In this document: one piece after another, positions 1 through 64,000 of the stretch
Numbering within the stretch: position 1 is the stretch's first letter
How the letters are laid out: every line of letters begins with the position of its first letter
Source: a virus
IMG/VR virus record: IMGVR_UViG_3300045136_000267
Length of the DNA: 64,000 bases
Reading direction: 5' to 3' (one strand)
Program-made: the position numbers and the translations under genes
Notes under the pieces: generated by a model
The model's database searches: none
Seen by the model: only the letters and a program-made list of their open reading frames with translations
Told to the model about the DNA's origin: nothing

Positions 1-402
1 CAGTGGGTTAAATTTAATACTACTGGAATTGATTTATCTCATCCAGTGGCTCAGCAGATGATACAGCAGCTGACTACTCAAGGAGTATTCAGTGCAGAAG
101 TCAGTGCTGCATTACAAAATATTAGTGTTATTCAGAAATCTCCTGTTGAAATGTTACTAGGTGACGGCGTAACAGTAACTGCTGATGATGTAAGTGCTGC
201 TATAGAACCACCTGTTATTACGAATAAACGGCTAATCTTGAATATAGTTGCTACTAGTGATGGTCGTGTGACCGGCAGTGCAGTATTACAAGAAGCAACG
301 GACCGTGCAGTCGTAAATAGTTATACTCGTAATGATATTGTAAATGCGATCATTGCGAATATCCGTGATACTGTATTAGCTTACGTACGTGGAGGCCAAT
401 AA
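1..402 (+). CDS. Hypothetical virion-region protein, 5'-truncated
   Basis: Frame is open from base 1 to the TAA at 402; next ATG follows at 406. Confidence 0.6.
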   Translation, partial: QWVKFNTTGIDLSHPVAQQMIQQLTTQGVFSAEVSAALQNISVIQKSPVEMLLGDGVTVTADDVSAAIEPPVITNKRLILNIVATSDGRVTGSAVLQEATDRAVVNSYTRNDIVNAIIANIRDTVLAYVRGGQ

Positions 403-405
403 GCT

Positions 406-681
406 ATGGCTTATCGTGCAATAGATTCTTCTGATGAAATCTTATTTGATACTACTGAAATCAAACATATTTTAGTACCAGTCTTTAAGGATGAAGTGCT
501 ATCAATTACTTTACAAGAAGTATCTTATGGAGGAGGGGTAGAACATAAAATAGATGGCGATAGCTTTGGAATAACAGTACAAGAACAAGTAGAAGTAGTT
601 AAAAAGAATGCCGTCTTTTCTGTTGCTCAAGTTAGATTTAAACTATCCCCTGTATTATTAGTATCTGCACACTTCAAATAA
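406..681 (+). CDS. Hypothetical protein
   Basis: GGAGG SD upstream; tightly packed with neighbours. Confidence 0.6.
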   Translation: MAYRAIDSSDEILFDTTEIKHILVPVFKDEVLSITLQEVSYGGGVEHKIDGDSFGITVQEQVEVVKKNAVFSVAQVRFKLSPVLLVSAHFK

Positions 682-706
682 TCACGTATTTTACGGAGTA
701 TGACTT

Positions 707-1600
707 ATGGTTAGTTCCTTACTTACAAATTTATCTATTCTTAACAATCTTGTGGAAACAGATTTGTTTTACATTAGATCTGAAACGTCTTCTCCTAAAG
801 ACAGAAGATTAACTTTCAGAATGTTACTTAAGAATATCCTAATGAAGGAAAATAAGAATAGAGTAGGGTTAACCTGGGAAAAATCAGGAAATAATACAGT
901 TACTTTTTCTTCTGGTATCTTTATTTCTGACGATACTGATATTAATAATAGAATGCTAGGAGTATTTAACTCTTCAATGACTAAGCGTATCAATGTTAAC
1001 TGGGTATCTGGTGATAATCAGGGAATGTTAGATAGTGGTTCTATTTCTAACGATACCTGGTATTACTTATGGGCTATTGCTAATTACGATTACACACCAG
1101 ATATATTAGCTAGCTCTAATACAATACCTTCCTTACCAACTAACTTTATTTACAGAAGGCTTATAGGATGCATTAGATATTTAAATGGTCAGTTAGCAGA
1201 CATGAAAGCAGAATATGAAGGGGATAGAATAGTAGTAAGATATCTGAATCCTAGTCAGTTTCCTCTAGCTATAGATGCAACACTAGCCAATGCTAATACA
1301 ATATATTCATTTAATTTAAGTGCTAGTGGAGTACAGGTCATTCCTCCTTTTGCTGGTAGGATGACTATAAATTGCAATGTATACTGTAATAATCCTGTTT
1401 ACTTCACTACAGAAGATGAAACAGATTTAAATGTTAGTACCTCTGCTCCACCCCTAGCTACTTGTGGGATTCCAAATACTAGTGCTTTTTACAATCTGAC
1501 TTTGACCTGCAAAAATGCTACCATCAAAGTCACCACCAGTACAGCTAATACTACCCTACGTATGTCAATTAATTCTTTCTATTTTCCTAACTTTCAATGA
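707..1600 (+). CDS. Putative tail fibre / tail-associated protein
   Basis: Beta-rich and N/S/T-rich. The segment DTWYYLWAI...PSLPTNFIYRRLIG resembles a common phage tail-fibre module. Confidence 0.5.
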   Translation: MVSSLLTNLSILNNLVETDLFYIRSETSSPKDRRLTFRMLLKNILMKENKNRVGLTWEKSGNNTVTFSSGIFISDDTDINNRMLGVFNSSMTKRINVNWVSGDNQGMLDSGSISNDTWYYLWAIANYDYTPDILASSNTIPSLPTNFIYRRLIGCIRYLNGQLADMKAEYEGDRIVVRYLNPSQFPLAIDATLANANTIYSFNLSASGVQVIPPFAGRMTINCNVYCNNPVYFTTEDETDLNVSTSAPPLATCGIPNTSAFYNLTLTCKNATIKVTTSTANTTLRMSINSFYFPNFQ

Positions 1601-1622
1601 TTAGCTTCTTAGGAGGCTCCTT

Positions 1623-2756
1623 ATGTTCGTGAAGTGGGCTAATATCTATAGAGATATTCTGTTTCAATCTGATTACTTTGAAGATCTAATAGAAGCTAAA
1701 TATGTAAAAGAAATAAAGCATCCTGAATTACCATTAGTATTGTTAGATTATACAAATGAAGCACAGTTTTCTAGAAACTGGGATCCTAGACTAAGAATTG
1801 CCAGAGGCTTAATTCTAGAAATTAACAGTAAGAATCCTGCTGAAGTAATAAAAATAGTAGCCAATCCATTTCCCCGTTTTGCTAATCTCGGTGAGATAAA
1901 AGAAACAGAAGTAAATAATCTACCTGATAACTTGTTCATTTCTAATAAGTTAGATGGTTCTTTAGTTATATGTTGGTATTACAACTATAAGTGGTATTTC
2001 TCTACTCGTGGTTCTTTTAAATCTAAACAATCTTTAGATGCATGTCTCTGGTTTAATGAACATTTTTCTACTAATAAATTAGATCCTAGCTATACATACC
2101 TCTTTGAGTGGATTTCTCCTGACAATAGAATAGTAGTAAATTATGGAGATAGAAAAGAATTAGTTCTGTTAGCTGTCAGAAAGACAGAATTTGGTGAAGA
2201 AATCCATCCATCAGAATTAAAATATTTTGCCAAAGATATTGGGGTTAACTATATTGAATTTAATAAATTTAAGTTTGGATTAGATAAGATAGAATTTGGA
2301 GAACCTACTAAAGATGAAGGTAGAGTTCTCTATTCACATAGTCCATATCTTAGAGTCAAAGTAAAATCTCCAGAATATGTAAAGTTACATAAAGATATTA
2401 CCAATCTCTGCCTTAATAATAGTAAGTGGACTATATTTGACTTAGTTAAGAACAATACCTTACATGAAACTATAAGGTTCTTACCTCAAGAATATAAAGA
2501 TATGGTTTTAGAAAGAGCCACTGAACTATTAGATTTGTATAATTCTATAATTTCTGAAGCCAAATTATTATTGGAAAGGACTAAGCATCTAACGAGTCGC
2601 AAAGAAAAAGCGTTGTTAGTTAATGAAATAGCACCTAAAATAAGCGGGGTATTCTTCTCTCTATTAGAGAATAGAGAAGAGGAAGCTAAAGTACGTGCTT
2701 GGAGAATAGTTGCTAAATATTTAGAAGAGAAAGAGCCTGTATCTGTTCAACAGTAA
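1623..2756 (+). CDS. T4 Rnl1-like RNA ligase
   Basis: Nucleotidyltransferase motif I KLDGSL, plus STRGSF, FEWISPDNRIVVNY, EGRVL and KVKSPEY; AGGAGG SD. Confidence 0.85.
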   Translation: MFVKWANIYRDILFQSDYFEDLIEAKYVKEIKHPELPLVLLDYTNEAQFSRNWDPRLRIARGLILEINSKNPAEVIKIVANPFPRFANLGEIKETEVNNLPDNLFISNKLDGSLVICWYYNYKWYFSTRGSFKSKQSLDACLWFNEHFSTNKLDPSYTYLFEWISPDNRIVVNYGDRKELVLLAVRKTEFGEEIHPSELKYFAKDIGVNYIEFNKFKFGLDKIEFGEPTKDEGRVLYSHSPYLRVKVKSPEYVKLHKDITNLCLNNSKWTIFDLVKNNTLHETIRFLPQEYKDMVLERATELLDLYNSIISEAKLLLERTKHLTSRKEKALLVNEIAPKISGVFFSLLENREEEAKVRAWRIVAKYLEEKEPVSVQQ

Positions 2757-4071
2757 ACAACCCTCAACTAAAGTCGAAGGTTTTATTGTAGGACGTAGCA
2801 AGCATGCTTGCCCACATCCCCAACATTAGGCGTGTTTACAGCCGCCCTTGGCAGCGGGGCACCACTACCAATCCGGGCAAGGTTTCGACTGGCATTGCAG
2901 TCGGCGTGCGCCCGGAGACCACACTGATCACACACGAAACGATGCTTGATGCGCCGCCCCAACGCCCCGCAGCAAGAACATGTCTGGCTGGTGTAAGCGG
3001 GGTTGGTGTACTCGACCACGATTCCGACGGCCTTGGCCTTGTATTCGACAAAGGTCTGAAGTTGCCGAAAAGCCCAGCGATTCAGTCTCGCTCTCATGCG
3101 CTTACCAGCCTGGATGCTGCTGCGTATGTGGCGCAAGTTTTCCATCACGATCTTGAAAGCACCAATGCGCAGCGCTTCGGCAACAATCGCTTTGCTCGTT
3201 TCGTGGTTGATATGTCTGACACGTCGCCGCTCTCTGCCAGAGACCTGCCTAAGCTTCTGTTTGGCGCTTTGGCTGCCGTTGGACTGCAAACGACGACGAA
3301 GGGCAAGGTATTGATCGCGCTTGTGGCGCAGCTCCCCGCCGCCCCATACCTTGCCAGTGCTGGTGGCAGCGAGATTGTTTTCTCCGACATCCACCCCCAT
3401 AACGGGGCCGGATGTCATGGGTTCAGTATCATCAGACTCGACGACGAGGTCGAAATACCATCGTCCCTTACGACAAACCAACTCGGCTTCTTTGGCTTTG
3501 CCCGACGCAAGGATGCGACGCTGGTGCTCTCCAAGCAGCACGGTGATGGTTATGCGGCCGGAAAGAGTGTAGAGGCTCAAGCGCTCCCCTTTGAAAGAAT
3601 ATGTGCGCTTGTCGAAATGGACGCTCGCGCGTTTGAAACGGATCGCAGGAACTGGGGCGTCCTTTTTAATGCGACCAAGCTCTTTTTGCGCCTTGTAGGC
3701 TTTGCAGACCGAGAAGATGGCATTACAGACCATTTGCGAGCCCAGTGGCGTTTCCTTGCGCAGCTTGGCATAGGCCAGATGGTGCAGCGCCACGCGGTTC
3801 CAGCAGCGGTGCTCCATTACTATTGGCACCAAGCTGTTGCAGGCCTCGGCATAAGCCGACTGCAACGCCGTCAAGGCCGCCGCTTGGTTAGGATCAACAT
3901 TGAGGCGAATCGAAGCGGTGCGCAGCATAGTTTATCGCCGCTTGGTGATATGAATAGACGCAATTCCTATTGGCAACTATGCCAATCACGTAAAACATTA
4001 TACATTATATGGTGCGCTTCGCGCGACTTCAATCCTATCGCGATTGAAATCGCGGGTCTCTCTGTGGAGCG
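2753..4071 (-). mobile_element. IS200/IS605-family element, tnpB only
   Basis: GC-rich island in AT-rich DNA. Terminal hairpins at 2753-2785 (minus strand ...GAGGGTTGTTTAC) and ~4022-4055. No tnpA. Confidence 0.8.
2783..3928 (-). CDS. tnpB: TnpB RNA-guided endonuclease
   Basis: RuvC motifs GVDVG, VMENL and ADCNASRNL; Zn finger CSCC...CDQC; W-x-F-x-Q-L motif. Confidence 0.92.
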   Translation of the reverse strand: MLRTASIRLNVDPNQAAALTALQSAYAEACNSLVPIVMEHRCWNRVALHHLAYAKLRKETPLGSQMVCNAIFSVCKAYKAQKELGRIKKDAPVPAIRFKRASVHFDKRTYSFKGERLSLYTLSGRITITVLLGEHQRRILASGKAKEAELVCRKGRWYFDLVVESDDTEPMTSGPVMGVDVGENNLAATSTGKVWGGGELRHKRDQYLALRRRLQSNGSQSAKQKLRQVSGRERRRVRHINHETSKAIVAEALRIGAFKIVMENLRHIRSSIQAGKRMRARLNRWAFRQLQTFVEYKAKAVGIVVEYTNPAYTSQTCSCCGALGRRIKHRFVCDQCGLRAHADCNASRNLARIGSGAPLPRAAVNTPNVGDVGKHACYVLQ

Positions 4072-4084
4072 TCAATGATAGTAA

Positions 4085-7000
4085 ATGGCAGATTACCTAC
4101 TCATCGGAGACGGTCTTGGAAGACTATATCTCGAATCCGATGATCCAACAAGTCCTTCTTTTCTGCTGCTAGACGTTGTTGGTGTATCTGCCTCAGATTC
4201 TACCACTACCACACCAGGGGATTATAGCTTTACCTGGCCAGACAGAGCACCTTACATCATAGTAAGATGTACTGGCGCAGGGGCTGGTTGCGTTAGAGTT
4301 TTTGATAATTCCGTTAATAACTATTTACTCGTTAGAGGTGGTGGGGGTGGTGGTTATTCTAGAGTTAAACTAACTAGACCAATAGAAAAAGATGTAGAGA
4401 AATTTCATGTAGGAAATAAAGGACTTGCAGAATCTAGTTCTAATACTGAATCTCAAGGAGAGGCATCCTGGTTTGGTAGATATAACAATAGCATTAAAAT
4501 AATAGGGAATGGTGCTTATAGAGATCAAGGAGGAACAGGAGCTTGTACTTCTGTATCAGATGGTTCTACTATCTTAAGCTATTTTCTTGCTACCGGAGGT
4601 AATGGATGTACTGCAGATTATACTTACGATCCGAGCCTTGGGTTAATAATAAATAAATGTGGATGCCCTGGTCATCCCGGATCAGATTCAGGTGATGGAG
4701 CTGATGGTAATTGCGGGTACAACGATGTCAATAACCCTTGCGATGGAATCCCTCAGGATCCTGGTTCTGGAGGTGCCCGTTGTAGTTCCTTTAATGATGG
4801 AAAAGATGGTTCAGTAAGGATAATAGTAGAGGCACCAGGTAGCGTTGGGATTAAATTTACAGTACAACCTACTGATACACCAGTAAATATAGTAATAGCT
4901 CCTCCTATAGAAGTATCTTCTTATTTTATTAACTACAATGTATTAGGAGGCAGTGAATCTCAAGTAACTATTAGCAAAGATTCAAGTTCTCCGGGAGGTA
5001 CGTTATCTGGTACTCTAACTAAAAATGTTGTAGAAGATCATTTATTTGTTTTTGACGATATCAAGATAAATCAAGCTGGTACTGGGTATAAGCTTGTAGC
5101 TACTTCATACCCAAATAATTATCAGGATACCAGTAGCTCTTTTGATATATTTGTTAATTTAGTCAACTTAAACTCATCTTTCTTTAATACTCCTGACTAC
5201 TCTCCTTCCATAGTAAATGCGATTGGATCTAACTTATCAGTTTTCACTGGGACTAGAACTAGTGAAAGTCGTAGTTCAGTATTGCCTAATTTAAAGACTG
5301 AAGACAGTACAGCAGGAACCAAGGCTTCTTCTGTAGAATTTAAAAATAATATCTATACTTCTATTTCTTATTCAGAATCTACCCTAGCTTCTCTAAAAAC
5401 TAATAACTACTTTAATTTAAATGACATTTGTACTGACACTGTTTCTTCTATAGTTAGCCCTAAAGTATCGCTAAGAACAGTAGATAGTACTACTAATCCT
5501 GTCTCATCTTTAGCAACAGCAAATAATTTACTATCTACAACTGATATCTCTGTTGAGTATCAGAATAATACTCTAACTACTTCTTCTCTATTAACTTCTA
5601 CGGAAGTATCTACTAGATATTATGCTAATACTTTAGCTGCTTCTTCTTTCTTAACATGTAGTTATTTTACAGCTAATTATGATGTAACTATTCCAGCAGC
5701 TAAATTATATTTACTTACTCAAGATAATAGTATTCATTACCACGGAGGAGAAGCTACTACACAAGTATTTATACAGGCTTTTTGGGATGACTTCTCACAG
5801 AATTTTATCAAATCAAATCTAGATAATAAATTAAGCCTGAACTTACCTGAAGACTCTATATATAGAAGTACATATAAATTAGCTTTCATAAGTAATATAG
5901 ATATAGATTCCCAAGTTAATAGTTTTGAATCTGCTTTCCTTGGGTCAAAAACAACTACGAGCAGTAATGAAATAAATAATTACTTTGATTCGAATTCGTT
6001 GGGATTCAAATCCACTTTTGAATTAAAGCTATATAATGCCGATTATCATCAAGCGCTACTTTCTGCTAGATCTGCAATAAATAGTTATACACTTAATTAT
6101 GAATATGGTTCTGCTTTCTTAAGTCTCTTTCTAGAGACAGCTTCTGATATTAGAGATAATAGTGCTTTCTATGAAGCTGCTACACTAACAAATAAATTAT
6201 ATCTAAATACAATTACAGTCGAAACGGAATCAGATAGTTTACTTCTGGGAGGAAAATTATATCTATCTGTACAAGATAGTATTTCTACTTATAGTCAGCA
6301 TATTCCATCTGTAATCAATTATATCTATGTAAATGATTATCAAATTGAATATTCAAGTCTTTTTTCTGTTATAACTTTATTATTAGAAACTAACTTTCTA
6401 AACAAAGACTTCTCTACAAATCTTGTTTCTTTCTATTCAGTAATTAATTCTATACATAGAGTATCTCAATATATAAAATCTGCTATCTCTTCTTCACTTA
6501 TCCTTAATACAAATGAAAATAGTCCCAGATTTGCTAGTAGCAAACTAATAATATTAGCTACTGCTTTCTTAAATGACTCAGTTACTATCTCTGATAGTTT
6601 CCATTCTGGTATTTACCTTCTTTGTATATCTTCATTTGTTAATGAGACTAGTGAAAGAAATAATGGTTATTTATCTCAATCTATATCTAGCTCTTACCAA
6701 GAAGCCACAGACTTAGCTTCTGCTTTATCTATAAGTTTATCTACTGAAGCGGCATCTGTAGATAGTTTCTCTACAGGCTATCTAGCTAGCCAATTATCTT
6801 TCAAAACATACTTAACGTCTGAAGATACTGATATCAGTACTGAGACGAATAAATTATCTACATTATCTTATATTAATCTCATTTTAGTTAATACTGAATC
6901 TTCACTGCACTTCTTATTAATACAAGGAGAATTAATAACATGGTCTACAGATCATCAGACAAATTATGAATCATCAACTTTAGATAATATCATGTCTCTA

Positions 7001-9001
7001 TTCACAGAAGAGACTCAAACTACTGCAGAACTTCCTGATGCAGTAGTAGCTCTTTCACTGAATGCTGATTTCTCTAAGTCTTCTTTCCATGAAGCTCCAG
7101 ATCCTGTTTGTGGAGTAATTGCTTATTCTGATTTCACTCCAACTAATATATCTGCACAGTTTGTACTATTAGCCTTTGATTATTCAATGGCTATAGACTT
7201 CTTGCTGATAGAAGACGGCAAGAGCAGATTGAAGATTGGTTCCGGTGAATTAGATGATTTAGGGTATTTAAGCCTAGATCCTTATATGTTCTCTGATGGT
7301 GATTATATTCAATTAGGTCCATCCTCTTGGTTATATACCATTCCTGACAGATTACCTTACATTACTGCAGAAGTTCTAGGAGGTGGTGCTGGTGCTACAT
7401 CCAAGTCTGGTTATTTCTTACTCTCTGTAGGAGGTGGAGGTGGTGGTTATGCTAGATCTATTTTAACCAGAGATATTGAATTTGATACTATATTTCTGAA
7501 AGCTGGCGGTAAAGGTCTTCCTGCAGAATTCTTTGGGGAAACCATAAGATTAGATTCTGAAGGTGAACCTTCTTATATAACTAAGCATCCAAACTCTACT
7601 GATTATTTCTTGTATGCCAGTGGAGGAAGAAATAGATTTGGAGGTTCTGGTTTTGTCACTAGAGGAACCAATGCTTTTGTTGCTTTAGGAGGCAACGGAT
7701 GTGAAGGAGAGGTATTTTACGATTCTATCGTACTCTATGGCTGCGGTGGAAAAGCTGGATCTGCAGCTGGGGATGGGGAGGATGGAGAATGTGTAGATTC
7801 TAGTACTTTTTGCCCTACACCACAAGATTATGGTAATGGTGGCAATGCCAATCCTTTCTGGCAGCAGCATGGTAATGACGGTTTCGTAAGAATTAGCTGG
7901 GATAATCCATATATATTCAGAAAGATTGCTTTCATTCAGCACCCTGGTACTTCTTATGCAACAGAAGCCATTAAACCGTATTCTGATATAGTTCTTGTCA
8001 ATTCTTTCTATAATTATGAATATCCTCAGTCAATTGGTTTAGTTACAATTAGCATAGAACATGATCCTAATGGAGGATTAGCTACTTTAAGCGGTACTCT
8101 AAGTAATACACCAAGAGAAGGATCATGGATATTTGAAGATCTATCTATAGATCTAAGTGGTAAAGGGTACAAATTAAGAGCAACAGCAGATCTTACTTAT
8201 AACTTAATTAATTCTAATTACGATATTAGCGATCCTTTTGATATCCTAATCTTTGTAGATCTAGAATGTTCTTTCAGTTCAAATAACTATACCAATAGGA
8301 ATTTTGTATCTGCGAGAACTCCAGTAGAAGCTAACTACTCTAGTAACAACTATACAGCACCAGAAGCCATAGTTGGAGTTATTGCTAATTCCTTAGATAA
8401 TAGAATCTCTGTCGGTTATAATGTTATGAAAATATCATCTAGACTAAGAACAACAATTCAAAATAATGAATTTATAAATAATGCTAAAATAGATTTCAAG
8501 ACAGGATTATTTGTAACTGATAGTAGTACCAACCAAGAAGCTGAACGTATTTCTTCCTATTCTAATATTCCTACTGCTTATGATTCCAGTATTTCTACTA
8601 CTTATGGTAAACTGACATTTAAAACAGGTCTTTTCCTCCCAGAAGTAAATTTAGAATTTGATAATAGAATATTCTTAGGAACTAAGAGTGCTGCTTTTCT
8701 TCAAGAACAAGAGATATCTAGAGATTCTTTCAAACTAGATTTCACAGTACAGTTAGTCACTAGAGACTTTAATCCATTAGACTATCAGTCTCTAGATACT
8801 TTCTATGTAAGCATATCTCCTTATCCAGTAGAGACTTACGCTGCAGATTTATTAGATTTATTCTATGATGTAACAATTAATCTTGATACGCAATATGTTA
8901 ATGTCAGTCCATTATCTATAGAATTCTTGGAAAGAAATAAAGATTTTATAGTTAGGTTCAATCTACGCCCGATCTTAGATATAAGATGGAGATTTATATA
9001 G
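4085..9001 (+). CDS. Large virion/tail protein with two Gly-rich modules
   Basis: 1638 aa. Internal duplication of the module D(Y/F)LLI-G/E-DG...PDR-x-PYI...GAGA...GGGGGGY...TLSGTL...GYKL-x-AT, separated by a long Ser/Thr-rich spacer. Confidence 0.6.
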   Translation: MADYLLIGDGLGRLYLESDDPTSPSFLLLDVVGVSASDSTTTTPGDYSFTWPDRAPYIIVRCTGAGAGCVRVFDNSVNNYLLVRGGGGGGYSRVKLTRPIEKDVEKFHVGNKGLAESSSNTESQGEASWFGRYNNSIKIIGNGAYRDQGGTGACTSVSDGSTILSYFLATGGNGCTADYTYDPSLGLIINKCGCPGHPGSDSGDGADGNCGYNDVNNPCDGIPQDPGSGGARCSSFNDGKDGSVRIIVEAPGSVGIKFTVQPTDTPVNIVIAPPIEVSSYFINYNVLGGSESQVTISKDSSSPGGTLSGTLTKNVVEDHLFVFDDIKINQAGTGYKLVATSYPNNYQDTSSSFDIFVNLVNLNSSFFNTPDYSPSIVNAIGSNLSVFTGTRTSESRSSVLPNLKTEDSTAGTKASSVEFKNNIYTSISYSESTLASLKTNNYFNLNDICTDTVSSIVSPKVSLRTVDSTTNPVSSLATANNLLSTTDISVEYQNNTLTTSSLLTSTEVSTRYYANTLAASSFLTCSYFTANYDVTIPAAKLYLLTQDNSIHYHGGEATTQVFIQAFWDDFSQNFIKSNLDNKLSLNLPEDSIYRSTYKLAFISNIDIDSQVNSFESAFLGSKTTTSSNEINNYFDSNSLGFKSTFELKLYNADYHQALLSARSAINSYTLNYEYGSAFLSLFLETASDIRDNSAFYEAATLTNKLYLNTITVETESDSLLLGGKLYLSVQDSISTYSQHIPSVINYIYVNDYQIEYSSLFSVITLLLETNFLNKDFSTNLVSFYSVINSIHRVSQYIKSAISSSLILNTNENSPRFASSKLIILATAFLNDSVTISDSFHSGIYLLCISSFVNETSERNNGYLSQSISSSYQEATDLASALSISLSTEAASVDSFSTGYLASQLSFKTYLTSEDTDISTETNKLSTLSYINLILVNTESSLHFLLIQGELITWSTDHQTNYESSTLDNIMSLFTEETQTTAELPDAVVALSLNADFSKSSFHEAPDPVCGVIAYSDFTPTNISAQFVLLAFDYSMAIDFLLIEDGKSRLKIGSGELDDLGYLSLDPYMFSDGDYIQLGPSSWLYTIPDRLPYITAEVLGGGAGATSKSGYFLLSVGGGGGGYARSILTRDIEFDTIFLKAGGKGLPAEFFGETIRLDSEGEPSYITKHPNSTDYFLYASGGRNRFGGSGFVTRGTNAFVALGGNGCEGEVFYDSIVLYGCGGKAGSAAGDGEDGECVDSSTFCPTPQDYGNGGNANPFWQQHGNDGFVRISWDNPYIFRKIAFIQHPGTSYATEAIKPYSDIVLVNSFYNYEYPQSIGLVTISIEHDPNGGLATLSGTLSNTPREGSWIFEDLSIDLSGKGYKLRATADLTYNLINSNYDISDPFDILIFVDLECSFSSNNYTNRNFVSARTPVEANYSSNNYTAPEAIVGVIANSLDNRISVGYNVMKISSRLRTTIQNNEFINNAKIDFKTGLFVTDSSTNQEAERISSYSNIPTAYDSSISTTYGKLTFKTGLFLPEVNLEFDNRIFLGTKSAAFLQEQEISRDSFKLDFTVQLVTRDFNPLDYQSLDTFYVSISPYPVETYAADLLDLFYDVTINLDTQYVNVSPLSIEFLERNKDFIVRFNLRPILDIRWRFI

Positions 9002-9093
9002 AATTAATATTGGCTAGATGTATACCATGAATTTAGACTGAAGGGATACCTAGAAGTAACTAACATAAATTATGTTGTACCGGGGAATACTAA

Positions 9094-9363
9094 ATGCACA
9101 ACGTTAAAGCATTCTTAGAAGGTTTGATAGTAAACGAAGTTTTAACTAAAACTGCCTCTTTTGAAAAACTTGCGTTTCCACCTGTATATGCTATACCTCA
9201 AGCTTTACAGACTGCAAACGCTTTACGGGCTGCGAAGGACTTATGGCAAAGGCGGAGAGCTTCACAGAAACCACTAGCAATAGATATGGAAGGAAAACCT
9301 CCATCTAAAGATGGAGCAATCAAGATAATGAAAGAATGGCTACAGGAAAGACTGGCTAAATAA
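9094..9363 (+). CDS. KxA-leader protein (putative internal virion protein)
   Basis: N-terminus AFLEGLIVNEVLTKTASFEKLA is identical to that of 9594..10133. Confidence 0.7.
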   Translation: MHNVKAFLEGLIVNEVLTKTASFEKLAFPPVYAIPQALQTANALRAAKDLWQRRRASQKPLAIDMEGKPPSKDGAIKIMKEWLQERLAK

Positions 9364-9593
9364 GTAATAGAATCCAAAGAAACTTTATCTGGATGTACTT
9401 CAGTAGGTCTTATGAGAATGTTTAAAAATCTTGGAAAGAAATAAAGATTTTATAGTTGGATTCACTCTCCGTCTGGTCTTAGCTGTAAAGCGGATACTTA
9501 TATAGATTTGATATTGGCTAGACACACGCACTAGACTAAAAGAAATAGCTAGGAGTAATTAACGTAAACTAATGCTGTATAGGAGAATACTAA

Positions 9594-10133
9594 ATGTATA
9601 ATGCTAAAGCATTTTTGGAAGGTTTGATAGTAAATGAAGTTTTAACTAAAACTGCCTCTTTCGAAAAACTGGCACAACAACCTGGTATGTTTTCCCCAAA
9701 TTGGGTTGAGGCTATTGGAGCTTTGCAGACACAAAGAGCCGCGCAAAGGGCAGCAGATGCTGCACATAGAGAGGCATTTTCACAGCAGAGAAAGGAAATT
9801 AATGACTTACAAAAACAGAGAGAGGACTTAGGTCTTAATCCGCTATTACAAAGAATGCCTCCGGCGCAAAGAGCTATTATAGCTAGAAGAATTAGAGAGG
9901 GAAAATTACCTACAGAGGACGAGATAAGGACGTGGGCACAAAAGTATCCGGGACGACCGAAAAACATAAGTCCCGCTGGTCCAGCATCTAAAGCGACTAC
10001 ACCAGGAATGGAAGCACCAGGAATTAAGCCCCCAGCTTCTCCACCGTATCCACCATACCCGCCGTATCCACCATACCCACCTTCTCCTTCACCACCAACT
10101 CCTCCAACGAGTGATAATAATATCAAAGCGTAA
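9594..10133 (+). CDS. KxA-leader protein with Pro-rich (PPY)n tail
   Basis: Same leader as 9094; GGAG SD. Confidence 0.7.
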   Translation: MYNAKAFLEGLIVNEVLTKTASFEKLAQQPGMFSPNWVEAIGALQTQRAAQRAADAAHREAFSQQRKEINDLQKQREDLGLNPLLQRMPPAQRAIIARRIREGKLPTEDEIRTWAQKYPGRPKNISPAGPASKATTPGMEAPGIKPPASPPYPPYPPYPPYPPSPSPPTPPTSDNNIKA

Positions 10134-10147
10134 CAGGATCTTTGCCA

Positions 10148-10657
10148 ATGCTTTCTCTCATTGTTGCCAAATCTGAAAATGGTGTTATTGGATCTTCTTT
10201 AAAAGAAGGATTACTATGGAATCTCAAAGATGATCTCAAATTATTTAAAAAGCATACTTTAGGTAAATCTGTGATCATGGGTAGTACTACCTTTAAAACT
10301 CTTAAGACCAATCTACCGGGTAGAACATGCTATGTTCTAAGTAAAAGACCATTCAGAGTTCCTGTTCTTCATGAAAATCAATATGCTACCAATGATCTGG
10401 ATTTTGCTATCACTAGCTCTCTAAAAGAGAATAAAGAGGCTGTAATTATTGGTGGTAGACAAGTCTATTCTCTTGCTCTAAGTAAATACAAAATAGATAA
10501 ATTGTATATCACTACTGTCCAAGCTTACCTAGAAGGAGATATCCTTTTTCCTGAAATAGACCTAAATAACTATGCTCTAGTAGAAGAAAAGGCTTTCCTT
10601 AAAAATGAAAGGAACGAATTCCCTTTCATTTTCAGAGAGTACAAACTCAAAAATTGA
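10148..10657 (+). CDS. folA: Dihydrofolate reductase
   Basis: Motifs SLIVAKSENGVIG, LWNLKDDLKLFK, VIMGSTTF, LPGR, IIGGRQVY, LYITTV and GDILFP. Confidence 0.93.
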   Translation: MLSLIVAKSENGVIGSSLKEGLLWNLKDDLKLFKKHTLGKSVIMGSTTFKTLKTNLPGRTCYVLSKRPFRVPVLHENQYATNDLDFAITSSLKENKEAVIIGGRQVYSLALSKYKIDKLYITTVQAYLEGDILFPEIDLNNYALVEEKAFLKNERNEFPFIFREYKLKN

Positions 10658-10807
10658 CGGCATAATGAACTGAAGAGCTTCTATTTATTTGTGAATCGTG
10701 CTTGATCTGCTATTTGATCCTCCATATTTTGATCCACTGACTTTGGTCTATTCATTTGCGGTATCTATTTGATCGTGTATTTGATATGAATGCGTGTGGA
10801 AGTATCT

Positions 10808-11911
10808 ATGATCGAGTATGCTACCAAGCCGTTGCGAGTGTATGATTATGCTTATCTAACCAAATTTATTTACTTAAGACTAACCTTTGACTTTCTTCCT
10901 GATCTGGGAAAGCAACCTGCTATTAAGGAACAGTTAAAACCAAAAGCCAAGTTTGTAGATCTAACTGACATTGAAACTCAGCATCTCCTTTCAAATCTAC
11001 TGAAAATCTCTATGGACCTGCTTCAGCAAGCCTATGGCGTATCTGATGATAAGATCGCGCATTGCTACCAAACTTTGCTTACTGACCTACAGACAGATCT
11101 TTGTAATAAGCCTACCGAAGAGGCTGACAAATTACTCCAGGAATTAAAATCTAGGTTTCTGACTGAAGAATGCCTAGATGAACAAGACTATAACTTTGTT
11201 CTAGGAAGTGCTTGTCTTAAGACGGTTACCATTGTAGCTGCCCCTTCTTGCTTTGATGAGGAGGCCTTAAAGGGTAAACCCTACAAAGTCATTGACCTAG
11301 AAGGGATGTTTGATAAAGCAATCAAGATTATCTCAATGGATGGATTAGATCCAAAAGATAGATTCCCAGTATCTATAGATACGCAATGCTTTTTAGATAC
11401 TGGATATATGAATAAAATTAAGAAACTAGCTAAAAAGCTTGGAAATGAGGAACTGAAATGTCTTAATGAGTTTAATCTAAATGAAGTTAATCTAGATGAT
11501 GTTCCAGGAAAAGTTAGAACCACGTTAAATAGCTACGTAGAAAAGTATCGGTATTTATTCTGCAGTGACTTAGTTAATCCTAAAGCTATACTGCTCTGGG
11601 CTCTTAAGCAAAGGAGGTGGCTTAAAAAAGCATATAAAAGTGACAAAGCAAAATATCTCAGTGATGAGTTGTTCCTCCTGTCAATGTTGATTGCTCAAAC
11701 TGCTTATGCTGCAACTTCTAAACTAGGATCACTAGGGCAAGCTGCATCTTATTATCCAAAGAAACTATTGAATCGTTCTATTGAAAAATTACTAAACGAT
11801 AGGAGGAACGAGAAAGCTCTAGCTTCATCACCTATGTTCTATGCTCTGTACTTCACGGAGCATAAACTGATGCCAGCGTTAGCTGAGTATCGAAAGAAGT
11901 ACATCAAATAA
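10808..11911 (+). CDS. Hypothetical protein
   Basis: Long ORF; start uncertain (10790 or 10808). Confidence 0.65.
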   Translation: MIEYATKPLRVYDYAYLTKFIYLRLTFDFLPDLGKQPAIKEQLKPKAKFVDLTDIETQHLLSNLLKISMDLLQQAYGVSDDKIAHCYQTLLTDLQTDLCNKPTEEADKLLQELKSRFLTEECLDEQDYNFVLGSACLKTVTIVAAPSCFDEEALKGKPYKVIDLEGMFDKAIKIISMDGLDPKDRFPVSIDTQCFLDTGYMNKIKKLAKKLGNEELKCLNEFNLNEVNLDDVPGKVRTTLNSYVEKYRYLFCSDLVNPKAILLWALKQRRWLKKAYKSDKAKYLSDELFLLSMLIAQTAYAATSKLGSLGQAASYYPKKLLNRSIEKLLNDRRNEKALASSPMFYALYFTEHKLMPALAEYRKKYIK

Positions 11912-11970
11912 TTGTTATTCTTAATCACTTATCTAAATCTGTATTTACTCTCCTACAGAAAGGAGTACAT

Positions 11971-12564
11971 ATGCGCTGTCTCAAGATTCCCCGGGAAGCA
12001 CTGTCTATTCTCGCCACACATGAAATGTATTGTCTTATTAATGAGCTTAAAGACGTAATAAAAGAGATGGGTAGTTTTGAAATTGAGTTTATGGAGAAAT
12101 ACACCCCTTCTCAGACTGACTTGACGGACAAAAATCTAGCTCCGCTGGGTGTACTCAAACAGTTGCATGACGTTGAAGAAATCGCATTACGGAGCTTAGC
12201 AGCCTTGGGACTTTGTTGCTTCTATAATTATGAACAACTAGCTGGTTATAACTATTTGCCTGAAGCAATAATTGATGAAATTAGGGGAAAATCTTCAGAG
12301 ATAACTACTGTAATTGTATTTCACCCATACGATGGCTTACTTGCTAGTTTGTTTGTTGTAATTACTGCTATATTCAAGAATGCTAAAAATAATGGTTCAG
12401 CTATTACCAATGAAGATATTTCGAAAATGCTATTTAAAATACTTAAGAGTCTAAAGCAATTAGAGTACGACGTAGAAACGTTTGTTGCTATTAATTTGAT
12501 TGTGCTTGGTGGTGGTACTTTAGAGAGTATCTCAATTTACAGCCAGCAGATGCAATGCAATTAA
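11971..12564 (+). CDS. Hypothetical protein, tandem paralog A
   Basis: AAGGAG SD; shares SLAALGLCC and ITAIFKNAKNNG...VETFVAINLI with the next gene. Confidence 0.75.
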   Translation: MRCLKIPREALSILATHEMYCLINELKDVIKEMGSFEIEFMEKYTPSQTDLTDKNLAPLGVLKQLHDVEEIALRSLAALGLCCFYNYEQLAGYNYLPEAIIDEIRGKSSEITTVIVFHPYDGLLASLFVVITAIFKNAKNNGSAITNEDISKMLFKILKSLKQLEYDVETFVAINLIVLGGGTLESISIYSQQMQCN

Positions 12565-12640
12565 CTCTTTCTGTTCTAATTTATTGCTCTGCTTTTTATT
12601 AACCCAGATTTGTAGTCTTCTCCTACAGAAAGGAGTATCT

Positions 12641-13216
12641 ATGTATCAGCTCAATATTCCCAAAATAGCGATACGTGCTATCATTAGGCCTGAAACGTAC
12701 CATGTGCTTTACTCGAAAAGAGACGTAATACAAGAGATGCTCTCTTTTGGGTTTGAGTTTATTAAGAAATATAAACCTTCTGAAACTGATTTAATGCATA
12801 AAAATCTGGGTCCGCTGACTTTGTTCAAACAATTGAATGCTACGGAAGAAGAAGTATTAAAGAGCTTAGCAGCCCTGGGACTTTGCTGTCTAGATAACTA
12901 CAAACAGTTTCAGGTTCCAATCCTTGATGCCCTTGAAGGAGAAGCATCAGAATTAATGACTGTAATCACATTTCCTCCCTACCAGGAGGCAATTATCCGC
13001 TCGTTTATTGCAATTACTGCTATATTCAAGAATGCTAAAAATAATGGCGTGGGTATTAGTAACGAAGATATTTTTAAAATGTTATTGAAAATACTCAAGA
13101 ACCTAAAAGAACTAGAGAACGATGTAGAAACGTTTGTTGCTATTAATTTGATTTTGCTCGGTGCTTTGATTATAGAGAGTGTCTCAATTTACAATCAACA
13201 GATGCAGTGCAACTAA
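12641..13216 (+). CDS. Hypothetical protein, tandem paralog B
   Basis: Same upstream sequence CTCCTACAGAAAGGAGTA as paralog A; ATG at 12641. Confidence 0.75.
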   Translation: MYQLNIPKIAIRAIIRPETYHVLYSKRDVIQEMLSFGFEFIKKYKPSETDLMHKNLGPLTLFKQLNATEEEVLKSLAALGLCCLDNYKQFQVPILDALEGEASELMTVITFPPYQEAIIRSFIAITAIFKNAKNNGVGISNEDIFKMLLKILKNLKELENDVETFVAINLILLGALIIESVSIYNQQMQCN

Positions 13217-13320
13217 TTCCTTTTCTATTTTAATTGCCATTCTACTTTGTTGTTTCTATATTTGTCTTTCTAACTTACAGGATGAAAGGTAATCAACTCT
13301 TTCCCCCAAGGAGGAACAAG

Positions 13321-14412
13321 ATGGACCTAGTTCTACAAACGGCTGTGGAAATTCTCCGCTACAATCAACTACTTGCGGAGATGGATTCTTCTAAAGGGAA
13401 GGTTCCGTTTCTTTGGCCGTGTTTTATTGGTGAGACTGGAACTGGCAAGACGGCCCGAGCCGAACAATTGAGCAAAATCTTTAATATGCCACATCATAGT
13501 CTCTTATTGCAGACTATGGATCCAATTGAAATTGGCGGGGCTCCCCGAGCTAGGGGAGGTAAGCTTGTGTGGCATTTGGATTCCTGGACTGAGAAGCAAG
13601 GAATTATCTTCTTAGATGAATTGGATAAACCAGACAAAGATCATTACAGTGCTGTCCTTAGTATGCTGACGGACAGAAGGATCCGTCATGTTAAATTGGA
13701 GAATGCACTATTTGTAGCGGCTATGCAACCAGTAGAAAGAGAGTTGTTCTTGTCTCACAAAACGAGGCAAGCTCTCTCCGCTAGGTTGGTGTTCTTACCG
13801 GTGAATGAAGTAGATTCTTTCAATTATGTGTGCAATAAGCACTACAGAATTCCCATTAAATTGCAGGCTAGTGAATACGACCTCCCTGTTCTGGATAAGA
13901 TTAGTCCGCGACAACTTGACTGGCTTCTGGGTTTCTATGATTACATGACTCCCAGTCCAGAAGTATTAAATCTAGTTGTTCGTGGAGTTGTTCATAGTAA
14001 ACACGTTAAGACCATAATGAAATTGCTAGAAGCTAAGACTACAGGGCATGCACTTGAATTAGGTCCCATGCTTAGGGTTCTAGCAAAGAATCCGTCTCTA
14101 GTTGATAAAGCTGATTTTGCCACTATTTCTATGGTATTCACTAGGGGCGTTACTGAACCAGGGTGGACGCCTGAAGTTCTTGAAAAGATTATGCGTAGGG
14201 TATTGACGGAAGTAGAAATCCCTCAAATCCATGAAACGTTGAAACAAATGCTCACGACTATTGTGGATAGCAAAGCTGATGTTAATGAAGCAAGAAATAT
14301 GTTTGAACCATTAACTTTTGAGCAGTGGACCGAGGTAATGAACAAAGTTGTTAACAGCTCTGTTGATTTCTACATGGAAAAGTATGGAGATAAAATAAAT
14401 GAGAAGAAATGA
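13321..14412 (+). CDS. MoxR-like AAA+ ATPase, copy 1
   Basis: Walker A GETGTGKT, Walker B IFLDELDK, AAMQP, ALSAR; GAGG SD before the ATG at 13321. Confidence 0.85.
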   Translation: MDLVLQTAVEILRYNQLLAEMDSSKGKVPFLWPCFIGETGTGKTARAEQLSKIFNMPHHSLLLQTMDPIEIGGAPRARGGKLVWHLDSWTEKQGIIFLDELDKPDKDHYSAVLSMLTDRRIRHVKLENALFVAAMQPVERELFLSHKTRQALSARLVFLPVNEVDSFNYVCNKHYRIPIKLQASEYDLPVLDKISPRQLDWLLGFYDYMTPSPEVLNLVVRGVVHSKHVKTIMKLLEAKTTGHALELGPMLRVLAKNPSLVDKADFATISMVFTRGVTEPGWTPEVLEKIMRRVLTEVEIPQIHETLKQMLTTIVDSKADVNEARNMFEPLTFEQWTEVMNKVVNSSVDFYMEKYGDKINEKK

Positions 14413-15637
14413 GATAGGACATCTAGGAAATATTTTGCCAACTGAGGTTTGTGATTGGTTGACTGAAAATGTTGATATAACTGCTTCAATCGGAGATCAC
14501 AACGTTAGTTTATCTCTGACTGAAGAAGGGCATGTAATGAATATTGATCCAATATTTTTTAATAATCTTACAGATGATGCCAAAAAGACTGTCCTCTTAC
14601 AAGCAATTATGCATATTGTAAGAGGAGATTGTATCAACATGAGGCAAGTTGATTATCCAGAGATCTGGAATATTGCGTCTGAAATTGTAATTAATGAACA
14701 GATTGGTGATTTAGGTCCTGCTCAAATTCAGACTGGCAGGCAATTTCTCACGTATCAGGATATCAGGCAAGAGAAATGGCCAGAGTATACTCCACCTACA
14801 GGGTGGATTTATAACAAGTTAATTAGAGATTTGAAGAAGAAATTTGGTGAAAGCTCTTCCCTTGAGGAAGGATTACAACCACTTCCATCCGATATAAACG
14901 AGGATGATAATAAGGAGAATCTTACTAATTCTCACCTTCCAATTGACTACATGACTTATGCTACTAAAGAAGGCAATTACCTTTATGTAAGAGTTAATCC
15001 TGCAGAAGGTGATTTGGATAAGTGCAAGGAAGCCTATGCTTCTACCTTTCTACAGGCCCCTAGTAGCTTTCTTGGTGGACATGATCTTCCAGATTACGAT
15101 AGAAATCTGGAATATAAGCCAACACCTGAACCGAAAGTATTACGAGTTTTAGAATGCATTCTTTCTCAAATAACTAGTTATCAAGGTGATACTAAAGTAA
15201 CTAATAAAACGTGGTTTAAAGAACACAGATCAAGTAGATATTCTAAAGGGACTCGTAGACTACGGAGACTTACAATAGAAGTTGGTGTAGACGTTTCTGG
15301 TAGCATGGCAGAACATCTACTGAGGGTAATTGGAATAGCAGAATGGCTCAAGCAAACGCATGACGTTACTGTAATTGCTTGGGCTGATAGAGCTGCAAAA
15401 GTAGATAATTCCAATTACAGTAAAGTATCAGTAGGAGGCGGTACAAATCCAACCTCCGTATTGAAAATGATTAAGAAAGATAACCCTGATGTTGCAGTCA
15501 TTATGACTGATGGTTATTTCTGTGAAGCTGCCGAGCCGATTCCCACTTGCCCTGTAATTTGGATTCTAGTAAATAACGCAACAGAAAGTGATATATTTAA
15601 GAGACCAATTGATCAGGTAGTTAAATTGACAGATTAG
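14399..15637 (+). CDS. Metallopeptidase-like + VWA domain protein, copy 1 (HExxH degenerate)
   Basis: MIDAS DVSGS...GGGT...MTDG; LQAIMH where copy 2 has LHEISH. Confidence 0.8.
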   Translation: MRRNEIGHLGNILPTEVCDWLTENVDITASIGDHNVSLSLTEEGHVMNIDPIFFNNLTDDAKKTVLLQAIMHIVRGDCINMRQVDYPEIWNIASEIVINEQIGDLGPAQIQTGRQFLTYQDIRQEKWPEYTPPTGWIYNKLIRDLKKKFGESSSLEEGLQPLPSDINEDDNKENLTNSHLPIDYMTYATKEGNYLYVRVNPAEGDLDKCKEAYASTFLQAPSSFLGGHDLPDYDRNLEYKPTPEPKVLRVLECILSQITSYQGDTKVTNKTWFKEHRSSRYSKGTRRLRRLTIEVGVDVSGSMAEHLLRVIGIAEWLKQTHDVTVIAWADRAAKVDNSNYSKVSVGGGTNPTSVLKMIKKDNPDVAVIMTDGYFCEAAEPIPTCPVIWILVNNATESDIFKRPIDQVVKLTD

Positions 15638-15647
15638 TATCAACAAG

Positions 15648-15669
15648 CCGCATATCTTCGGATATGCGG
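15648..15669 (+). other. C(UUCG)G hairpin directly upstream of tRNA-Val
   Basis: CCGCATATC-TTCG-GATATGCGG, a 9-bp perfect stem with no U tract. Confidence 0.6.
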
Positions 15670-15673
15670 TAAC

Positions 15674-15747
15674 GGGCCAGTAGCTCAGCCGGTCAGAGTA
15701 CCTGCCTTACACGCAGGGGGTCGCAGGTTCGAGTCCTGCCTGGCCCA
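15674..15747 (+). tRNA. tRNA-Val(TAC)
   Basis: Cloverleaf; anticodon arm CCTGC-CTTACAC-GCAGG; T arm GGTTCGAGTCC; no encoded CCA. Confidence 0.95.
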
Positions 15748-15787
15748 CTCGATGTTTAAAATGAAATCCTCAACGTTAGAGTTAAAG

Positions 15788-16039
15788 ATGATAATAAAGG
15801 TAAATAGCCTTACTCATAACTTAATGATTTGTTATGCTAGTTCTGATGAACCAATAGCTGCTTTAATCTTTTACGACAAAGAAGAAACTTCAATCCGTTT
15901 ATTCGGTAAAACGACTAAACTTAATGAAGGAATAGCTGTTTATTTAAACCAGGAAAACACTATCTGTAATGTTCGTTCTGACGCGATTAAAAGACTAGAG
16001 ATAGGAAGTGTCAGAAATGAACTTATGTTAATAAGATAA
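15788..16039 (+). CDS. Small beta-rich protein of the ~85-aa paralog family
   Basis: LFGKTTKL core is shared with 16158-16421 and loosely with the 23.6-26.2 kb array. Confidence 0.6.
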   Translation: MIIKVNSLTHNLMICYASSDEPIAALIFYDKEETSIRLFGKTTKLNEGIAVYLNQENTICNVRSDAIKRLEIGSVRNELMLIR

Positions 16040-16157
16040 AGAAAAAGCTAAAATCCAATAAATATGGGTCTACATATCTGAGGAGGTGAAGGCTTTGATT
16101 TCGAGTTCTATCTAGTCTACTAGATATTTAAATTGAAATCCTCAACTGGAGAAATAA

Positions 16158-16421
16158 ATGCAAGTAAAGTTAATCATACATGACCCTAACGTATTCGGTT
16201 TTCGTACTGCTTTTAATACATCAATAGCTTATTTAAACTACAAGCTTGCAGATAGAACCACAACTAGTCTATTTGGCAAAACAACTAAACTTAGTGAAGG
16301 GATAACTGTTTAGTTAAATCAGGAAAAGGTTAAACGTAGTTTGAATTATGATATAACCAGAATAGTAGAGATAGAAAGTTTTAAAGACAGACTTACGTTA
16401 ATAAGACAAAGAAAAAGCTAA
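16158..16421 (+). pseudogene. Duplicate of 15788..16039 with a premature stop
   Basis: Aligns to the previous gene at nucleotide level; in-frame TAG at 16311 where the paralog has TAT. Confidence 0.7.
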
Positions 16422-16491
16422 TTCTAGTAATAGACAGGCAAGTATTCTAAGCAGAGATAAGGTAAAAATGTAAACTAAACGCATAATTTGC

Positions 16492-16507
16492 GGAATAAAT
16501 ATCTGGG
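16492..16507 (+). promoter_or_regulatory. Phage promoter-like motif upstream of solitary repeat
   Basis: GGAATAAATATCTGGG matches the recurring GG(C/A)ATAAATAA(T/G)TGG motif. Confidence 0.55.
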
Positions 16508-16518
16508 AGTCCTTTCGC

Positions 16519-16554
16519 GTTGCAATGCCTGCGAAGAGGCTTGGTTTCTTCGAC
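16519..16554 (+). CRISPR. Solitary 36-bp CRISPR repeat
   Basis: GTTGCAATGCCTGCGAAGAGGCTTGGTTTCTTCGAC; near-identical to the repeats at 20265 and 20326. Confidence 0.8.
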
Positions 16555-16603
16555 ATTTGTAAGGACTTTTGGTAGCTACATTTTAATCCCGGGAGGAAAA
16601 GCT

Positions 16604-17314
16604 ATGAGGTACCTATCTCTCCTTATTGGCCTGCTTTCTATTTGTATTACCATTACTTCTCAAGCACAAAATCTCAAAACACTTAATGACCCAAATGTTG
16701 AAGTAAGGATTTTGTGTGATGGTGTACAAATTACTAATACGAGTCCTGCAGAAGTCAGTGTATTTGATTGGACTGTAGTAATTGGACAGAGAACTGATGA
16801 TCATTATCCTCAGCCGTTGTGTTGTGCTTATATTTTAGATGGTAAATACGATCCAGTTATCACTTACACTTCATTTGGAACTCCAAAGCAAGGTCTTCGC
16901 GAGAACGTTAGAGGCGGTGGTTTCTATTTTCATTGCACAATCCCACCACGTAATTCTGTCGTACTAAGGGCTCTAGTACTTGGTTTCGGTAATGCTCACG
17001 CTATTACAAATATTCCGAAAAACGCAGTTTATAAACGAGTTAATAGAAATCTTGGTAGAAAACATGCTTTTGGAATCTATGCTTGCATGTCTACAATTCA
17101 AACTGCAATAGATAAGGGAGTCACTAAAGAAGAAGATTTGAAATCGACCAAAGAGATTGGTATCCTGCTATTAGCTTTTTACGAAGAAAAATTTCCAGAA
17201 TATGCGAGAATACGAGCTGTCATTTCAGAAGACTTTTATAAACAGCTAAGAGATCATTTCAGTGATATGCAACGCACAGGAGAACAACTATATAAAACAG
17301 TCTTTTGCGAGTAA
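16604..17314 (+). CDS. Exported protein with signal peptide; probable distant paralog of 20483..21229
   Basis: GGAGG SD; MRYLSLLIGLLSICITITSQA leader; DGVQITNTS versus DGILKIINNS in the paralog. Confidence 0.7.
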   Translation: MRYLSLLIGLLSICITITSQAQNLKTLNDPNVEVRILCDGVQITNTSPAEVSVFDWTVVIGQRTDDHYPQPLCCAYILDGKYDPVITYTSFGTPKQGLRENVRGGGFYFHCTIPPRNSVVLRALVLGFGNAHAITNIPKNAVYKRVNRNLGRKHAFGIYACMSTIQTAIDKGVTKEEDLKSTKEIGILLLAFYEEKFPEYARIRAVISEDFYKQLRDHFSDMQRTGEQLYKTVFCE

Positions 17315-17542
17315 TTAACTCTAATAAGATTTGCAAGATTAACAAGTCCAAGGCGAATTTGGACGGTCAATTATCCTTCCACAGTTGCAAAAATATAGTC
17401 TATGACACTGTCGTGTACCACAAACGCCGGTGGTAATGTTGAGCTACCGGAAACGCTATGGGCGGGCGGTCCGCCCATGTAATCACCAGCCAGAGTGCTG
17501 GCGGCGAGCCGGCTTGGCCGAGACGACCGGAGGAGTGTTGCT

Positions 17543-18307
17543 ATGTCTGCTATTGTTAAGGTTACCGTTCAGCGTACCAAGGATTGGGTGCGCGCACGGC
17601 GATTGGAAACCGGGGAAAACGTCCCGGAAACAATCGAAGTTGAGGTCCTAGCAGATCAGTTACCTCGCGAAGTCCGGGAGCTACTGATCGAAGCCGGGGG
17701 CGGATCATACCCCGACGAATTCGCTGGCGATATCCGGCAGGACTACCTATGGATGTATCGGTCCGACTTGCGGTACGGGCGTGTACCGATCATCGTAGAT
17801 GCCGACCAACCGACGCCGGAGTCAATAGCCGCGGCGATTCTGACTGCCGACAAGGAACGGCGTCGGATGAAGATGGAAGTTGAGGAAAAGATTCGTCAGC
17901 GTGAAGAACGAGAGCGTGCACTTGCCGAAGAATGGGCGCGGCTGCCCCTGGAGCAGCGGGCCAGTGCGGCTGGCGTGTGCGTTGCCCGCGACCCCGAGAC
18001 GGGTACCATGAGCGCCTATGGGGTGCAATTGTACGATATCTCGGCGCTGAAGAAGTACGTACCAGAGGCGTTGGACGAGGCGGTCCTGGAGGTGGAACGC
18101 CTTCGCGAAATCGAGCGTGGCAGAGAGGCGATCAAGCATCGCGCTCTGCTGGCTGAATTACTCGGCTTAGTACCAGAAGACGCGCTGCGGCATGCCGTTA
18201 AACGTGCCGCCATTGATGGTATCGCCGGGAAACCGGCGTCAATTGAAGAAGTGCGGAAACAAGTCCATCAAGCCTGCCAGGCTGGCGGCGTCCGCATAAG
18301 TATTTAA
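17543..18307 (+). CDS. Hypothetical GC-rich coiled-coil protein upstream of the Cas12-like gene
   Basis: GGAGGAG SD before the ATG at 17543; E/R/K-rich central helix. Confidence 0.7.
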   Translation: MSAIVKVTVQRTKDWVRARRLETGENVPETIEVEVLADQLPREVRELLIEAGGGSYPDEFAGDIRQDYLWMYRSDLRYGRVPIIVDADQPTPESIAAAILTADKERRRMKMEVEEKIRQREERERALAEEWARLPLEQRASAAGVCVARDPETGTMSAYGVQLYDISALKKYVPEALDEAVLEVERLREIERGREAIKHRALLAELLGLVPEDALRHAVKRAAIDGIAGKPASIEEVRKQVHQACQAGGVRISI

Positions 18308-18328
18308 CAAACGTTGCGTTTATTACAG

Positions 18329-18360
18329 GCGGCCGGTGTGTACTCAAGCACCGGCCGCCG
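18329..18360 (+). terminator. GC-rich hairpin after 17543..18307
   Basis: GGCGGCCGGTG...CACCGGCCGCC inverted repeat; weak U tract. Confidence 0.45.
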
Positions 18361-18480
18361 TTGTATCGGAAATCAGCGCTTCCTACTTCGCCCTGCAGTA
18401 AGAGATGCTCTAACGAATGTTGTCTATTCTAGTGGAACTGAGGGTTCTTTATCTCTAGGAATGGGAATAGGAGGACTATC

Positions 18481-20142
18481 ACGCCATTCGGCAGAATAGC
18501 CGGCCCAACTATTGTCTATAAATATGGGGCGAAAAAACCAACTACAAACGCAGAAGCGATTTTGGACCAGTTGCGCAAAGCACATCAGTACCGCAACAAG
18601 CTTGTCGAAATAGAGCTTCAACGACGCAAACTCGTCGAAGAAGCTGTCAAGAATATCGAAAGTGATGTCCGCCATTTGACGGACAAGTTAGAACAGCTTG
18701 AACTGGACATTGACTATACGGTTAGAAAAATCAGCAACCACAAACAGAAGAATCAGACTCGAACTATCCCTGTCGAATTGAAAGAACGTCTCAAATCATT
18801 GAAAACTCAGTACAGAGAAGCGCTGCGGCGTATGAAAAAGGCCAAGAAAGCCGCGTACGCTCGTCCAGAAACGCAGGAGGCATTGAATCGAATTGAAGGA
18901 AAAGTGAGGGCTGAACACAAAAAAGCCCGTAATTTGTGTGGGCTCTATTGGGGTACTTACTGCCACGTAGAGCAGATCATCCCATGTATCAGAAAAGGAC
19001 CGCCGCCGAAATTCCGCCGTTTCGACGGCAGCGGTGTATTAGCGGTCCAGCTTCAAAAGGGAGAAAACATTGCACGGTTGGAGAGCGGCGAAGACCGTCG
19101 CATCCGCATTGAGGGCTGCGGCAAGCGACGCATATTATGGCTGCGCATCGGATCGGACGAGAACCGCGATCCGATCTGGGCGACGATTCCATTTACTTAT
19201 CATCGTGAAATTCCAAGCGATGCGAAAATCAAGTGGGTGAAAGTCAAAGCCCAACGCATTGCATGCCAAACTGAGTGGGAGGTGCTCTTTACGCTGGAAC
19301 GGAGTTCCGGCTGGAAAAAGCCCGACCTAGCTCAGGATGGAGCAGTTGCCATCGACATCGGTTGGCGCAATTTCGATGATCGCATTCGCGTAGCATACTG
19401 GATTGGTAGTGACGGACGCGAAGGCGAAATTGCACTGCCCCATAACATGGTTGGCAAGGCGCTTGAACAAGTTGAGCATTTACGATCATTGCGAGACAAG
19501 AATTTTAACGAGATTAAGCAGCAACTGCTTGACGCTATCGGTGCGCTCCAGATTCCGGAGTGGCTAAAGGAGGTTACGAAAACGCTGCATCAGTGGCGTA
19601 GTCAAGGAAGACTGGCGGCGCTGGCCATTCGATGGCGGCAACAGCGATTCGATGGTGACAATGATATATTTGCTCTACTAGAAACGTGGCGGGTCCGCGA
19701 CAAGCACCTTTACGAATGGGAGGCACATCTCCGCGTGAAGGCTATTCGTTGCCGCAACGATTATTTTGCCAACGTCGTAGCCGATTTGTCTCGTCGTTAC
19801 AAGACAGCGGTTGTTGAGGATTTTGACTTGCGGAACGTTACACAGGTCGATCCGATACAAACGGAACAAATTGGCGATGGACGTCAGCTCTATCGTGCAC
19901 ACATCGCCGCGGCCGGTGGCTTACGGCAGATGATTAAGAATCGCTTTGCCGAAACGCAGATCGTGTCTGCCGTGCTCACAACGCAGACCTGCACGGAGTG
20001 CGGCGAAATCATGAACTTCGACGCGGCCGAGAGCGTATTTAGCAAATGTTCACATTGTGGCCATGCGTTTGATCAAGACCGCGCAGCGGCGATTAACCTG
20101 ATGCGACGATACGAGGAAAGGCTAGTTGCTGCGAACAGCTAG
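18481..20142 (+). CDS. cas12m: Cas12m (type V-M/V-U1)-like CRISPR effector, ~553 aa
   Basis: N-terminal IVYKYG...QLRKAHQYRNKLVEIE, long coiled coil, GLYWGTY, FRRFDGSGVLAVQLQ, HREIPSDA. RuvC-I VAIDIGWR, QWRSQGRLAAL, RuvC-II VVEDFD, Zn finger CTEC...CSHC, RuvC-III DQDRAAAINL. Adjacent 36-bp repeats. Confidence 0.82.
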   Translation, partial: TPFGRIAGPTIVYKYGAKKPTTNAEAILDQLRKAHQYRNKLVEIELQRRKLVEEAVKNIESDVRHLTDKLEQLELDIDYTVRKISNHKQKNQTRTIPVELKERLKSLKTQYREALRRMKKAKKAAYARPETQEALNRIEGKVRAEHKKARNLCGLYWGTYCHVEQIIPCIRKGPPPKFRRFDGSGVLAVQLQKGENIARLESGEDRRIRIEGCGKRRILWLRIGSDENRDPIWATIPFTYHREIPSDAKIKWVKVKAQRIACQTEWEVLFTLERSSGWKKPDLAQDGAVAIDIGWRNFDDRIRVAYWIGSDGREGEIALPHNMVGKALEQVEHLRSLRDKNFNEIKQQLLDAIGALQIPEWLKEVTKTLHQWRSQGRLAALAIRWRQQRFDGDNDIFALLETWRVRDKHLYEWEAHLRVKAIRCRNDYFANVVADLSRRYKTAVVEDFDLRNVTQVDPIQTEQIGDGRQLYRAHIAAAGGLRQMIKNRFAETQIVSAVLTTQTCTECGEIMNFDAAESVFSKCSHCGHAFDQDRAAAINLMRRYEERLVAANS

Positions 20143-20264
20143 GTACGATAATATAGATATTAATCGCTCGTAATATACAAGTTGAAACAACGTAATAGAT
20201 GTCACAACGACTGCTACCAAAAAGAGGTCCAACATGTTATAAAGAACATAGTTAGATGAACGCT

Positions 20265-20361
20265 CGTGCAATGCCTGCGAAGAGGCTTTATTTCTTCGAC
20301 AGTGAAATGGATGATCAGAAGGGAACGTGTAATGCCTACGGAGAGGCTTCATTTCTTCGAC
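20265..20361 (+). CRISPR. Mini CRISPR array: two 36-bp repeats and one 25-bp spacer
   Basis: CGTGCAATGCCTGCGAAGAGGCTTTATTTCTTCGAC (20265-20300), spacer AGTGAAATGGATGATCAGAAGGGAA, CGTGTAATGCCTACGGAGAGGCTTCATTTCTTCGAC (20326-20361). Starts 122 bp after the effector stop codon. Confidence 0.85.
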
Positions 20362-20375
20362 GAGGCGTCAGTACT

Positions 20376-20448
20376 GGGCCGGTAGCTCAGTGGTGAGAGC
20401 GGGCGCCTTATAAGCGTCAGGTCGCAGGTTCAATTCCTGCCCGGCCTA
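20376..20448 (+). tRNA. tRNA-Ile(TAT)
   Basis: Acceptor GGGCCGG/CCGGCCT; anticodon arm GGCGC-CTTATAA-GCGTC; GGTTCAATTCC; no CCA. Confidence 0.92.
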
Positions 20449-20482
20449 CTGTTTCATCCCCTTCCCCATATAGGAGGACAAT

Positions 20483-21229
20483 ATGACGAAGGTACGAAAC
20501 ATTGCTCTGTTCATTTTGATTTTCTCTCTTGGATTCGTAGGTTGTAAGTCTAAGGACGTTGTAGGACAGAAATATATTGATCCCTATGACATGGCTATTG
20601 ATTATGTATACGAAGATGGAATTCTTAAAATTATCAATAATTCAAACAAACCTGTAGAGCTTGCTACACCAACGGTGTTTTTGGGATTCCCCTCTAAAGA
20701 GGGTGAAAATATGTTTTTCCTCCTTCTTAAGGAGGGAACGCACTCATTGACCCTTTATGATTTTGGTGGCGAGGACTACGTTGAGGATATTTATCCTTCA
20801 AACGATAATTCCAAAGTTAAAGAGATCTTGGTTGTTGACTTGAAGCCCAAGGAAGTTAGGGAATATCCCGTAATTGCCGTTGCTATTCCTACCGAGGGAT
20901 TTAGTTATCTGGTTGGAGACGGTACTTATGCTGTCCTTCCAGTAATCGGACACCACGAAAAGCGTTGGATCACCTTTATTGCTCTGTCATTCCTGGCAGA
21001 AGTATTGGATAAAGACAACTCTGATCTATACAAGAAAGCATTGGCTCTTGCTTTGCGATTCATTTGGGTAGGACCAAATGATGACACTGAATTGAAAAGT
21101 ATTGAAAAAGACTTGTTGCAAGAAGGCTGGTCAGAAGATGTTATCTCAGTTGCCTTTTCTGTCTTTGGAATGGCAAGGGAGAAAGCCAGGAAACATTTGA
21201 AGGATATTACGAAGATTAAAAGAATCTGA
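20483..21229 (+). CDS. Putative lipoprotein
   Basis: AGGAGG SD; signal peptide ending in lipobox-like FVGC. Confidence 0.75.
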   Translation: MTKVRNIALFILIFSLGFVGCKSKDVVGQKYIDPYDMAIDYVYEDGILKIINNSNKPVELATPTVFLGFPSKEGENMFFLLLKEGTHSLTLYDFGGEDYVEDIYPSNDNSKVKEILVVDLKPKEVREYPVIAVAIPTEGFSYLVGDGTYAVLPVIGHHEKRWITFIALSFLAEVLDKDNSDLYKKALALALRFIWVGPNDDTELKSIEKDLLQEGWSEDVISVAFSVFGMAREKARKHLKDITKIKRI

Positions 21230-21259
21230 AGGATTCATACCCCCCCCAAGGAGCAAAAT

Positions 21260-22354
21260 ATGAATAATGACATTACTATCAAGGCGGCGAAATCTATTCT
21301 TGAGTACAATATCATTCTTGGGTGTCAAGATCAGGAAGACAAACAAGGTTATATTTGGCCATGTTTCATTGGACCGACTGGCAGCGGGAAGACTGCCAGG
21401 GCTGAGAAGTTGGCCAAGGAGTTGGGTTTGAAGCAGCACAAATTGCTGCTTCAGACGATGAATCCAGAAGAAGTTGGTGGGATTCCTCGTCCCGTTGGTG
21501 ACAACCTTCATTGGTTCCTTGATTCTTGGGCTGAAGATAATAGCTGTATTATCTTGGATGAGCTTGATAAGCCGGATCGTGAGCACTGGTCCACGATCCT
21601 TTCTTTGTTGACTGACCGTAAATTGCGTCATAAGCAACTAAATAGTACTGTCTTTGTGGCTGCTATGCAGCCTGTCGATGTTGAAATGTTCTTGTATGAA
21701 GAAACTGGCAGGGCACTCAGTGCCCGGCTTTGTTTTCTTCCCATTAATGAGAATGACTCATTTGAATTCGTTAGTAAGAAACATGGAAGGAAAAACTTGT
21801 TCCATCATGTTGGAGAAATTAAACTTCCAGTTTTGGAAGACGTGAAGGCCCGGCAATTGGATTGGCTCGCTGGCTTTGTGGATTCTATGAATCCGGAAGC
21901 CTCGGTCTTGAATTTGGTGGTGAATGGGATCGTTCACCACAGGCATAGGGCCAAAGTCTTTGAATGGCTTGAAGCCAGGTTGGTTACTGAACTTGAGCCT
22001 GAAAGATTACTCAAGATTCTCGGCAGGAAGCCTGAATTGCATGATGAACTGGATATTGCTACTGTCAATTTGCTCTGGCAGAATGCCAGTACTCTCTACG
22101 GTTGGACTGAAGAGATTTTAGAGAAGGTTTTGACCAGGATTTCTTGTGAAGTTGAACGCGAGCAGGCGTTCAATGTAATGAGAAATATGGTTGATAATTT
22201 GAAAAAGTATCCGGAAGATCAGGATGGCTATAAACCATTTGTTGAACCATTGACTTATGAACAATGGTGTCGAGTTGTGGATAAAGTTTCCAACAATATT
22301 GTAAAGTACTTTACCGCAAAGGAGAATAAAAATGGACAATCTAAACAAGGATAG
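21260..22354 (+). CDS. MoxR-like AAA+ ATPase, copy 2
   Basis: WPCFIGPTGSGKTARAE, ILDELDKP, AAMQP, ALSAR; clearly paralogous to 13321. Confidence 0.87.
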   Translation: MNNDITIKAAKSILEYNIILGCQDQEDKQGYIWPCFIGPTGSGKTARAEKLAKELGLKQHKLLLQTMNPEEVGGIPRPVGDNLHWFLDSWAEDNSCIILDELDKPDREHWSTILSLLTDRKLRHKQLNSTVFVAAMQPVDVEMFLYEETGRALSARLCFLPINENDSFEFVSKKHGRKNLFHHVGEIKLPVLEDVKARQLDWLAGFVDSMNPEASVLNLVVNGIVHHRHRAKVFEWLEARLVTELEPERLLKILGRKPELHDELDIATVNLLWQNASTLYGWTEEILEKVLTRISCEVEREQAFNVMRNMVDNLKKYPEDQDGYKPFVEPLTYEQWCRVVDKVSNNIVKYFTAKENKNGQSKQG

Positions 22355-23528
22355 TCCATATTATTACTATAATTTGTTTCCTGTTGAACTCAGTGATTGG
22401 ATGAAGAAATATATTAATATTCAATGGAATAACGATTTGCCATCGGCAGCTGTAAAGCTGTCGGCTGATAAAGGTTATATCATTGAATTAAACAAAGAGT
22501 TTATGGGGAAGCTCTCTGACAATTGTAAGAAGAAAGTAATTCTGCATGAAATTAGTCACGTCATTCGTGGCGATTGTCTGACGATAAAAAAGTGTGAGCG
22601 TCCCCTTGATTACAACATAGCCAGTGATGCTCACATCAACACCCAAATTGGTGATCTGACTGAATTAGAGGAGGAGGCTGGTACTAAAGTTGTTACTTAC
22701 GAAAGGATTCGTGAAGAAGATTGGCCGGAAGGGATGCCTTCCACTAAAGTAATTTATGACCTCCTTAATAAGAAGAGGAAACAGCAATCTTCTAAGGGGA
22801 AGGAAAGTTCTTCTGAAGAAGGAGGTGACGACAATAATTGTGGTACTGATAAAAAGTTCATTCTTTCAGGTGACGTTAAAGGTACTGAAGGTGATTTTGA
22901 GATTTGCATTGATAAACATACAGAAGCAATAGCAACTGTTCCTAAAGCATTAGGTGCGGGTATTAATATCAGATTTGATAATTTTGATAGTAAAGTTTAT
23001 GAAGTGCGACCGAAGCCAGAACCCAAAATATTGACGGCTTTGAAGAAATTGCTTCGCTATGTAGTACCAAAATATGGTACTACGAAAGTGAAGGTAAAGA
23101 CTTGGACGAGGGAAAATCGCTCTAATGATTTGTTTCGTGGTTACATGCGTAAACGTAAGGTGAAAGTATGCCTTGCTGTTGATGTTAGTGGCAGCATGCG
23201 TGAGTATGTCCCAAACATACTCGGCATTGCTGCTGATATGAAGCATAAATTAGATACGGAGATTATTGTTTGGGCAGACTATGCCCAGAAAATTCGTGGT
23301 GTTGATGATAAATGGGATGTTGGCTGGGGAACCGACGTAAACCCAGCAATTGAATTGATTAACAAAATTAATCCTGATATTTCTGTAATTGTTACTGACG
23401 GTGATTTTTATCGTAATATTGAGAAAATACCAAAGACACCAGTGCTTTGGGTGCTTTATGGTGATTTCAGTTGCTCACACAAATTGGTTAAGAAGGCGGT
23501 GGATCAAATCATCAAAATTTCAGCATAA
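22332..23528 (+). CDS. HExxH metallopeptidase-like + VWA domain protein, copy 2
   Basis: LHEISH...NIASDAHIN; DVSGS, GWGT and VTDG MIDAS motifs. Confidence 0.85.
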   Translation: MDNLNKDSPYYYYNLFPVELSDWMKKYINIQWNNDLPSAAVKLSADKGYIIELNKEFMGKLSDNCKKKVILHEISHVIRGDCLTIKKCERPLDYNIASDAHINTQIGDLTELEEEAGTKVVTYERIREEDWPEGMPSTKVIYDLLNKKRKQQSSKGKESSSEEGGDDNNCGTDKKFILSGDVKGTEGDFEICIDKHTEAIATVPKALGAGINIRFDNFDSKVYEVRPKPEPKILTALKKLLRYVVPKYGTTKVKVKTWTRENRSNDLFRGYMRKRKVKVCLAVDVSGSMREYVPNILGIAADMKHKLDTEIIVWADYAQKIRGVDDKWDVGWGTDVNPAIELINKINPDISVIVTDGDFYRNIEKIPKTPVLWVLYGDFSCSHKLVKKAVDQIIKISA

Positions 23529-23547
23529 TTTGTTTTAAATATTGAGT

Positions 23548-23620
23548 GGGGCTGTAGCTCAAAGGATAGAGCAAGGGATTTCTAATCCCTAGGTTGCAGG
23601 TTCGAGTCCTGCCAGCCCTA
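23548..23620 (+). tRNA. tRNA-Arg(TCT)
   Basis: Anticodon arm AGGGA-TTTCTAA-TCCCT; canonical D and T arms; no CCA. Confidence 0.95.
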
Positions 23621-23656
23621 GTAACGTTTGAATGCCACACTATCAGAGGTGAAAAA

Positions 23657-26199
23657 ATGAGAATAATGAGAATAAAATGCGATATTTATGTATCCTATTC
23701 GTCCTTCTTTACCAACAATTACTCAGAGATACTTTATGAGGAACATGATATTGTTGAAATAATTGGTAAATATAAACAAAAAGAGCTTGACGCATTTGTA
23801 GTTAATGCTGAACCAGACCATAACATATCTAGATATCCGTGTTCATCCGAAGTGCATAAAATATTTTATTTTCAGGATAGAATTGGCGTGGCACTTGAAC
23901 AAAATAATTAAATAGACGAAGGAGACTAACCGCCTGGAAGGATATTATGAAAGTTAAAGATGACGGATACAGTTCGATTTGGGACGACAAGTCACGGAAA
24001 ATAATGTTCGTTACGCATAAGTGTAAGATTCAATTACTTGGTACATTTACAACTAAAGTCAATAACATAACTATAAAAGAATCTGGTAATATCTCGCTAA
24101 GTAATTGGTATATTAATTACACTGGTATAAAATTCGTACATTGTGTGAACGATAAAAACGATGAATATGAAATTATTGTAGCTGTTGAGGATAAATAATC
24201 TAATAGAATTCATCAATTTATCTCTAAAAGATGAGATAAATTTGATAGCTGTATCCGAAAAGGAGGAACAATGAAAATCAAATAGATAAATAATGGCAAC
24301 TACCAAAGAGGACAGTTATGAAAGTTAAATATGCCGGCGATTCGATTTGGGTCTACAAATCAGGGAAAATAATGTCCTTTGAATATAATCGTAATATTCA
24401 TTTATTTGGTGCAACTACAACAGATGCTGCTAAGCCCAGTAGTGTAATCATACACGAATCCGGTCGTATCTCACGATACAAATCGAATTTTAATTACGTT
24501 TCTTTCATAAAATTCGTGTGTCGTTGGAAAGTCCAAAACTGTAAATATGAAATTAATGTAGCTGTTGGGGATGAATAATCTAATAGAATTCATCAATTTA
24601 TCTCTAAAAGATGAAATAAATCTGATAACTGTATCTGAAAAGGAGGAATAATGAAAATCAAATATGATAGCTCATGGTTATTCGCGTGGCGTACTGATTC
24701 GTTTAAAGAAGTTCTTAAGGTTGATCTGAACAACATAAAATTACTTGGTGCTCCTATAGAAGCTTTTAGCAAAATAAGTATTGTGACTGTACTAAGTACA
24801 GGTTACGTATACCCACATACAACATCTCATGGGATACATATATCTTTAGTACGGTTTTACAAACATGATACGGATAACTATGCAGTTAAAGCAGTGACTA
24901 AACATGAATGACTTAGTATTAATAATTAGTATTAATAATGAAATTGAGTAAAATATGATGAGCATGCCGGAGGGTGGCTATGAAAATCAAAGCTGACTGG
25001 TGTTGGCATGATATCTTGCGACATGTAATTATTTCTGATAATTCGAATGTTGTGAGGTTACTTGGCGCACCTGCGAGACTTATTTCAACAGAAACAAAGT
25101 CAGTATTAGTAGACGATGCGGGTTTAGTTTCATGTGAAAACATACAGTGTCGTTATAGTTCGTTTGTCAGGTTTATTCATTGGGATACAAACAACTTAAG
25201 TAAATACGCCCTGGAAGCAGTTATTAAGCAATAATGACTGCGTATAATTTCATTGACATTTATTACGATATGAGATGATTTAATGACTATCTAAGGAAGG
25301 AAGCTATGAAAATTAGATATGATAAGGCATTCGTATTTTGTGATCCAGCATTGAGATCAATTATTATTAGTGATTCAACTAATTTGAAATTGTGTGGAGA
25401 ATCTGTAAAAGCGTATGATGCCTACAATCTTGCAACTATAGATGAAACTAATCGTATTTCACCTTATAGGAAGTATGTGTTATCATATTCCAGTACTTTT
25501 GTCGCGTTTAAGCACGATATATATAACGAATATACGATTGAAGTATCAGTTAAACCTGAGTAAGTTGATATATCTATTGAGATAAGATAGTGGGATAACT
25601 TCTATCTAAGAAAGGAAAACTATGAAAGTCATGTGTAGTAAGTTGTCTACCATATGGATTGATAAACTACACAAGTCGATTTTCGACGCTGGAGCTGATA
25701 GCATAATATTATGCAGTAAATACGTAGAAGATGCTGTTAAAATGAATGCAATAGTAATTCCGGAGGTTGGTAAACTTTACCAACATGGAGTGTGTCTTAG
25801 ACATAGTTCCCTAATTAGGTATGACTACGTTGGCACACATGAATTTGAACTTACGGTAGCGATTAAGAACTAGGTAACTATGTAATTTTACTAATATCCA
25901 TTGTGATAAGAAATGACCTAGCTATCTAAGAAAGGAAAACTATGAAAGTCATATATGAGGACTTGCATGAGTCATGGCTTGACAAATCGCAAGGGTCGGT
26001 CATTGGCAAAGCATTAGGTGAAGTGATGTTATTCGGTGCGCGAAGAGAATATCAGAATACGTTGAACGAGGTGAAAATCCCAGAAATCAGCAATATTTCA
26101 CAATATGTAAATTATCTCAAATTTGATTCCATGATTACGTTTAGGTGTTTCGGATCAGAGGAAGCTGTACTTAAGGCAGCAATCAAAGTAAGTAGTTAG
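23657..26199 (+). repeat. Tandem array of eight ~83-86-aa paralogous CDS (starts 23657, 23947, 24318, 24651, 24974/24980, 25306, 25622, 25942)
   Basis: Shared pattern MK(I/V)x..W..I.L.G..I.E.G.I..YEI.VA(V/I). Duplicated intergenic sequences at 24196-24283 vs 24576-24665 and 25603-25631 vs 25923-25951. Confidence 0.75.
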
Positions 26200-26250
26200 T
26201 AGTAATCTTCTGTTTGAAGAATTTGGAACTAATATCAGTAAAAGGTTGCC

Positions 26251-26484
26251 GTGAAAATAACCCCGCGCAACGATAGTTATGGTTCCTCTTTGTATGATGA
26301 ATCAGGAAAAACTGTATTCTATACAGATGGGACAGACGGAGGTACGATCTGTCTTGTTGGTAAAGATAATATGAGGGAACCTAGTACTTGGTGGTTTTAT
26401 CAAGATAAATACAAAAACAGTAGCAAGTATTCCTACGGAAATATTGCTTTTGTAGCAGAGTTTATTCGGGTAACTATAACATAG
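26251..26484 (+). CDS. Small hypothetical protein, near-identical to 30511..30735
   Basis: KITPRN...CLVGKDNMREP.TWWFYQDKYKNSS.YSYGNI in both copies. Confidence 0.7.
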   Translation: MKITPRNDSYGSSLYDESGKTVFYTDGTDGGTICLVGKDNMREPSTWWFYQDKYKNSSKYSYGNIAFVAEFIRVTIT

Positions 26485-26552
26485 TATTAGAAGAATTAAA
26501 ACGAGGACTATTAAGTACTTTGTCAAGAATGTCTCACTCAAAGGAGAAATAT

Positions 26553-26816
26553 ATGATCGACGAAATCCCTACTAATTCAGTTGCATATGTTTATGCTTTT
26601 ACTGAGAAAGACGGCAAGGCCATTTTCAGAGGCGTTGCCGCAGATTGGACTAATAAGACCAGTCCAGTTTATATATGGGATGGTCAGTCTTGGGTAAATA
26701 TGGGACTTATAGTAGATGATCTTACTTCTGAGAGTAAACTTGATCTATGTTCATTGCTAGATGCCCGCAAGGAAGACATCTGGGAAATCAGCGAGCCGAC
26801 CGATTTATTTGATTAA
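26553..26816 (+). CDS. Hypothetical protein
   Basis: AAGGAG SD before the ATG at 26553. Confidence 0.6.
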   Translation: MIDEIPTNSVAYVYAFTEKDGKAIFRGVAADWTNKTSPVYIWDGQSWVNMGLIVDDLTSESKLDLCSLLDARKEDIWEISEPTDLFD

Positions 26817-26833
26817 TACTTATTAGTAACTAC

Positions 26834-26906
26834 GGGGTCGTAGCTCAGCGGGTAGAGCATCGGACTTTTAATCCGAAGGTCATGGGTTCGAGTCCCATCG
26901 GCCTCA
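26834..26906 (+). tRNA. tRNA-Lys(TTT)
   Basis: Anticodon arm TCGGA-CTTTTAA-TCCGA; GGTTCGAGTCC; no CCA. Confidence 0.95.
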
Positions 26907-26914
26907 CAGAAATT

Positions 26915-28150
26915 GCGGCGCGGAAACCCCGGACTTCAGTCCGGGGAGGAAGCGCCGTCTCTTGATCTGCTCTGCGGTATGTGATACTATACAGTATGCC
27001 ACAGCGCACCGTTGTATGCAAGATAAATCCAGCCCCGGTGGCGGCTAACGCCCTCAAGGATACTGTAGAGAAGTACGCGCTCGCCTGTGATGCTATCCTC
27101 GCCGTAACCATCCGTGAGAAGACTTCCAACAAGGTTAAGCTCCATCACGCCTGCTACAGGGAGATCAGGGAGCGCTTCGGCCTCTCTGCCAACCTGACCG
27201 TCCGCGCCATTGCCCGCGTGGCGTGGGCGGTCAAGGCAGCAAGGTGCAAGGGACGAGTCGTCAAGAAGTTCAAGCCGACGAGCATAGACTATGACGAACG
27301 CATCTTCTCCTATCGCGAGAATGAGGAGGTAGTGTCCCTATCTACCACGAATGGACGTGTCCGCGTCCCCCTTGTACTCGGACAGTACCAGCGAGATGCA
27401 TTGCGCGGGAAGAAACCCACCGCCGCAAAGCTCGTCTATCGGAACCGTGAATGGTACATCCACATCGTCATAGAGTATGATCCGGGCCCGCGGTCCAACC
27501 CGAGCTGCGCCATCGGCGTGGATCGAGGTGTCTACAATATCGCTACTACCTCCACAGGGAAGTTCTATTCCGGACGTAAAGCCACGCACGTGCGCGAGAA
27601 GTTCGCGTCGCGGAGAAAGGCTCTCCAGAGCTTGGGCACGAAAGGCGCAAAACGCGCCCTGAAACGGCTGAGCGGACGGGAGAGCCGGTACATCCGCGAC
27701 CTGAACCATCGAATCTCGAAGGCCATCGTTGCGGAGGCGGTTCGGAGAAACGCCGTGATCAAGTTGGAGGACTTGACCGGCATCCGGGATCGCCTCAAGC
27801 GGCTCAGCCGCGCTTGGAATCGGAAGGTCAACGCTTGGGCTTTCCGAGCACTGGAGACGATGATCCGGTACAAGGCCGAACGTGCTTGGGTCGAAGTCGT
27901 TTCGGTTCCTGCTCGTGACACGAGCCGCGAATGTTCCAAGTGCGGAGCCGTGGGCGAAAACTCTCGAAGCGGGGCACATTTCAGGTGCGCCGTCTGCGGC
28001 TATCGTCTGGCCGCCGACTTGAATGCCGCAAGGACGATTTCTGGGAGGCATGCCTGCACAGAAATGGTCGCCGTCAACCGACCTATGGTGGCGGGGTTGC
28101 ATTCGTGCACCTCAGCTACAAGCCCCGCACTTTAGTGCGGGGTAGTTGAC
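26915..28150 (+). mobile_element. IS200/IS605-family element, tnpB only, just 3' of tRNA-Lys
   Basis: Left hairpin CCCCGGACTTCAGTCCGGGG; right end CCCCGCACTTTAGTGCGGGGTAGTTGAC; GC-rich. Confidence 0.85.
26996..28135 (+). CDS. tnpB: TnpB RNA-guided endonuclease
   Basis: RuvC GVDRG, KLEDL and ADLNAARTI; Zn finger CSKC...CAVC. Confidence 0.92.
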   Translation: MPQRTVVCKINPAPVAANALKDTVEKYALACDAILAVTIREKTSNKVKLHHACYREIRERFGLSANLTVRAIARVAWAVKAARCKGRVVKKFKPTSIDYDERIFSYRENEEVVSLSTTNGRVRVPLVLGQYQRDALRGKKPTAAKLVYRNREWYIHIVIEYDPGPRSNPSCAIGVDRGVYNIATTSTGKFYSGRKATHVREKFASRRKALQSLGTKGAKRALKRLSGRESRYIRDLNHRISKAIVAEAVRRNAVIKLEDLTGIRDRLKRLSRAWNRKVNAWAFRALETMIRYKAERAWVEVVSVPARDTSRECSKCGAVGENSRSGAHFRCAVCGYRLAADLNAARTISGRHACTEMVAVNRPMVAGLHSCTSATSPAL

Positions 28151-28163
28151 AGGAGGACTCTCT

Positions 28164-29171
28164 ATGTTAAATATGGTAGAGTATTATGTGTCGATTTCAG
28201 TTGTGAGAGACGTTGTACTACAACTATTTAAGATTATCCTTGCTGAAAAGGATATGGCTAATGACAAGGACGGCTTTACTGATTTCACCAAATCAGTAGC
28301 CAAAAGTGCCTTGCAGAAATTGCTGCCATATTATGAGCCTGACAGAGAATCAAAGAAATTTGAAGATAGGATATTGAAAGAAATTTATGACGCAGAAATT
28401 AATCTTGATCATGTAAGCTCGTTAGATGAAAAACTAATGAGATTACGTGAAGTACTTAGTGCTATTTCAGATGAAGATCTTGATAACTTATGTGAAGCAG
28501 CAAAGTTGTTTGTTGGTATCTTCTTCTACATTGCTAATCAAGAACCCAATAATATTTTCCTTTTTGATTCAGTACGAGATAAAGTAAAACGATTAGTAGA
28601 AAGTGAATCAGAATATAAATTCCCATTACTAGTAGATATTGGTGATTTGTTCATAGTTAGTTTAGTTAAAGGTAAGCAATCTGTTCTGAACGATAAAAAC
28701 ATTGCATTATTACTTGACTACAAATTGATAGCATCTAAAGAGAAGCATTACAAATTTATCATTCACTACTTGAAAAACGAGCCTGCTTATCTTGATTTTT
28801 ATCAATTAAAGCAGGTTTATAAAGAAATTGAAGATTGTCTAGATAAATTGAGTGAAAGATTTGATAGCAAAGCTACTATTAAATGCCTTTGCTATCTGCA
28901 GTATGCAAAGACTACTGCAGAAAAACTTGACAAAGAAAAATACGACTCTCTACTTGAGAAGGTAGAAAAGATCCTGGGGCCACTTGATCCGTACGTTACT
29001 ATGGCGGTGCTGAGTGATAAATTGCTAGCACCCTTCTTGTTCGTATGCAATGAAGATGTTCTTATTCCTACTTTCAGGAGAATCAAAAATGAGCAATTAA
29101 CCTTCACTAACGAATTGCTGGAAAGTAATTTGCGTTCTTTATTTGGAAGTGGCGAGCTACGTCTTGAGTAG
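28164..29171 (+). CDS. Hypothetical helical protein
   Basis: AGGAGG SD immediately after the IS right end. Confidence 0.7.
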   Translation: MLNMVEYYVSISVVRDVVLQLFKIILAEKDMANDKDGFTDFTKSVAKSALQKLLPYYEPDRESKKFEDRILKEIYDAEINLDHVSSLDEKLMRLREVLSAISDEDLDNLCEAAKLFVGIFFYIANQEPNNIFLFDSVRDKVKRLVESESEYKFPLLVDIGDLFIVSLVKGKQSVLNDKNIALLLDYKLIASKEKHYKFIIHYLKNEPAYLDFYQLKQVYKEIEDCLDKLSERFDSKATIKCLCYLQYAKTTAEKLDKEKYDSLLEKVEKILGPLDPYVTMAVLSDKLLAPFLFVCNEDVLIPTFRRIKNEQLTFTNELLESNLRSLFGSGELRLE

Positions 29172-29208
29172 TCCTTGTTCACCTAATATCAAAAAAGGAG
29201 GATCAGCT

Positions 29209-29859
29209 ATGTCTAAGCATGAGCAGAATCAGCTAGAGCATGTTCACTTCCGTCATCGGAATGAGGTGCTGGCCTTTAAGGCCACGCAGGAATGCGTGGT
29301 GTTCCGTACTGTGAAGGGGCACTTCGTCATCATTGGTGACGTTGTTTCGATTCACCTTGGTGATTCGAATAGCTTCCAAAGTGTTGTCGTTAGTGAAGTT
29401 GTAGAGAAGTTTGGCGGTCTCGGGACGTACAAGGATGTGATTGTCCCAGCACCGCTGCGTAAAGCGGTGTACGAGTACTTTGTCAAGGAAACCAGTGACG
29501 AACCTGCCTTGTTCCGGATTCCGAATGGGGAATTTTACTTCCCAGAGAAGGTTTACAATGTCTCCTACTGGAGAAAGTTGTGTTCTCTTGAACCGCGGCC
29601 GGGATACGAGAAGGTCCGCTTCGTGTGTAAGCGGACCAAGATTAAATCCGGTGAAAGTTGGGCGGTCGGTATCTACGCCGGGCGCAGGATGTGGCCTAAG
29701 CTCTTTGGTCATGCCATTGGATACGGGTCTCCGCTTCAAATTGTCGATGCTTTGCCGAATGTTGTGGTAGAGGACCTTGGTCATCCGTTGGATGATTATC
29801 ATGCTGATAACGTTGTAGATGCAGTGGAGGTGAAAGCTTGTCACCTCCGCCCAGAGTAG
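29209..29859 (+). CDS. Hypothetical protein (GC-richer)
   Basis: AAGGAGG SD; followed by a hairpin terminator at ~29895-29940. Confidence 0.7.
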   Translation: MSKHEQNQLEHVHFRHRNEVLAFKATQECVVFRTVKGHFVIIGDVVSIHLGDSNSFQSVVVSEVVEKFGGLGTYKDVIVPAPLRKAVYEYFVKETSDEPALFRIPNGEFYFPEKVYNVSYWRKLCSLEPRPGYEKVRFVCKRTKIKSGESWAVGIYAGRRMWPKLFGHAIGYGSPLQIVDALPNVVVEDLGHPLDDYHADNVVDAVEVKACHLRPE

Positions 29860-29966
29860 TAAATTGATATTTAATAGCTAAAAAAAGCAGCACTAGGGCG
29901 GGGTGGGAATAATCCCATCCCGCCTATCTCTTTTTATTTGACCGGTAGTACAGTTTTACATCTATC

Positions 29967-30353
29967 ATGGAGGAACATATGGATCTCCAGTCTTTATTGA
30001 ATAAGTATTTGTGCAAGGAAGCTACTCAATTAGAGACAGCTGCAATCTGTACTACAGATGTAATTTGTACTGAATATGCTGGGATGCGGCATCCCGCATT
30101 GATTAATTATTGGGATATTGAAAATGTATTTAATATCAGCTTGCTTGCTAATGGAAAAATAAAAATGACTAGTGATAGTTTAAGATATGAATCTAGATTT
30201 GGAAACCTAGTGCTGACAGCTAAGTATGCTCCATTAGTAGTAGCTAATTGTCTATTAGAAATATTCGTAAAACAGTGGAAGGGAACTTTGCAGCTTCCCA
30301 GCTCTTGTTCACAGTTCATTTTTAACACCCCTAAAGCTTCAGCAGCTTCTTGA
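29967..30353 (+). CDS. Hypothetical protein
   Basis: ORF; start may be the second Met (GGAGG SD). Confidence 0.55.
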   Translation: MEEHMDLQSLLNKYLCKEATQLETAAICTTDVICTEYAGMRHPALINYWDIENVFNISLLANGKIKMTSDSLRYESRFGNLVLTAKYAPLVVANCLLEIFVKQWKGTLQLPSSCSQFIFNTPKASAAS

Positions 30354-30510
30354 GCTAAAAAATTGCCGGGGACCACACGATCTCGCACGGTAGGAACCCG
30401 CACGTAGCAGCTCCTGCATCAAGTGTAAGGCAAAGTCTAGGTGACTATAGACTTGCCTTGGCAGGAGCTGCATCTTTAAACCCGAAATTCCGGTAAGTCA
30501 GCAAGTTGCC

Positions 30511-30735
30511 ATGAAAATAACCCCTCGCAATAGTAATTTTGGCTCCTTTTTGCATGATGAGTCAGGGAACACTGTATTCCATATAGATGCGCGTATGGTC
30601 TGTCTTGTTGGTAAAGATAATATGAGGGAACCGACTACCTGGTGGTTTTATCAAGATAAATACAAAAACAGCAGCAATTATTCGTATGGAAATATTGTTT
30701 TTGTAGAAGAGTTTATTCGGGTAACTATAACATAG
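30511..30735 (+). CDS. Duplicate of 26251..26484
   Basis: Near-identical DNA, including the GTTGCC just before the start. Confidence 0.7.
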   Translation: MKITPRNSNFGSFLHDESGNTVFHIDARMVCLVGKDNMREPTTWWFYQDKYKNSSNYSYGNIVFVEEFIRVTIT

Positions 30736-30861
30736 TATCAAATTAGACTAAAAATAGTGTTATATGCACTAAAAAACACAGTATAAGGGCTAAAAATACG
30801 CGATTTCGCCCCTATTGAATCTAAAAATAGGCCTAAATATGGAATATTTAGGCTAAAATAA

Positions 30862-30876
30862 GGCATAAATAAGTGG
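30862..30876 (+). promoter_or_regulatory. Phage promoter-like motif (also at 31505, 32623, 33484, 36306, 36737, 39071, 41359, 41448)
   Basis: GGCATAAATAAGTGG; recurs upstream of genes and is usually followed by a GC-rich hairpin. Confidence 0.7.
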
Positions 30877-30926
30877 AAGGTCTGCATTGTGCAGATCGGA
30901 ATGTGTCCACTTCCCGAGAGGGACAA

Positions 30927-31337
30927 ATGAGTCACGCTCAAAAGATTTGGCAGTCGCTTTGTATGCATCGTGGCAAGGTTGTGATGGTAGTGCTTCTCAT
31001 GACCACCCTTTTCGCTGCCTTCTACATTTTGAACAGCAATTCCGGCCTTGATAGGAAAGCACAGGCAATTGCGGTTCAGTTGTCAAAACGAATTGGTGTA
31101 CCATACAACGAGGCTTATTTGATTGCCAAGAGTACGTTGAAGGAAGCTGAGAAATTGCCTGAACGCGGCAGCTTCTTCGAGAATATTTGGTACGGGTCTC
31201 CACGGGCCCGTTATTTGGAAAACACTATTGAGACGAGATTGAGGCGAGCCGGCATGTCCGGATTTTGGTTGGGTAGTGAAGTCCGTACTTCGGTTCGCAG
31301 CGGCCTCCGTGAGGCCGCCGAGCCGCAGAAGAAGTAG
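30927..31337 (+). CDS. Membrane-anchored hypothetical protein
   Basis: Hydrophobic stretch VVMVVLLMTTLFAAFYIL; lies between the promoter motif and a terminator. Confidence 0.65.
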   Translation: MSHAQKIWQSLCMHRGKVVMVVLLMTTLFAAFYILNSNSGLDRKAQAIAVQLSKRIGVPYNEAYLIAKSTLKEAEKLPERGSFFENIWYGSPRARYLENTIETRLRRAGMSGFWLGSEVRTSVRSGLREAAEPQKK

Positions 31338-31345
31338 TTGTCCTG

Positions 31346-31390
31346 GGGCCTGCTGACCTACTCAGTAGGCCTCTTTTTTAGCTAAAAAAT
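31346..31390 (+). terminator. Hairpin + TTTTTTAGCT terminator-like motif (similar at 32968, 34560, 36205, 36620, 37032-37105, 48005)
   Basis: GGCCTGCTGA...TCAGTAGGCC-TCTTTTTTAGCTAAAAAA. Confidence 0.75.
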
Positions 31391-31584
31391 AAATGCACGA
31401 TATTTAATCTCGTGCACGTATTTATACGTGCGTTTTATTGCTTAGTTTAAGGTGCTTTTTTGCATTAATTGCACGTTCGTCAATGGACTTAGCTATAGAA
31501 TTAAGGCATAAATAATTGGTGGAAATTAGTTGTTTTCCACCGGCCATTCCCCGGGCCATTGACGGGGAACAGGAAAGCAAGAAT

Positions 31585-31908
31585 ATGACTAGCACTAACA
31601 AGGTTGCAGGCTCAAGGATCGTTGTGTTTGAGGCAGAACTTGTGGAAATCTTGAAACAGAAGTCGCTGGCAGCCGCTGCCGGTTATTTGCATTCGCAAAA
31701 CCTTCGCTACAACGGTAGCGCCTACCGCTACCGTTGCTTGTCTTCTGGCGATTTGTTCGACTTGCGCCGGCTGCCCGACGGGCGGCTAGTGCTGCGGAAA
31801 TTGACTCCGCTCGGTGAGTTCCAGCATCCTCGGGCCGCTGATGCATTCGTGTACTCGGCGCGTGAAAACGCGCCGAAAGGAAAAGAATACTTCTGGGTCA
31901 AGATCTGA
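31585..31908 (+). CDS. Hypothetical protein (GC-rich)
   Basis: Downstream of promoter motif at 31505; AGGA SD. Confidence 0.65.
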   Translation: MTSTNKVAGSRIVVFEAELVEILKQKSLAAAAGYLHSQNLRYNGSAYRYRCLSSGDLFDLRRLPDGRLVLRKLTPLGEFQHPRAADAFVYSARENAPKGKEYFWVKI

Positions 31909-31990
31909 CCCAGAGAGCGCGGCTTGCCCAAGGCCGCGCTATATAAATGAAAACTTGGGCTTTCTTTTTTACCTAAAGAGGAGCCCAGAT

Positions 31991-32629
31991 ATGTTACTAG
32001 CTCCACAGATATTTGAAGAAGAATTATCTTATCTCAAATGTGTGGATATTTGTTCTGACAAATATGTTGTCACTAAATCTGATTTAGTTACGTTTGTTTC
32101 TTCTATTGGTGAGATGGAATTATTTGACGTGATTGGTAGGGAAGAATTTGATTCCAATAGAATTAAGAAAGAATTAGAGCATGTGGAAGCCACTACAATT
32201 GCTGATCTAGTTCTAGATTATTTGAATTATGACTTTGATTCATATTTGCATGAATATGCGAAAGAACTTGGAAAAGAATTTGATGACTGCGTTGTTACTT
32301 GTTCTGAGGAAACAGAATTTGCTGCCTCCGATATTTTAGATACTTGTAACACGCTACTTAGCGTAGAAGTTGCTATCAAACAATATTTTGATGGTGTAAA
32401 TAAAGAATTATTTGGATTGTTTTGTGACAAACGTCGTCATTTTGATACCTTACTTCAGATGCAAGATAATTTGAATGTATTAGCTCGTTATGTAAATTTG
32501 AATGAACTTAAAAATTGGCGTAAGCTTTGGAAGCCAAGGGTGAAGATTGATATCCCTTGGTGGCTTGATGGAACGCTGGAATTTCTGTGCAAGGATGCAC
32601 AGAGAAAAGTTAAGAAAAAGAGTGAATAA
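31991..32629 (+). CDS. Hypothetical acidic protein
   Basis: GAGGAG SD before the ATG at 31991. Confidence 0.65.
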   Translation: MLLAPQIFEEELSYLKCVDICSDKYVVTKSDLVTFVSSIGEMELFDVIGREEFDSNRIKKELEHVEATTIADLVLDYLNYDFDSYLHEYAKELGKEFDDCVVTCSEETEFAASDILDTCNTLLSVEVAIKQYFDGVNKELFGLFCDKRRHFDTLLQMQDNLNVLARYVNLNELKNWRKLWKPRVKIDIPWWLDGTLEFLCKDAQRKVKKKSE

Positions 32630-32660
32630 ATAATTGGGTAGTTCCACCCAAGGAGGTGCT

Positions 32661-32960
32661 ATGAAACGCTTTCCAGGTATTTGTTTCGTCTTCATTTTGT
32701 TGATCCTGTCTGCTGGTAATTTGACGGTGTACGCTTCGAATAATGAATTGAACCAACCTCTTGAAAAGCAAGAGGTTATTAATATTTGCAAAGTGCTACT
32801 TGATGGGTATATGACTTTTATGATTGAGAAGAATAATTGTGAGCGGCTTGCCGCTGAAGCACTTTATAAGCATTTGATCGAGCCTGCTAACGTTCTGTTG
32901 AATCATTTGTTTCCAAAGTATGCGAGGAAAATGGAGTACAGATTTGTGCAGGATAAGTGA
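32661..32960 (+). CDS. Exported hypothetical protein
   Basis: AGGAGG SD; signal peptide MKRFPGICFVFILLILSAGNLTVYA. Confidence 0.7.
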   Translation: MKRFPGICFVFILLILSAGNLTVYASNNELNQPLEKQEVINICKVLLDGYMTFMIEKNNCERLAAEALYKHLIEPANVLLNHLFPKYARKMEYRFVQDK

Positions 32961-33024
32961 ATTAATAGCCCCAGGAAATTACTCCTGGGGCTTTATTTTA
33001 GCTAAAACTGTTCAAGGAAGAACT

Positions 33025-33504
33025 ATGATTGATTCTGATTTCGAAATTATAGAACGAAATCTGAATAGTAGATTTATTTGTCGTAGTTCTTCTGTATATG
33101 GAGATTTAGCAAAAGTAATTTCTGTAGAGACTATACATAAATTGCATAACGGAGAACCTGTAACTATTTATGTTTGTCTCACCAGATACTTTTATCCTTG
33201 CATATTTATCTCTGATTCGAGAAAGGCTAAAGATTATTTATTAGATAAGAAAGCTAAATTAGAACTGACTATAGAGGAAAATGAATACTTTTCACAACGT
33301 GATGTATGCGTTTTTAATTCATTTATCATTTCTCTAAGCCCGCTTCATATGTCAGTTGATGATTTGATAGCCCATATTGGAGATATAATCAGCAATATTA
33401 CTGATTGTATAATTTATGTAATTAATAATAGAACTAAAGATACATTAGACTGGAGACTGGATTGTGTAACAAATGGAAAATATGGCATAAATAAGTGGAC
33501 GTGA
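33025..33504 (+). CDS. Hypothetical protein
   Basis: AAGGA SD; AT-rich ORF. Confidence 0.6.
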   Translation: MIDSDFEIIERNLNSRFICRSSSVYGDLAKVISVETIHKLHNGEPVTIYVCLTRYFYPCIFISDSRKAKDYLLDKKAKLELTIEENEYFSQRDVCVFNSFIISLSPLHMSVDDLIAHIGDIISNITDCIIYVINNRTKDTLDWRLDCVTNGKYGINKWT

Positions 33505-33820
33505 GTCCACCCTCCTCCGGGAGGGTTTTAGGTTGGGTGCCAGAAACCCTGTAGCTGCGAGCACAGCTACATGGCGGAGGCTAACCGACGTGAGGGAGTC
33601 GGGGGTACATGCACAGCCCGGTATTCGACATGCTCGGGTCGAATACAAGGGATGCATGTGCCACGGGTTCGAGACCCAAAACCCCTCTTTTTAGACCTGC
33701 AGCGAATTGCCCTTTCTAGGGATGTCCCCGCGCTGCAGGTCGTTAACCTATCAAGGGAATCTCTGCCTTTTTTAGATAAAAAGGTAGGGATTGGGACGTC
33801 CCAGCCTGGCCGCTAGGCTT
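33497..33820 (+). ncRNA. Candidate structured ncRNA or long 5' leader
   Basis: Follows the promoter motif at 33484 and contains many nested perfect stems (see findings). Confidence 0.5.
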
Positions 33821-33838
33821 TAGTGGCAGGAGCTAGAT

Positions 33839-34531
33839 ATGAAGAACCTAAAAAACATTTGCACGCGAGTTGAAGCTCGGGAGTATTTGGAATCGCTTGA
33901 TTTGCCTGAGTCTGTAATTGAGGCGCTCTTGAAGGAGACCGCACTTGATCGACACAATTGGAGGACGAGTCGGGCACTTGAAGCAGCGAAAAATTGGGTC
34001 GTTAGTTGTTGGGGGATGGAGGAACATAAAATTGGGGAGTATGTTGTGGCGGCGCAGGTTAGCGCCGTCTTGCTTGCTGATTGCTTTGGTATTGGAGGTC
34101 ATTTGGGCGTTTCGGGTGCCGGCACTAAAAGACACCCGGCTTTGGTAGGCCTTGGAAAAGGCCGGAAGAATTGTAGTGATGGTCCAGCTTGGTCGGCGGC
34201 AATTCGCGCCGCCGTCGATAATTGTCGTGGATATTTTGCCCCGTCATATATGGATGGTATTTGCTTGGCTTATTATGTTGATTATTGGAATATGTTGACC
34301 CTGCTTAATTCGAAACTTATTCCATTTGAATGGCAATTGACGATTGCCCGTGAGGGGTTGAGGAGGTCCTTTGGGCTTGATCCTTGGTTCCCGGACTTGT
34401 TGGACTTTGTTAGGGCTGACGAGAACACTTGCACGGGTTGGGCTCAATTGGTTGACTACTTGACTGAGGAATTGGAAAAAGCAAGGCAACAAGCTGAAGA
34501 GGAGCAGCCTGAGGAGGCTGCTTCGACTTAA
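33839..34531 (+). CDS. Hypothetical protein
   Basis: AGGAG SD; followed by TTTTTTTAGCT. Confidence 0.7.
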   Translation: MKNLKNICTRVEAREYLESLDLPESVIEALLKETALDRHNWRTSRALEAAKNWVVSCWGMEEHKIGEYVVAAQVSAVLLADCFGIGGHLGVSGAGTKRHPALVGLGKGRKNCSDGPAWSAAIRAAVDNCRGYFAPSYMDGICLAYYVDYWNMLTLLNSKLIPFEWQLTIAREGLRRSFGLDPWFPDLLDFVRADENTCTGWAQLVDYLTEELEKARQQAEEEQPEEAAST

Positions 34532-34598
34532 TTGCTACGTATTATTTGTTTGGCTACTTGTTTTTTTAGCTCAAATATTTCGGAAAGGAGGGTTATTT

Positions 34599-35669
34599 AT
34601 GAAAATCTCTAGCATGCATCTCACTAATGTTGGTCCAATTAAGGATGCTCAAGTTAATTTTGGCGATTTAACGATATTATTAGGACCTAATGATCTAGGT
34701 AAAAGCATTTTTTTACAGCTATTTAGGCTAGCACTTGATTATGGATACATTAATGATGAATTAACAAAGTATGGAATAGATTGGAATGGTTCTTTATCTC
34801 TGTTTCTTGAATCGTATCTAGGAACTGGATTACAGAGCGTTTGGCAAAATGATAGTAGTATTAAACTAAATGGTAAGCCAATAAATTTGAAGCAAATGGT
34901 ACAAAAGCCAAGCAAAGCAATAGAACCCACTGTATTTTATATTCCCGCCCAGCGGCTTTTGATGTTCACCCACAACTGGATTAAACCTTTCACAGAATTT
35001 AGATATATGGATCCGTTTGCCATTAAAGATTTTAGCGAAACGCTCCGTAGGGCAGTAGATCATAGAATGATGAAGAAGAGAAATTATTTGAAGCCTTGGC
35101 TTTTGAAGGCAATTAGTAAGGATATTTTTGGAAATTTAAATTTAGATATTGCTATATATTCTTTTAGGAAAAGCATTGTGCTTGGAGATAGTAAGAAGGA
35201 TACTGTCATTCCTATTGATAATTGCTCTATAGGACAAAGAGCTTTTGTTCCTCTGCTTCTAGGAATTCAATGGTTATTGCATGAGGCAGCTGATAAGAAA
35301 GGTAATTCAATTAAGTGGGTAATTATTGAAGAACCTGAATTAGGTTTACAATTATGCACTCATTCTTCTCTCTTTTCTTCTATCTTTCATACATTATTTC
35401 TATTGATTACTGGGCTGCTTCAAAAGGGCTATAACGTTTGCATTAGTACACATTCTGAGCAGGTATTTGCTTTTGCTTGGTTAGCTCGTTACTTGAAGTC
35501 TTGCAGCAAATATCCGTCAGGATTGATTACCTGGCTTCAACCAAATAATTCAACGGAATTAGAGGATTCAGTTAAATATTTATGTAAAAGAAATGTTATG
35601 GTCTATGAATTTGACAATAGCGGGCTGGCTGCGGATATTTCACAAGAATATTGTCATAGTATGATGTAA
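34599..35669 (+). CDS. ABC-type (AAA_15/AAA_21-like) ATPase
   Basis: Walker A-like GPNDLGKS, YIPAQR, signature-like SIGQR, Walker B IIEEPE, H-loop ISTHS. Confidence 0.8.
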   Translation: MKISSMHLTNVGPIKDAQVNFGDLTILLGPNDLGKSIFLQLFRLALDYGYINDELTKYGIDWNGSLSLFLESYLGTGLQSVWQNDSSIKLNGKPINLKQMVQKPSKAIEPTVFYIPAQRLLMFTHNWIKPFTEFRYMDPFAIKDFSETLRRAVDHRMMKKRNYLKPWLLKAISKDIFGNLNLDIAIYSFRKSIVLGDSKKDTVIPIDNCSIGQRAFVPLLLGIQWLLHEAADKKGNSIKWVIIEEPELGLQLCTHSSLFSSIFHTLFLLITGLLQKGYNVCISTHSEQVFAFAWLARYLKSCSKYPSGLITWLQPNNSTELEDSVKYLCKRNVMVYEFDNSGLAADISQEYCHSMM

Positions 35670-35700
35670 AACTGATTTTTTAGCATGGAGGTTTTGAGAA

Positions 35701-36012
35701 GTGAGCATTTATTTTCCGGTCGGCAAACCTAATATCATTAGATGGTATTCCCCTGACGGGAAGCACTCGGCGGTGCTACATGTGACGAGCACCACGAATC
35801 CGAGGGCTAATGATACCTTGACATTTTACTTCCGGGATTACAATGGTAACCCAGCGACAGCGCTTGATGGATTAGTTCTATCCTTAGATGGGGTCACCTC
35901 TGTCATTGGTACAGAGGTGCGGGCATACGTAGACAGGAATATATTAGCTACTGTATTTAGCCCTAAGATGACTTTGAAGGTAGGTAATGATATTTGGATT
36001 ATGAATAAATGA
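35701..36012 (+). CDS. Hypothetical protein
   Basis: GGAGG SD before GTG start. Confidence 0.6.
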   Translation: MSIYFPVGKPNIIRWYSPDGKHSAVLHVTSTTNPRANDTLTFYFRDYNGNPATALDGLVLSLDGVTSVIGTEVRAYVDRNILATVFSPKMTLKVGNDIWIMNK

Positions 36013-36373
36013 GATGAAGATAGTAGCAGGGGCCAGATGATCCCCTGACGGGGACAGGGGACACACGATTCAGCTGCATATAGTTTAGGCTTGATCGTAA
36101 TTCGATAATAAAATAAGATTATATCTAGCCCCCTCCTTGCGCCCCCGGTCGCGCCCTTGTGGCGTGGCCGGGGGTTTTTTATTTTCGCAGCTTCAAGCAT
36201 TTGCTTCTTTTTTAGCTCAATGAGAAAGAAGAAGAGGGGCTACTTGTTTTCGGGTGCCCGCATTCGGAAAGGCTTCTGGGGGCCAGACGAACGCGCTGCT
36301 AAGCTGGAATAAATAATTGGGAGGCCCCTGCTGTGGGGGCCGATTTGAGTCCACGTACATAAGGAGCATAAGC

Positions 36374-36559
36374 ATGTACGTGGTTATCTTCTCGTATTCT
36401 GAACGGGGGCCGGTGCGGCGGCTCCCGTTCAAGGCTAAGAGCCGGGCTATTCGGGCGGCCCGGCTCCTTGAGAAGGCAGGCCTTCGGGCTTGCCTCATTA
36501 GCCCGTATCCCCTGCGGACTTCCCCGCAGGGGAACAAGGAAATGAAGCCCCGGGTTTGA
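36374..36559 (+). CDS. Small basic protein (GC-rich)
   Basis: Promoter motif at 36306, AAGGAG SD, terminator downstream. Confidence 0.6.
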   Translation: MYVVIFSYSERGPVRRLPFKAKSRAIRAARLLEKAGLRACLISPYPLRTSPQGNKEMKPRV

Positions 36560-36801
36560 TCCTGGGGCGGCTCCTGGGAGGTCGGTCTCTACTCCCAGGA
36601 GTAAAAAGCATAGAGACCTTCTTTTTTAGCTAAAAAACAATGATTTTTTAGTTAATAATAAAAGCTAATTAGTTAGTAACAAAGCTAGTTTTTTTATAAG
36701 CAAGCTATAGCTGTATGGGCAAGGTAGGAAGTAGCAGGCATAAGTAATTGGAAGGCCTCCGCCGTGGAGGCCGAATTCGTTCCGCGTCCGGGAGGGGAAA
36801 A

Positions 36802-37014
36802 ATGTACGCGGTGCTAATATACCATACGAAGGGCAGCGACCTGACAGGCCACGAGGTCGAGCGGGTGAACTTCACCACCCTCTCGGCGGCCGAGGAGGCC
36901 GCCGAGAAGGCTCAGCACGAGGGCAAGGATGCCATCGTGCTGCACATCATCCGCCAGCCCTACCGATTTACGGTAGGGCCCGACGGGATCATCCGGGACA
37001 TTGAGTGGTGCTAG
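36802..37014 (+). CDS. Small hypothetical protein (GC-rich)
   Basis: Promoter motif at 36737, GGAGG SD, hairpin terminator at 37032-37078. Confidence 0.65.
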   Translation: MYAVLIYHTKGSDLTGHEVERVNFTTLSAAEEAAEKAQHEGKDAIVLHIIRQPYRFTVGPDGIIRDIEWC

Positions 37015-37348
37015 CCGCTCGGTGTCCCACTAGCCCCAGCCGCGCCAGGACGGCGTTGCTGGGGCTTTCTTTTTTAGCACTAATCCCCTTACTTCTTTTT
37101 TAGCTAAAGAAAACAATATTTGCTTTTTAATTCATTACATTAACAACTGTTGTCATTATATAGCATACTTCCTTTCTTTATCGCTCTTTCATTTATAGCT
37201 ACCTCTCGCTCATTCTCTCTCTATCTTTACTGCTTTTATTCTATACTCGCATTCTATTAAAGGTAAGTAATAGTAACACATAATCGCCTATTGTATTATT
37301 GTTAATGTATATAGAGATGTATATTTATATTGTCTATGGATTATTCAA

Positions 37349-37850
37349 TTGCTTATTTATATATATCACTCTTCTAGAGTAGATCTTATATTTAAGCTAC
37401 TATGAATGACAAGCATGGATAAGCACTCCTTCGCTCTTCTATATATATAGCTCGCTTGTTTGTTATACATTGCTTATTTCTATGTTACTCTTTGAGAGTA
37501 AATATATCAGTCATTATTACTGAAATGATAAACAGAGATAAGCACTCCTTCGCTCTTCTACGTATACATATTCAGCTATAGCTATCGTCTTAATGTACTT
37601 AATATGCTTATCTATATATTACTCTTCGAGAGTAAATATGATATTCAATCTATTATGAATGATGGATATGGATAAGCATACACATACTCTCTCTTATATA
37701 TCTATATCTCCTTTTTAATATACTTAATTTGCTTATTCCTATGTTACTCTTTGAGAGTAAACATATCATTCATATTTCTGGAATGACAAACAAGTTTCTG
37801 GAATGACAAACAAGGATAAGTACTCACTCTCTTCTATATATTCTCTCTCT
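37349..37850. repeat. Four ~125-bp imperfect tandem units with internal palindromes
   Basis: TGCTTAT...(T)ACTCTTYNAGAGTA...GATAAGYA at 37350, 37471, 37605 and 37730. Confidence 0.8.
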
Positions 37851-38420
37851 TCTATCCATCGCTATTACCGCTCTCTCTTCTATATACTTCTACGATACAG
37901 CTTCCTCCCAGGAGTAATATCTCTCTTAGAAGCAGCTAATAGCTATGCAGTTGAATGCTATTACTTACTTAGTAATTATTATTGTTAATAACGATAGAAA
38001 TCTAATAAAAATGAGCAAAAAAGTCGTTTTATAGGAAGCCCGTTTTAGCCACGAAATTAAAAATAGGTATTAGAGATCGTTGAGTGCTAGCGGGCTCTAG
38101 AACGCTTCCTATTGCGTTTAAACGCATGCTTTGCTGTCTCAAAATGAGACTTCGCTCCTCGAAGGAAAATTTCCAGTCTCAATAAAAATCCTAATTTTCA
38201 CTAAAAATTTCCCAGAAAATTTGCCCTAACTTAGAATTGCTCTTGACTTTTGACACTTTTTCTGGGAGAAAAAGTGTCAACTTTTGATAATCAACACAAC
38301 TTACGTCAATTCCTCCTATCACTTTCCATCCTTTCCAGTCAGTCTCAATAAGAATTTTAGTTATTAATGTTAATCAACTTAGTAATGATTCATAATAATA
38401 GTACTCAAGATATCCCAGCA

Positions 38421-38540
38421 CTATTACTATTGTAAGCAGATTACTATCGTAAACTAATTACTATCGTAAACTATTATTGACGTAAACTAATTACTGACGT
38501 AAGCGATATTACTATCGTATACTATCGTATACTATTGCAT
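38421..38540. repeat. ~17-bp iteron-like tandem repeats
   Basis: TTACTATCGTAAACTAA and variants, about 6-7 copies. Confidence 0.8.
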
Positions 38541-38658
38541 TAGCGATAAGTAGCAGCCTTTGAGTAGCTGCTTAAGTTATCTTAGGTCGGCTTAAGAGCG
38601 CCGCCAAAATTTTCACCTCCTGCATATGAAGACACCCCGCACGGGGGTAGAAGGGGGC

Positions 38659-38960
38659 TAGCCAAGAAGAGAGAAAAGAGTATCCATTTATTATTCTATA
38701 CAGATATCAATGTATATAAACAGCCAAAAGAAGAGAAGAGAGTATCTATTTATTCTATAGCCAGCTATAGAATAAAATAAGTATACAGTTAGCTACAAAC
38801 AGAATAAGAACAAAAGCTAGCCAAAAGAAGAGAGAAGAGAGTAGCTATCATCCTGTATAAAGATAGAAATGTATATAGGCAGCCAAAAGAAGAGAAGGTA
38901 GTATCTATTTATTCTATACAGCTAGTAATGTATATAGGCAGCTAAATATAAGAGAGAGCG
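38659..38960. repeat. ~60-bp purine-rich tandem repeats
   Basis: AGCCAAAAGAAGAGAAGAGAGTATCTATTTATTCTATA..., 4-5 copies. Confidence 0.8.
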
Positions 38961-39381
38961 ACTATAGAAAGAACAATTATTTTAGCTAACTATAAACAGA
39001 ATAGACATGCAGCTAATAGCTATTAGTAATGAAGTATAAAGCAAAGGCCAGGAATAAAAGCAAAATAGCTGGCATAAATAATTGAAAAAAGAAAAGAGAA
39101 TTATAGAAGCTAATAATAGTAGCTTCTTCTTTTTATAGCAGAGGGCTATAAAAAATTTTAATAATGTTGGCAGCCAAAGTTAATTGCTAGTAAGTTACTA
39201 TGAATTAGCACTGAATTTTATGTTAAAATAGTTAAATAAGGGAGCATAGGAAAGCTAATATTTATTAAATTTCACTTATCAAAGAGAGTAAGCATCCCTC
39301 ATAGGAAAAATTGGATTTTTGAATTTTGGGAATTGATTTTAATTTAAAAGAGTAAAGAACTGATTCTTTCGTTTATTTCGT

Positions 39382-39804
39382 TTAATCGAGATTTCTCTCG
39401 TTTTTATCCATTGCTTCAAGCAGCTTCTGTCTGAATAATTTGGAAAGCAATTTTGCTTGCTCTTTAGTAAGATCGACTCTAAGCTCTCTTCGGCCTTTAT
39501 TGCCTTTAGTGGGCGCTTTCTTGGCAGCGGCTTCTATAGCGGCTATAACTGGCTTGAGCTGCTGCTGTATCCTTGGATCGCCGTTAAAGATCTCACTTAG
39601 GAATTTAGCTGCCATTTCAGCAAAATTATTATTACCAACCGTTAAAGTTCTAGCAGCATTTCTGCCTCTTCTTCTAGCAATACCTGCTTCCCTTTCAGGT
39701 ATATCCAAATCTTCATCCTCAGTAAATAACAGATAGTTTTCATTACTAGCACGCTTAAGCATATGCGTACAATAAAGCAATAAAGGTTCGAGGTAGCTGC
39801 TCAT
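39382..39804 (-). CDS. KxA-leader protein, one of few minus-strand genes
   Basis: GGAG SD; N-terminus SYLEPLLL...MLKRAS. Confidence 0.65.
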   Translation of the reverse strand: MSSYLEPLLLYCTHMLKRASNENYLLFTEDEDLDIPEREAGIARRRGRNAARTLTVGNNNFAEMAAKFLSEIFNGDPRIQQQLKPVIAAIEAAAKKAPTKGNKGRRELRVDLTKEQAKLLSKLFRQKLLEAMDKNERNLD

Positions 39805-39830
39805 TTAAAGTTACTCCGGACAGGTCGAAG

Positions 39831-39866
39831 GTCGAAGACATGAAGCCTCTTCGCAGGCATAAAGTA
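39831..39866 (-). CRISPR. Solitary 36-bp CRISPR repeat on the minus strand
   Basis: Reverse complement reads TACTTTATGCCTGCGAAGAGGCTTCATGTCTTCGAC; the 3' 30 nt match the other repeats except in the loop. Confidence 0.78.
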
Positions 39867-39937
39867 CAGCTCAAATATTATGCTTTACTCCTTAGCAGTA
39901 TCTGATTTAGAATAATACGTAGCTTAGCATTAATACA

Positions 39938-39976
39938 GTCAACTACCCCCGACTGAAGTCGGGGGCTTCCGCGCTG
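39938..39976 (-). mobile_element. IS200/IS605 end remnant (single hairpin)
   Basis: Reverse complement reads CAGCGCGGAAGCCCCCGACTTCAGTCGGGGGTAGTTGAC. Confidence 0.7.
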
Positions 39977-40044
39977 GTGATGCTGTGAAAGTAAATTGTA
40001 CCCCTTTGCTGCTATTGCTATAAAGAGCAAAAATCAGAAAAACT

Positions 40045-40296
40045 ATGCTAATGGATCCTGCTTTTTATGCGGAAGCTTTGCTTTGGGAGAAGCTAGCTTC
40101 TGAGGAGCTTAACCTCCCCGAAAGTATGGATAAAAATTTGGAGAAGGAAACAGCGGCAAAGAAGAAACCTAAAAAACCACTTTCCTGGTACGATCATCTA
40201 AATATCCAAACCTGGTCCTTAATAGGCATACTAATGGGGATAGCATTATCCCGAGCTTGGAGCAATGAATATGCTCGGCTAACTCAGAATCAATAA
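40045..40296 (+). CDS. KxA-leader membrane protein
   Basis: AFYAEALLWEKLAS; C-terminal hydrophobic helix. Confidence 0.65.
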   Translation: MLMDPAFYAEALLWEKLASEELNLPESMDKNLEKETAAKKKPKKPLSWYDHLNIQTWSLIGILMGIALSRAWSNEYARLTQNQ

Positions 40297-40339
40297 TTAA
40301 AATTTATGGCATAAACTAAAAAACAGGAGCAGTAATAAA

Positions 40340-40699
40340 ATGAATGCAAACACCAAAGCTTACATAGAAGCTTTATTAGCTAATGAATATTTAATTAAGC
40401 AAGCATCGGAAAGACGTTCCCGTAATCGTTCTGAAGATTCCGAAGAGTACGTAGATCCGGATTTTGAGCTTCCTAGAAAGATAAATGTTGGTAAGTCTCT
40501 GAATATTGGTTCTTTACTAGGTGTATTAGCAGGATTAACGCTTGGAGTGGTCTTTGGAGATAAAATAAAAGGCGGTTTGGGTTATCTACTGCCCAGAGCA
40601 TCTGGCGGTGGCGATGCGCCTCCAGCTCCTCCAACCACAGACGCCCCCGCAGGTATTTTAAACCCGGAGCAACCTATTGACGTTGATGCTTTTATCTAA
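40340..40699 (+). CDS. KxA-leader protein with Gly-rich hydrophobic helix
   Basis: KAYIEALLANEYLIKQAS; AGGAG SD. Confidence 0.7.
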   Translation: MNANTKAYIEALLANEYLIKQASERRSRNRSEDSEEYVDPDFELPRKINVGKSLNIGSLLGVLAGLTLGVVFGDKIKGGLGYLLPRASGGGDAPPAPPTTDAPAGILNPEQPIDVDAFI

Positions 40700-40777
40700 A
40701 TTTAAGTTCATCTGTAGCGTTGTAATATGATCGTTTCTCCTATTCTTTACAAAGAACTTTAGATAACTTGGTGTTTT

Positions 40778-41299
40778 ATGATAGGATTTAATAAGCAAGC
40801 TTTCCTAGAAGCATTAGTTTTTGACGAATTAATTAAAATGGCTGATGCGGCTACACAGCCAGAGGCTGCACCAGAGGTCCAGCCGGAGGCTCAGGCACCT
40901 GCTCCGCCTGCTGCCCAAGAAGCTGCCGCAAAAGATGCGCCGGCAGAAGGTGCAGCTAATGCTGACAATGCTGCGGATGCCGCGAAGGCTGATAATGTCG
41001 CGGATGCTAATAAGGCTGATAAAGCCCCTGATGCTAATAAGGCTCCTGCTGCTGATAAGGCTGAAACCACACAACCAGAGTCCGCCTCTCCTGGAGAAAT
41101 GGTTCCAGTTTATACTCCTACTAAAAGGGAAAATAATGCACAAGTACCATATCAAGATATTTTAGGTCGTACATATCATGGAGGAGATCAAGCAACTCCA
41201 CAGGTGGCATCTTACACGGGCCACGTTCCTGAGGTATCATATCTAGCAGCGCCCTTTGACGTAAGTTTTAATACAGGGCAAGTGAGGACGGTGGGATAA
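40778..41299 (+). CDS. KxA-leader Ala/Pro-rich low-complexity protein
   Basis: KQAFLEALVFDELIKMAD; ADNAAD/ADKAPD repeats. Confidence 0.7.
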   Translation: MIGFNKQAFLEALVFDELIKMADAATQPEAAPEVQPEAQAPAPPAAQEAAAKDAPAEGAANADNAADAAKADNVADANKADKAPDANKAPAADKAETTQPESASPGEMVPVYTPTKRENNAQVPYQDILGRTYHGGDQATPQVASYTGHVPEVSYLAAPFDVSFNTGQVRTVG

Positions 41300-41390
41300 T
41301 TCTGTCTTTTAATGCGCTACAATCCAGTCCTAATCTTTAAATTATGTAACAAATTTGAGGCATAAATAATTGAAAAAAGATAATAAAATA

Positions 41391-41419
41391 AAAAATCCTA
41401 CTAAATTTGTAGGATTTTT
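41391..41419. promoter_or_regulatory. 11-bp inverted repeat between two promoter-like motifs
   Basis: AAAAATCCTAC-TAAATTT-GTAGGATTTTT, lying between the motifs at 41359 and 41448. Confidence 0.45.
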
Positions 41420-41676
41420 CCTATTCAGGATTTAGTCGTAAATATACGGCATAAATAGATGGAATCTCTATGTTCACTACTTTTAGTAGGAGTGAAATTA
41501 AAATTTCTAGAAATCAAAGAATCTATAAAAGATAGAGAATATGATATCCGTCTTGTACCAGATATATTTTCTCCATTATTCCATCTATTTATTTCTAGAC
41601 AGAATATCAAACTACTTATATCATCGAACCAATATAATGTATGTAGGAAAGCTGTTCAAAATTCTAGTAATTAGCT

Positions 41677-41997
41677 TTGTTTTTTATGCAGGTATACTTA
41701 ATTGATCGCAATCTTTTTCAGAAAGCACTTGCTTGTTATGCCTATGGATCTGTTCTTTATTACGACCCATGTCCTAATGATTCTATTTCTGTAATCACTG
41801 CAGTAACATTATTAGGAACCAAAGTAGCTACTTACATGGTGAATACTCTTACTGTACAATTGAACTCTGATGGTAATTACGTTCTAAAAAGAGAATCTTG
41901 TGCTGCCAATAAATATAAGAATACTTTTGATAATTTAAAGAGATATAGAATAGTTATTTATCCAGAAAAGATAGAATTTTGTACTGAAACTAAGTAG
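41677..41997 (+). CDS. Hypothetical protein
   Basis: ORF only; start uncertain. Confidence 0.5.
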   Translation: MFFMQVYLIDRNLFQKALACYAYGSVLYYDPCPNDSISVITAVTLLGTKVATYMVNTLTVQLNSDGNYVLKRESCAANKYKNTFDNLKRYRIVIYPEKIEFCTETK

Positions 41998-42034
41998 GCA
42001 ATCTCTCTGTTCTGTTCAAGCAAGGAGGCAATGG

Positions 42035-42292
42035 ATGCCTGCCAATATCATTCATAGGTTGCACAGGGACAAAAACATTCTGCTTAAAGATATTGTTCTT
42101 TGGTTAAGAAAACTAGGAGTGCCTTTAGACGTTATTGCTAAAGAACTTCTAGATAACAACGTACCTGGCTACCTGATAATTAGAGTCTTTGTGAATATCG
42201 GGCTTAGAGATGATGAGATAACAGAAACGTTATGGAAAATTGCAGATAAGAAGACTGTTAGAAAGTTTTGGTTTGATTTTCTTCGTTCCTAG
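42035..42292 (+). CDS. Small helical-repeat protein
   Basis: AAGGAGG SD; repeating I..L...G/N pattern. Confidence 0.65.
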   Translation: MPANIIHRLHRDKNILLKDIVLWLRKLGVPLDVIAKELLDNNVPGYLIIRVFVNIGLRDDEITETLWKIADKKTVRKFWFDFLRS

Positions 42293-42491
42293 GAGCTGTA
42301 ACCGTGGCAAATTCTGAAGTCTACACTCTCATTGCTACTAAGAATAATCGCCAGAAAACGTTAAAATTACTCAATAAAAAGAGAGTGCAGCAAATTATGC
42401 TTGAGCTATCAGCCCGAGGCTGGGCTATCAAAGTACATTCATCTAAGAAGCTTCAATAGGACACTTCTTTATATCATTAGGAGAGAATCTC

Positions 42492-44288
42492 ATGCGATCT
42501 TTCACCTACGAAGAACTCACTTTCTGTTCTGATTCTGCACTGGATTCTAAATTTAAAGAACTACTTTTCAAGAAACCAATAATTGTGACTTTCTACGATC
42601 TCTTACTAGAAACTATCTACGAACAAATCTATGCTATTGGTCCTGGTAGCCTTTTTTACCCAATAAAGGAACTTGTTTCAAAGAAAACAAAAACTAAACA
42701 AGAAGTAAGAGAAATTTTGGATAATCATCAATCTATCAATAAGTCTCTGGTACTATATGCAAACTTCCTACCAACTACTATGTGGAAAGATTCCTATTTC
42801 TTTACAGGATTTTATTGCAAAGATTATATAGTCAATATTAAAGGTAAAGGAGATGAAGACTTTTTATTATTTGACTTAGTGCGTTCTCCAACTACAAACG
42901 ACGTTTGTCTCCTTACTAAATTAAATGAAGGAGGTGAATTACAAAACAATCCCTCATTCATTCCTATTAGAACAATAGAACCCACAAAGAAATTTAAGAC
43001 TAGGTTAATTAAAATTTTAGATTTTATGAAGAAGGAGAATATTATCTTTCACGTTGCTTCTGTAAAAAATACTTTTACATTGGATCCAAATAAAGGTTAT
43101 AATTCCAAACGTTGGGAAATGAATGTTGATTTTAGACAAAGTATCTTATTTATCCTGAGAGTACCTAGTTGTCACAAAGATTGCTTTTTTATCGTCGAGC
43201 TTAATAATCCTCTTTTAAAAGAACGTAGAAATTTATCGTACTATTATTTATCTACTTCTCAGCATCAAATAGAGCAAATTATCTCTTCATTTATTATCAA
43301 CAATTTTGCTCTTCCTATTCATATCTCTGCTGTTCTAGATATTTTCTATAATAAGTATAAATCTAATATAGAATTTAACGATACAATTAAATATTCACCT
43401 CATGATAGTAACACGGTGACCAGTAACAATTCCTATTTTGTCGAGGATACTGGTAAGAGTTTAATGCAATATATAACTAGGATAGATGCGGCAAAAATGC
43501 TGGAATGGAATACTCATTTTCAGAGTATTTTTAATATTAATAGAATCTTTGGAGTCAAAGAAAAACGATCTGAAATTAGTTTTGAATTAAAAAGGAAAAT
43601 ACGGTCTGAAATTATCACTTTATTTCGACAATCGTTACTCAGTTTACAGAATGTTATACAACCAGAAGCAATACTAGAGCGAGATCTAATGAGTTCTGCT
43701 TTCGACTATGAAGTATCTTTTGAGGATTTATATGATCATGTGCTAGACCAGTTGAAAGAATATAATAATCAAGCGCTTACTTTGGAGACAGTTAAGCAGT
43801 TAATAGAAAGAGTAATGCTATTTCTAGTAGCGGCGCTTTCATCAAACGCTTTCTATTCTCTTTATTACCACGATAACGTTGGTATTCAAGATACATTCGA
43901 ATTACTTAATAAGTTTATTTCTACTTTTGGCCCCAGTGTTTTATCTAACATATTTCTGTCTGACAAATTTGAACTTGAAGGAAATTCTTTTTATGAATTT
44001 TCTATTCAACACCTTCCTATCTTATACGTGCATATCTCTAAAGATACTGCACGTATTTACATGTTGAATTATAAAGTAGTCGCTGACTTGGTTGTCAAAG
44101 GAAATCAGAAAGGTATTAAATTAGTATTAGGTACTAGATGGTATACTAGACCTAAGAATAAGTTTAACTCTTTCATTAAGAATACTATGACTATTTATAA
44201 ACAAGTATATGAAGGTACTTGTAATAAAAGCGACTTTGAGTCTGCAATACAGGCCTCTTCTGTAGCGTATCCAGCAGCTTTAACTTAG
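42492..44288 (+). CDS. Hypothetical protein, paralog of 44326..46080
   Basis: SYFFTGF..DYIVNI and FGPSVLS..FYEFSIQHLPILYV have counterparts in the next gene. Confidence 0.7.
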   Translation: MRSFTYEELTFCSDSALDSKFKELLFKKPIIVTFYDLLLETIYEQIYAIGPGSLFYPIKELVSKKTKTKQEVREILDNHQSINKSLVLYANFLPTTMWKDSYFFTGFYCKDYIVNIKGKGDEDFLLFDLVRSPTTNDVCLLTKLNEGGELQNNPSFIPIRTIEPTKKFKTRLIKILDFMKKENIIFHVASVKNTFTLDPNKGYNSKRWEMNVDFRQSILFILRVPSCHKDCFFIVELNNPLLKERRNLSYYYLSTSQHQIEQIISSFIINNFALPIHISAVLDIFYNKYKSNIEFNDTIKYSPHDSNTVTSNNSYFVEDTGKSLMQYITRIDAAKMLEWNTHFQSIFNINRIFGVKEKRSEISFELKRKIRSEIITLFRQSLLSLQNVIQPEAILERDLMSSAFDYEVSFEDLYDHVLDQLKEYNNQALTLETVKQLIERVMLFLVAALSSNAFYSLYYHDNVGIQDTFELLNKFISTFGPSVLSNIFLSDKFELEGNSFYEFSIQHLPILYVHISKDTARIYMLNYKVVADLVVKGNQKGIKLVLGTRWYTRPKNKFNSFIKNTMTIYKQVYEGTCNKSDFESAIQASSVAYPAALT

Positions 44289-44325
44289 GTGAAGTTTTCC
44301 TAGCTCTCTGAAGAATGAGGTAAAT

Positions 44326-46080
44326 ATGACGAAGGAAAAAATCCATCCGTCACTAATAAAACTCTATTCGAACGATGATCCAACTTTACCAGAATTATTT
44401 TTCACAACACCTTTAGTACATAAACAATATCAGTTACTATATAAAGGTTTAAAAGAAGGAACATTAGGCTCTATTCTTTCTAAGACTGCTCTTTCTAAAA
44501 CTTCTTCAGACACTAAAGAAGTACCATATGAAGAGGAAGATCTCCCATTTTTCTCTGCTTTAAATTACGACAAAACTATCTGCATTTGTTTTAATATCAA
44601 ACGTCCAAGTTATTCATATATTTTAACTGGTTTTGAAACTGATAACTATATTTTTAATATCTTTTCTGAACTGAGTTATCACAAATTTAAGATACTAGAA
44701 TCTCAACGCCCGGTAACCACTTCTTGCGGTTCTTTATTACCTTCTGTAACTCTTTGTTCAATTAAACAAAGTTTTTATGAATCTCTGCTAGCAAGAGCAG
44801 ATATTCTTGAACAGAATGACATTAATATCACTACGATATGCACAAACAACTATCTAAAACTAGATATAAATGACATGAAATACGGGATTAACGCCAAGAA
44901 AACGTTCTTATCAGCGATACGCAGTAGTGCTCGTCCTTTTGTATTCAACGTCATTCGATTTAAAGGTCCTAGAAAAACGGTATTCTTCTTAAGTTCAATT
45001 ACAGATACAAGGGCACGTTCGCGCTATTTTTCTAATAAAGATGAATATTTAGTTAGTCTTTCAGAAGAAGAAAAGAAGAAGATTCTATCTTTAGTATGCA
45101 TGTTTTATACATTTGCCCCTTCCACTTTTTTCATTTCTATCGTAGATAGCATATTAAAGTATGTTGATCGTAATAAAGATATTATTAAAGAATGGAATTC
45201 TAACAATATTGCTAAGCCATATTTAACTCTAAATAGCTTATTTCATACTATTTTTCTTCCGATAGTTAGTCATAATACGTCAACATTAGATATTTTTATT
45301 GATACTAACTATATAGATGTAGTCTTTTACTTGACTTGTATTGCATTGGATCCAAAGGAACACAATCCTATTTATAAAATTGATCATCTAAAAGCATTAT
45401 TTAATATTTTGCTTAATCAAAATAATGTCATTAAACAGAGCACGAATTGCTTCTATCTTTACAATAAACTTTTTAAAGATGATACTTGCAACGAGATAAC
45501 TACGTACGATCTTTGGTTTCCTGATAACCTTAAGTCAAATCATACTAATTTAATGAAACGTGATCTAGCTTATGCTAGGAATATTTATGATACAGTGCTT
45601 TTTTATTTGACATATTATATAGCATCTAATACTACATGTTATACAAGTATTAAACATGTATTGGATATAGTGCGTATTATTGTAAGACGTTTTGGTACTT
45701 CCATTGTTTCTAAACACTATCTAAATGATGTATTTACTTATAACAGTGTTACAATCTATGAATATTCATTTGCCCATGTTCCATTTTTGTATATTTGCGT
45801 AGACAGAAAAGAAAATAAAACAAGTATATTCGTATTAGATGACATGTCTACCAAAATTTTATCTACTAATATGCATCAAGTAGCTCTGGGTACAAACGAG
45901 TTCTCTACATCAGAAAGGAAATGGACCAGATTTGCCAACTCTTGCTTGTCTTTGTTCAAAAAAGAATATGAAAAGGAAGGCTTGTTCACTCTAGATGAGT
46001 CGTCGGATCCTGTAGTATATCAACACGTACCACTATATCTAACCAGAATTCTCGGCACTTGGTGCAACTTTTATGAGTAA
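44326..46080 (+). CDS. Hypothetical protein, paralog of 42492..44288
   Basis: SYILTGF..NYIFNI and FGTSIVS..IYEYSFAHVPFLYI. Confidence 0.7.
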   Translation: MTKEKIHPSLIKLYSNDDPTLPELFFTTPLVHKQYQLLYKGLKEGTLGSILSKTALSKTSSDTKEVPYEEEDLPFFSALNYDKTICICFNIKRPSYSYILTGFETDNYIFNIFSELSYHKFKILESQRPVTTSCGSLLPSVTLCSIKQSFYESLLARADILEQNDINITTICTNNYLKLDINDMKYGINAKKTFLSAIRSSARPFVFNVIRFKGPRKTVFFLSSITDTRARSRYFSNKDEYLVSLSEEEKKKILSLVCMFYTFAPSTFFISIVDSILKYVDRNKDIIKEWNSNNIAKPYLTLNSLFHTIFLPIVSHNTSTLDIFIDTNYIDVVFYLTCIALDPKEHNPIYKIDHLKALFNILLNQNNVIKQSTNCFYLYNKLFKDDTCNEITTYDLWFPDNLKSNHTNLMKRDLAYARNIYDTVLFYLTYYIASNTTCYTSIKHVLDIVRIIVRRFGTSIVSKHYLNDVFTYNSVTIYEYSFAHVPFLYICVDRKENKTSIFVLDDMSTKILSTNMHQVALGTNEFSTSERKWTRFANSCLSLFKKEYEKEGLFTLDESSDPVVYQHVPLYLTRILGTWCNFYE

Positions 46081-47095
46081 ATCAAGTCTCTTAATTGATA
46101 ATGATTATTTGGACGCGCTTTCTGATATAAAAGTTAGCCGACTAGTTAAATACATGGGTCGCTGCTATACTTCTTGGCTAACTATTTCTAAAACAGATAA
46201 TTCGGTAGTAAATGAATCAATAGTAAATGACTATCATGGATTACAAAGGTACCTTTCTTTATTTAATTCTGACTCGACGCTAAAAGATACGATTTTTGTT
46301 CATACTCCTGACAAATTATATTACTTGTTGAGTTTATTGAATATAATGGCTGATAGTAATAAGATAAATAATGCTAAGTATTTAACTAGAGTTTTTGTAA
46401 AAGGTATAGATAATGTTCTATCAGATATTGTTATTCCTGTAGTCTACATTAACCATTTCACAACAAAGGCTCGACTTAAAAAGAACGATAAGCTGGGGTT
46501 AGAAGAAAGTAGACTCAATCAAGTTTTAACATCTTTAACAAATGCTGCTGATGTCAGTCAAAAAATATCTGATACAATGACTAACTTACTTTCATTATTT
46601 AGTAAATATTTACCTTTTACCTCGGATTATACACCAGAACCTTATTTAGTACTAATTAATAAAGTTCTTACATCTGTTACAGTAGCTATCAAATCCTCAT
46701 CAATTCAATCTATTGATGCCGCCGTTCATTTCGATTTAATACCTTCTTATTCTTATCAGATTACTACTTCAGTGCGTAATTCTTCTAATAAAAGCAGGAA
46801 TAAGCTATCCTCTATTGCCCTTACTATGTATGGAGAATCAAAGGATAAGGGTTCACTAAATAGTTTGTATGCTTATTACAAATATCCCGACACCTATTTT
46901 TCTTCTATTGGTTGTAATGATAAAATACTACAGCAAATCTTTTATGCCTTGATTTCTATTATTTATCAAGATATAAAGACTATGATTCAGGCTAGAATAT
47001 CTCAGTTAGAGACTTCTACATCTCATAAAAAGAATATTACTAAGGGGGATCTTTACAGGGAAATTCTATTGTTCAAAACTAAAACCAAAGAATAG
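46073..47095 (+). CDS. Hypothetical protein
   Basis: Long ORF overlapping the previous stop codon. Confidence 0.65.
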   Translation: MSKSSLLIDNDYLDALSDIKVSRLVKYMGRCYTSWLTISKTDNSVVNESIVNDYHGLQRYLSLFNSDSTLKDTIFVHTPDKLYYLLSLLNIMADSNKINNAKYLTRVFVKGIDNVLSDIVIPVVYINHFTTKARLKKNDKLGLEESRLNQVLTSLTNAADVSQKISDTMTNLLSLFSKYLPFTSDYTPEPYLVLINKVLTSVTVAIKSSSIQSIDAAVHFDLIPSYSYQITTSVRNSSNKSRNKLSSIALTMYGESKDKGSLNSLYAYYKYPDTYFSSIGCNDKILQQIFYALISIIYQDIKTMIQARISQLETSTSHKKNITKGDLYREILLFKTKTKE

Positions 47096-47200
47096 ATATT
47101 GCCGTATTACTACATAAGGAATAATCTATTTGTAAGGTCTCTCACGTGCGTTTCGTGAGTATCATTTTTACGGTTTATTATTTGTGAGGTTAACTTTCAG

Positions 47201-47968
47201 ATGCAAATGAATATTCAAATTGCACCGCTTGATGACATCAATAGTAAACTAAATTTCTCTATGCTATCTGAGGTAGGTTTAACCATCAGATTTACTACAG
47301 TTCCCGTAAAAGATAAGAGATTCGCTAAGCTAGCATTTGACGAGAACTGTAACTTCTGTGCTGTAAATGGTCCCAGTGCAAAATCTAAATGTAAATACTG
47401 TGGAGGTACTGGCTTCTGTAAAGTAGTTTCAGCTGCTAGAATCCGGTATAATCCTAACAATCTGTCTCATTTAGATGCACTGACTGACTTCCTTTACAAG
47501 CATGAATCTTTATTGTTAAATAGATATACTACGACCGTAGAACTTAAGGAATTTGGCGGTCTAGATAAAGATGGTACAGGAAGGGCTGTAGTTGTCTGTG
47601 GTACACACGGTGAAAAGTTACGGTGTGCCTATTCAGGCTCTCAGCCTAACGGCGTTCACGCTGTATTTTACGTAACTATCGCTTTAGTCGTGGACGATAG
47701 ATATAAGAATGATAAGCACGTAGGTAACGTATCTTTGGTGGCGGTAGAACGGTTACGGAAAGATCAGAAATTTAGATTGTCCAAAATATTCAGGCCATTA
47801 TTTAAATTTTATAGCTCTAATGGCGGGGCTATTGACTATGACGAAATGACCAACACAAAAATAGAATTTCCTGGTGAAGCTGTCAGGGCTGCAATGCAAA
47901 AAGCTATGACCCCTGACTGTACTACCAGTTTCTATTGCCTATGTTCGAAAGAACTTCCCAAAGAATAA
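47201..47968 (+). CDS. Protein with DnaJ-like Cys zinc-finger motif
   Basis: CNFC...CKYCGGTGF. Confidence 0.65.
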   Translation: MQMNIQIAPLDDINSKLNFSMLSEVGLTIRFTTVPVKDKRFAKLAFDENCNFCAVNGPSAKSKCKYCGGTGFCKVVSAARIRYNPNNLSHLDALTDFLYKHESLLLNRYTTTVELKEFGGLDKDGTGRAVVVCGTHGEKLRCAYSGSQPNGVHAVFYVTIALVVDDRYKNDKHVGNVSLVAVERLRKDQKFRLSKIFRPLFKFYSSNGGAIDYDEMTNTKIEFPGEAVRAAMQKAMTPDCTTSFYCLCSKELPKE

Positions 47969-48124
47969 AAAAAAGTAGCATTTTACTCTAAAGAGTAAGA
48001 TGCGGAGGCTAGCTTGATCATTTCAGGCTAGCCTCTTTTTTTTAGCTACAACTTAAATAGCTATTTTTATTTAGTTCATGATGTTCTATAATTCAATAGA
48101 TTGTTTGGCTACAGGAGCAGTAAA

Positions 48125-48397
48125 ATGCAGATCGAAGGTTCTTTAGGTAAAGTCTTGCTAGTTCTTGGTTTAGTGACTGTTGGGTTACTTTCTTATTTAG
48201 TTTATCAACATGCAAAACACTGTGAGAATTGCGATTCTCGCAGTCCTATTTTCAATGGTACCCTTTTACCTTGGAGAAGGGATGTAGAGGATAGACTTGA
48301 TAAGTTAGATTGGGATACTAGAGCCCTTAAAGACAGAGTTAAATATATAGAGGGTAAATTAAGAATCGGGGATTCGGGTTCTACTGGCAATAAGTGA
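48125..48397 (+). CDS. Small membrane-anchored coiled-coil protein
   Basis: AGGAG SD; one TM helix, then CENC and a coiled coil. Confidence 0.65.
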   Translation: MQIEGSLGKVLLVLGLVTVGLLSYLVYQHAKHCENCDSRSPIFNGTLLPWRRDVEDRLDKLDWDTRALKDRVKYIEGKLRIGDSGSTGNK

Positions 48398-48416
48398 TAA
48401 ATAACTGGGTATTTGT

Positions 48417-49412
48417 ATGAATAATGAACGTCCAATGGATATTTTAGATGCTATTATAAATAAAAAATTGTACAAGTCTGTTTATACTAAACAAGCAGAT
48501 TTTCTGGAATATAAAACTTCTCCTCCTACATCTAGTCAATTCTTAACTAGCATGGGGACTTTATATGACAAGAGTTTAGAGACTCCTGCTGCATCGAGTT
48601 CAAAATCTAGATACAGCGAACCGAGATCTAGTGCAACAGAAAAACTAGTATCAGAGTTACCAGAGACCCCTTCTAGAGAAAGAAGCTCAACCCCAACAAT
48701 AGCAGAAGGAGCATCTCCAGCAGTAGTAGGATCACCAGCTGGGCCCATAGGGTCAACTCCAGCAGCTGGAGGAGCAGCACCAGCAGCACCAGCAACGCCT
48801 GCAGTGGCGGCAGCACCAGCAGCTCCAGCTCCTGCTCCTGAGCCTGCTGAAGATGTGGCTGAAGCAAGAAGGGCTTCCCTATGGGAAGGGGCTAGATTTT
48901 ATACTGGTCCTGGACAAGAAACATTCGCTGTACTTACTACACATGATGCCGAACAATTGTTAAAAGAATTAGGCGTAAATCTTGGTGATCATAAATTAGC
49001 TGTTGATGAACATCCTGTATTACTAAATCTCAAGAACGGGTCTAGGGCCCTTGTATTTAAGGGTCCTGATGGTAGTGAGAATGTCGTAATTGGATCTCCT
49101 AATTTGCTAGGGGCTAAGATACCAGACGGCAATCTTGAACTCATTCATCCTTATTTATATAATATAATGACCAGCAAACCTTCTAATGGTACTAATGGCA
49201 GTACTAATGTTTTAGTACAATTACAAGGAGATCAATCAAGATCATATGATCCTACTATGCTACTACTACGTCTACTTATAGAATTGCTTAGGGAAAGTAG
49301 GAATGATGGTAATAGAAGTAATAATTCAGAAGCTAATCAACTGGCAAAATCAATTTTAGGTAACATTCAACATGTTCCTAAAATAGAACCAAGCTTGAGA
49401 AGGGTCTCATAA
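48417..49412 (+). CDS. KxA-leader putative virion protein
   Basis: DILDAII...YTKQAD; Pro/Ala linker. Confidence 0.65.
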   Translation: MNNERPMDILDAIINKKLYKSVYTKQADFLEYKTSPPTSSQFLTSMGTLYDKSLETPAASSSKSRYSEPRSSATEKLVSELPETPSRERSSTPTIAEGASPAVVGSPAGPIGSTPAAGGAAPAAPATPAVAAAPAAPAPAPEPAEDVAEARRASLWEGARFYTGPGQETFAVLTTHDAEQLLKELGVNLGDHKLAVDEHPVLLNLKNGSRALVFKGPDGSENVVIGSPNLLGAKIPDGNLELIHPYLYNIMTSKPSNGTNGSTNVLVQLQGDQSRSYDPTMLLLRLLIELLRESRNDGNRSNNSEANQLAKSILGNIQHVPKIEPSLRRVS

Positions 49413-49432
49413 TATTAATGGATTGAATTAGC

Positions 49433-51670
49433 ATGTATGTCTCGAATTTATTTAAACAAATTAATAAAATCATAAACGATACTGTAAAAGTCAATATTAC
49501 ACCTCCTTTCCAGGCTACTGCTCCTTTTTTATTGAAACAGGCCCAGTCTCTAGATAATGTAGGTAATGCTAGAAACTTTGGTACCTCACCTGTAGTAAAA
49601 TTAGCATCCTCAGGAGAATCGAACGAACAACAAAAAACTACTACTCCTACTACTAGTGAGCCACTCGCTTCTTTTTCATATGAAGAATGGCCTAAATTAA
49701 GACATAATTATTTAGGTTATGACCCTAATAAGCCTATTGATGATCAATTAGCAGAGGATAAAATCCCCTCAAATCCAAATGAAGCTTTTAAAAGGCCAGT
49801 TACTATAAGACAACTGCTTTCTCATTACAATACCTGGTTACCTCCATATCATGACTATGTAGTAGCTAACTCTCTAGCACCTATAAATACCGCTGGTAGA
49901 TCTATCATCGAAGATGCAAAAAAGCCTTTATCTCACTCTTTCTCTGATAGATATACTCGTTATCAAATAAATAACCTAGGACATACACCCGCCATTAATC
50001 CTGTATACGGTCTTAGTAGTAAAGACGCATTTATTAATTCATTGAGTCAGGCGGAAGCAGATTACAAAAGCGCAAAAGATAATTATATTAAGGCTCTTGA
50101 ATCAAATGCAACTAGTGAAGATATAACAAAAGCAAGAGCGGCATTTGATAAAGCGGAGAACTATTACGGGCATTTATTACATAGTTATCATAGTTTACTA
50201 AATAGGCCTTTTGGGCATAACTATATTCGGGAAGATGATGTTGAAGGTAATCCTCTTCGTATATTTTCTGAGTCAGACTTACGCCTAGATAATCATCCAG
50301 CAGCTTCCAACGCCCGTAATTTATTGCAACAATCGCCCGAAGTTAGATACATTTTAGCCGAGAAGATGGCAGACTTCTATAAAGATTTGATTAATTTACG
50401 CAATAGCCATCTTTTAGCAGGAAGTCCTATTTATCCACATGATTACGCTACTAAGATTAATGCTCTATTACATAGTAATGTATTTGCACGAGATGTGCTT
50501 GGATATGATTTTCCGGAGATACCTCTTCCAAAAAATGGTAACAAGGAGGAATTTGAAAATGCCTTAAGACTTTTTCAGGAATCGAATAAATTTTTCGACG
50601 CTTTCACGTTGAAGTCAAAGAATCAACCAATTGACCCAGAATATGAACTTAGAGATTTCCCCGCGATACCCTCTACAAATGATATTTCGTATAACTATCC
50701 ATCGTGGCTTAGACCCTGGGCCATATCCCACTCTGCACCTAAAGGAGAAGAAGTTGTAAAAGTAGATTCATATAATCCCGTTGGATTACCTGCTTTTTCG
50801 CCTATTAGAATTTCTACGTCTGAAGATGAGAACAAGGCTCCTACTGAAATTTACATTAGACCTCAAGCTTATAGGGAACTGCCACTTTTTACAGAACAAG
50901 ATACGGGAAGTCAGCAACGGGCTAGAACTTTAGTGCGCAATAAATCTAGAGATATAATACATGATTCGTTAAGTAGCCCTACTACATCTAGCTTAGCTCA
51001 ATTATCCCTACTAGCAAGAGCTGGCTTATTAGAGAAAAATAAATTTTATGCCGTACCTATCGGTGGAAAGCCAAATAATCCACTTTACATGAAAGTTCAA
51101 TATACTGAACCTACTGCTGGCTTTGGTGAAGAAAAGGTAAGTACAGGACCACCTAGCCTACAACCTTTAACTACTGAAACAAAAGACGGGCGTAAACTGC
51201 CCAAGCTCTATGCTCTTAGCCTTGTACCTGTACCAACTGAGAAAGGAATAGTTGTCCAGAGACAAGAAATTCCGATTTCAGAGTCGAGTGTTAAGAGACT
51301 AAATGAGTTCCAAGATAAGCTAGCAAACACGTTAGTAGATGCTAATACATCTACTATAATAAATCATTTGTCATCTGTAGTTCAAAAGCAGTTAAGGGAA
51401 CGTGGCTTGTATCATGAATACCTTGTTGACCAGTATATTTCTAACATACTAAAGGATTATAAGAATGAAATTTCCACTTATAAAGATATGGAAAATTTTA
51501 TTCAATTTGCATTTGATCATCCATCCTTTCCTGGTGGTCCAAATTTAAAAAATGCCGTCTTGGCTGAATTTGCTTCGCCTGGTAAAATTATAGTTGATCC
51601 TAATACTGGCAAACTGTATTTTAATAAAGGCAAAGTTCCTTCATCGTCAACTACTGGTATCGGTAAATAA
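49433..51670 (+). CDS. Large KxA-leader putative virion protein
   Basis: LLKQAQ and VKLASS near the N-terminus. Confidence 0.65.
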   Translation: MYVSNLFKQINKIINDTVKVNITPPFQATAPFLLKQAQSLDNVGNARNFGTSPVVKLASSGESNEQQKTTTPTTSEPLASFSYEEWPKLRHNYLGYDPNKPIDDQLAEDKIPSNPNEAFKRPVTIRQLLSHYNTWLPPYHDYVVANSLAPINTAGRSIIEDAKKPLSHSFSDRYTRYQINNLGHTPAINPVYGLSSKDAFINSLSQAEADYKSAKDNYIKALESNATSEDITKARAAFDKAENYYGHLLHSYHSLLNRPFGHNYIREDDVEGNPLRIFSESDLRLDNHPAASNARNLLQQSPEVRYILAEKMADFYKDLINLRNSHLLAGSPIYPHDYATKINALLHSNVFARDVLGYDFPEIPLPKNGNKEEFENALRLFQESNKFFDAFTLKSKNQPIDPEYELRDFPAIPSTNDISYNYPSWLRPWAISHSAPKGEEVVKVDSYNPVGLPAFSPIRISTSEDENKAPTEIYIRPQAYRELPLFTEQDTGSQQRARTLVRNKSRDIIHDSLSSPTTSSLAQLSLLARAGLLEKNKFYAVPIGGKPNNPLYMKVQYTEPTAGFGEEKVSTGPPSLQPLTTETKDGRKLPKLYALSLVPVPTEKGIVVQRQEIPISESSVKRLNEFQDKLANTLVDANTSTIINHLSSVVQKQLRERGLYHEYLVDQYISNILKDYKNEISTYKDMENFIQFAFDHPSFPGGPNLKNAVLAEFASPGKIIVDPNTGKLYFNKGKVPSSSTTGIGK

Positions 51671-51691
51671 TTAGCGAGGTTTATAATAATC

Positions 51692-52171
51692 ATGAGCAAC
51701 GAGTATTCTTTGGTAGATATAGTTAATCATTTAATTAAATCTAATTTAGAACCTAATCTCCCACTTTTAAAGAGGGCAGATGATCCTCCCGGCGGGAACA
51801 GCACTGGACCTAATACTCTGCCAACTGACGACCCACTAAATCGGTATATGAACTTCGGTATAGAGCAACAACGAGCTGACGCCGCTTTTCGCGAGAGGGT
51901 GCTTGAGAAATGGGGTCCGCTTTGGGACAAACTTGTTGACGCCAGAATTAAGCGTGATGAAACGTCTACCCAATTAGAATCTAAAAAAATCGAGGCAGAC
52001 AGTTGGGCAAAAGTGCTTAGTACTGTGACTCCTTTACTTCTTTTACTCATACAGTTGCGCAGCCTTCGTCAACAAGATCCTTACTTGGGTCCGCATAATA
52101 ATTATTATGATAGACTAGTATCTGGGTTAATGCCTTATGTTAGAAATGGATTTAATTGGTTTTCAGGATAA
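51692..52171 (+). CDS. KxA-leader protein
   Basis: SLVDIVNHLI...LLKRAD. Confidence 0.65.
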   Translation: MSNEYSLVDIVNHLIKSNLEPNLPLLKRADDPPGGNSTGPNTLPTDDPLNRYMNFGIEQQRADAAFRERVLEKWGPLWDKLVDARIKRDETSTQLESKKIEADSWAKVLSTVTPLLLLLIQLRSLRQQDPYLGPHNNYYDRLVSGLMPYVRNGFNWFSG

Positions 52172-52243
52172 AGTAGTATATTAATATTATTAAGTTTGAT
52201 TGAGTTGCCTCTCTCTATTTTTTTTCTATTCATTGGTGTTGGT

Positions 52244-52801
52244 ATGGAAAAAAACGCATATGGGATTGCTATTTCACAAGAAGAACATTCTGCTTGGAAT
52301 AAGCTAGATAAGCAAACTAGAGAATATCTAATTAATAAATATAAATTAGCAGAAATAGATGATGATAGACTCAATAGAGTTAAATTGGCTTACGAAGAAG
52401 CATTATCAATAATAAAACATGGAATTCAAGTTCAAGCACAAGCTACCCTAGTTCCTAGATCTGACTCAAGCCCTTCTACTCCTTTTACTCAAGAAAGTAA
52501 TCCAATTTTGTCAAATAATAAATCTATTAGGCTTAGTTTTTGTGTTGCCTTAGATTCTGAAAATGGTAAGAATATAGTTAATTTAGTAGATATTACTGTT
52601 CCATATTTAGATATTACTGAAGATGAGGATTGTATAGTACTCTCTTTTATGAAAGATATTAAAATTAAATTACCAGACTTTGTGTTGGTTAAATTTAAGC
52701 ATGATATTTTTGATGGTAAAGAACAGATCTTCCTGTTTAAAGCATCTTTTGAATCTAGTAACAAGTTTTTCTTAGTACTGACTACAATTAACCAAGATTA
52801 A
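52244..52801 (+). CDS. Hypothetical protein
   Basis: ORF; ATG at 52244 preferred. Confidence 0.6.
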   Translation: MEKNAYGIAISQEEHSAWNKLDKQTREYLINKYKLAEIDDDRLNRVKLAYEEALSIIKHGIQVQAQATLVPRSDSSPSTPFTQESNPILSNNKSIRLSFCVALDSENGKNIVNLVDITVPYLDITEDEDCIVLSFMKDIKIKLPDFVLVKFKHDIFDGKEQIFLFKASFESSNKFFLVLTTINQD

Positions 52802-52827
52802 GTGAATAATACTTGTAGGTAATAACA

Positions 52828-53430
52828 ATGCCGCTTTTTTTAACTACAGAAGCTAGAAATCGGGCCGTAGATGGGTTGACTTTTCCTATCCGTACTACCG
52901 GTGGTAATCAAGCTGGTACTTTGGAGATATTAGACAATATGTATGTTCCTCTTGTTACGTTTCAAAATGTAAAAATGTTTCCTGCTAGTGGTGGTGTAGC
53001 TAATTCAACAACCATCGCCGATACTCCAGCAACATTTGGAGGTACTGCTGTTGCATGGATGCTTAAAGAGGGTAATGGTACTCTCATAATCAGTGGAAAT
53101 GTAGGTCAAAGATATAAATTAATAGATGTAAATAAATCAGCAGGTACCGTTAAAGTAAAGGGAAATAAGACTGCAATCTTTACAGATAAAATTAATGTTA
53201 CATTACATAATAGTACAAATACTACATTGAATGTATATACTTTGCTAGGAGCGCCTGGATCCTCTTACAATTCTACTTTAGATGAAACTACTATTTTTAT
53301 AGGGGAGAATATTAGTCCATATACTGGTACATGGACTCACATTCATACTGGTGAAGCTGGCTTAGATAATGTTCTTATCGCAGAAGATCAGATAGTTAGA
53401 TTACCTGTTTTGAGAATAACGATAAGGTGA
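52828..53430 (+). CDS. Putative tail/virion structural protein
   Basis: Beta-rich and T/G-rich; N-terminus LTTEARNRAVDG resembles phage tail accessory proteins. Confidence 0.5.
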   Translation: MPLFLTTEARNRAVDGLTFPIRTTGGNQAGTLEILDNMYVPLVTFQNVKMFPASGGVANSTTIADTPATFGGTAVAWMLKEGNGTLIISGNVGQRYKLIDVNKSAGTVKVKGNKTAIFTDKINVTLHNSTNTTLNVYTLLGAPGSSYNSTLDETTIFIGENISPYTGTWTHIHTGEAGLDNVLIAEDQIVRLPVLRITIR

Positions 53431-53439
53431 TAATAAGAT

Positions 53440-53859
53440 ATGGGTAGCATCTATACACATACTTCTGCAGAAAATAAAGGTCATATAATAGTTAATGCAA
53501 CTGCAACACCTAGTACAGCTTTATACTCTACTCCATTTGATAATTCTTCAGATCTGAATAAGTTTATGTATGCAGATTTTAAAATAACATATGTTCCTAC
53601 TTCTGGTGCACCAACATTGTCTCCTTTTTTAAATTTATACTTAATTTATTCTTTAGATGGTGGCGTAAGCTACGATAGCTACGAAGTATCGCCTGTTATA
53701 GATGTTGTACCAATTAGAGATAACATTGCAATCAAACTAGTAAAGAATATTTTTATCTTGCCTTATCCATTTAAATTAGTTGTGTTAAATATATCTAATC
53801 AGGAGTGCATAGTAAGTGCAGAACTATATACTAGACATATGGAGTTTAAGTTAGTGTAA
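53440..53859 (+). CDS. Putative virion beta-sandwich protein
   Basis: LYLIYSLDGGVSY...ILPYPFKLVVLN. Confidence 0.5.
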   Translation: MGSIYTHTSAENKGHIIVNATATPSTALYSTPFDNSSDLNKFMYADFKITYVPTSGAPTLSPFLNLYLIYSLDGGVSYDSYEVSPVIDVVPIRDNIAIKLVKNIFILPYPFKLVVLNISNQECIVSAELYTRHMEFKLV

Positions 53860-53877
53860 TCTATACTAGAATGAGTA

Positions 53878-55227
53878 ATGTTGGTTCCTCATATAGGGTT
53901 AAATTGGAGTCCAATAAGAAGTTTACACGGATATTCTACACATTTATTGATGGGGATAATTCCATCTGAAAGATTCTTCTCTTCTATAGGCTATAACCCT
54001 GTAACTTATTCTTTAGACTTTAGTGACGCTTCATTTAATGATTTCAAATTTGCTACTTCTACTTTAGATGCCCATCGCGGTATACCTGCTTTTCCTAAGC
54101 TGCCTCCAACTTCGACACTAAAATTTGAATCTGAAATTCCATTAACAAATGAATTTACGCTTCTTTTTGCTATTAGGCCTGTAATTATAGATAATTTTAA
54201 TCCAAGTGTAACTAAAGTACCTAAATTTACTTTATCTATCCCAGAATTAGACTTCTCTGTAACTGTAGATAATGAAATACCAAACAAAATTACTGCTACT
54301 AATCAGATACATACATTTTATTTAACTGGTTTTTTATCTAAGAATAATTGGAATTGGGTAGCTCTTTCTTCTGTTAGAAAGACTAGAAGGTTACATACAT
54401 TTCCACTTACAGTAAAACCTCCTTCTATTACACAAAGTACAACTATTGATTTTGATGCAGTTGAGTACGAAGGTCCTATTACGATAGAAATAAAATATGA
54501 GAGAAATTCTGCTCCAAACGATGATCCACCAGTAGAACCATATGATTCTACTTTACTTGGACCTGTTTTCTTACTAAACAAAGATCTTTCTTATGTCGAA
54601 ACATCAAATTTGATATCTATTATTCAACCAGAGAATCATAAGTTATTTAATCAGGCTGAAGGTACTAATTTACTATTCTTATCTTTTGCTGCTAATGAAC
54701 TTACAGTATCACCTGATCACTTTTTACGAAACCAAATTAAATTTGATGCATACATAGATAGTAATATTGAAAGTTCAACTATTGCTTATCTTGATCAATG
54801 GTTTGCTGCTGACGCTTCTCTTAATGTTGAGGTCACTACTGATATACAACACAGTCCTGATACTGAATTCTACAATTTTGTAACAGGATCTTTACCATTC
54901 ATTCTCGTTCCTACTAACTATACACATGAAGTAAATATTTCTGCTGATGTATTACTCGATTTCTATCCTACAATAGATTTTTATAATATCATTTATGTAC
55001 CTACTGAAAATCCAGTAGAACTTGATTATACGTATGCCCCGATGCTACGTATTCCTATCCATATGCAATTGACTATTACTTTTACTTCTTTTAGAATGGG
55101 CACTGTAAGTGTACCTATAGTACTTAAGCAGGCTAGTTGGTTGTCTATTTCCTCAGCAGAAGAAAGAGCTAGGTTTGCTAGAGATCCTAACAAAATTATT
55201 GTGTTTCCTTATCACAAGAGCAGGTAA
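53878..55227 (+). CDS. Putative virion protein, possibly LamG-like N-terminal half
   Basis: FTLLFAIRP...NNWNWVAL...PVFLLNKDLS pattern; weak call. Confidence 0.45.
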   Translation: MLVPHIGLNWSPIRSLHGYSTHLLMGIIPSERFFSSIGYNPVTYSLDFSDASFNDFKFATSTLDAHRGIPAFPKLPPTSTLKFESEIPLTNEFTLLFAIRPVIIDNFNPSVTKVPKFTLSIPELDFSVTVDNEIPNKITATNQIHTFYLTGFLSKNNWNWVALSSVRKTRRLHTFPLTVKPPSITQSTTIDFDAVEYEGPITIEIKYERNSAPNDDPPVEPYDSTLLGPVFLLNKDLSYVETSNLISIIQPENHKLFNQAEGTNLLFLSFAANELTVSPDHFLRNQIKFDAYIDSNIESSTIAYLDQWFAADASLNVEVTTDIQHSPDTEFYNFVTGSLPFILVPTNYTHEVNISADVLLDFYPTIDFYNIIYVPTENPVELDYTYAPMLRIPIHMQLTITFTSFRMGTVSVPIVLKQASWLSISSAEERARFARDPNKIIVFPYHKSR

Positions 55228-55230
55228 TAT

Positions 55231-57900
55231 ATGGCATTCCAAGAATTTGATGTAAGTCAACCTATAACCAATAGACTATCTCATCTAAATCCATTCTTGG
55301 ATTATTCTAGCCTATTCCAACCGTCAAACTGGACTAATGCTCTACGGTGGTGTCATCATCCTAATACTTGGATAGAATGCGATTCTAATATAAAGCCTAT
55401 TACACAACTTTCAGTAGGAGATAAAGTACTTGCAGATAACGGTAAATATTTAGAAGTTACTAATATAATCTCCAGAGAATATTCTGGGGATATGGTAAGA
55501 ATATATCCACATGGCGGTTTCCACTTAGATGTAACCGCAGACCACAAGGTTTATGTAATATTTGATAATTTCTCTGATGTACAACTTATCCCAGCAGTAG
55601 ATGTTACACCAGATCATTACATTTTAGTTCCATCTCGGAAAAGTAATTCTGCTGAAGTTAATGCTTCAGAAGGAATGTCTTTTATAAAGCTATCTAAAGA
55701 ATCTATTACTCTTCATAACGAATTGTTAAGAATAAATAATACCGACTTGATTCATAACTATCTACGCTTTTTAGTTGATAACTACAAAACTAGAGAAGAT
55801 TCTAATTGGTACTATCTTAAATTAGATGGAATTCCTGTATCAGATGCTTTTCCCGTAGTTTATTCATTAAATAGATTCTTAGACTCTATTGGAATGGTAT
55901 CTTATGTAGATGAATTATTTGAAATAAAGATAAAGAGAGATCTCCTATTTCCGATTCTTAACGACCCTTTTGTACCTAAACCTAGGACTACATTTTCTAA
56001 AGATGTTGTCTACAAAGACGGTTATATCTTTAGAAGGGTTAAACAAGTATTACATTATCACTACACTGGACCGGTATACAGTTTAACTATTGCAGATTTA
56101 CACAAATATGTAGCTAACGGCGTTCTCGTTGCCAATTGTGAGTACATTGTTATTAAGAGCGGAATTTTACGTTCTGCCATAGATAGAATTATCAGTTTCT
56201 TCATTACAGATATAGAAGTAGAGAACGCAGATAATTCTCTTAGAAAGAAATATTATGATTATCTTGTCAATGATCTGAGAATTAAGGAATTCTTAAGATA
56301 TTGTGCTTTTGATTACATAACTTATGGTAATTTCTTTGTTTCTGTTTTACCATCTATAAATAGAATAGCACGATGTCCCGAATGTAGTTTCACTAAATCT
56401 ATTAGTAAATTTAATAACAGAATTAAATATTCTAATGGTAAATTCCAAGGAATATGTGATAGTTGTGAAAAACATGTAGAGTTTAAAACCAAGGAATATA
56501 AAGATAAGAATAGTAAATTAATACTTAAAAGGTGGAAAATTTATGATATCAGATTATTTGAATTTGATGACTTTACTGGCAATTACGACATTCTATGGGT
56601 AATTCCTCAGGAATATAAAGAATTTATAAGAAATAAAGCTACTAATAGAACTATTGGATCAGTACCTAGAGAAGTGCTTGACGCTGTTGATACTAATTCT
56701 GATTTAAAATTTAACAGAGATACTATTTATCATGGGAAAGAAGAATCTTTGAGTGGAGTAAGACTCAAGGGTTGGGGATTAAGTAGAATCTTTTCTTGCA
56801 TCCAACAAGCATGGTACGTACAAGTGCTTCATAGAATGAATGAGGCTATTGCTTTAGACTATGTACTACCATTAAGAATTATTACTCCTATGCCTAGATC
56901 TTCTATGGAAGGTGGTGATCCTATTAGAGATATCAACTTCGGCGGTTTCTCTGCTAGATTAGCTTCTATTTTAGATATGCGTAGAAGGGATCCTACTTTG
57001 TGGCATATTTCTCCATATCCACTTGATTATAAATCTATTGGTGGAGATGGTAGAAATCTTGCTCCAAGAGAAATGTTTGAATTTGCAGTAGATCAGTTAT
57101 TAAATAGTCTGAGCATTCCAATTGAATTCTACAAAGGATCAATTCAAGTAAGCTCGGCCCCTTTTGCTATGAGAGTATTAAATTCTAACTGGAATCATTT
57201 AGTAGGAGCACTTAATGGTTTCTTATCTTGGTTATCAAATAGAATTTCTTCAGAATTAGATTGGGAACCTGTAAGAGTTAGACTAGCCTCTCCGACTCAC
57301 GTTGATGACATTAATACTCAGATGCTTAAGTCTAGACTTGCTATGAGTGGTCAGCTAAGTAAGGATGAAATGTTTAGCTCTATGGGTATGAACTATGAAG
57401 AAGATCTCAGGAGACAGTTAGAAGAGCAGATCCTGTCTGCTCAAGAGACTAATAAAGCTCAAGAAAGAATAGAAAAACTAAATCTAGGTAAAGACATGGC
57501 CTCTGGAGCTTACATGCAGCAAATGCAACAACAAGCTCCTCCAGGAGGCGTAGGAGGCGCTCCTGGTGGAGGAGGTGGTGCACCCCCACAACAGGGCGCT
57601 TCAATGGCTTATGATCCTGTATCTCAAATCTTGGCTAGCTTACCACAAGGTCCCATGCAAAATGTTAATCCTATGGAGCTAGATAATCTAGCTACACAGG
57701 TAGCTCTGTCTATTAGAGGTAGACCCGAGCCTGAGAAGGATTCCTTGTTGAGGCAGCTTAAGGTTAAGAATGAAATGCTATGGATGGTAGTTAAAGAGAA
57801 ATTGAATGATATGAGGGCTGCGGATAGCCGCCAAGGAGTAATTATGGGACAGCAACAAGCGGCTCAAGCAGCTGCCGGTTCTGTACAACCTCCTATGTAG
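55231..57900 (+). CDS. Portal-like protein containing an intein
   Basis: After intein removal: NPFLDY...ALRW/CEY, AIDRIISFFITD, DYITYGNFFVS, GWGLSRI, EAIALDYVLPLRII. CxxC...CxxC insertion; Q/G/P-rich tail. Confidence 0.62.
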   Translation: MAFQEFDVSQPITNRLSHLNPFLDYSSLFQPSNWTNALRWCHHPNTWIECDSNIKPITQLSVGDKVLADNGKYLEVTNIISREYSGDMVRIYPHGGFHLDVTADHKVYVIFDNFSDVQLIPAVDVTPDHYILVPSRKSNSAEVNASEGMSFIKLSKESITLHNELLRINNTDLIHNYLRFLVDNYKTREDSNWYYLKLDGIPVSDAFPVVYSLNRFLDSIGMVSYVDELFEIKIKRDLLFPILNDPFVPKPRTTFSKDVVYKDGYIFRRVKQVLHYHYTGPVYSLTIADLHKYVANGVLVANCEYIVIKSGILRSAIDRIISFFITDIEVENADNSLRKKYYDYLVNDLRIKEFLRYCAFDYITYGNFFVSVLPSINRIARCPECSFTKSISKFNNRIKYSNGKFQGICDSCEKHVEFKTKEYKDKNSKLILKRWKIYDIRLFEFDDFTGNYDILWVIPQEYKEFIRNKATNRTIGSVPREVLDAVDTNSDLKFNRDTIYHGKEESLSGVRLKGWGLSRIFSCIQQAWYVQVLHRMNEAIALDYVLPLRIITPMPRSSMEGGDPIRDINFGGFSARLASILDMRRRDPTLWHISPYPLDYKSIGGDGRNLAPREMFEFAVDQLLNSLSIPIEFYKGSIQVSSAPFAMRVLNSNWNHLVGALNGFLSWLSNRISSELDWEPVRVRLASPTHVDDINTQMLKSRLAMSGQLSKDEMFSSMGMNYEEDLRRQLEEQILSAQETNKAQERIEKLNLGKDMASGAYMQQMQQQAPPGGVGGAPGGGGGAPPQQGASMAYDPVSQILASLPQGPMQNVNPMELDNLATQVALSIRGRPEPEKDSLLRQLKVKNEMLWMVVKEKLNDMRAADSRQGVIMGQQQAAQAAAGSVQPPM
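55351..56136 (+). mobile_element. Intein (262 aa) in the portal-like gene
   Basis: Block A CHHPNTWI, PITQLSVGDKVL, block B VTADHKV, block F/G VYSLTIADLHKYVANGVLVAN followed by +1 Cys. Confidence 0.9.
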
Positions 57901-58025
57901 TAAATTAATACTAACGACATAATGCAGACAAGATACTAGCTGTTGCTTTTTATTAAATTACTAGTTTATATTTAAATTTGTGAATTTGTTTCATACCCAC
58001 TATTTTTAATTGGAGAAATAAAGAA

Positions 58026-58313
58026 ATGGATGAAAATTATCTACTTCCTGACGGTTTTGTAGCTTTTGAACCAGACCCTGATGCTAAACCTATCATAGTA
58101 GAAGGTAATGAAAATGGACCTCAGCTTGATGGTTTCGTGCCTTTAAAGCCTGTACCTTCCAATCCAGTTAGATCTGGGGAACCTGAGGTAGTAGAAGTTA
58201 AAAGTGAAGATGTATCTGAACTTAAATCTGAAGATGCTCCTAGGAGACGTAGAAGGCGTACTGAAGAAGTTGTCCCAGAAAATTCTCCTGAAGAGAATGT
58301 AACAAATGAGTGA
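58026..58313 (+). CDS. Small acidic disordered protein
   Basis: GGAG SD; contains an RRRRRR motif. Confidence 0.6.
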   Translation: MDENYLLPDGFVAFEPDPDAKPIIVEGNENGPQLDGFVPLKPVPSNPVRSGEPEVVEVKSEDVSELKSEDAPRRRRRRTEEVVPENSPEENVTNE

Positions 58314-58423
58314 TGACGATCATAAGATAGCCGCTTTTTTGTTTTCTATATCACCAGAAGTTGTGATAACTCTCATGACTCTAGTAGAAAGCGCTGTAGT
58401 TATTAAGAATCAAGAGGAAAGAA

Positions 58424-58831
58424 ATGCCTCTAAAGAGTAAAGCGCAGTTGAGGAAGCTATATGTACTAGAATCTGAAGGTAAAGTACCAAAGGGTACTGC
58501 AAAGAAATGGTTGAAACATACTAAGAATTATAAAGCTCTACCAGAAAGGAAGTCTAAAAAGAAAGCAAGTTTTGCTATCGACTTTTGTAAGTTTATGTTA
58601 AAATTATCAAGTTTAGAAACGAATCTTCCTAACAAAAAATTAGTACCATTACCTAAATTATCAATTACTCCTGGTACACCTAATATGGTTAAAGTATTAA
58701 ATACGATATCTAGAAATCCATATAGAAATGAAGTCAATATCGGTAGTATCATGGATTCGTTACGCGAAGGATTAGGTCCTTTTGCTAGCAAAATATTGAA
58801 AAAGCCACAATCACCTAAAAAACAAGTTTAA
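58424..58831 (+). CDS. Basic phage protein of the MP(L/F)KSKAQ type
   Basis: MPLKSKAQLRKLY...AKKW...LPERK, then KKASF. Confidence 0.7.
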   Translation: MPLKSKAQLRKLYVLESEGKVPKGTAKKWLKHTKNYKALPERKSKKKASFAIDFCKFMLKLSSLETNLPNKKLVPLPKLSITPGTPNMVKVLNTISRNPYRNEVNIGSIMDSLREGLGPFASKILKKPQSPKKQV

Positions 58832-58857
58832 ACGCATAGAGAACGAGGTAGCTAAAA

Positions 58858-60072
58858 ATGGATTTGCTACATTTGTATTTAACTAAATATGCTAAGAAAG
58901 CAGCGGATGGAGGTGAACGTAGTTTAGATGCTCTCTCGTCTTCTGTAGGAATGGAATCTGATTCGGATACTACTGATTCTGCTCCTGCGGCTGGAGGTCT
59001 CTCGACAGGTACTAGAGGCGCTACAGCAGCTACTACTGGAAGCACTGCTGTAGGGCCTGCTACTGGAAGTCCTGCTGCAGGTACTGCTGTAGGGCCTGCT
59101 ACTGGAAGTCCTGCTGCAGGTACTGCTGTAGGGCCTGCTACTGGAAGTACAACTGCAGGTACTGCTGCCGGTACTACTGGAAGTACAACTGCAGGTTTTA
59201 CACCTACCTCTGTAGCCGGAATTACTTCTCTTGAGCATATTCCTCCTTTTATTCTTTATGAATTAATTAATGAAGTTCTTCGTAGAGATTATAATAGTGG
59301 GTATAGAAACCCAATGCAATTTCGTCACGAAGAAATGAAGAAAGTAGACGAAGTGGCTAGAACAGCCTTAGATGAAGTCTTTAAGTCATTGCCTGAAATA
59401 GATAATCCAATAAACAACATATTAAAGGATGCACGGAGAGAACGGGAAGAACTTATGCGCCGTGGGGCACAAGCTGTGCTAGATTCTTATGCGGGTTATC
59501 GTACTTTGCAGGCAGCTCGTGGAATATATCCTAGAAATCCAGAAGCGGCTAATGTTCTTCAGAGTGAAAAACGTAGAAGGATCTTGGAACAAAGAATGTA
59601 CAATCATACTCTTGTTGCAAAGGAACGAGAAGCACACATTCAGGCTCTAGCACAGACTGTAAAAGGCTTAAAAGAGACAGCTCCTGTTCCATCTTTTGAC
59701 GAAGTATTTGACTATGCTAAGCTTATAGTTCCAAACACCTTTGGGATAACAGGTTATCCTAATAAAGCGAGAGCAAATGTAATACTAAAAGATTTAGCGC
59801 GTTATGCAGCACTTAGAGAAGATCCTGATTCTGAAGGAGTAGTTAATGGTGTAGCTGCTGCTCTTGATAGACTAAAGAGCGGGCCCGTATCTCAAGTAGG
59901 AAGAGCAAGAGATGAATATATTGTTGAAAGGGGCCTTAAGTATCTATCAGAGAAGTCTAACCTTAATGAAACTACCCTTATGAATGTATTTGGGGCTGGC
60001 AATTCTGAGTATAAGCATGTTGTAGCAAATGTCGTTCGTGATGCTGAAACGAGAAGGAAACTAGGCCTTTAG
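58858..60072 (+). CDS. KxA-leader putative virion protein with 13-aa tandem repeats
   Basis: YLTKYAKKAAD; TAVGPATGSPAAG repeated. Confidence 0.7.
   Translation: MDLLHLYLTKYAKKAADGGERSLDALSSSVGMESDSDTTDSAPAAGGLSTGTRGATAATTGSTAVGPATGSPAAGTAVGPATGSPAAGTAVGPATGSTTAGTAAGTTGSTTAGFTPTSVAGITSLEHIPPFILYELINEVLRRDYNSGYRNPMQFRHEEMKKVDEVARTALDEVFKSLPEIDNPINNILKDARREREELMRRGAQAVLDSYAGYRTLQAARGIYPRNPEAANVLQSEKRRRILEQRMYNHTLVAKEREAHIQALAQTVKGLKETAPVPSFDEVFDYAKLIVPNTFGITGYPNKARANVILKDLARYAALREDPDSEGVVNGVAAALDRLKSGPVSQVGRARDEYIVERGLKYLSEKSNLNETTLMNVFGAGNSEYKHVVANVVRDAETRRKLGL
59044..59195 (+). repeat. 39-bp in-frame tandem repeat
   Basis: ACTGCTGTAGGGCCTGCTACTGGAAGTCCTGCTGCAGGT, about 3 copies plus a degenerate copy. 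Confidence 0.85.
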
Positions 60073-60096
60073 TACTAAACCTGCTTCTGACTAACA

Positions 60097-60597
60097 ATGG
60101 AGTCGATTATGGACACCTTGACTGATAAAATGTTAAACATCTATTGTACTAATACAAAAGAAGCTCCTTTCGTCAAAACAGCATACGGTCCCCTTCTCTA
60201 TGCGTTAGCTGGCGCTGCTCCTGTTCTTTTAGGTATGTTTGGAGATTATATTTCTTATGGAGTGAAACGCTGGCTTGGGGACCCAAATGTATGGGAAGCC
60301 GAACGTGTGGCTAATTCCTTAGAGGGTCTCCCAGAGCCTTATAAGAGAGCTGCTAGATCTTTTGCTGCTGCTGGAATCAATCCTTTGCAAGCCTTAGGCT
60401 CGGCAGGAATTAATATATTTGATCCAGAAGCATCAATGTTACAAAGTCAAATAGCAAAGGCACAAGGTCAAGCTGCTTTGGAGAATACGCGAATGAATAG
60501 CGCGCTTGCTAAACTGCAATTAGTTAGACAGCTCGCTCCCCAACGTACAGATCCTGTTTCTGAATTTATGACTCTTATGGAAAAGTTAGTGTCATAG
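60097..60597 (+). CDS. KxA-leader protein with hydrophobic helix
   Basis: TKEAPFVKTAYG followed by PLLYALAGAAPVLLG. Confidence 0.65.
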   Translation: MESIMDTLTDKMLNIYCTNTKEAPFVKTAYGPLLYALAGAAPVLLGMFGDYISYGVKRWLGDPNVWEAERVANSLEGLPEPYKRAARSFAAAGINPLQALGSAGINIFDPEASMLQSQIAKAQGQAALENTRMNSALAKLQLVRQLAPQRTDPVSEFMTLMEKLVS

Positions 60598-60611
60598 AAG
60601 GTAAAAAAATT

Positions 60612-61262
60612 ATGGATAGACATCTGTTAGATAAAATTGACAATGGATGGAAATCTAGTAGATTATTATTTTTTCTCAGCTCTAAGCTGAATCCAGATAA
60701 AGTAGTTAAAACCGCCAGTCTTGTTTCTGACTCTGACGCTGCTAATTCTAAATATATTTGTGAAAAGATATTTGAGCGCTGTGATACTATCGGTGAATTC
60801 TTATTTAGTCATTATATGACTAAAAATGCTGAATACGTAACAATACCAGACTGCGATGATTATGTTAGAAAATCTTTTGCTCATTATATTAAGAACGTTA
60901 AAGAAGCAGGAGGATCCCTAGTCAATGATCCCTTTATCTCTGCTGTCTTGGGTGAGAAGAATGCTAAATACCTGGATAATAGGGTAGACTCTGAAATCAA
61001 GAATAATGAATATGATGGAATGTATCCTGCTTCTGTCTCTAAACTTGCTATGATTAAAGGTGCTTCTGAATCTTTTATTGATGAATGGAAGAAATTAGAG
61101 CCTGCAGATAAACTTGCTACTTTGCTAGGACTGCCTCCTAAGACTTTTCAAAAGAAGGCAGAGGATGAAATACTGCAAGATTTGTTAACTACTGTGGGTA
61201 AATTCTCTAATATTTTAGCTTTCAGTCTAATAGGTACTAAACCTCAAGCAGAAGAGAAATGA
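60612..61262 (+). CDS. Hypothetical protein with multiple KxA motifs
   Basis: VKTAS, TKNAE, VKEAG, SKLAM and QKKAE. Confidence 0.65.
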   Translation: MDRHLLDKIDNGWKSSRLLFFLSSKLNPDKVVKTASLVSDSDAANSKYICEKIFERCDTIGEFLFSHYMTKNAEYVTIPDCDDYVRKSFAHYIKNVKEAGGSLVNDPFISAVLGEKNAKYLDNRVDSEIKNNEYDGMYPASVSKLAMIKGASESFIDEWKKLEPADKLATLLGLPPKTFQKKAEDEILQDLLTTVGKFSNILAFSLIGTKPQAEEK

Positions 61263-61798
61263 AGAAATTATCTGAATTAGATTTAAGTCAACTCTTAGCT
61301 GGTACCACTGATGACTCTATAACGATCTCGGAAGGATTGGATATGAAATCCTTTCCTAATGAGAAGATACAATCTCAGTTTCTTTTAGTGCTAATGGATG
61401 CAATTGCAGATAGACTATTTTCTTTGAAAACTAGATATTCAGAAAATGCTATTTTAGCGGCTATCAAGTCAATATTTGAAGATGATCCTAATGAATTGGC
61501 TAAATCATTAATAGAAGAAAACCTAAGTAAAATTCAGGTTGATAGCGAAGGTTCTAATACATCCATTACAAACTATGAAACTTGGGAACAAGTTGATAAA
61601 CCTGGTAAATGGGATAAATTCCTTTTATTTCTAGGAATAGCTCCTTGGTACGCTCCGTCGTTAGAAACTTATTTCGGGGAAGATGAAGATTCCCTAGGTT
61701 TGTTACTGAAATCTATAAATACAGGCTATTTAGATCCACTTGTTTTGAAAGATGAATTAAAAGGCAAATCAGAAGATAATGATTCGAGACTTCAATGA
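61259..61798 (+). CDS. Hypothetical protein
   Basis: Coupled to the previous gene by an ATGA overlap. Confidence 0.65.
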   Translation: MKKLSELDLSQLLAGTTDDSITISEGLDMKSFPNEKIQSQFLLVLMDAIADRLFSLKTRYSENAILAAIKSIFEDDPNELAKSLIEENLSKIQVDSEGSNTSITNYETWEQVDKPGKWDKFLLFLGIAPWYAPSLETYFGEDEDSLGLLLKSINTGYLDPLVLKDELKGKSEDNDSRLQ

Positions 61799-61991
61799 GT
61801 TAGAAGAGACGTTGACTGATATTAAATCTAAACTATTGTATACCTATAATTTTAAGAAGTATGGTGGCGATACTTATCTAGCCATAAAAGAAACGTTGAA
61901 GACGTTAAATGATAAGTCTCCAGAAGAAGTTACATCAGAATTAGCTGAAGCATATTGTTATTCCAAAAATGTTAGGAACAATAAGAGCTAG
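61779..61991 (+). CDS. Small hypothetical protein
   Basis: Overlaps both neighbours in operon-like packing. Confidence 0.55.
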   Translation: MIRDFNELEETLTDIKSKLLYTYNFKKYGGDTYLAIKETLKTLNDKSPEEVTSELAEAYCYSKNVRNNKS

Positions 61992-62652
61992 GCCCAAAAG
62001 TTCAATTATTATTGTTATCCCTAACTCAGAATTATCCAATTCCTTCTCTGGAATTACGGAGGGTCTTGAAGGTATCTCTGATCTCTGTTCTTGTGACGAT
62101 CCCTTTTCTTCTTTACGTTTATTAGATGAACTAGTAAAAGTAAGACCAGCAACCAGCCTGCTATCAGATCCGTTTGGAAGATTAGGCTTCTTTGGAGATA
62201 TTATTGAACATCCTCCGGAACTATTTAATATATTTCCTAAGATATCTCCTAGGATTAAAGTAATTATTTCCAAGAAGAGACATTTTACTCCTGAGAGTAT
62301 AATTAAAAACCTACTTCCTTTCCCAGATATTATTCCTCCTGTCTTAGCTGATAATGTAAATGCTTCTTTACGTAGTACTACCTTCAAAAATATAAATGGT
62401 AAGAAAGTTTATATTGAGAAAGTAGAAAATGGCAAAGTTTGTGCTGATTTAATTCTAGGAAATGAAGATTCTAAGACTGCTTATCTTGGCATGAAATATG
62501 ATCACGGGAAGCTTTACTTAGCTATTCTCTTAGATATAGCTTCTCCTAAAGATGTCTTATCTAGATTGTCTGTTGACAATGTTAAACTTAAGAAAGTATC
62601 TAAAGAATCTCTTCTTGCTGTACTTAGCAAGTTTTTAAAAGCCAAAACATAA
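61969..62652 (+). CDS. Hypothetical protein
   Basis: ORF in the same operon. Confidence 0.6.
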   Translation: MLGTIRARPKSSIIIVIPNSELSNSFSGITEGLEGISDLCSCDDPFSSLRLLDELVKVRPATSLLSDPFGRLGFFGDIIEHPPELFNIFPKISPRIKVIISKKRHFTPESIIKNLLPFPDIIPPVLADNVNASLRSTTFKNINGKKVYIEKVENGKVCADLILGNEDSKTAYLGMKYDHGKLYLAILLDIASPKDVLSRLSVDNVKLKKVSKESLLAVLSKFLKAKT

Positions 62653-62690
62653 ACTAGAAATTTAATATCTTTTGGAATAATATATTACGT

Positions 62691-64000
62691 ATGCCTACCC
62701 CTGAGTCTTTAATCACACTAGGTACACCATCTACTTTAGGAACACCTTCTACTACAGGAATAGGTGTACTAGACTCTTTGTATTCTCTCTATAGAGCAGT
62801 AGCACCCTTGGCTAGCGTATTTCTGTCTGGTCAAGGGATGATGCATGTAGCACCAGATCAATCTGTAGGGGATCAAATCCAAAGACTTACTGCTCATAGA
62901 AGATCTTATGAATCTATAAAAAGGCTTCTCCCCAGTGAAATCGATGATATGAAAAATGCCATTAGAGGATTATTGATTTCCTCTGGAGTTGATAGATCAA
63001 CACTTGTACCAGGTTCTCCCGTTGAAGAGCACATAGATAGACTAGCAAGATTATTTGAAAAAGTATATCCGTTACTATTTTTCGCATATCCTAGTGCTAT
63101 TAAAGTTATAAATCCTAGATCTAAATTATTTTTAGCTAATTCATTAAATAAAGTCTTTGAAAGACTCACACCTTTCGCTTCACCAGAAGAATTAGCAGAT
63201 TTAGCAGCATCTGCTGCCACTAAAATTCTTTCAAATCCTAAATATCATCAAGGATTAGATGCTCACGAAATAGCAGAAGTTGCAGAAAAGGCTGTTAAAT
63301 TCGGTTTAGTAAGACTTGGTTCCGGTCAGCAATTTACAGATGATTTAATAGATACTATTGCAATAGTAGCTCCTGTCAGAGAAGAAGCTCTGCGTCGTGG
63401 TGGTCAGTTTTCTATTGAGAATGCTTTATCTCTAGCTAATCAAGTAGCACAGCAATTTCCTTCTGCTTCTCTTAGAGATATTGCTGTAGAAATTAGACGT
63501 AGATTTGAACTAGATGCTGCTGGAGGTGAATATAGATCTTTGACCTTAGATCCACAAGCAGCCTCCTATATTCGCCAATCTGGTGTACCAGTAGAAAAGC
63601 TGGAAAAGCAGCATGAAGAACTCAAGGAAAATGCAGTAAATTCTTACATGGGTTCTGCTATAGGGGCTATTGCTAAGGCTGTAAGAACTGGAATGGTATC
63701 TCCGAATAGTCCTGCTGGTAGGATATATCAAAATATTCAAGCTGGAGGAGTTCCTCCTATGATCTATCCACAGCATGCTTTTGAAGTTCTTGTTTCTTCT
63801 GGAATTGCCCCTGGTGTAGCTTCTATTATGTTATCGTCTCCAGAAGAAAATTCTCATTGGTTAACACCTAATGATGTCCAAGCTATAAGAAGAATGCAGA
63901 TGCAAGTAGATTGGATGCCTAGATTTCAAGCTATAGCAGCCTCTTTCCCTGGTAACGATCCCCAATCCAGAGCAGTGAGAGAAGCGATGCTATCAAAAGT
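62691..64000 (+). CDS. Large helical protein, 3'-truncated (possibly tape-measure-like or internal virion protein)
   Basis: ATG at 62691 (MPTPESLITLG...); Ala-rich frame appears open to the window end and is absent from the ORF track for lack of a stop. Confidence 0.65.
   Translation, partial: MPTPESLITLGTPSTLGTPSTTGIGVLDSLYSLYRAVAPLASVFLSGQGMMHVAPDQSVGDQIQRLTAHRRSYESIKRLLPSEIDDMKNAIRGLLISSGVDRSTLVPGSPVEEHIDRLARLFEKVYPLLFFAYPSAIKVINPRSKLFLANSLNKVFERLTPFASPEELADLAASAATKILSNPKYHQGLDAHEIAEVAEKAVKFGLVRLGSGQQFTDDLIDTIAIVAPVREEALRRGGQFSIENALSLANQVAQQFPSASLRDIAVEIRRRFELDAAGGEYRSLTLDPQAASYIRQSGVPVEKLEKQHEELKENAVNSYMGSAIGAIAKAVRTGMVSPNSPAGRIYQNIQAGGVPPMIYPQHAFEVLVSSGIAPGVASIMLSSPEENSHWLTPNDVQAIRRMQMQVDWMPRFQAIAASFPGNDPQSRAVREAMLSK

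Follow-up and report, generated by a model that had tools for sequence, protein, structure and literature searches.

Why should a jumbo phage that encodes a type V-M effector, Cas12m, carry single copies of the effector's CRISPR repeat in unrelated 5' leaders, far from its array? In the 64-kb stretch of phage DNA analyzed here (the window), two such solitary repeats stand before protein-coding genes. The reading we favor, tentatively and with a probability of roughly 0.4, is that they are self-derived single-guide cassettes, which would direct Cas12m to related phages without the insert and leave the carrier immune.

The effector gene and four copies of its repeat

The effector matched the Cas12m of PDB entry 23vw (E=2e-64, residues 1-515) and the PADLOC family Cas12u1 (E=9e-94). 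Its gene opened with ACG, identically in an independent assembly (L064), versus ATG in the relatives for which the N-terminus was available (L050, L052, L024, and L028), so the window phage may make little effector. Published Cas12m proteins bind DNA without cutting it, need no tracrRNA, use T/C-rich PAMs such as YTN, and trim pre-crRNA to a repeat of about 33 nt and a guide of about 17 nt. One of them, PmCas12m, cuts in vitro at guide position 17-18.

A sequence pattern that the first-pass annotation had put forward for finding repeats was run on the window and recovered all four copies of the 36-nt repeat (16525, 20271, and 20332 on the plus strand and 39831-39860 on the minus strand), with no match in 100 shuffles. 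A covariance model of 65 repeat variants found the same four copies at full length (E values from 1e-12 to 1e-9; Table 1), and the solitary copies thus match the array repeat; no further match with E<1.5 was found on either strand of the window. Two of the four form a mini-array after cas12m, the counterpart of two repeats in the longer array of L050. The others are solo 1, which is 4 kb from the array and about 1.9 kb upstream of cas12m, and solo 2, which is 19.7 kb from the array and 19.7 kb downstream of the end of cas12m. As expected of type V-M, the repeat is about 36 nt long with a conserved 3' stem-loop adjoining the spacer; across the 65 variants the stem was 99.7% paired, with compensatory changes at five of six pairs. 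We rest the claim of structure on this covariation; folding individual repeats together with flanking sequence did no better than folding shuffled sequence (z from -1.1 to +0.7). The solitary copies therefore appear to be intact handles, which supports the guide-cassette reading. A sequence test for a tracrRNA or anti-repeat gave no reverse-complement match to the repeat with E<1.5 across the 64 kb, and Rfam returned four tRNAs and nothing else over the window.

Both solitary repeats were in sense orientation, and their placement was as first annotated: solo 1 started 11 nt past a 16-mer and ended 49 nt before the ATG at 16604, while solo 2 ended 26 nt before the ATG at 39804, with the SD sequence GGAG inside its would-be spacer. 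Homologs of the two gene products were 57-93% identical for solo 1 and 74-100% for solo 2. The 16-mer had been called a promoter motif, a proposal that held in part. With up to 3 mismatches it had six matches in the window versus 0.75 expected, all on the plus strand, and the intergenic copies (16492, 32623, 36306, and 48394) were each 7-57 nt before a gene start, but no copy was found ahead of the mini-array; we infer from these positions that it is a putative promoter. A weaker motif said to be common to the upstream sides of both solitary repeats occurred at chance level, and scans for sigma-70 promoters and terminators around both repeats gave background levels.

Table 1. Features of the cas12m locus and of the two leaders that contain a solitary repeat
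Feature	Position	Strand	Basis
Putative promoter-like 16-mer, 11 nt ahead of solo 1	16492..16507	+	motif copies before gene starts
Solo 1: 40-nt insertion, 4 nt plus full 36-nt Cas12m repeat (16519-16554)	16515..16554	+	covariance model E=1.3e-12
Guide-equivalent: first 17 nt past solo 1, in the 5' leader of the gene	16555..16571	+	guide length from PmCas12m
Gene behind solo 1: 236 aa, N-terminal signal-like segment, no Pfam family	16604..17314	+	
cas12m (type V-M), 553-codon frame, ACG start	18481..20142	+	PDB 23vw, PADLOC
Mini-array: repeat 20265-20300, 25-nt spacer, repeat 20326-20361	20265..20361	+	pattern and covariance model
After the terminal repeat: 14-nt leader, then tRNA-Ile(UAU) 20376-20449	20362..20449	+	ARAGORN, Rfam
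Gene behind solo 2: 140 aa, no Pfam family, putative K-x-A motif near N-terminus	39382..39804	-	
Leader past solo 2: 7-nt duplicate of repeat end (39830-39824), then 19 nt with SD GGAG (39817-39814)	39805..39830	-	
Solo 2: 30-nt core intact, 5' six bases not repeat-like	39831..39866	-	covariance model E=1.1e-10

Filled and empty alleles of the same leaders

Loci from related phages, fetched for comparison and numbered with the prefix L, contained the same leaders with and without the repeat. Compared with L043, solo 1 was a clean 40-nt indel. Eight orthologous leaders shared a single junction at this site, two of them filled (the window and L052) and six empty (L043, L050, L051, L053, L054, and L055), and there were two 3'-flank haplotypes, each with filled and empty states. 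Solo 2 had three allele forms, two filled (in the window, L060-62, L058, and L059 [=L010]) and one empty (in L056 and L057). Likewise, the tRNA leader that follows the terminal array repeat had no repeat ahead of it in L043 and L052, and CTT in its place.

Wherever a repeat-bearing junction could be compared with a repeat-less allele, a Y-T-N trinucleotide directly preceded the guide-equivalent in the latter. This was so in five of five junctions (CTT; CTG or TTC; CTT; TTA; CTG), two of them array-terminal repeats and two from relatives rather than the window, while the background frequency of Y-T-N was 0.14-0.18 (P ~1e-4); the solo 2 junction leaves some freedom of reading because of its 7-nt duplicate. 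Y-T-N is taken as the PAM here by analogy with other Cas12m proteins and on the basis of two spacer matches in distant relatives. These two array spacers belong to distant Cas12m elements, and each matches the contig of the other, the adjoining trinucleotides being TTG and CTG, which supports both the PAM type and a role in conflict between elements.

Two further allele pairs were considered as empty sites and rejected. The solo at 370-399 of L037 resembled a sixth pair; L015, however, has 14-16 nt replaced there rather than a clean empty site, and the pair was left out of the PAM tally. The indel that distinguishes L017 from L014 is downstream of a repeat that both carry.

The sequences past the repeats matched the empty alleles of other phages. 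The guide-equivalent of solo 1 matched the L050 and L051 alleles at 21 of 21 positions, and that of L052 matched the L053 and L054 alleles at 22 of 22. In L050 and L051 the match is preceded by CTT, where the carrier has GAC. GAC is the 3' end of every repeat, and therefore neither the arrays nor the solitary repeats are self-targets. Within the window, no second target was found for either solitary repeat when up to 4 mismatches were allowed across 18 nt. The sole second-target candidate among repeat-adjacent sequences there was a site at 62934 that matches the array spacer in 15 of 18 positions, likely due to chance, and the array spacers of close relatives had no matches in the window.

The region is a recombination mosaic, with leaders that are approximately 90-95% identical in front of proteins that are 57-60% identical. 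Stutters were also seen at repeat ends, which suggests replication slippage. In L043 the repeats were kept and cas12m was absent, the loss having occurred between flanking repeats. These three observations are what would be expected if the solitary repeats were non-functional by-products, that is, remnants of array rearrangement or illegitimate recombination hitch-hiking in recombining leaders. We consider this very improbable. The array is 4 kb from one repeat and 19.7 kb from the other, intact cores stand between variable flanks, one clean junction recurs on two haplotypes, and neither the PAM-type junctions nor the sense orientation is expected of debris. The neutral decay of a broken array, named at first pass as the outcome that would count against a function, was not seen; the stem covaries, solo 1 is a clean insertion, and solo 2 too has filled and empty alleles.

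Two possible roles: guide cassettes or control of the downstream messenger RNA

In the reading as guide cassettes, each solitary repeat would be a complete Cas12m crRNA handle within a transcribed 5' leader, placed so that it exactly separates a PAM-like Y-T-N from the sequence behind it. The promoter of the downstream gene would give a transcript of repeat plus leader. By analogy with published biochemistry, Cas12m would bind the handle and trim the transcript to a crRNA-like RNA, the guide of which, about 17 nt long, would be the phage's own leader. The carrier would stay unbound, as it has the repeat end GAC rather than a PAM ahead of the target sequence. In relatives without the insert, the same sequence is behind a Y-T-N and just downstream of the putative promoter, and a non-cutting Cas12m would bind there and block transcription. 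With the relatives bound and the carrier spared, the insert would therefore be both a weapon in mixed infections and immunity to that weapon, which would account for the coexistence of filled and empty alleles and for the presence of the insert on differing flank haplotypes. Single-guide units expressed from the promoter of the gene they precede were among the first-pass proposals, and this proposal fits best; added to it here are the positions of the repeats at PAM-protospacer junctions and a guide that would be the phage's own leader.

If the guide-cassette reading is correct, a DNA-binding CRISPR effector would use guides that were never captured as spacers and arise in place when a repeat is inserted beside a PAM within a transcribed leader of the phage itself, which would be a new source of guides. 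Splitting the PAM from the target would be a new way of discriminating self from non-self, and closely related jumbo phages would have a new way of competing and of spreading alleles. Points against the reading include the borrowed PAM and the small number of comparable junctions. With its ACG start, the cas12m gene of the window may yield little effector, solitary repeats near an SD or before cas12m in other loci are explained more simply by regulation in cis, and a GenBank phage with Cas12m has no solitary repeats.

Such regulation, also proposed at first pass in the form of binding or processing sites on the mRNA, would have Cas12m sit on the handle of the nascent leader and hold or cut the next 17-18 nt, thereby lowering or resetting translation or stability. 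It is the main rival, although we consider it somewhat unlikely. Among 45 non-redundant solitary repeats in the fetched loci, 13 had, in sense and 3-60 nt away, an SD and a start codon leading into an ORF of at least 80 aa; the antisense count was 6, and 4.6 would be expected from random placement. The SD began at +1 to +10 past the repeat in six loci (L001, L017, L020, L026, L035, and L038), and for solo 2 of the window position +17 is directly after the SD, so that the PmCas12m cut point of 17-18 falls just past it. A solitary repeat was found 12 nt ahead of the start of the Cas12m N-terminus in L026 and 97 nt ahead of cas12m in L028, where the same device would amount to negative autoregulation. 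If this explanation were true, a CRISPR effector would control mRNAs via leader handles, which would also be new for type V-M. Regulation in cis, however, gives no reason for the PAM-adjacent junctions in all five repeat-less alleles. The SD of the solo 1 gene is 36 nt beyond the repeat and so out of reach of a guide-length footprint, Cas12m has no evident cause to control an exported protein and a virion protein, about two thirds of the 45 solitary repeats have no recognizable gene start beside them, and the cas12m gene of the window itself has no solitary repeat in front of it. A search for relatives of an integrase-like gene in L001, one of the loci with an SD close behind the repeat, returned the L001 contig alone.

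Comparison with known elements

Single CRISPR repeats in virus genomes, outside arrays and often just behind a promoter, are known as Racrs or viral solitary repeat units; they mimic host repeats, are unlinked to cas genes, and give small RNAs that inhibit Cas proteins (Faure 2019; Camara-Wilpert 2023, PMC10651486). The solitary repeats of the window might accordingly be decoys or sponges that soak up Cas12m, whether the phage's own, a rival phage's, or a host's, and thereby tune or inhibit the effector. Besides the precedent of these RNA anti-CRISPRs, the retention of repeats without cas12m in some relatives (L043), the conserved promoter-like modules directly upstream of solitary repeats in L011, L036, L044, and L045, and the non-ATG start of cas12m in the window all point in this direction. 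We nevertheless judge decoys improbable, and of the first-pass proposals this was the poorest fit. In the window the repeats are cognate to the phage's own Cas12m, encoded on the same element (18481-20142), and they are in mRNA leaders at PAM-target junctions. A promoter-like motif precedes solo 1, and each repeat leads directly to an SD and a coding gene, no terminator-like site lying in between. A decoy needs neither precise PAM-adjacent placement nor an intact guide-side junction, and the presence of cas12m on the same element departs from the definition of a Racr.

Mini-arrays in conflicts between related viruses consist of repeat-spacer-repeat with captured spacers and use the host's Cas proteins (Medvedeva 2019; PMC11656645). 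As with these, the guide-equivalent of solo 1 matches close relatives beside a PAM (assumed from the literature and the two spacer matches), and it would serve phages that compete in co-infected cells. In contrast, the unit described here has a single repeat, the phage supplies its own effector, and the guide would be the carrier's adjacent sequence, a resident leader that is also found in repeat-less alleles rather than a captured spacer.

Cas12m is a close relative of TnpB. The omega-RNA guide of IS200/IS605 TnpB elements reportedly reads from the end of the element into flanking DNA. The adjacent motif reportedly lies beyond the opposite end, which leaves the empty site as the only target. 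The solitary repeats share this sequence geometry, with a guide that reads into the flank, a motif on the far side, and an empty site that would be the target, whereas the window element is only 36-40 nt long, has no evident transposase or transposon ends, and Cas12m binds rather than cuts. The guide-cassette reading, if true, would tie the function of Cas12m to the way in which its TnpB ancestors target empty sites. The solitary repeats could even be minimal selfish guide cassettes, in which a 36-40-nt handle at a PAM-protospacer junction turns resident sequence into a guide that would act on every genome without the insert while protecting the carrier, and the filled allele would spread through phage populations by recombination and selection in mixed infections. 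We regard this as unlikely. It would make the solitary repeats a nuclease-free CRISPR analog of the TnpB empty-site strategy and possibly a present-day intermediate form between the guide RNAs of transposons and CRISPR arrays.

Standalone repeat-like elements are also known from CRISPR-cas loci, both as single units upstream of cas12a and as CreA, CreR, and crlRNA (Shmakov 2023, PMC10120712). All of these are in or beside the cas locus, and those of known mechanism lead the effector to a partly matching promoter elsewhere (PMC10120712). Like these, the repeats described here are type V class 2 repeats outside arrays, and L026 and L028 do carry one at the cas locus, before the effector gene. 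The window copies differ in being 4 and 19.7 kb away and in unrelated leaders, with no second target in the window and no partly complementary promoter elsewhere within the 64 kb. The layout had been thought undescribed for a type V effector encoded in cis. Given the published single units next to cas12a (V-A, PMC10120712), that view needs narrowing; for dispersed solitary type V-M repeats in phage, no paper was found in the literature. The GenBank phage KX853510 has Cas12m with a long array of a different repeat and no solitary repeats, and therefore the layout is not general. The repeat pair left in L043 after the loss of cas12m resembles the V-A remnant of Francisella (PMC10120712).

Cas12m and its repeat copies in the window

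With its portal-like protein and four tRNA genes, the window seems to be a portion of a large phage. The ORF ahead of its mini-array encodes a Cas12m, of type V-M (previously V-U1), whose best solved relative was PDB 23vw 'Cas12m' (E = 2e-64) and which the PADLOC Cas12u1 profile matched at 9e-94. According to published work, Cas12m proteins are DNA binders that make no cut, work without a tracrRNA and process their own pre-crRNA by trimming; their PAMs on record are T/C-rich, e.g. YTN, and the PmCas12m crRNA has about 33 nt of repeat and about 17 nt of guide, with the cut near guide position 17-18. The V-M subtype is enriched on plasmids and found in some prophages (PMC11656645), and a 2026 preprint presents phage Cas12m as a first (10.64898/2026.09.14.751636). 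GenBank KX853510 ('Virus Rctr197k', 2016) already contains a Cas12m homologue (L063, KX853510.1 110754-112317; 30% identity, annotated as transposase-like) adjoining an annotated CRISPR of about 20 repeats, the repeat differing from that of the window; no solitary copies were found elsewhere in this 197-kb sequence.

From 18481 the cas12m frame of the window stays open over 553 codons, and its first codon is ACG (18481-18483) where L050, L052, L024 and L028 (L-numbers denote contigs or assemblies fetched for comparison) have ATG, with the same SD upstream. The ACG is also present in an independent assembly (L064), which shows 100% identity to the window along 6.6 kb. Further into the frame, TTG at 18562 is the earliest canonical start, and translation from it would drop 27 N-terminal residues. 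Because the G+C content of cas12m and the preceding ORF (17400-20200) is about 51%, versus about 37% for the window, the pair suggests acquisition from a G+C-richer source.

A covariance model from an alignment of 65 distinct repeat copies, taken from the window and public contigs, was run without filters on both strands of the window. It identified four full-length copies, and no further copy at E<1.5 on either strand of the 64 kb. Therefore both solitary copies, called solo 1 (in the leader of a 236-aa protein gene, ATG 16604) and solo 2 (in that of a 140-aa protein gene, ATG 39804), are real and intact, without other solitary copies in the 64 kb. The repeat pattern of the first-pass annotation held up, with 4 matches in the window and 0 in 100 shuffles, and its distances from repeat to start codon (49 and 26 nt) were correct. 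In the alignment, the stem pairs columns 14-19 with 29-34 (99.7% of cells paired, compensatory changes at 5 of 6 pairs), and all repeats end in an invariant GAC. Several are followed by a "stutter" of short tandem duplicates of the repeat 3' end; of the two copies in L050, the second retains the stem strand and the first is decayed. The mini-array spacer matches window 62934-62951 at 15 of 18 positions, where about 0.05 such matches are expected per query; this match is probably chance.

Repeat copies, repeat-less alleles and related features
Feature	Position	Strand	Repeat-less allele or remark
Solo 1, solitary repeat	window 16519-16554	+	covariance model; repeat-less allele CTT
Mini-array repeat	window 20265-20300	+	covariance model
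Mini-array repeat	window 20326-20361	+	covariance model
Solo 2, solitary repeat	window 39831-39866	-	covariance model
Solo 2, L058-type allele			CTG
Solo 2, window allele			TTC, if guide starts past duplicated repeat end
Window terminal array repeat, abutting tRNA-Ile leader			CTT (L043, L052)
L052 terminal repeat, abutting codon 5 of next gene			TTA (L028, L050)
L015 solo	L015 1937-1973		CTG (L037)
L037 solo	L037 370-399
3'-end stutter	window 39824-39830	-	after solo 2
3'-end stutter	L028 220-237
3'-end stutter	L030 2869-2890
3'-end stutter	L050 4748-4754
cas12m-less locus	L043 7150-7450		versus window 18300-20450 and L028 100-2100
L021 spacer match	L021 5796 to L033 545		beside TTG
L033 spacer match	L033 6460 to L021 1922		beside CTG

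Solitary copies ahead of genes

A relaxed pattern, in which any base was allowed at the covarying stem position, had matches in 5 viral, 38 metagenomic and 3 MAG contigs, in which ordinary arrays (period about 73 nt) adjoin Cas12m homologues and many solitary copies also occur. Thirteen of 45 non-redundant solos lay in sense 3-60 nt ahead of an SD and the start of an ORF of at least 80 aa, and six had this placement in antisense, with 4.6 expected at random positions. In several the SD begins 10 bases or fewer past the repeat end. Solos also lie 12 nt upstream of the start of a protein whose N-terminus is that of a Cas12m (L026) and 97 nt upstream of the cas12m of L028, whose product is 86% identical to that of the window.

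The SD-proximal solos and the copies before cas12m favour some action on mRNA. They support cis regulation by Cas12m bound to the leader, as does the +17 position of solo 2, which falls right behind the SD. The first-pass annotation had offered mRNA-acting binding or processing sites as one alternative; we consider this the main rival of the guide reading set out below, and somewhat less probable than it. The SD of the solo 1 leader is 36 nt past the repeat, and cis regulation leaves the PAM-type trinucleotides at the repeat junctions unexplained.

Leaders with and without the repeat

L043 and the window share 91% identity across the genes flanking solo 1, and the solo is missing from the L043 leader as a clean 40-nt gap, made up of 4 bases and the 36-nt repeat. 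When the set was widened by fetching more orthologues of the downstream gene, the leader was empty (without the repeat) in L043, L050, L051, L053, L054 and L055 and filled in the window and L052, with an exactly identical junction. The 25 nt past the junction fall into two haplotypes, each with filled and empty members, and the proteins behind several of these leaders are only 57-60% identical, the leaders being far more alike; the alignments clearly point to active recombination at this leader. The leader/promoter region (window 16440-16603) is about 90-95% identical to L050, L052, L053 and L055, and variation is mostly within the 25 nt right after the junction. Since the repeat preceding cas12m in L028 and L043 is flanked by the same four bases that are added 5' of solo 1, there are hints that solo 1 is a DNA-level copy from that site.

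L043 is itself without cas12m and has a repeat-spacer-repeat between a terminator-like hairpin directly 5' and tRNA-Ile. Because the L028 cas12m has a repeat on each side, L043 appears to have lost the gene by deletion from one flanking repeat to the other, and the remnant resembles that of a Francisella V-A system (PMC10120712). Relatives with repeats and no cas12m, and the ACG start in the window, would suit Racr-like decoys, another of the earlier alternatives; it is nevertheless a poor fit and quite improbable, as the repeats lead into coding genes and the phage encodes the effector itself.

For solo 2, the orthologous leaders of L056 and L057 are empty, and filled ones occur in two forms, one in L058 and L059 (=L010), the other in the window and L060-62; their 30-nt cores are identical except for two variable-loop bases, and their junctions differ. 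Judged from the aligned leaders, the solos are alleles, not debris. Of the closely related L015 and L037, each has a solo that is missing from the other at the corresponding site. In L015 the insert also gives rise to a TATAAT, located 18 nt past a TTGACT.

PAM-type junctions and proposed self-derived guides

For five repeat-bearing sites, the fetched loci also included an allele without the repeat. At each, the sequence that comes right after the repeat in the filled allele (the guide-equivalent) was located in the repeat-less allele, and the trinucleotide immediately 5' of it was read as the junction. All 5 were Y-T-N, a PAM type taken from the PmCas12m literature rather than from this clade itself, in a small tally in which two sites are array-terminal repeats and two come from relatives. 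Because Y-T-N occupies only 14-18% of positions in the compared sequences (17% in the window's own gene leaders), the probability of 5/5 is about 1e-4. In filled alleles the guide-equivalent is preceded by GAC, the repeat end. The 21 nt that follow solo 1 are a perfect match to the empty alleles of L050 and L051, as are the 22 nt past the L052 copy to those of L053 and L054. Neutral array remnants, the case held in the first-pass annotation to refute its readings, are contradicted by this junction rule, the intact cores and the recurrent clean junction, and are the least probable account.

We give a probability of about 40% to the solos being self-derived Cas12m guides against repeat-less alleles, from which the carrier is immune. 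This guide reading, the most likely of those considered, is the simplest one to cover the intact handles, the sense leader placement, the clean presence or absence of the repeat among alleles and the junctions of PAM type. Of the earlier alternatives it retains the distributed single-guide units, which we prefer, and adds to them a self-derived origin of the guides, with repeat-less alleles as targets. Each solo would make the adjoining leader a Cas12m guide; the carrier would be immune because the insert sits between PAM and target. An insert-less relative phage would offer PAM and target just past the promoter, where the DNA-binding Cas12m could block transcription. We infer every step at the solos, from transcription through binding and trimming to silencing. 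Cis regulation and the guide reading are not exclusive, because each needs Cas12m bound to leader RNA.

A TnpB guide is read from the element outwards and finds its match in the empty site. The solos have the same geometry, from element end into flank. Published systems resembling the solos include viral single repeat units and RNA anti-CRISPRs (PMC10651486) and mini-arrays in conflicts of related viruses (PMC11656645), and standalone repeats are described in cas loci, among them single repeat units upstream of cas12a (PMC10120712). Our literature search found no paper on dispersed cognate Cas12m repeats or their PAM-junction placement.

L021 and L033, which carry distant Cas12m elements, each have one array spacer matching the other's contig, which looks like reciprocal targeting between elements. 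Elsewhere in the window, seven tandem paralogous ORFs of 83-86 aa, about 330 nt apart, lie between tRNA-Arg and tRNA-Lys (23947-26199, + strand), and about 2.4 kb (37015-39380), AT-rich and at a strand switch, has no ORF of at least 80 aa on either strand and ends at the gene behind solo 2.

Follow-up and report, generated by a model that had tools for sequence, protein, structure and literature searches.

The 64-kb stretch of phage DNA analyzed here (the window) carries a CRISPR module whose likeliest role is RNA-guided silencing in conflicts between mobile elements. We put at about 70% the probability that it is a type V-M Cas12m accessory cassette of a large hot-spring-mat phage, with an effector that binds and silences DNA under RNA guidance and does not cut it. 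The evidence supports a minimal Cas12m (type V-M) system that has no adaptation genes and resides on a phage-like genome; the features of the module are collected in Table 1. Judging from characterized members of the family, we imagine that Cas12m would bind the 36-nt repeat as a pseudoknotted handle, cut its own pre-crRNA inside the repeat and, with a guide of about 17 to 20 nt, hold PAM-flanked double-stranded DNA tightly without cleaving it. Once bound, it would keep its target from being transcribed or replicated; that target would most plausibly be a rival phage or another mobile element. The original prediction had offered a short-guide repressor as one of its two readings. The repressor, being the family's established mechanism, is the likeliest reading, but a short guide is not required, because the 25-nt spacer accommodates mature Cas12m guides of that length.

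Table 1. Positions of the Cas12m module, its catalytic and zinc-binding residues, and neighboring features in the window
Feature	Position	Strand	Remarks
Solitary repeat A	16515..16554	+	40-nt block: TCGC plus 36-nt repeat (16519-16554)
GC-rich ORF, 270 aa	17495..18307	+	Accompanies cas12m in close relatives
Shine-Dalgarno AGGAGGA	18469..18475	+	Ends 5 nt ahead of codon 18481; read from sequence
cas12m CDS	18481..20142	+	553 codons plus TAG; first codon ACG
RuvC-I Asp, D292 (AIDIGWR)	19354..19356	+	Aligns with AIDLGWR Asp of 23vw_A
RuvC-II Glu, E446 (VVEDF)	19816..19818	+	Homolog alignment
TNB zinc finger, C504, C507...C523, C526	19990..20058	+	Pfam PF07282, E 4.9e-8
RuvC-III Asp, D533 (second D of DQD)	20077..20079	+	Invariant in 12 close homologs
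AT-rich leader, cas12m to array	20143..20264	+	Without anti-repeat
CRISPR repeat 1, 36 nt	20265..20300	+	Pattern search
Single spacer, 25 nt	20301..20325	+	Diverged homologous copy in L003
CRISPR repeat 2, 36 nt	20326..20361	+	Five differences from repeat 1, just one of them in a stem, where a G-U pair results
tRNA-Ile(TAT)	20376..20449	+	ARAGORN, Rfam; begins 14 nt past the last repeat
Solitary repeat D	39831..39866	-	Same place in relative L011

On profile and fold scores, the protein is a full-length Cas12m (type V-M, formerly V-U1). The PADLOC Cas12u1 profile (V-U1, now V-M) matches it with an E value of 1.1e-97 over positions 3-532 of 533, and the solved Cas12m 23vw_A (deposited as "CRISPR-associated DNA-binding protein Cas12m") matches residues 19-549 with an E value of 1.9e-68. 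Sequence matches to Cas12m2 (E 1e-21) and GoCas12m (8pm4; E 1.6e-19) were also found; TnpB and Cas12f chains reached only about 1e-2, confined to the zinc-finger end of the protein, and the NCBIfam TnpB models fell far under their cut-offs (31.6 versus 350 and 27.1 versus 100). The motifs RFDGSG.LAVQLQ, GWR and DQD align with those of Cas12m2 and of a second solved Cas12m. An AlphaFold2 model built with 47 homologs (pLDDT 90, pTM 0.80) predicts long helices at residues 24-152 and the bilobed fold of WED, REC1 with a coiled-coil REC2 insertion, RuvC and TNB zinc finger. By Foldseek, the model has a TM score of 0.84 to both Cas12m2 (8hhl) and GoCas12m (8pm4), compared to about 0.42 for Cas12f and 0.35 for ISDra2 TnpB. 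The first reading of the gene, as a protein of about 553 aa with the Cas12m motif order, is thus borne out by 23vw_A, Cas12u1 and the motif alignment, and the HMM and structure comparisons proposed with it point to Cas12m. Its placement near the transition from TnpB to Cas12m did not hold up, given the end-to-end Cas12u1 match and the fold scores.

A TnpB gene elsewhere in the window (26981-28135) encodes a protein that aligns with Cas12m over the last 60 or so residues only. It had been recognized from the start that IS ends around cas12m, or grouping of the protein with TnpB, would speak against a CRISPR effector; IS-like inverted repeats flanking the gene were looked for and none was found, and the profile and fold scores side with Cas12m. 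No TnpA was detected by Pfam among the 75 ORFs of at least 70 aa in the window, and a DNA search of the cas12m locus against INPHARED phages returned tRNA matches only. We found no publication for PDB 23vw or 23vu; the former may be TfCas12m, to guess by nothing more than its length and the numbering of its residues.

The repeats that accompany the gene are those of a CRISPR array. Two 36-bp copies ending GAC follow cas12m, as originally read, the first of them beginning 123 nt downstream of the stop codon. The core pattern of the repeat occurs four times in the window and not once in 100 shuffles. The four copies differ at unpaired positions (1-6, 13, 25-26 and 28) and at position 16, where the change gives a G-U pair, which confirms the earlier remark that the differences spare the pairing. 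The pseudoknot proposed for the repeat fits as well. Its stems join GCCU (9-12) to AGGC (19-22) and CGAAG (14-18) to CUUCG (30-34); over 25 distinct repeats, 96.9% of cells are paired, against 35 to 62% for slid partners. Covariation is seen in stem II, with AU, GU, CG and GC at one pair; stem I is invariant. [quoted passage not shown] A plain hairpin predicted by ViennaRNA for the free repeat was no better than those of shuffles; this tool does not model pseudoknots, and the result is hence uninformative on the one considered here. No Rfam family matched the repeat.

The same repeat family stands beside cas12m homologs in related loci (L001, L003, L005 and L006), in arrays of 6 to 11 repeats. 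MAGs of Solirubrobacterales and Verrucomicrobiae have it in their arrays as well, and it is conserved across the V-M arrays of distant bacteria (L027, L028). Spacers are 36 to 37 nt in the L001 and L006 arrays, and in several of all these arrays their lengths are irregular, from about 15 to 50 nt. Such irregular lengths fit systems that lack an adaptation module of their own. Consistent with the claim that cas1, cas2 and cas4 are absent from the 64 kb, none of Cas1, Cas2 and Cas4 was found by Pfam (E≤1e-5) among the 75 window ORFs of at least 70 aa, or in the 25 of 59 PADLOC families listed. No complementarity of at least 10 nt to the repeat, as expected of an anti-repeat, was present in 17300-20800.

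A search for the target of the spacer yielded no protospacer in the window, related contigs, IMG/VR or INPHARED phages; in IMG/VR, there was no exact 20-nt match to the 25-nt spacer. In GTDB genomes, two exact 20-nt matches were found, in two Thermodesulfobacteriota MAGs, within a gene that from its translation looks like a biotin carboxylase. We do not regard this as the target: chance alone predicts roughly one such match in the 596 Gb searched, the identity ends at 20 nt, the flank is TAT, and the homologous spacer of L003 has no match. Similarly, a 13/14 (16/20) match at window position 62934 is near chance level and was set aside. Spacers of the L001 and L006 arrays gave nothing useful against INPHARED phages, and those of 14 related loci had no protospacer in the DNA of related contigs, so that no PAM was derived.

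The window appears to come from a large phage, as supported by four tRNAs, a T4-type RNA ligase, HNH endonucleases, DHFR and a tail-fiber-like protein. Its source is a hot-spring or microbial-mat metagenome, in which the contig has a length of 164.6 kb. Within a genome of about 35% GC, cas12m (about 51%) and the preceding 270-aa ORF (59%) stand out. The latter matched no Pfam, NCBIfam or PHROG family and is followed by a conserved GC-rich hairpin (18328-18359). Both genes are shared with L001, a contig of 58% GC that carries SNF2, PrimPol and UvrD genes. In L003 and L005, cas12m is found with eight and six repeats, respectively, and L020 has an additional repeat upstream of the gene. In L026, the flanks are 91% identical and cas12m is absent, leaving the order 270-aa gene, two-repeat array, tRNA region. 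From these comparisons, cas12m behaves as a repeat-bounded cassette, gained and lost within one phage lineage. Type V-M systems are enriched on plasmids and are found in prophages (PMC11656645). On the other side of the cassette, the tRNA-Ile of relatives is preceded by the motif GCATAAATACTTGG, whose place is occupied in the window by the array; the tRNA is thus probably cotranscribed with the array. On the plus strand of the window, this motif is found 11 times when one mismatch is allowed; several of these sites lie immediately ahead of ORFs, and the motif is probably a phage promoter.

That leaves the start of the gene. On the plus strand, the reading frame has no stop between 18460 and the TAG at 20140-20142. 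Five database proteins with 84 to 93% identity to the window Cas12m (P0002-P0006) are 553 to 556 aa long, and their N terminus, M[P/A]FGR, aligns with codon 18481-18483, which is ATG in all five and ACG in the window, a difference that the original prediction overlooked. Compared to the 90% identical relative L003, this is a single T>C change (ACTATCATGCCATTC in L003, ACTATCACGCCATTC in the window). The Shine-Dalgarno sequence is kept ahead of ATG in L001, L003 and L005; in L001, the same AGGAGG is followed by the ATG start. The ACG recurs in another assembly, which is probably from the same sample. Two 526-aa database entries were rejected as independent variants, being identical to the window sequence. 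The earliest canonical in-frame start, a TTG at 18562, would forgo 27 residues, including invariant positions. Pairwise dN/dS values of 0.07 to 0.10 (window versus L003, L005 and L001) indicate that cas12m evolves under purifying selection, and the amino acid changes specific to the window number 10, equal to those of L003, all in variable columns. From the ACG start it follows that the gene is either weakly expressed or was knocked out very recently in the window genome; the protein may be produced at a very low level or not at all. Given the intact Shine-Dalgarno sequence at ideal spacing, initiation at the near-cognate ACG is possible.

Repeats also occur singly, away from the array. Upstream of solitary repeat A, 8 nt away, is a copy of the promoter-like motif with one mismatch; 50 nt downstream of the repeat comes the ATG of a gene for an exported protein. 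L003 lacks precisely these 40 nt, the flanks being nearly identical, and no target site is duplicated. Solitary repeat D, too, precedes a gene: its end is 26 nt from the ATG of an ORF of 140 aa (39382-39804, minus strand). L024 and L012 provide a second pair of filled and decayed repeats. Viruses are known to carry solitary repeat units behind promoters, some of which are RNA anti-CRISPRs (Racr), a function shown for types I-F, I-E, I-C and V-A (PMC10651486).

The RuvC site bears most directly on whether this Cas12m binds or cuts. All three acidic residues seen initially (D292, E446 and D533) are present, and the four zinc-finger cysteines (CxxC...CxxC) are kept in 103 of 119 homologs. The D-E-D triad itself occurs in 90 of the 119 (76%), the others having NDD, NAD, HAD, NGD, HDD and similar combinations; 23vw_A, the closest solved relative, is also D-E-D. 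Cas12m clades 3 and 4 carry D-E-D, NED or DND (PMC10442227). In a recent study (Bigelyte et al. 2024), four D-E-D proteins were tested, MsCas12m, ApCas12m, TfCas12m and the UnCas12m of a viral contig in IMG/VR; double-stranded DNA cleavage was undetectable for every Cas12m tested, whether D-E-D, H-D-D or N-D-D, and the four D-E-D proteins bound double-stranded DNA and showed no double-stranded DNA, single-stranded DNA, RNA or collateral cleavage (PMC11013384). Six of the eight Cas12m proteins tested bound DNA in a PAM-dependent manner, and MsCas12m, the protein assayed for this, processed pre-crRNA without the need for RuvC (PMC11013384). The intact RuvC is therefore not the distinctive feature that the original prediction took it to be: with D-E-D the commonest triad in the family and its D-E-D relatives noncutting, an intact triad is, on present evidence, neither unusual nor a sign of a nuclease.

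We consider it quite unlikely, then, that the window protein is a nuclease-active Cas12m whose D-E-D RuvC would cut host or rival-phage DNA in the manner of conventional type V effectors. The complete set of catalytic residues with its zinc finger would suit such an enzyme, and two-metal hydrolysis has been put forward as a possibility for clades 3 and 4 (Omura et al.); however, reversion of the H-D-D of Cas12m2 to D-E-D did not restore cutting in the same study (PMC10442227), none of the Ms, Ap, Tf and viral Un proteins cleaved (PMC11013384), and 23vw_A was deposited as a "DNA-binding protein" in spite of its D-E-D. D-E-D is, on the other side, retained in 90 of 119 homologs under strong purifying selection, and since no published function explains its retention, nuclease activity under other conditions is possible. 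The triad has nonetheless been lost in various ways (NDD, NAD, HAD, HDD) in about a quarter of the homologs, which implies that catalysis is dispensable for the family. A different concern is that the module may be decaying or already silent in this genome, the change from ATG to ACG having knocked out translation and the array and scattered repeats being remnants. We judge this unlikely. The ACG at a conserved start, seen again in the second assembly, the reduction of the array to 2 repeats from the 6 to 11 of relatives, and the complete loss of cas12m from the close relative L026 are what decay would predict, but the 553-codon frame is fully open, the changes specific to the window are as few as those of L003 and fall at variable positions, and the well-placed Shine-Dalgarno sequence could serve an ACG; any loss would necessarily be very recent. 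The points that count against the silencer reading itself are the ACG start, an array of only two repeats and one spacer, the failure to find a protospacer, the retention of D-E-D in 76% of homologs, and a phage origin deduced from tRNAs and a few phage-type genes.

One can also envision that the repeats, especially the solitary ones, are not guides at all. They could be Racr-type decoys directed against V-M systems of the host or of rivals, or sites in mRNA at which Cas12m would act in processing or regulation. This seems to us possible, if somewhat doubtful. Both solitary repeats are far from cas12m and sit in 5′ leaders, A just past the promoter-like motif, an arrangement like that of known solitary viral units, some with demonstrated Racr activity (PMC10651486); repeats are present without cas12m in L026, L011, L012 and L024, and the repeat family is conserved in V-M arrays of distant bacteria. 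A decoy is harder to reconcile with a phage that encodes the cognate effector itself, with repeats in mRNA leaders rather than in small terminated RNAs, and with our finding no host genome in this habitat that has the exact window repeat. A more elaborate scheme, which we consider very unlikely, would make Cas12m and the leader repeats one circuit. Cas12m would cut the leader at the repeat, and the first 20 or so nt of the leader would become a guide matching relatives without the repeat; the phage's own copy would be spared, the repeat occupying the PAM position. Rival phages would thereby be excluded or converted, much as TnpB targets "empty sites." In the "empty" L003 allele, CTT stands ahead of the leader sequence (CTT + ATTTGTAAGG...), and TTG stands ahead of the tRNA-Ile leader. 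Both triplets are similar to published Cas12m PAMs (YTN, TTN) and so allow a TnpB-like empty-site reading, a lead from two cases only. Alternatively, and within the same slim odds, the repeats might let Cas12m regulate the phage's own genes posttranscriptionally.

RNA-guided silencing by a noncutting Cas12m remains our preferred reading, and it leaves the present view of Cas12m unchanged, since both D-E-D and viral members had been described and tested before. By its sequence, the window Cas12m joins the D-E-D group of the family as a new, phage-borne member. New here are the ACG start, the cas12m-less relatives with an orphan mini-array and the exact 40-nt repeat indel. The work adds a well-supported Cas12m from a large thermal-habitat phage to a family used for compact base and epigenome editors. 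In addition, the closely related phages form a natural series of four states (cas12m present, cas12m absent, orphan mini-arrays, solitary repeats) from which the movement of V-M cassettes could be traced, along with the role of solitary repeats in a virus that encodes the matching effector.

Among known systems, the closest are the D-E-D Cas12m proteins (TfCas12m, MsCas12m, ApCas12m, UnCas12m and 23vw), with full-length homology to the window protein (E 1.9e-68 for 23vw_A) and the triad, zinc finger and size of about 550 to 580 aa in common. They also share the conserved 36-nt repeat family and the absence of adaptation genes and tracrRNA. The window differs from them in its GC-rich cassette within a large AT-rich phage, its two-repeat array, its ACG start and the cognate solitary repeats elsewhere in the same genome. 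MmCas12m2 and GoCas12m have the same fold (TM 0.84), the same domain order with the coiled-coil REC2 insertion and a crRNA pseudoknot at the same positions, but they are only about 22% identical to the window protein and their RuvC is H-D-D rather than D-E-D. TnpB of IS200/IS605 elements, such as ISDra2 or the TnpB of the window, has the RuvC plus TNB core in common with Cas12m; it is about 400 aa long and lacks the REC2 coiled coil present in the 553-aa window protein, and it uses an omega-RNA at the IS end, whereas the window Cas12m adjoins CRISPR repeats. Finally, the one-spacer array and single 5′-leader repeats, one of them past a promoter-like motif, are also features of viral mini-arrays and Racr units; those described depend on or inhibit Cas proteins of the host, whereas the window phage encodes the matching effector itself.

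The 270-aa ORF upstream of cas12m accompanies it in four related loci (L001, L003, L005 and L020) and is kept in a close relative without cas12m (L026). Several GC-rich islands in this genome resemble the one that holds cas12m, and another of them, at 59% GC, contains an ordinary TnpB gene; no TnpA was found anywhere across the window. With these islands at 46 to 59% GC and the genome as a whole at about 35%, we suggest that genes were taken up repeatedly from higher-GC sources.

After some repeat units, the 7 nt that end the repeat (CTTCGAC) occur a second time. Among relatives that carry repeats but not cas12m, L024 has a solitary repeat, whereas L012 has a 16-nt remnant. The same repeat family forms an array at L027, a locus from a Solirubrobacterales MAG, and no cas12m homolog was found inside this 8-kb locus.

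Elsewhere in the window, an intein-bearing ORF weakly matches PHROG families for the anaerobic ribonucleotide reductase large subunit. The motif GCATAAATAAGTGG recurs at intergenic sites immediately 5′ of ORFs; allowing up to two mismatches, there were 51 matches on both strands of the window, compared to 24 expected. It is probably a phage promoter.

Coordinates of features in the window and in related loci
Feature	Location	Strand	Remarks
270-aa ORF	17495-18307	+	GC-rich; no known family
GC hairpin, 11 bp	18328-18359		3′ of 270-aa ORF; perfectly conserved
TnpB	26981-28135	+	OrfB_IS605 plus TNB; PHROG transposase, E 8e-43
889-aa ORF	55231-57900	+	intein (Hint) domain close to N terminus
GC-rich islands	3001-4000, 27001-28000, 29001-30000, 31001-32000, 36001-37000
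Motif, exact	30863, 31506, 33485, 36738, 41449	+
Motif, one mismatch	12796, 16493, 32624, 36307, 39072, 41360	+
Extra CTTCGAC after repeat units	39819-39831	-
	L003:4748, L005:5967
Solitary repeat	L024:372-399
Site of repeat remnant	L012:2300-2330
25-repeat array	L027:2711-4421		spacers ~17 to 45 nt

Follow-up and report, generated by a model that had tools for sequence, protein, structure and literature searches.

The window, by which we mean the whole 64,000-nucleotide stretch of IMG/VR virus record IMGVR_UViG_3300045136_000267 that was analysed, carries a gene for a Cas12m effector, directly behind which are placed a two-repeat CRISPR array and a gene for tRNA-Ile, while further copies of the repeat stand alone elsewhere (Table 1). 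No capsid or terminase gene was recognised in the window using PHROGs and Pfam, where only HNH endonuclease, ATPase and intein matches were found, and a blastn search against GenBank phages matched the window only at the tRNA. The label 'phage' is used here because of the tRNAs, the gene layout, the IMG/VR relatives and the replication genes of the relatives. Among the other genes, that of an 889-aa protein (55231-57900) encodes an intein splicing domain (Pfam PF14890, 37.4 bits) and presents a weak PHROG match to the large subunit of anaerobic ribonucleotide reductase.

Table 1 Features of the cas12m locus and lone copies of its repeat in the window
Feature	Position	Strand	Remarks
lone repeat copy	16515-16554	+	exact 40-nt indel; 50 nt before the ATG at 16605
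cas12m (type V-M effector)	18481-20142	+	553 codons; phmmer, Pfam
CRISPR leader	20143-20264	+	highly conserved in L006 and L007 (alignment)
CRISPR repeat 1	20265-20300	+	36 nt
sole true spacer	20301-20325	+	25 nt; diverged homologue of L007 spacer 4
CRISPR repeat 2	20326-20361	+	36 nt; five substitutions; same sequence variant as L007 repeat 5
predicted 14-nt remnant of the tRNA-Ile leader, not a spacer	20362-20375	+	homology to the leader in relatives
tRNA-Ile	20376-20449	+	anticodon TAT, tRNA-Ile(UAU); ARAGORN; Rfam RF00005, 72.8 bits
lone repeat copy	39831-39866	-	26 nt before the ATG at 39804 of a 140-aa ORF

The cas12m gene and its array

The window Cas12m aligns over its full length (query residues 4-532) with PDB entry 23vw_A, the title of which is 'CRISPR-associated DNA-binding protein Cas12m' (phmmer E=3.2e-68), and also matches the Cas12m2 structures 8hio/8hhl (1.1e-21) and the GoCas12m-type structure 8pm4 (1.5e-19). 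The TNB zinc-finger domain is present (Pfam PF07282, 33.4 bits with a cut-off of 26.3), and the segments IDIGW, VVEDF and DQD align with the RuvC I, II and III positions of 23vw_A; by this alignment, the RuvC would be of the D-E-D type. Orthologues with 86-93% identity are found on hot-spring and microbial-mat metagenome contigs, and proteins of this hot-spring-mat family are 553-556 aa long. With dN/dS values of 0.07-0.11 against five orthologues (0.10 against L007), the gene is still under strong purifying selection. At its start, the ATG of five orthologues is ACG in the window, at 18481 and 6 nt behind an AGGAGG (aligned starts; region 18469-18483), and the second in-frame ATG of most relatives is ATA, with the rest of the ORF intact. 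The G+C content of the gene is about 51%, as compared to about 37% for the element (window 18000-20000 versus the rest), and the spacers in the regular arrays of L004, L009 and L010 are, by eye, mostly more GC-rich than the element. This contrast suggests that the system was acquired recently from GC-rich organisms or elements and that it has its targets in such organisms or elements.

The two window repeats are 89% identical and are separated by a spacer of only 25 nt. Eight related metagenome contigs have this repeat as well, in arrays that range from 2 to about 13 copies. Behind orthologous cas12m genes we counted 10 copies in L004/L005, about 13 in L009, 8 in L007/L008 and 6 each in L006 and L010, while the partial contigs L030 and L031 contain arrays of at least 4-6 copies. 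In three IMG/VR sequences (L001-L003), whose Cas12m homologues are at only 39% identity, the array repeat is nearly the same and has a compensatory change in its 3' stem. In the window, the 19-nt core of the repeat occurs four times, where 0.04 occurrences are expected. When 45 repeat copies were considered, a stem-plus-pseudoknot model, which is the scaffold architecture described for Cas12m2 (PMC10442227), left 96.3% of cells paired, as compared to 35-61% in slid controls, and pairs 11-20 and 16-32 show compensatory changes. Both window repeats retain every pair of the stem and the pseudoknot, with one pair in repeat 2 becoming G-U. As the relatives carry full arrays of this repeat behind orthologous cas12m genes and as every structural pair is kept, we consider the window repeats to be genuine CRISPR repeats of a Cas12-type system, in agreement with an earlier note on this DNA. 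No anti-repeat of at least 13 nt was found in 17300-20480 (within 3 kb); a single 12-nt stretch within cas12m is complementary to the repeat, but it was attributed to chance and rejected as a tracrRNA. No adaptation genes adjoin the window cas12m and array.

Across the contigs compared, the array locus is generally unstable. In L011, which is from the same sample as L004, cas12m is missing between the genes for 286-aa and 248-aa proteins, and an orphan two-repeat array with a 37-nt spacer is found 65 nt before tRNA-Ile (region 7150-7450). L010 has its last repeat fused into an ORF of 188 aa. The heptamer CTTCGAC, a copy of the end of the repeat itself, follows the repeat at three separate places, these being L006 5967-5973, L007 4748-4754 and, on the minus strand, window 39824-39830.

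Spacer lengths are irregular in the group formed by the window, L006 and L007 (15-50 nt) and regular in L004 and L009 (mostly 33-39 nt). The L006 spacers measure 37, 50, 29, 15 and 15 nt, the two 15-nt spacers being consecutive in an otherwise normal array (5865-5930). The internal spacer of the window was correctly described as short in the earlier note; as its L007 homologue is likewise 25 nt long, this length is inherited. Searches with 38 spacers from seven arrays yielded no match above chance to the window or to the relatives' loci compared, and no protospacer from which a PAM could be read was found. Two candidate targets were considered and rejected. The first 20 nt of the window spacer match one conserved gene in two related Thermodesulfobacteriota MAGs, but the site has a TAT flank, the last 5 nt are mismatched and about one such match is expected by chance; the same 20 nt have no match in IMG/VR. 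The first 19 nt of L010 spacer 1 (L010 3838-3873) have 15 matches in unrelated GC-rich genomes, none of which extend beyond 27 of the 36 positions, and again no match in IMG/VR. In the X9 array variant (contig behind window 20300), the first spacer overlaps the reverse complement of these 19 nt, and two lineages would thus hold spacers from both strands of one target.

The fourteen nucleotides before tRNA-Ile

Between repeat 2 and tRNA-Ile lie the 14 nt GAGGCGTCAGTACT. The earlier note gave the repeats, these 14 nt and the start of the tRNA at 20376 at the correct coordinates, as confirmed by the sequence, ARAGORN and Rfam, and was also right that no terminator is visible between repeat 2 and the tRNA: a simple consensus scan of window 20000-20600 revealed no terminator-like or sigma-70-like sites. 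It went on to propose that the 14 nt serve as a guide whose end is set by RNase P. In relatives without a repeat nearby, however, homologous nucleotides form part of the tRNA leader. The identical 14-mer stands immediately before tRNA-Ile in L007, 711 nt past the last repeat and beyond a 195-aa ORF, and the 14-mer with 1-2 changes is found at the same position in L006, L010, L011 and L029-L031. A contig from another study (X11) contains the exact 14-mer and the tRNA, preceded by the other hairpin arm and not by a repeat. A hairpin of 14-17 bp, which stops two bases short of tRNA-Ile (fold z-scores of -8.6, -7.1, -4.8 and -2.7), has the 14-mer as its 3' arm in the relatives, and in L029 and L030 this hairpin shows a compensatory change (ACTAAC with GTTAGT). 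The window leader has lost the 5' arm, the loop and a promoter-like motif, and has retained the final 14 nt. By this homology, the 14 nt appear to be what a deletion left of the leader hairpin of tRNA-Ile itself, rather than an acquired spacer.

The distance between the last repeat and tRNA-Ile points in the same direction. The earlier note had itself named variation of this distance among relatives as counting against its claim, and the distance is not conserved, being 14 nt in the window as compared to 65-711 nt elsewhere: 65 nt in L011, 77 nt in L006, 666 nt in L010, about 690 nt in each of L030 and L031, and 711 nt in L007, while in L004/L005 the tRNA is absent behind the array. Among the eight relatives compared, the 14-nt spacing is thus found in the window only. 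In the 64-kb window and the relatives' loci compared, the 14-mer has no target besides the tRNA-Ile leader. The leader motif GTCAGTACT is not enriched in the window, and the other tRNAs have different leaders. Of the four tRNA genes, two have a hairpin directly before them, namely tRNA-Ile (in the relatives) and tRNA-Val (in the window), the latter with a strong 10-bp hairpin with a TTCG loop that ends 3 nt upstream of the tRNA (15647-15670; fold z-score of -4.6). No hairpin is found directly before tRNA-Arg and tRNA-Lys.

The motif that is missing from the window leader, CATAAATAnnTGG, is found 13 times in the window, where 2.5 +/- 1.6 occurrences are expected (a five-fold excess), with 12 of the 13 on the plus strand (for example at 30864, 31507, 33486 and 41450). 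Within 30500-42000, for which the ORFs were listed, the sites lie near ORF boundaries. In the relatives, the motif lies within the hairpin of the tRNA-Ile leader, in its loop and 3' arm, and in L007 (5842-5854) and L010 (4824-4836) it immediately precedes a 13-nt tRNA-Ile leader. We thus regard CATAAATAnnTGG as a candidate element-specific promoter. A sigma-70 scan and a search for the motif found no promoter-like site in the 233 nt from the cas12m stop to the tRNA in the window; the sigma-70 and terminator scan gave nothing in L006 and one weak site (9/12) in L007. As neither the motif nor a sigma-70 site stands between cas12m and the tRNA, tRNA-Ile is presumably transcribed through the array. 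RNase P cleaves at the 5' ends of tRNAs, so that an upstream RNA with repeat 2 and 14 nt at its 3' end would be expected. Co-transcription of the array and tRNA-Ile, followed by a cut at 20375/20376 that leaves the repeat with 14 nt, is thus a reasonable inference.

Taken together, it is highly probable that the window contains the stump of a decayed Cas12m array, in which a deletion fused repeat 2 to the tRNA-Ile leader and from which a repeat-plus-14-nt RNA arises, if at all, as a likely by-product. The locus would be what remains of a type V-M array in a large phage-like element of hot-spring microbial mats. From an L007-like ancestor, the array would have shrunk to two repeats and one inherited 25-nt spacer, and a deletion of about 0.1-0.9 kb, in this lineage only, would have brought the final 14 nt of the tRNA-Ile leader directly up against the end of repeat 2, removing the CATAAATAnnTGG motif as well as the loop and 5' arm of the leader hairpin. 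The tRNA would now depend on transcripts that run on from cas12m and the array, and the upstream fragment would be released by RNase P. The sequences at the break points, where the 3-nt microhomology GAG is shared by the sequence after L007 repeat 5 and by the tRNA leader, would fit a simple deletion. Against a random deletion, it should be noted that the junction lies exactly at an intact repeat 3' end and that the unfused allele has TTG just 5' of the break. A random deletion predicts neither of these, although the GAG microhomology can mimic a break at the repeat end.

The fate of the repeat-plus-14-nt RNA should be considered separately. As cas12m is under purifying selection and as repeat 2 keeps all of its pairs, the Cas12m system may still be active and could load this RNA. 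The earlier note had argued that short guides allow binding without cutting. This argument does not apply here and adds nothing, as the characterised Cas12m enzymes bind DNA and never cut it (PMC11013384). Cas12m2 requires a full heteroduplex of 17 bp, with 12 bp representing only an intermediate state (PMC10442227), and the optimal guide of PmCas12m is 17 nt (bioRxiv 10.64898/2026.03.26.714355). Given that the characterised Cas12m enzymes do not cut, that these guide lengths exceed 14 nt and that the start ATG and the second ATG of cas12m are changed to ACG and ATA, the fragment most probably arises as a by-product and does not work as a guide. The two 15-nt spacers of L006, on the other hand, count against the by-product view, as they indicate that very short spacers persist elsewhere in the family.

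Junctions, lone repeats and other explanations

A deletion is not the only event that could join a repeat to genome sequence, and the other junctions in the family bear on this point. At four junctions of an intact repeat end with ordinary genome sequence, the trinucleotide directly 5' of the break in the unfused allele is of the form YTN. It is TTG at the tRNA-Ile leader (unfused in L007 and X11), CTT at the site of the lone repeat 16515-16554 (L007 and L011), TTA at the L010 ORF fusion (L007, L030 and L031) and TTA at the L011/L006 trailer (L007 and L010). With a background YTN frequency of 0.13-0.17, four of four would be expected by chance with a probability of about 3e-4 to 8e-4, a value that should be read with the small sample in mind and with the fact that this definition was chosen after the four junctions had been viewed. 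YTN is the PAM of PmCas12m (5'-YTN; bioRxiv 10.64898/2026.03.26.714355) and may not be that of the window Cas12m.

This excess, together with the identity of YTN as the PmCas12m PAM, is what favours reading the window junction as a scar of recombination between a spacer and its protospacer, that is, a capture that erased the PAM, deleted the DNA between the two and left the leader and the tRNA start in the position of a spacer. On this reading, the ancestral spacer would have been a match to the tRNA-Ile leader in relatives, and hence to that of the element itself. We consider such an origin unlikely. There are only four junctions, the PAM was defined post hoc and borrowed from PmCas12m, and, as every array has a last repeat, breaks at repeat ends are partly a matter of how cases were found. 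Moreover, the window junction is equally explained by the GAG microhomology, the solitary 40-nt insertions are impossible by a single crossover, a fifth site (39831-39866) is ambiguous for YTN, and no spacer in any array matches these elements. A broader proposal, which we hold to be quite improbable, is that the junctions are non-random because the repeat replaces the PAM by recombination or a homing-like conversion, such that the element's own allele is immune while the guide targets the allele of co-infecting relatives. If this were true, the guide target here would be the promoter and leader of the relatives' tRNA-Ile, and a CRISPR effector would have reused a TnpB-like 'empty-site' logic in phage-phage conflict. 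Although small, this hint of PAM replacement would, if borne out, bear on the ways in which mobile elements turn DNA-binding Cas12m against each other.

Two copies of the repeat stand alone in the window. The copy at 16515-16554 lies behind the promoter-like motif CATAAATAnnTGG at 16494, and the ATG that follows it starts a 236-aa protein with a signal-peptide-like N-terminus. The window and L010 have this copy and L007 and L011 lack it, while its flanks pair the window with L007 and L010 with L011, thus disagreeing with the presence of the repeat. The pattern suggests repeated precise gain or loss, or short-tract recombination. The copy at 39831-39866 lies behind a hairpin and a TTGACT...TATTAT pair; the repeat is present at this site in the window and L034, whereas L032 and L033 contain only a TTCTTC remnant. 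Further lone or paired repeats are found before genes in L004, L009 and L010. For the sequences that follow the lone repeats, no second matching site was found in the 64-kb window or the relatives' loci compared, nor was any promoter complementarity found.

To our knowledge, no Cas12m acts on mRNA or tRNA precursors. Repeat 2 and the lone repeats could, even so, be handles by which Cas12m binds the element's own transcripts for their processing, stabilisation or control, rather than for DNA targeting. Lone repeats in the same orientation stand 50 and 26 nt before start codons, with others in L004, L009 and L010, and Cas12m enzymes process their own pre-crRNA by cutting within or just upstream of the repeat (PMC11013384; PMC10442227). 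However, both lone-repeat sites show filled and empty alleles in close relatives and the tRNA junction is unique to the window, so that we give this role a slim chance.

The claim of the earlier note, namely that the locus is a functional natural tRNA-gRNA cassette in which Cas12m uses an RNase P-defined 14-nt guide for binding or regulation, would, if true, represent a new route to making a CRISPR guide. The geometry is right, with neither a terminator nor a promoter-like motif between repeat and tRNA; repeat 2 is structurally intact, cas12m is under purifying selection, and TTG followed by the exact 14-mer between the motif and tRNA-Ile, as in L007-type relatives, would make a sensible site for blocking transcription. 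Nonetheless, the 14-mer is the leader of the tRNA itself, the spacing is found in the window only among the eight relatives, 14 nt fall below both the 17-nt optimum and the 17-bp heteroduplex (10.64898/2026.03.26.714355; PMC10442227), the 64-kb window and the relatives' loci compared contain no other target of the 14-mer, and the ATG of cas12m has become ACG. A working cassette is thus very improbable and, as comparison with the relatives shows the junction to be a deletion scar, there is no reason to maintain the claim.

Mis-assembly of CRISPR arrays is common. That the junction arose in this way, from collapsed or chimeric assembly of a metagenome region rich in repeats, as might be suspected given that array variants coexist in the same samples, deserves almost no credence, as separately assembled Logan contigs from two runs (X1 record 1, 10.6 kb, and X5 record 18, 2.1 kb) span it from repeat 1 through the tRNA with 0 and 2 differences, respectively, and as the end of the repeat and the 14-mer have no stretch in common that is long enough for them to be joined falsely. 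The two runs are from one sample, possibly the very one from which the window was assembled, and so do not offer biologically independent support; the junction is, nonetheless, not an artefact of the original assembly alone. The junction is a real observation with an ordinary biology, namely that of a deletion scar in a decaying mini-array, while the PAM-replacement pattern and the mobile-looking lone repeats are worth following.

Comparison with known systems

By every sequence-level criterion that we considered, the window locus is a type V-M system. It resembles the characterised members (MmCas12m/Cas12m2, GoCas12m, MsCas12m and PmCas12m) in the full-length homology of the effector and its TNB zinc finger, in the adjacent array on the same strand, in a repeat of about 36 nt that ends in GAC and has the stem and pseudoknot, and in having neither an anti-repeat of at least 13 nt within 3 kb nor adjoining adaptation genes. 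Unlike these systems, it is found on a phage-like element rather than on a bacterial chromosome, its RuvC is of the D-E-D type by alignment, its array contains one real spacer, its effector gene starts with ACG, and lone repeats are scattered in the genome.

With engineered polycistronic tRNA-gRNA cassettes (PMC6297969), the locus shares a tRNA right behind a guide-like RNA, the 3' end of which RNase P would set. Unlike in these cassettes, the supposed 14-nt guide is a tRNA leader, is not conserved, is below the Cas12m optimum and is flanked by a tRNA on one side only. The window also resembles the viral solitary repeat units, RNA anti-CRISPRs and crRNA-like regulators (PMC10651486; PMC10120712) in having stand-alone repeats and mini-arrays, some of which precede genes. 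It differs from them in that its repeats match the element's own Cas12m, in that no promoter complementarity was found and in that filled and empty alleles are seen.

A further comparison is with the Cas12m of myxophage MV-1, which a preprint claims as the first phage Cas12m (bioRxiv 10.64898/2026.09.14.751636). Both are compact Cas12m proteins encoded beside an array in a viral genome that lacks cas1, cas2 and cas4, and in both there is no tracrRNA, the RuvC is D-E-D and no protospacers were found. The MV-1 protein is 610 aa long, as compared to 553-556 aa in the window family of hot-spring mats, and, in contrast to MV-1, the window family has arrays in decay, a relative that has lost cas12m (L011) and lone repeats at dispersed sites. 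The window system thus belongs to the recently described class of virus-borne Cas12m, of which it presents a second, well-sampled family, in which array decay, loss of the effector and shed lone repeats can be followed.
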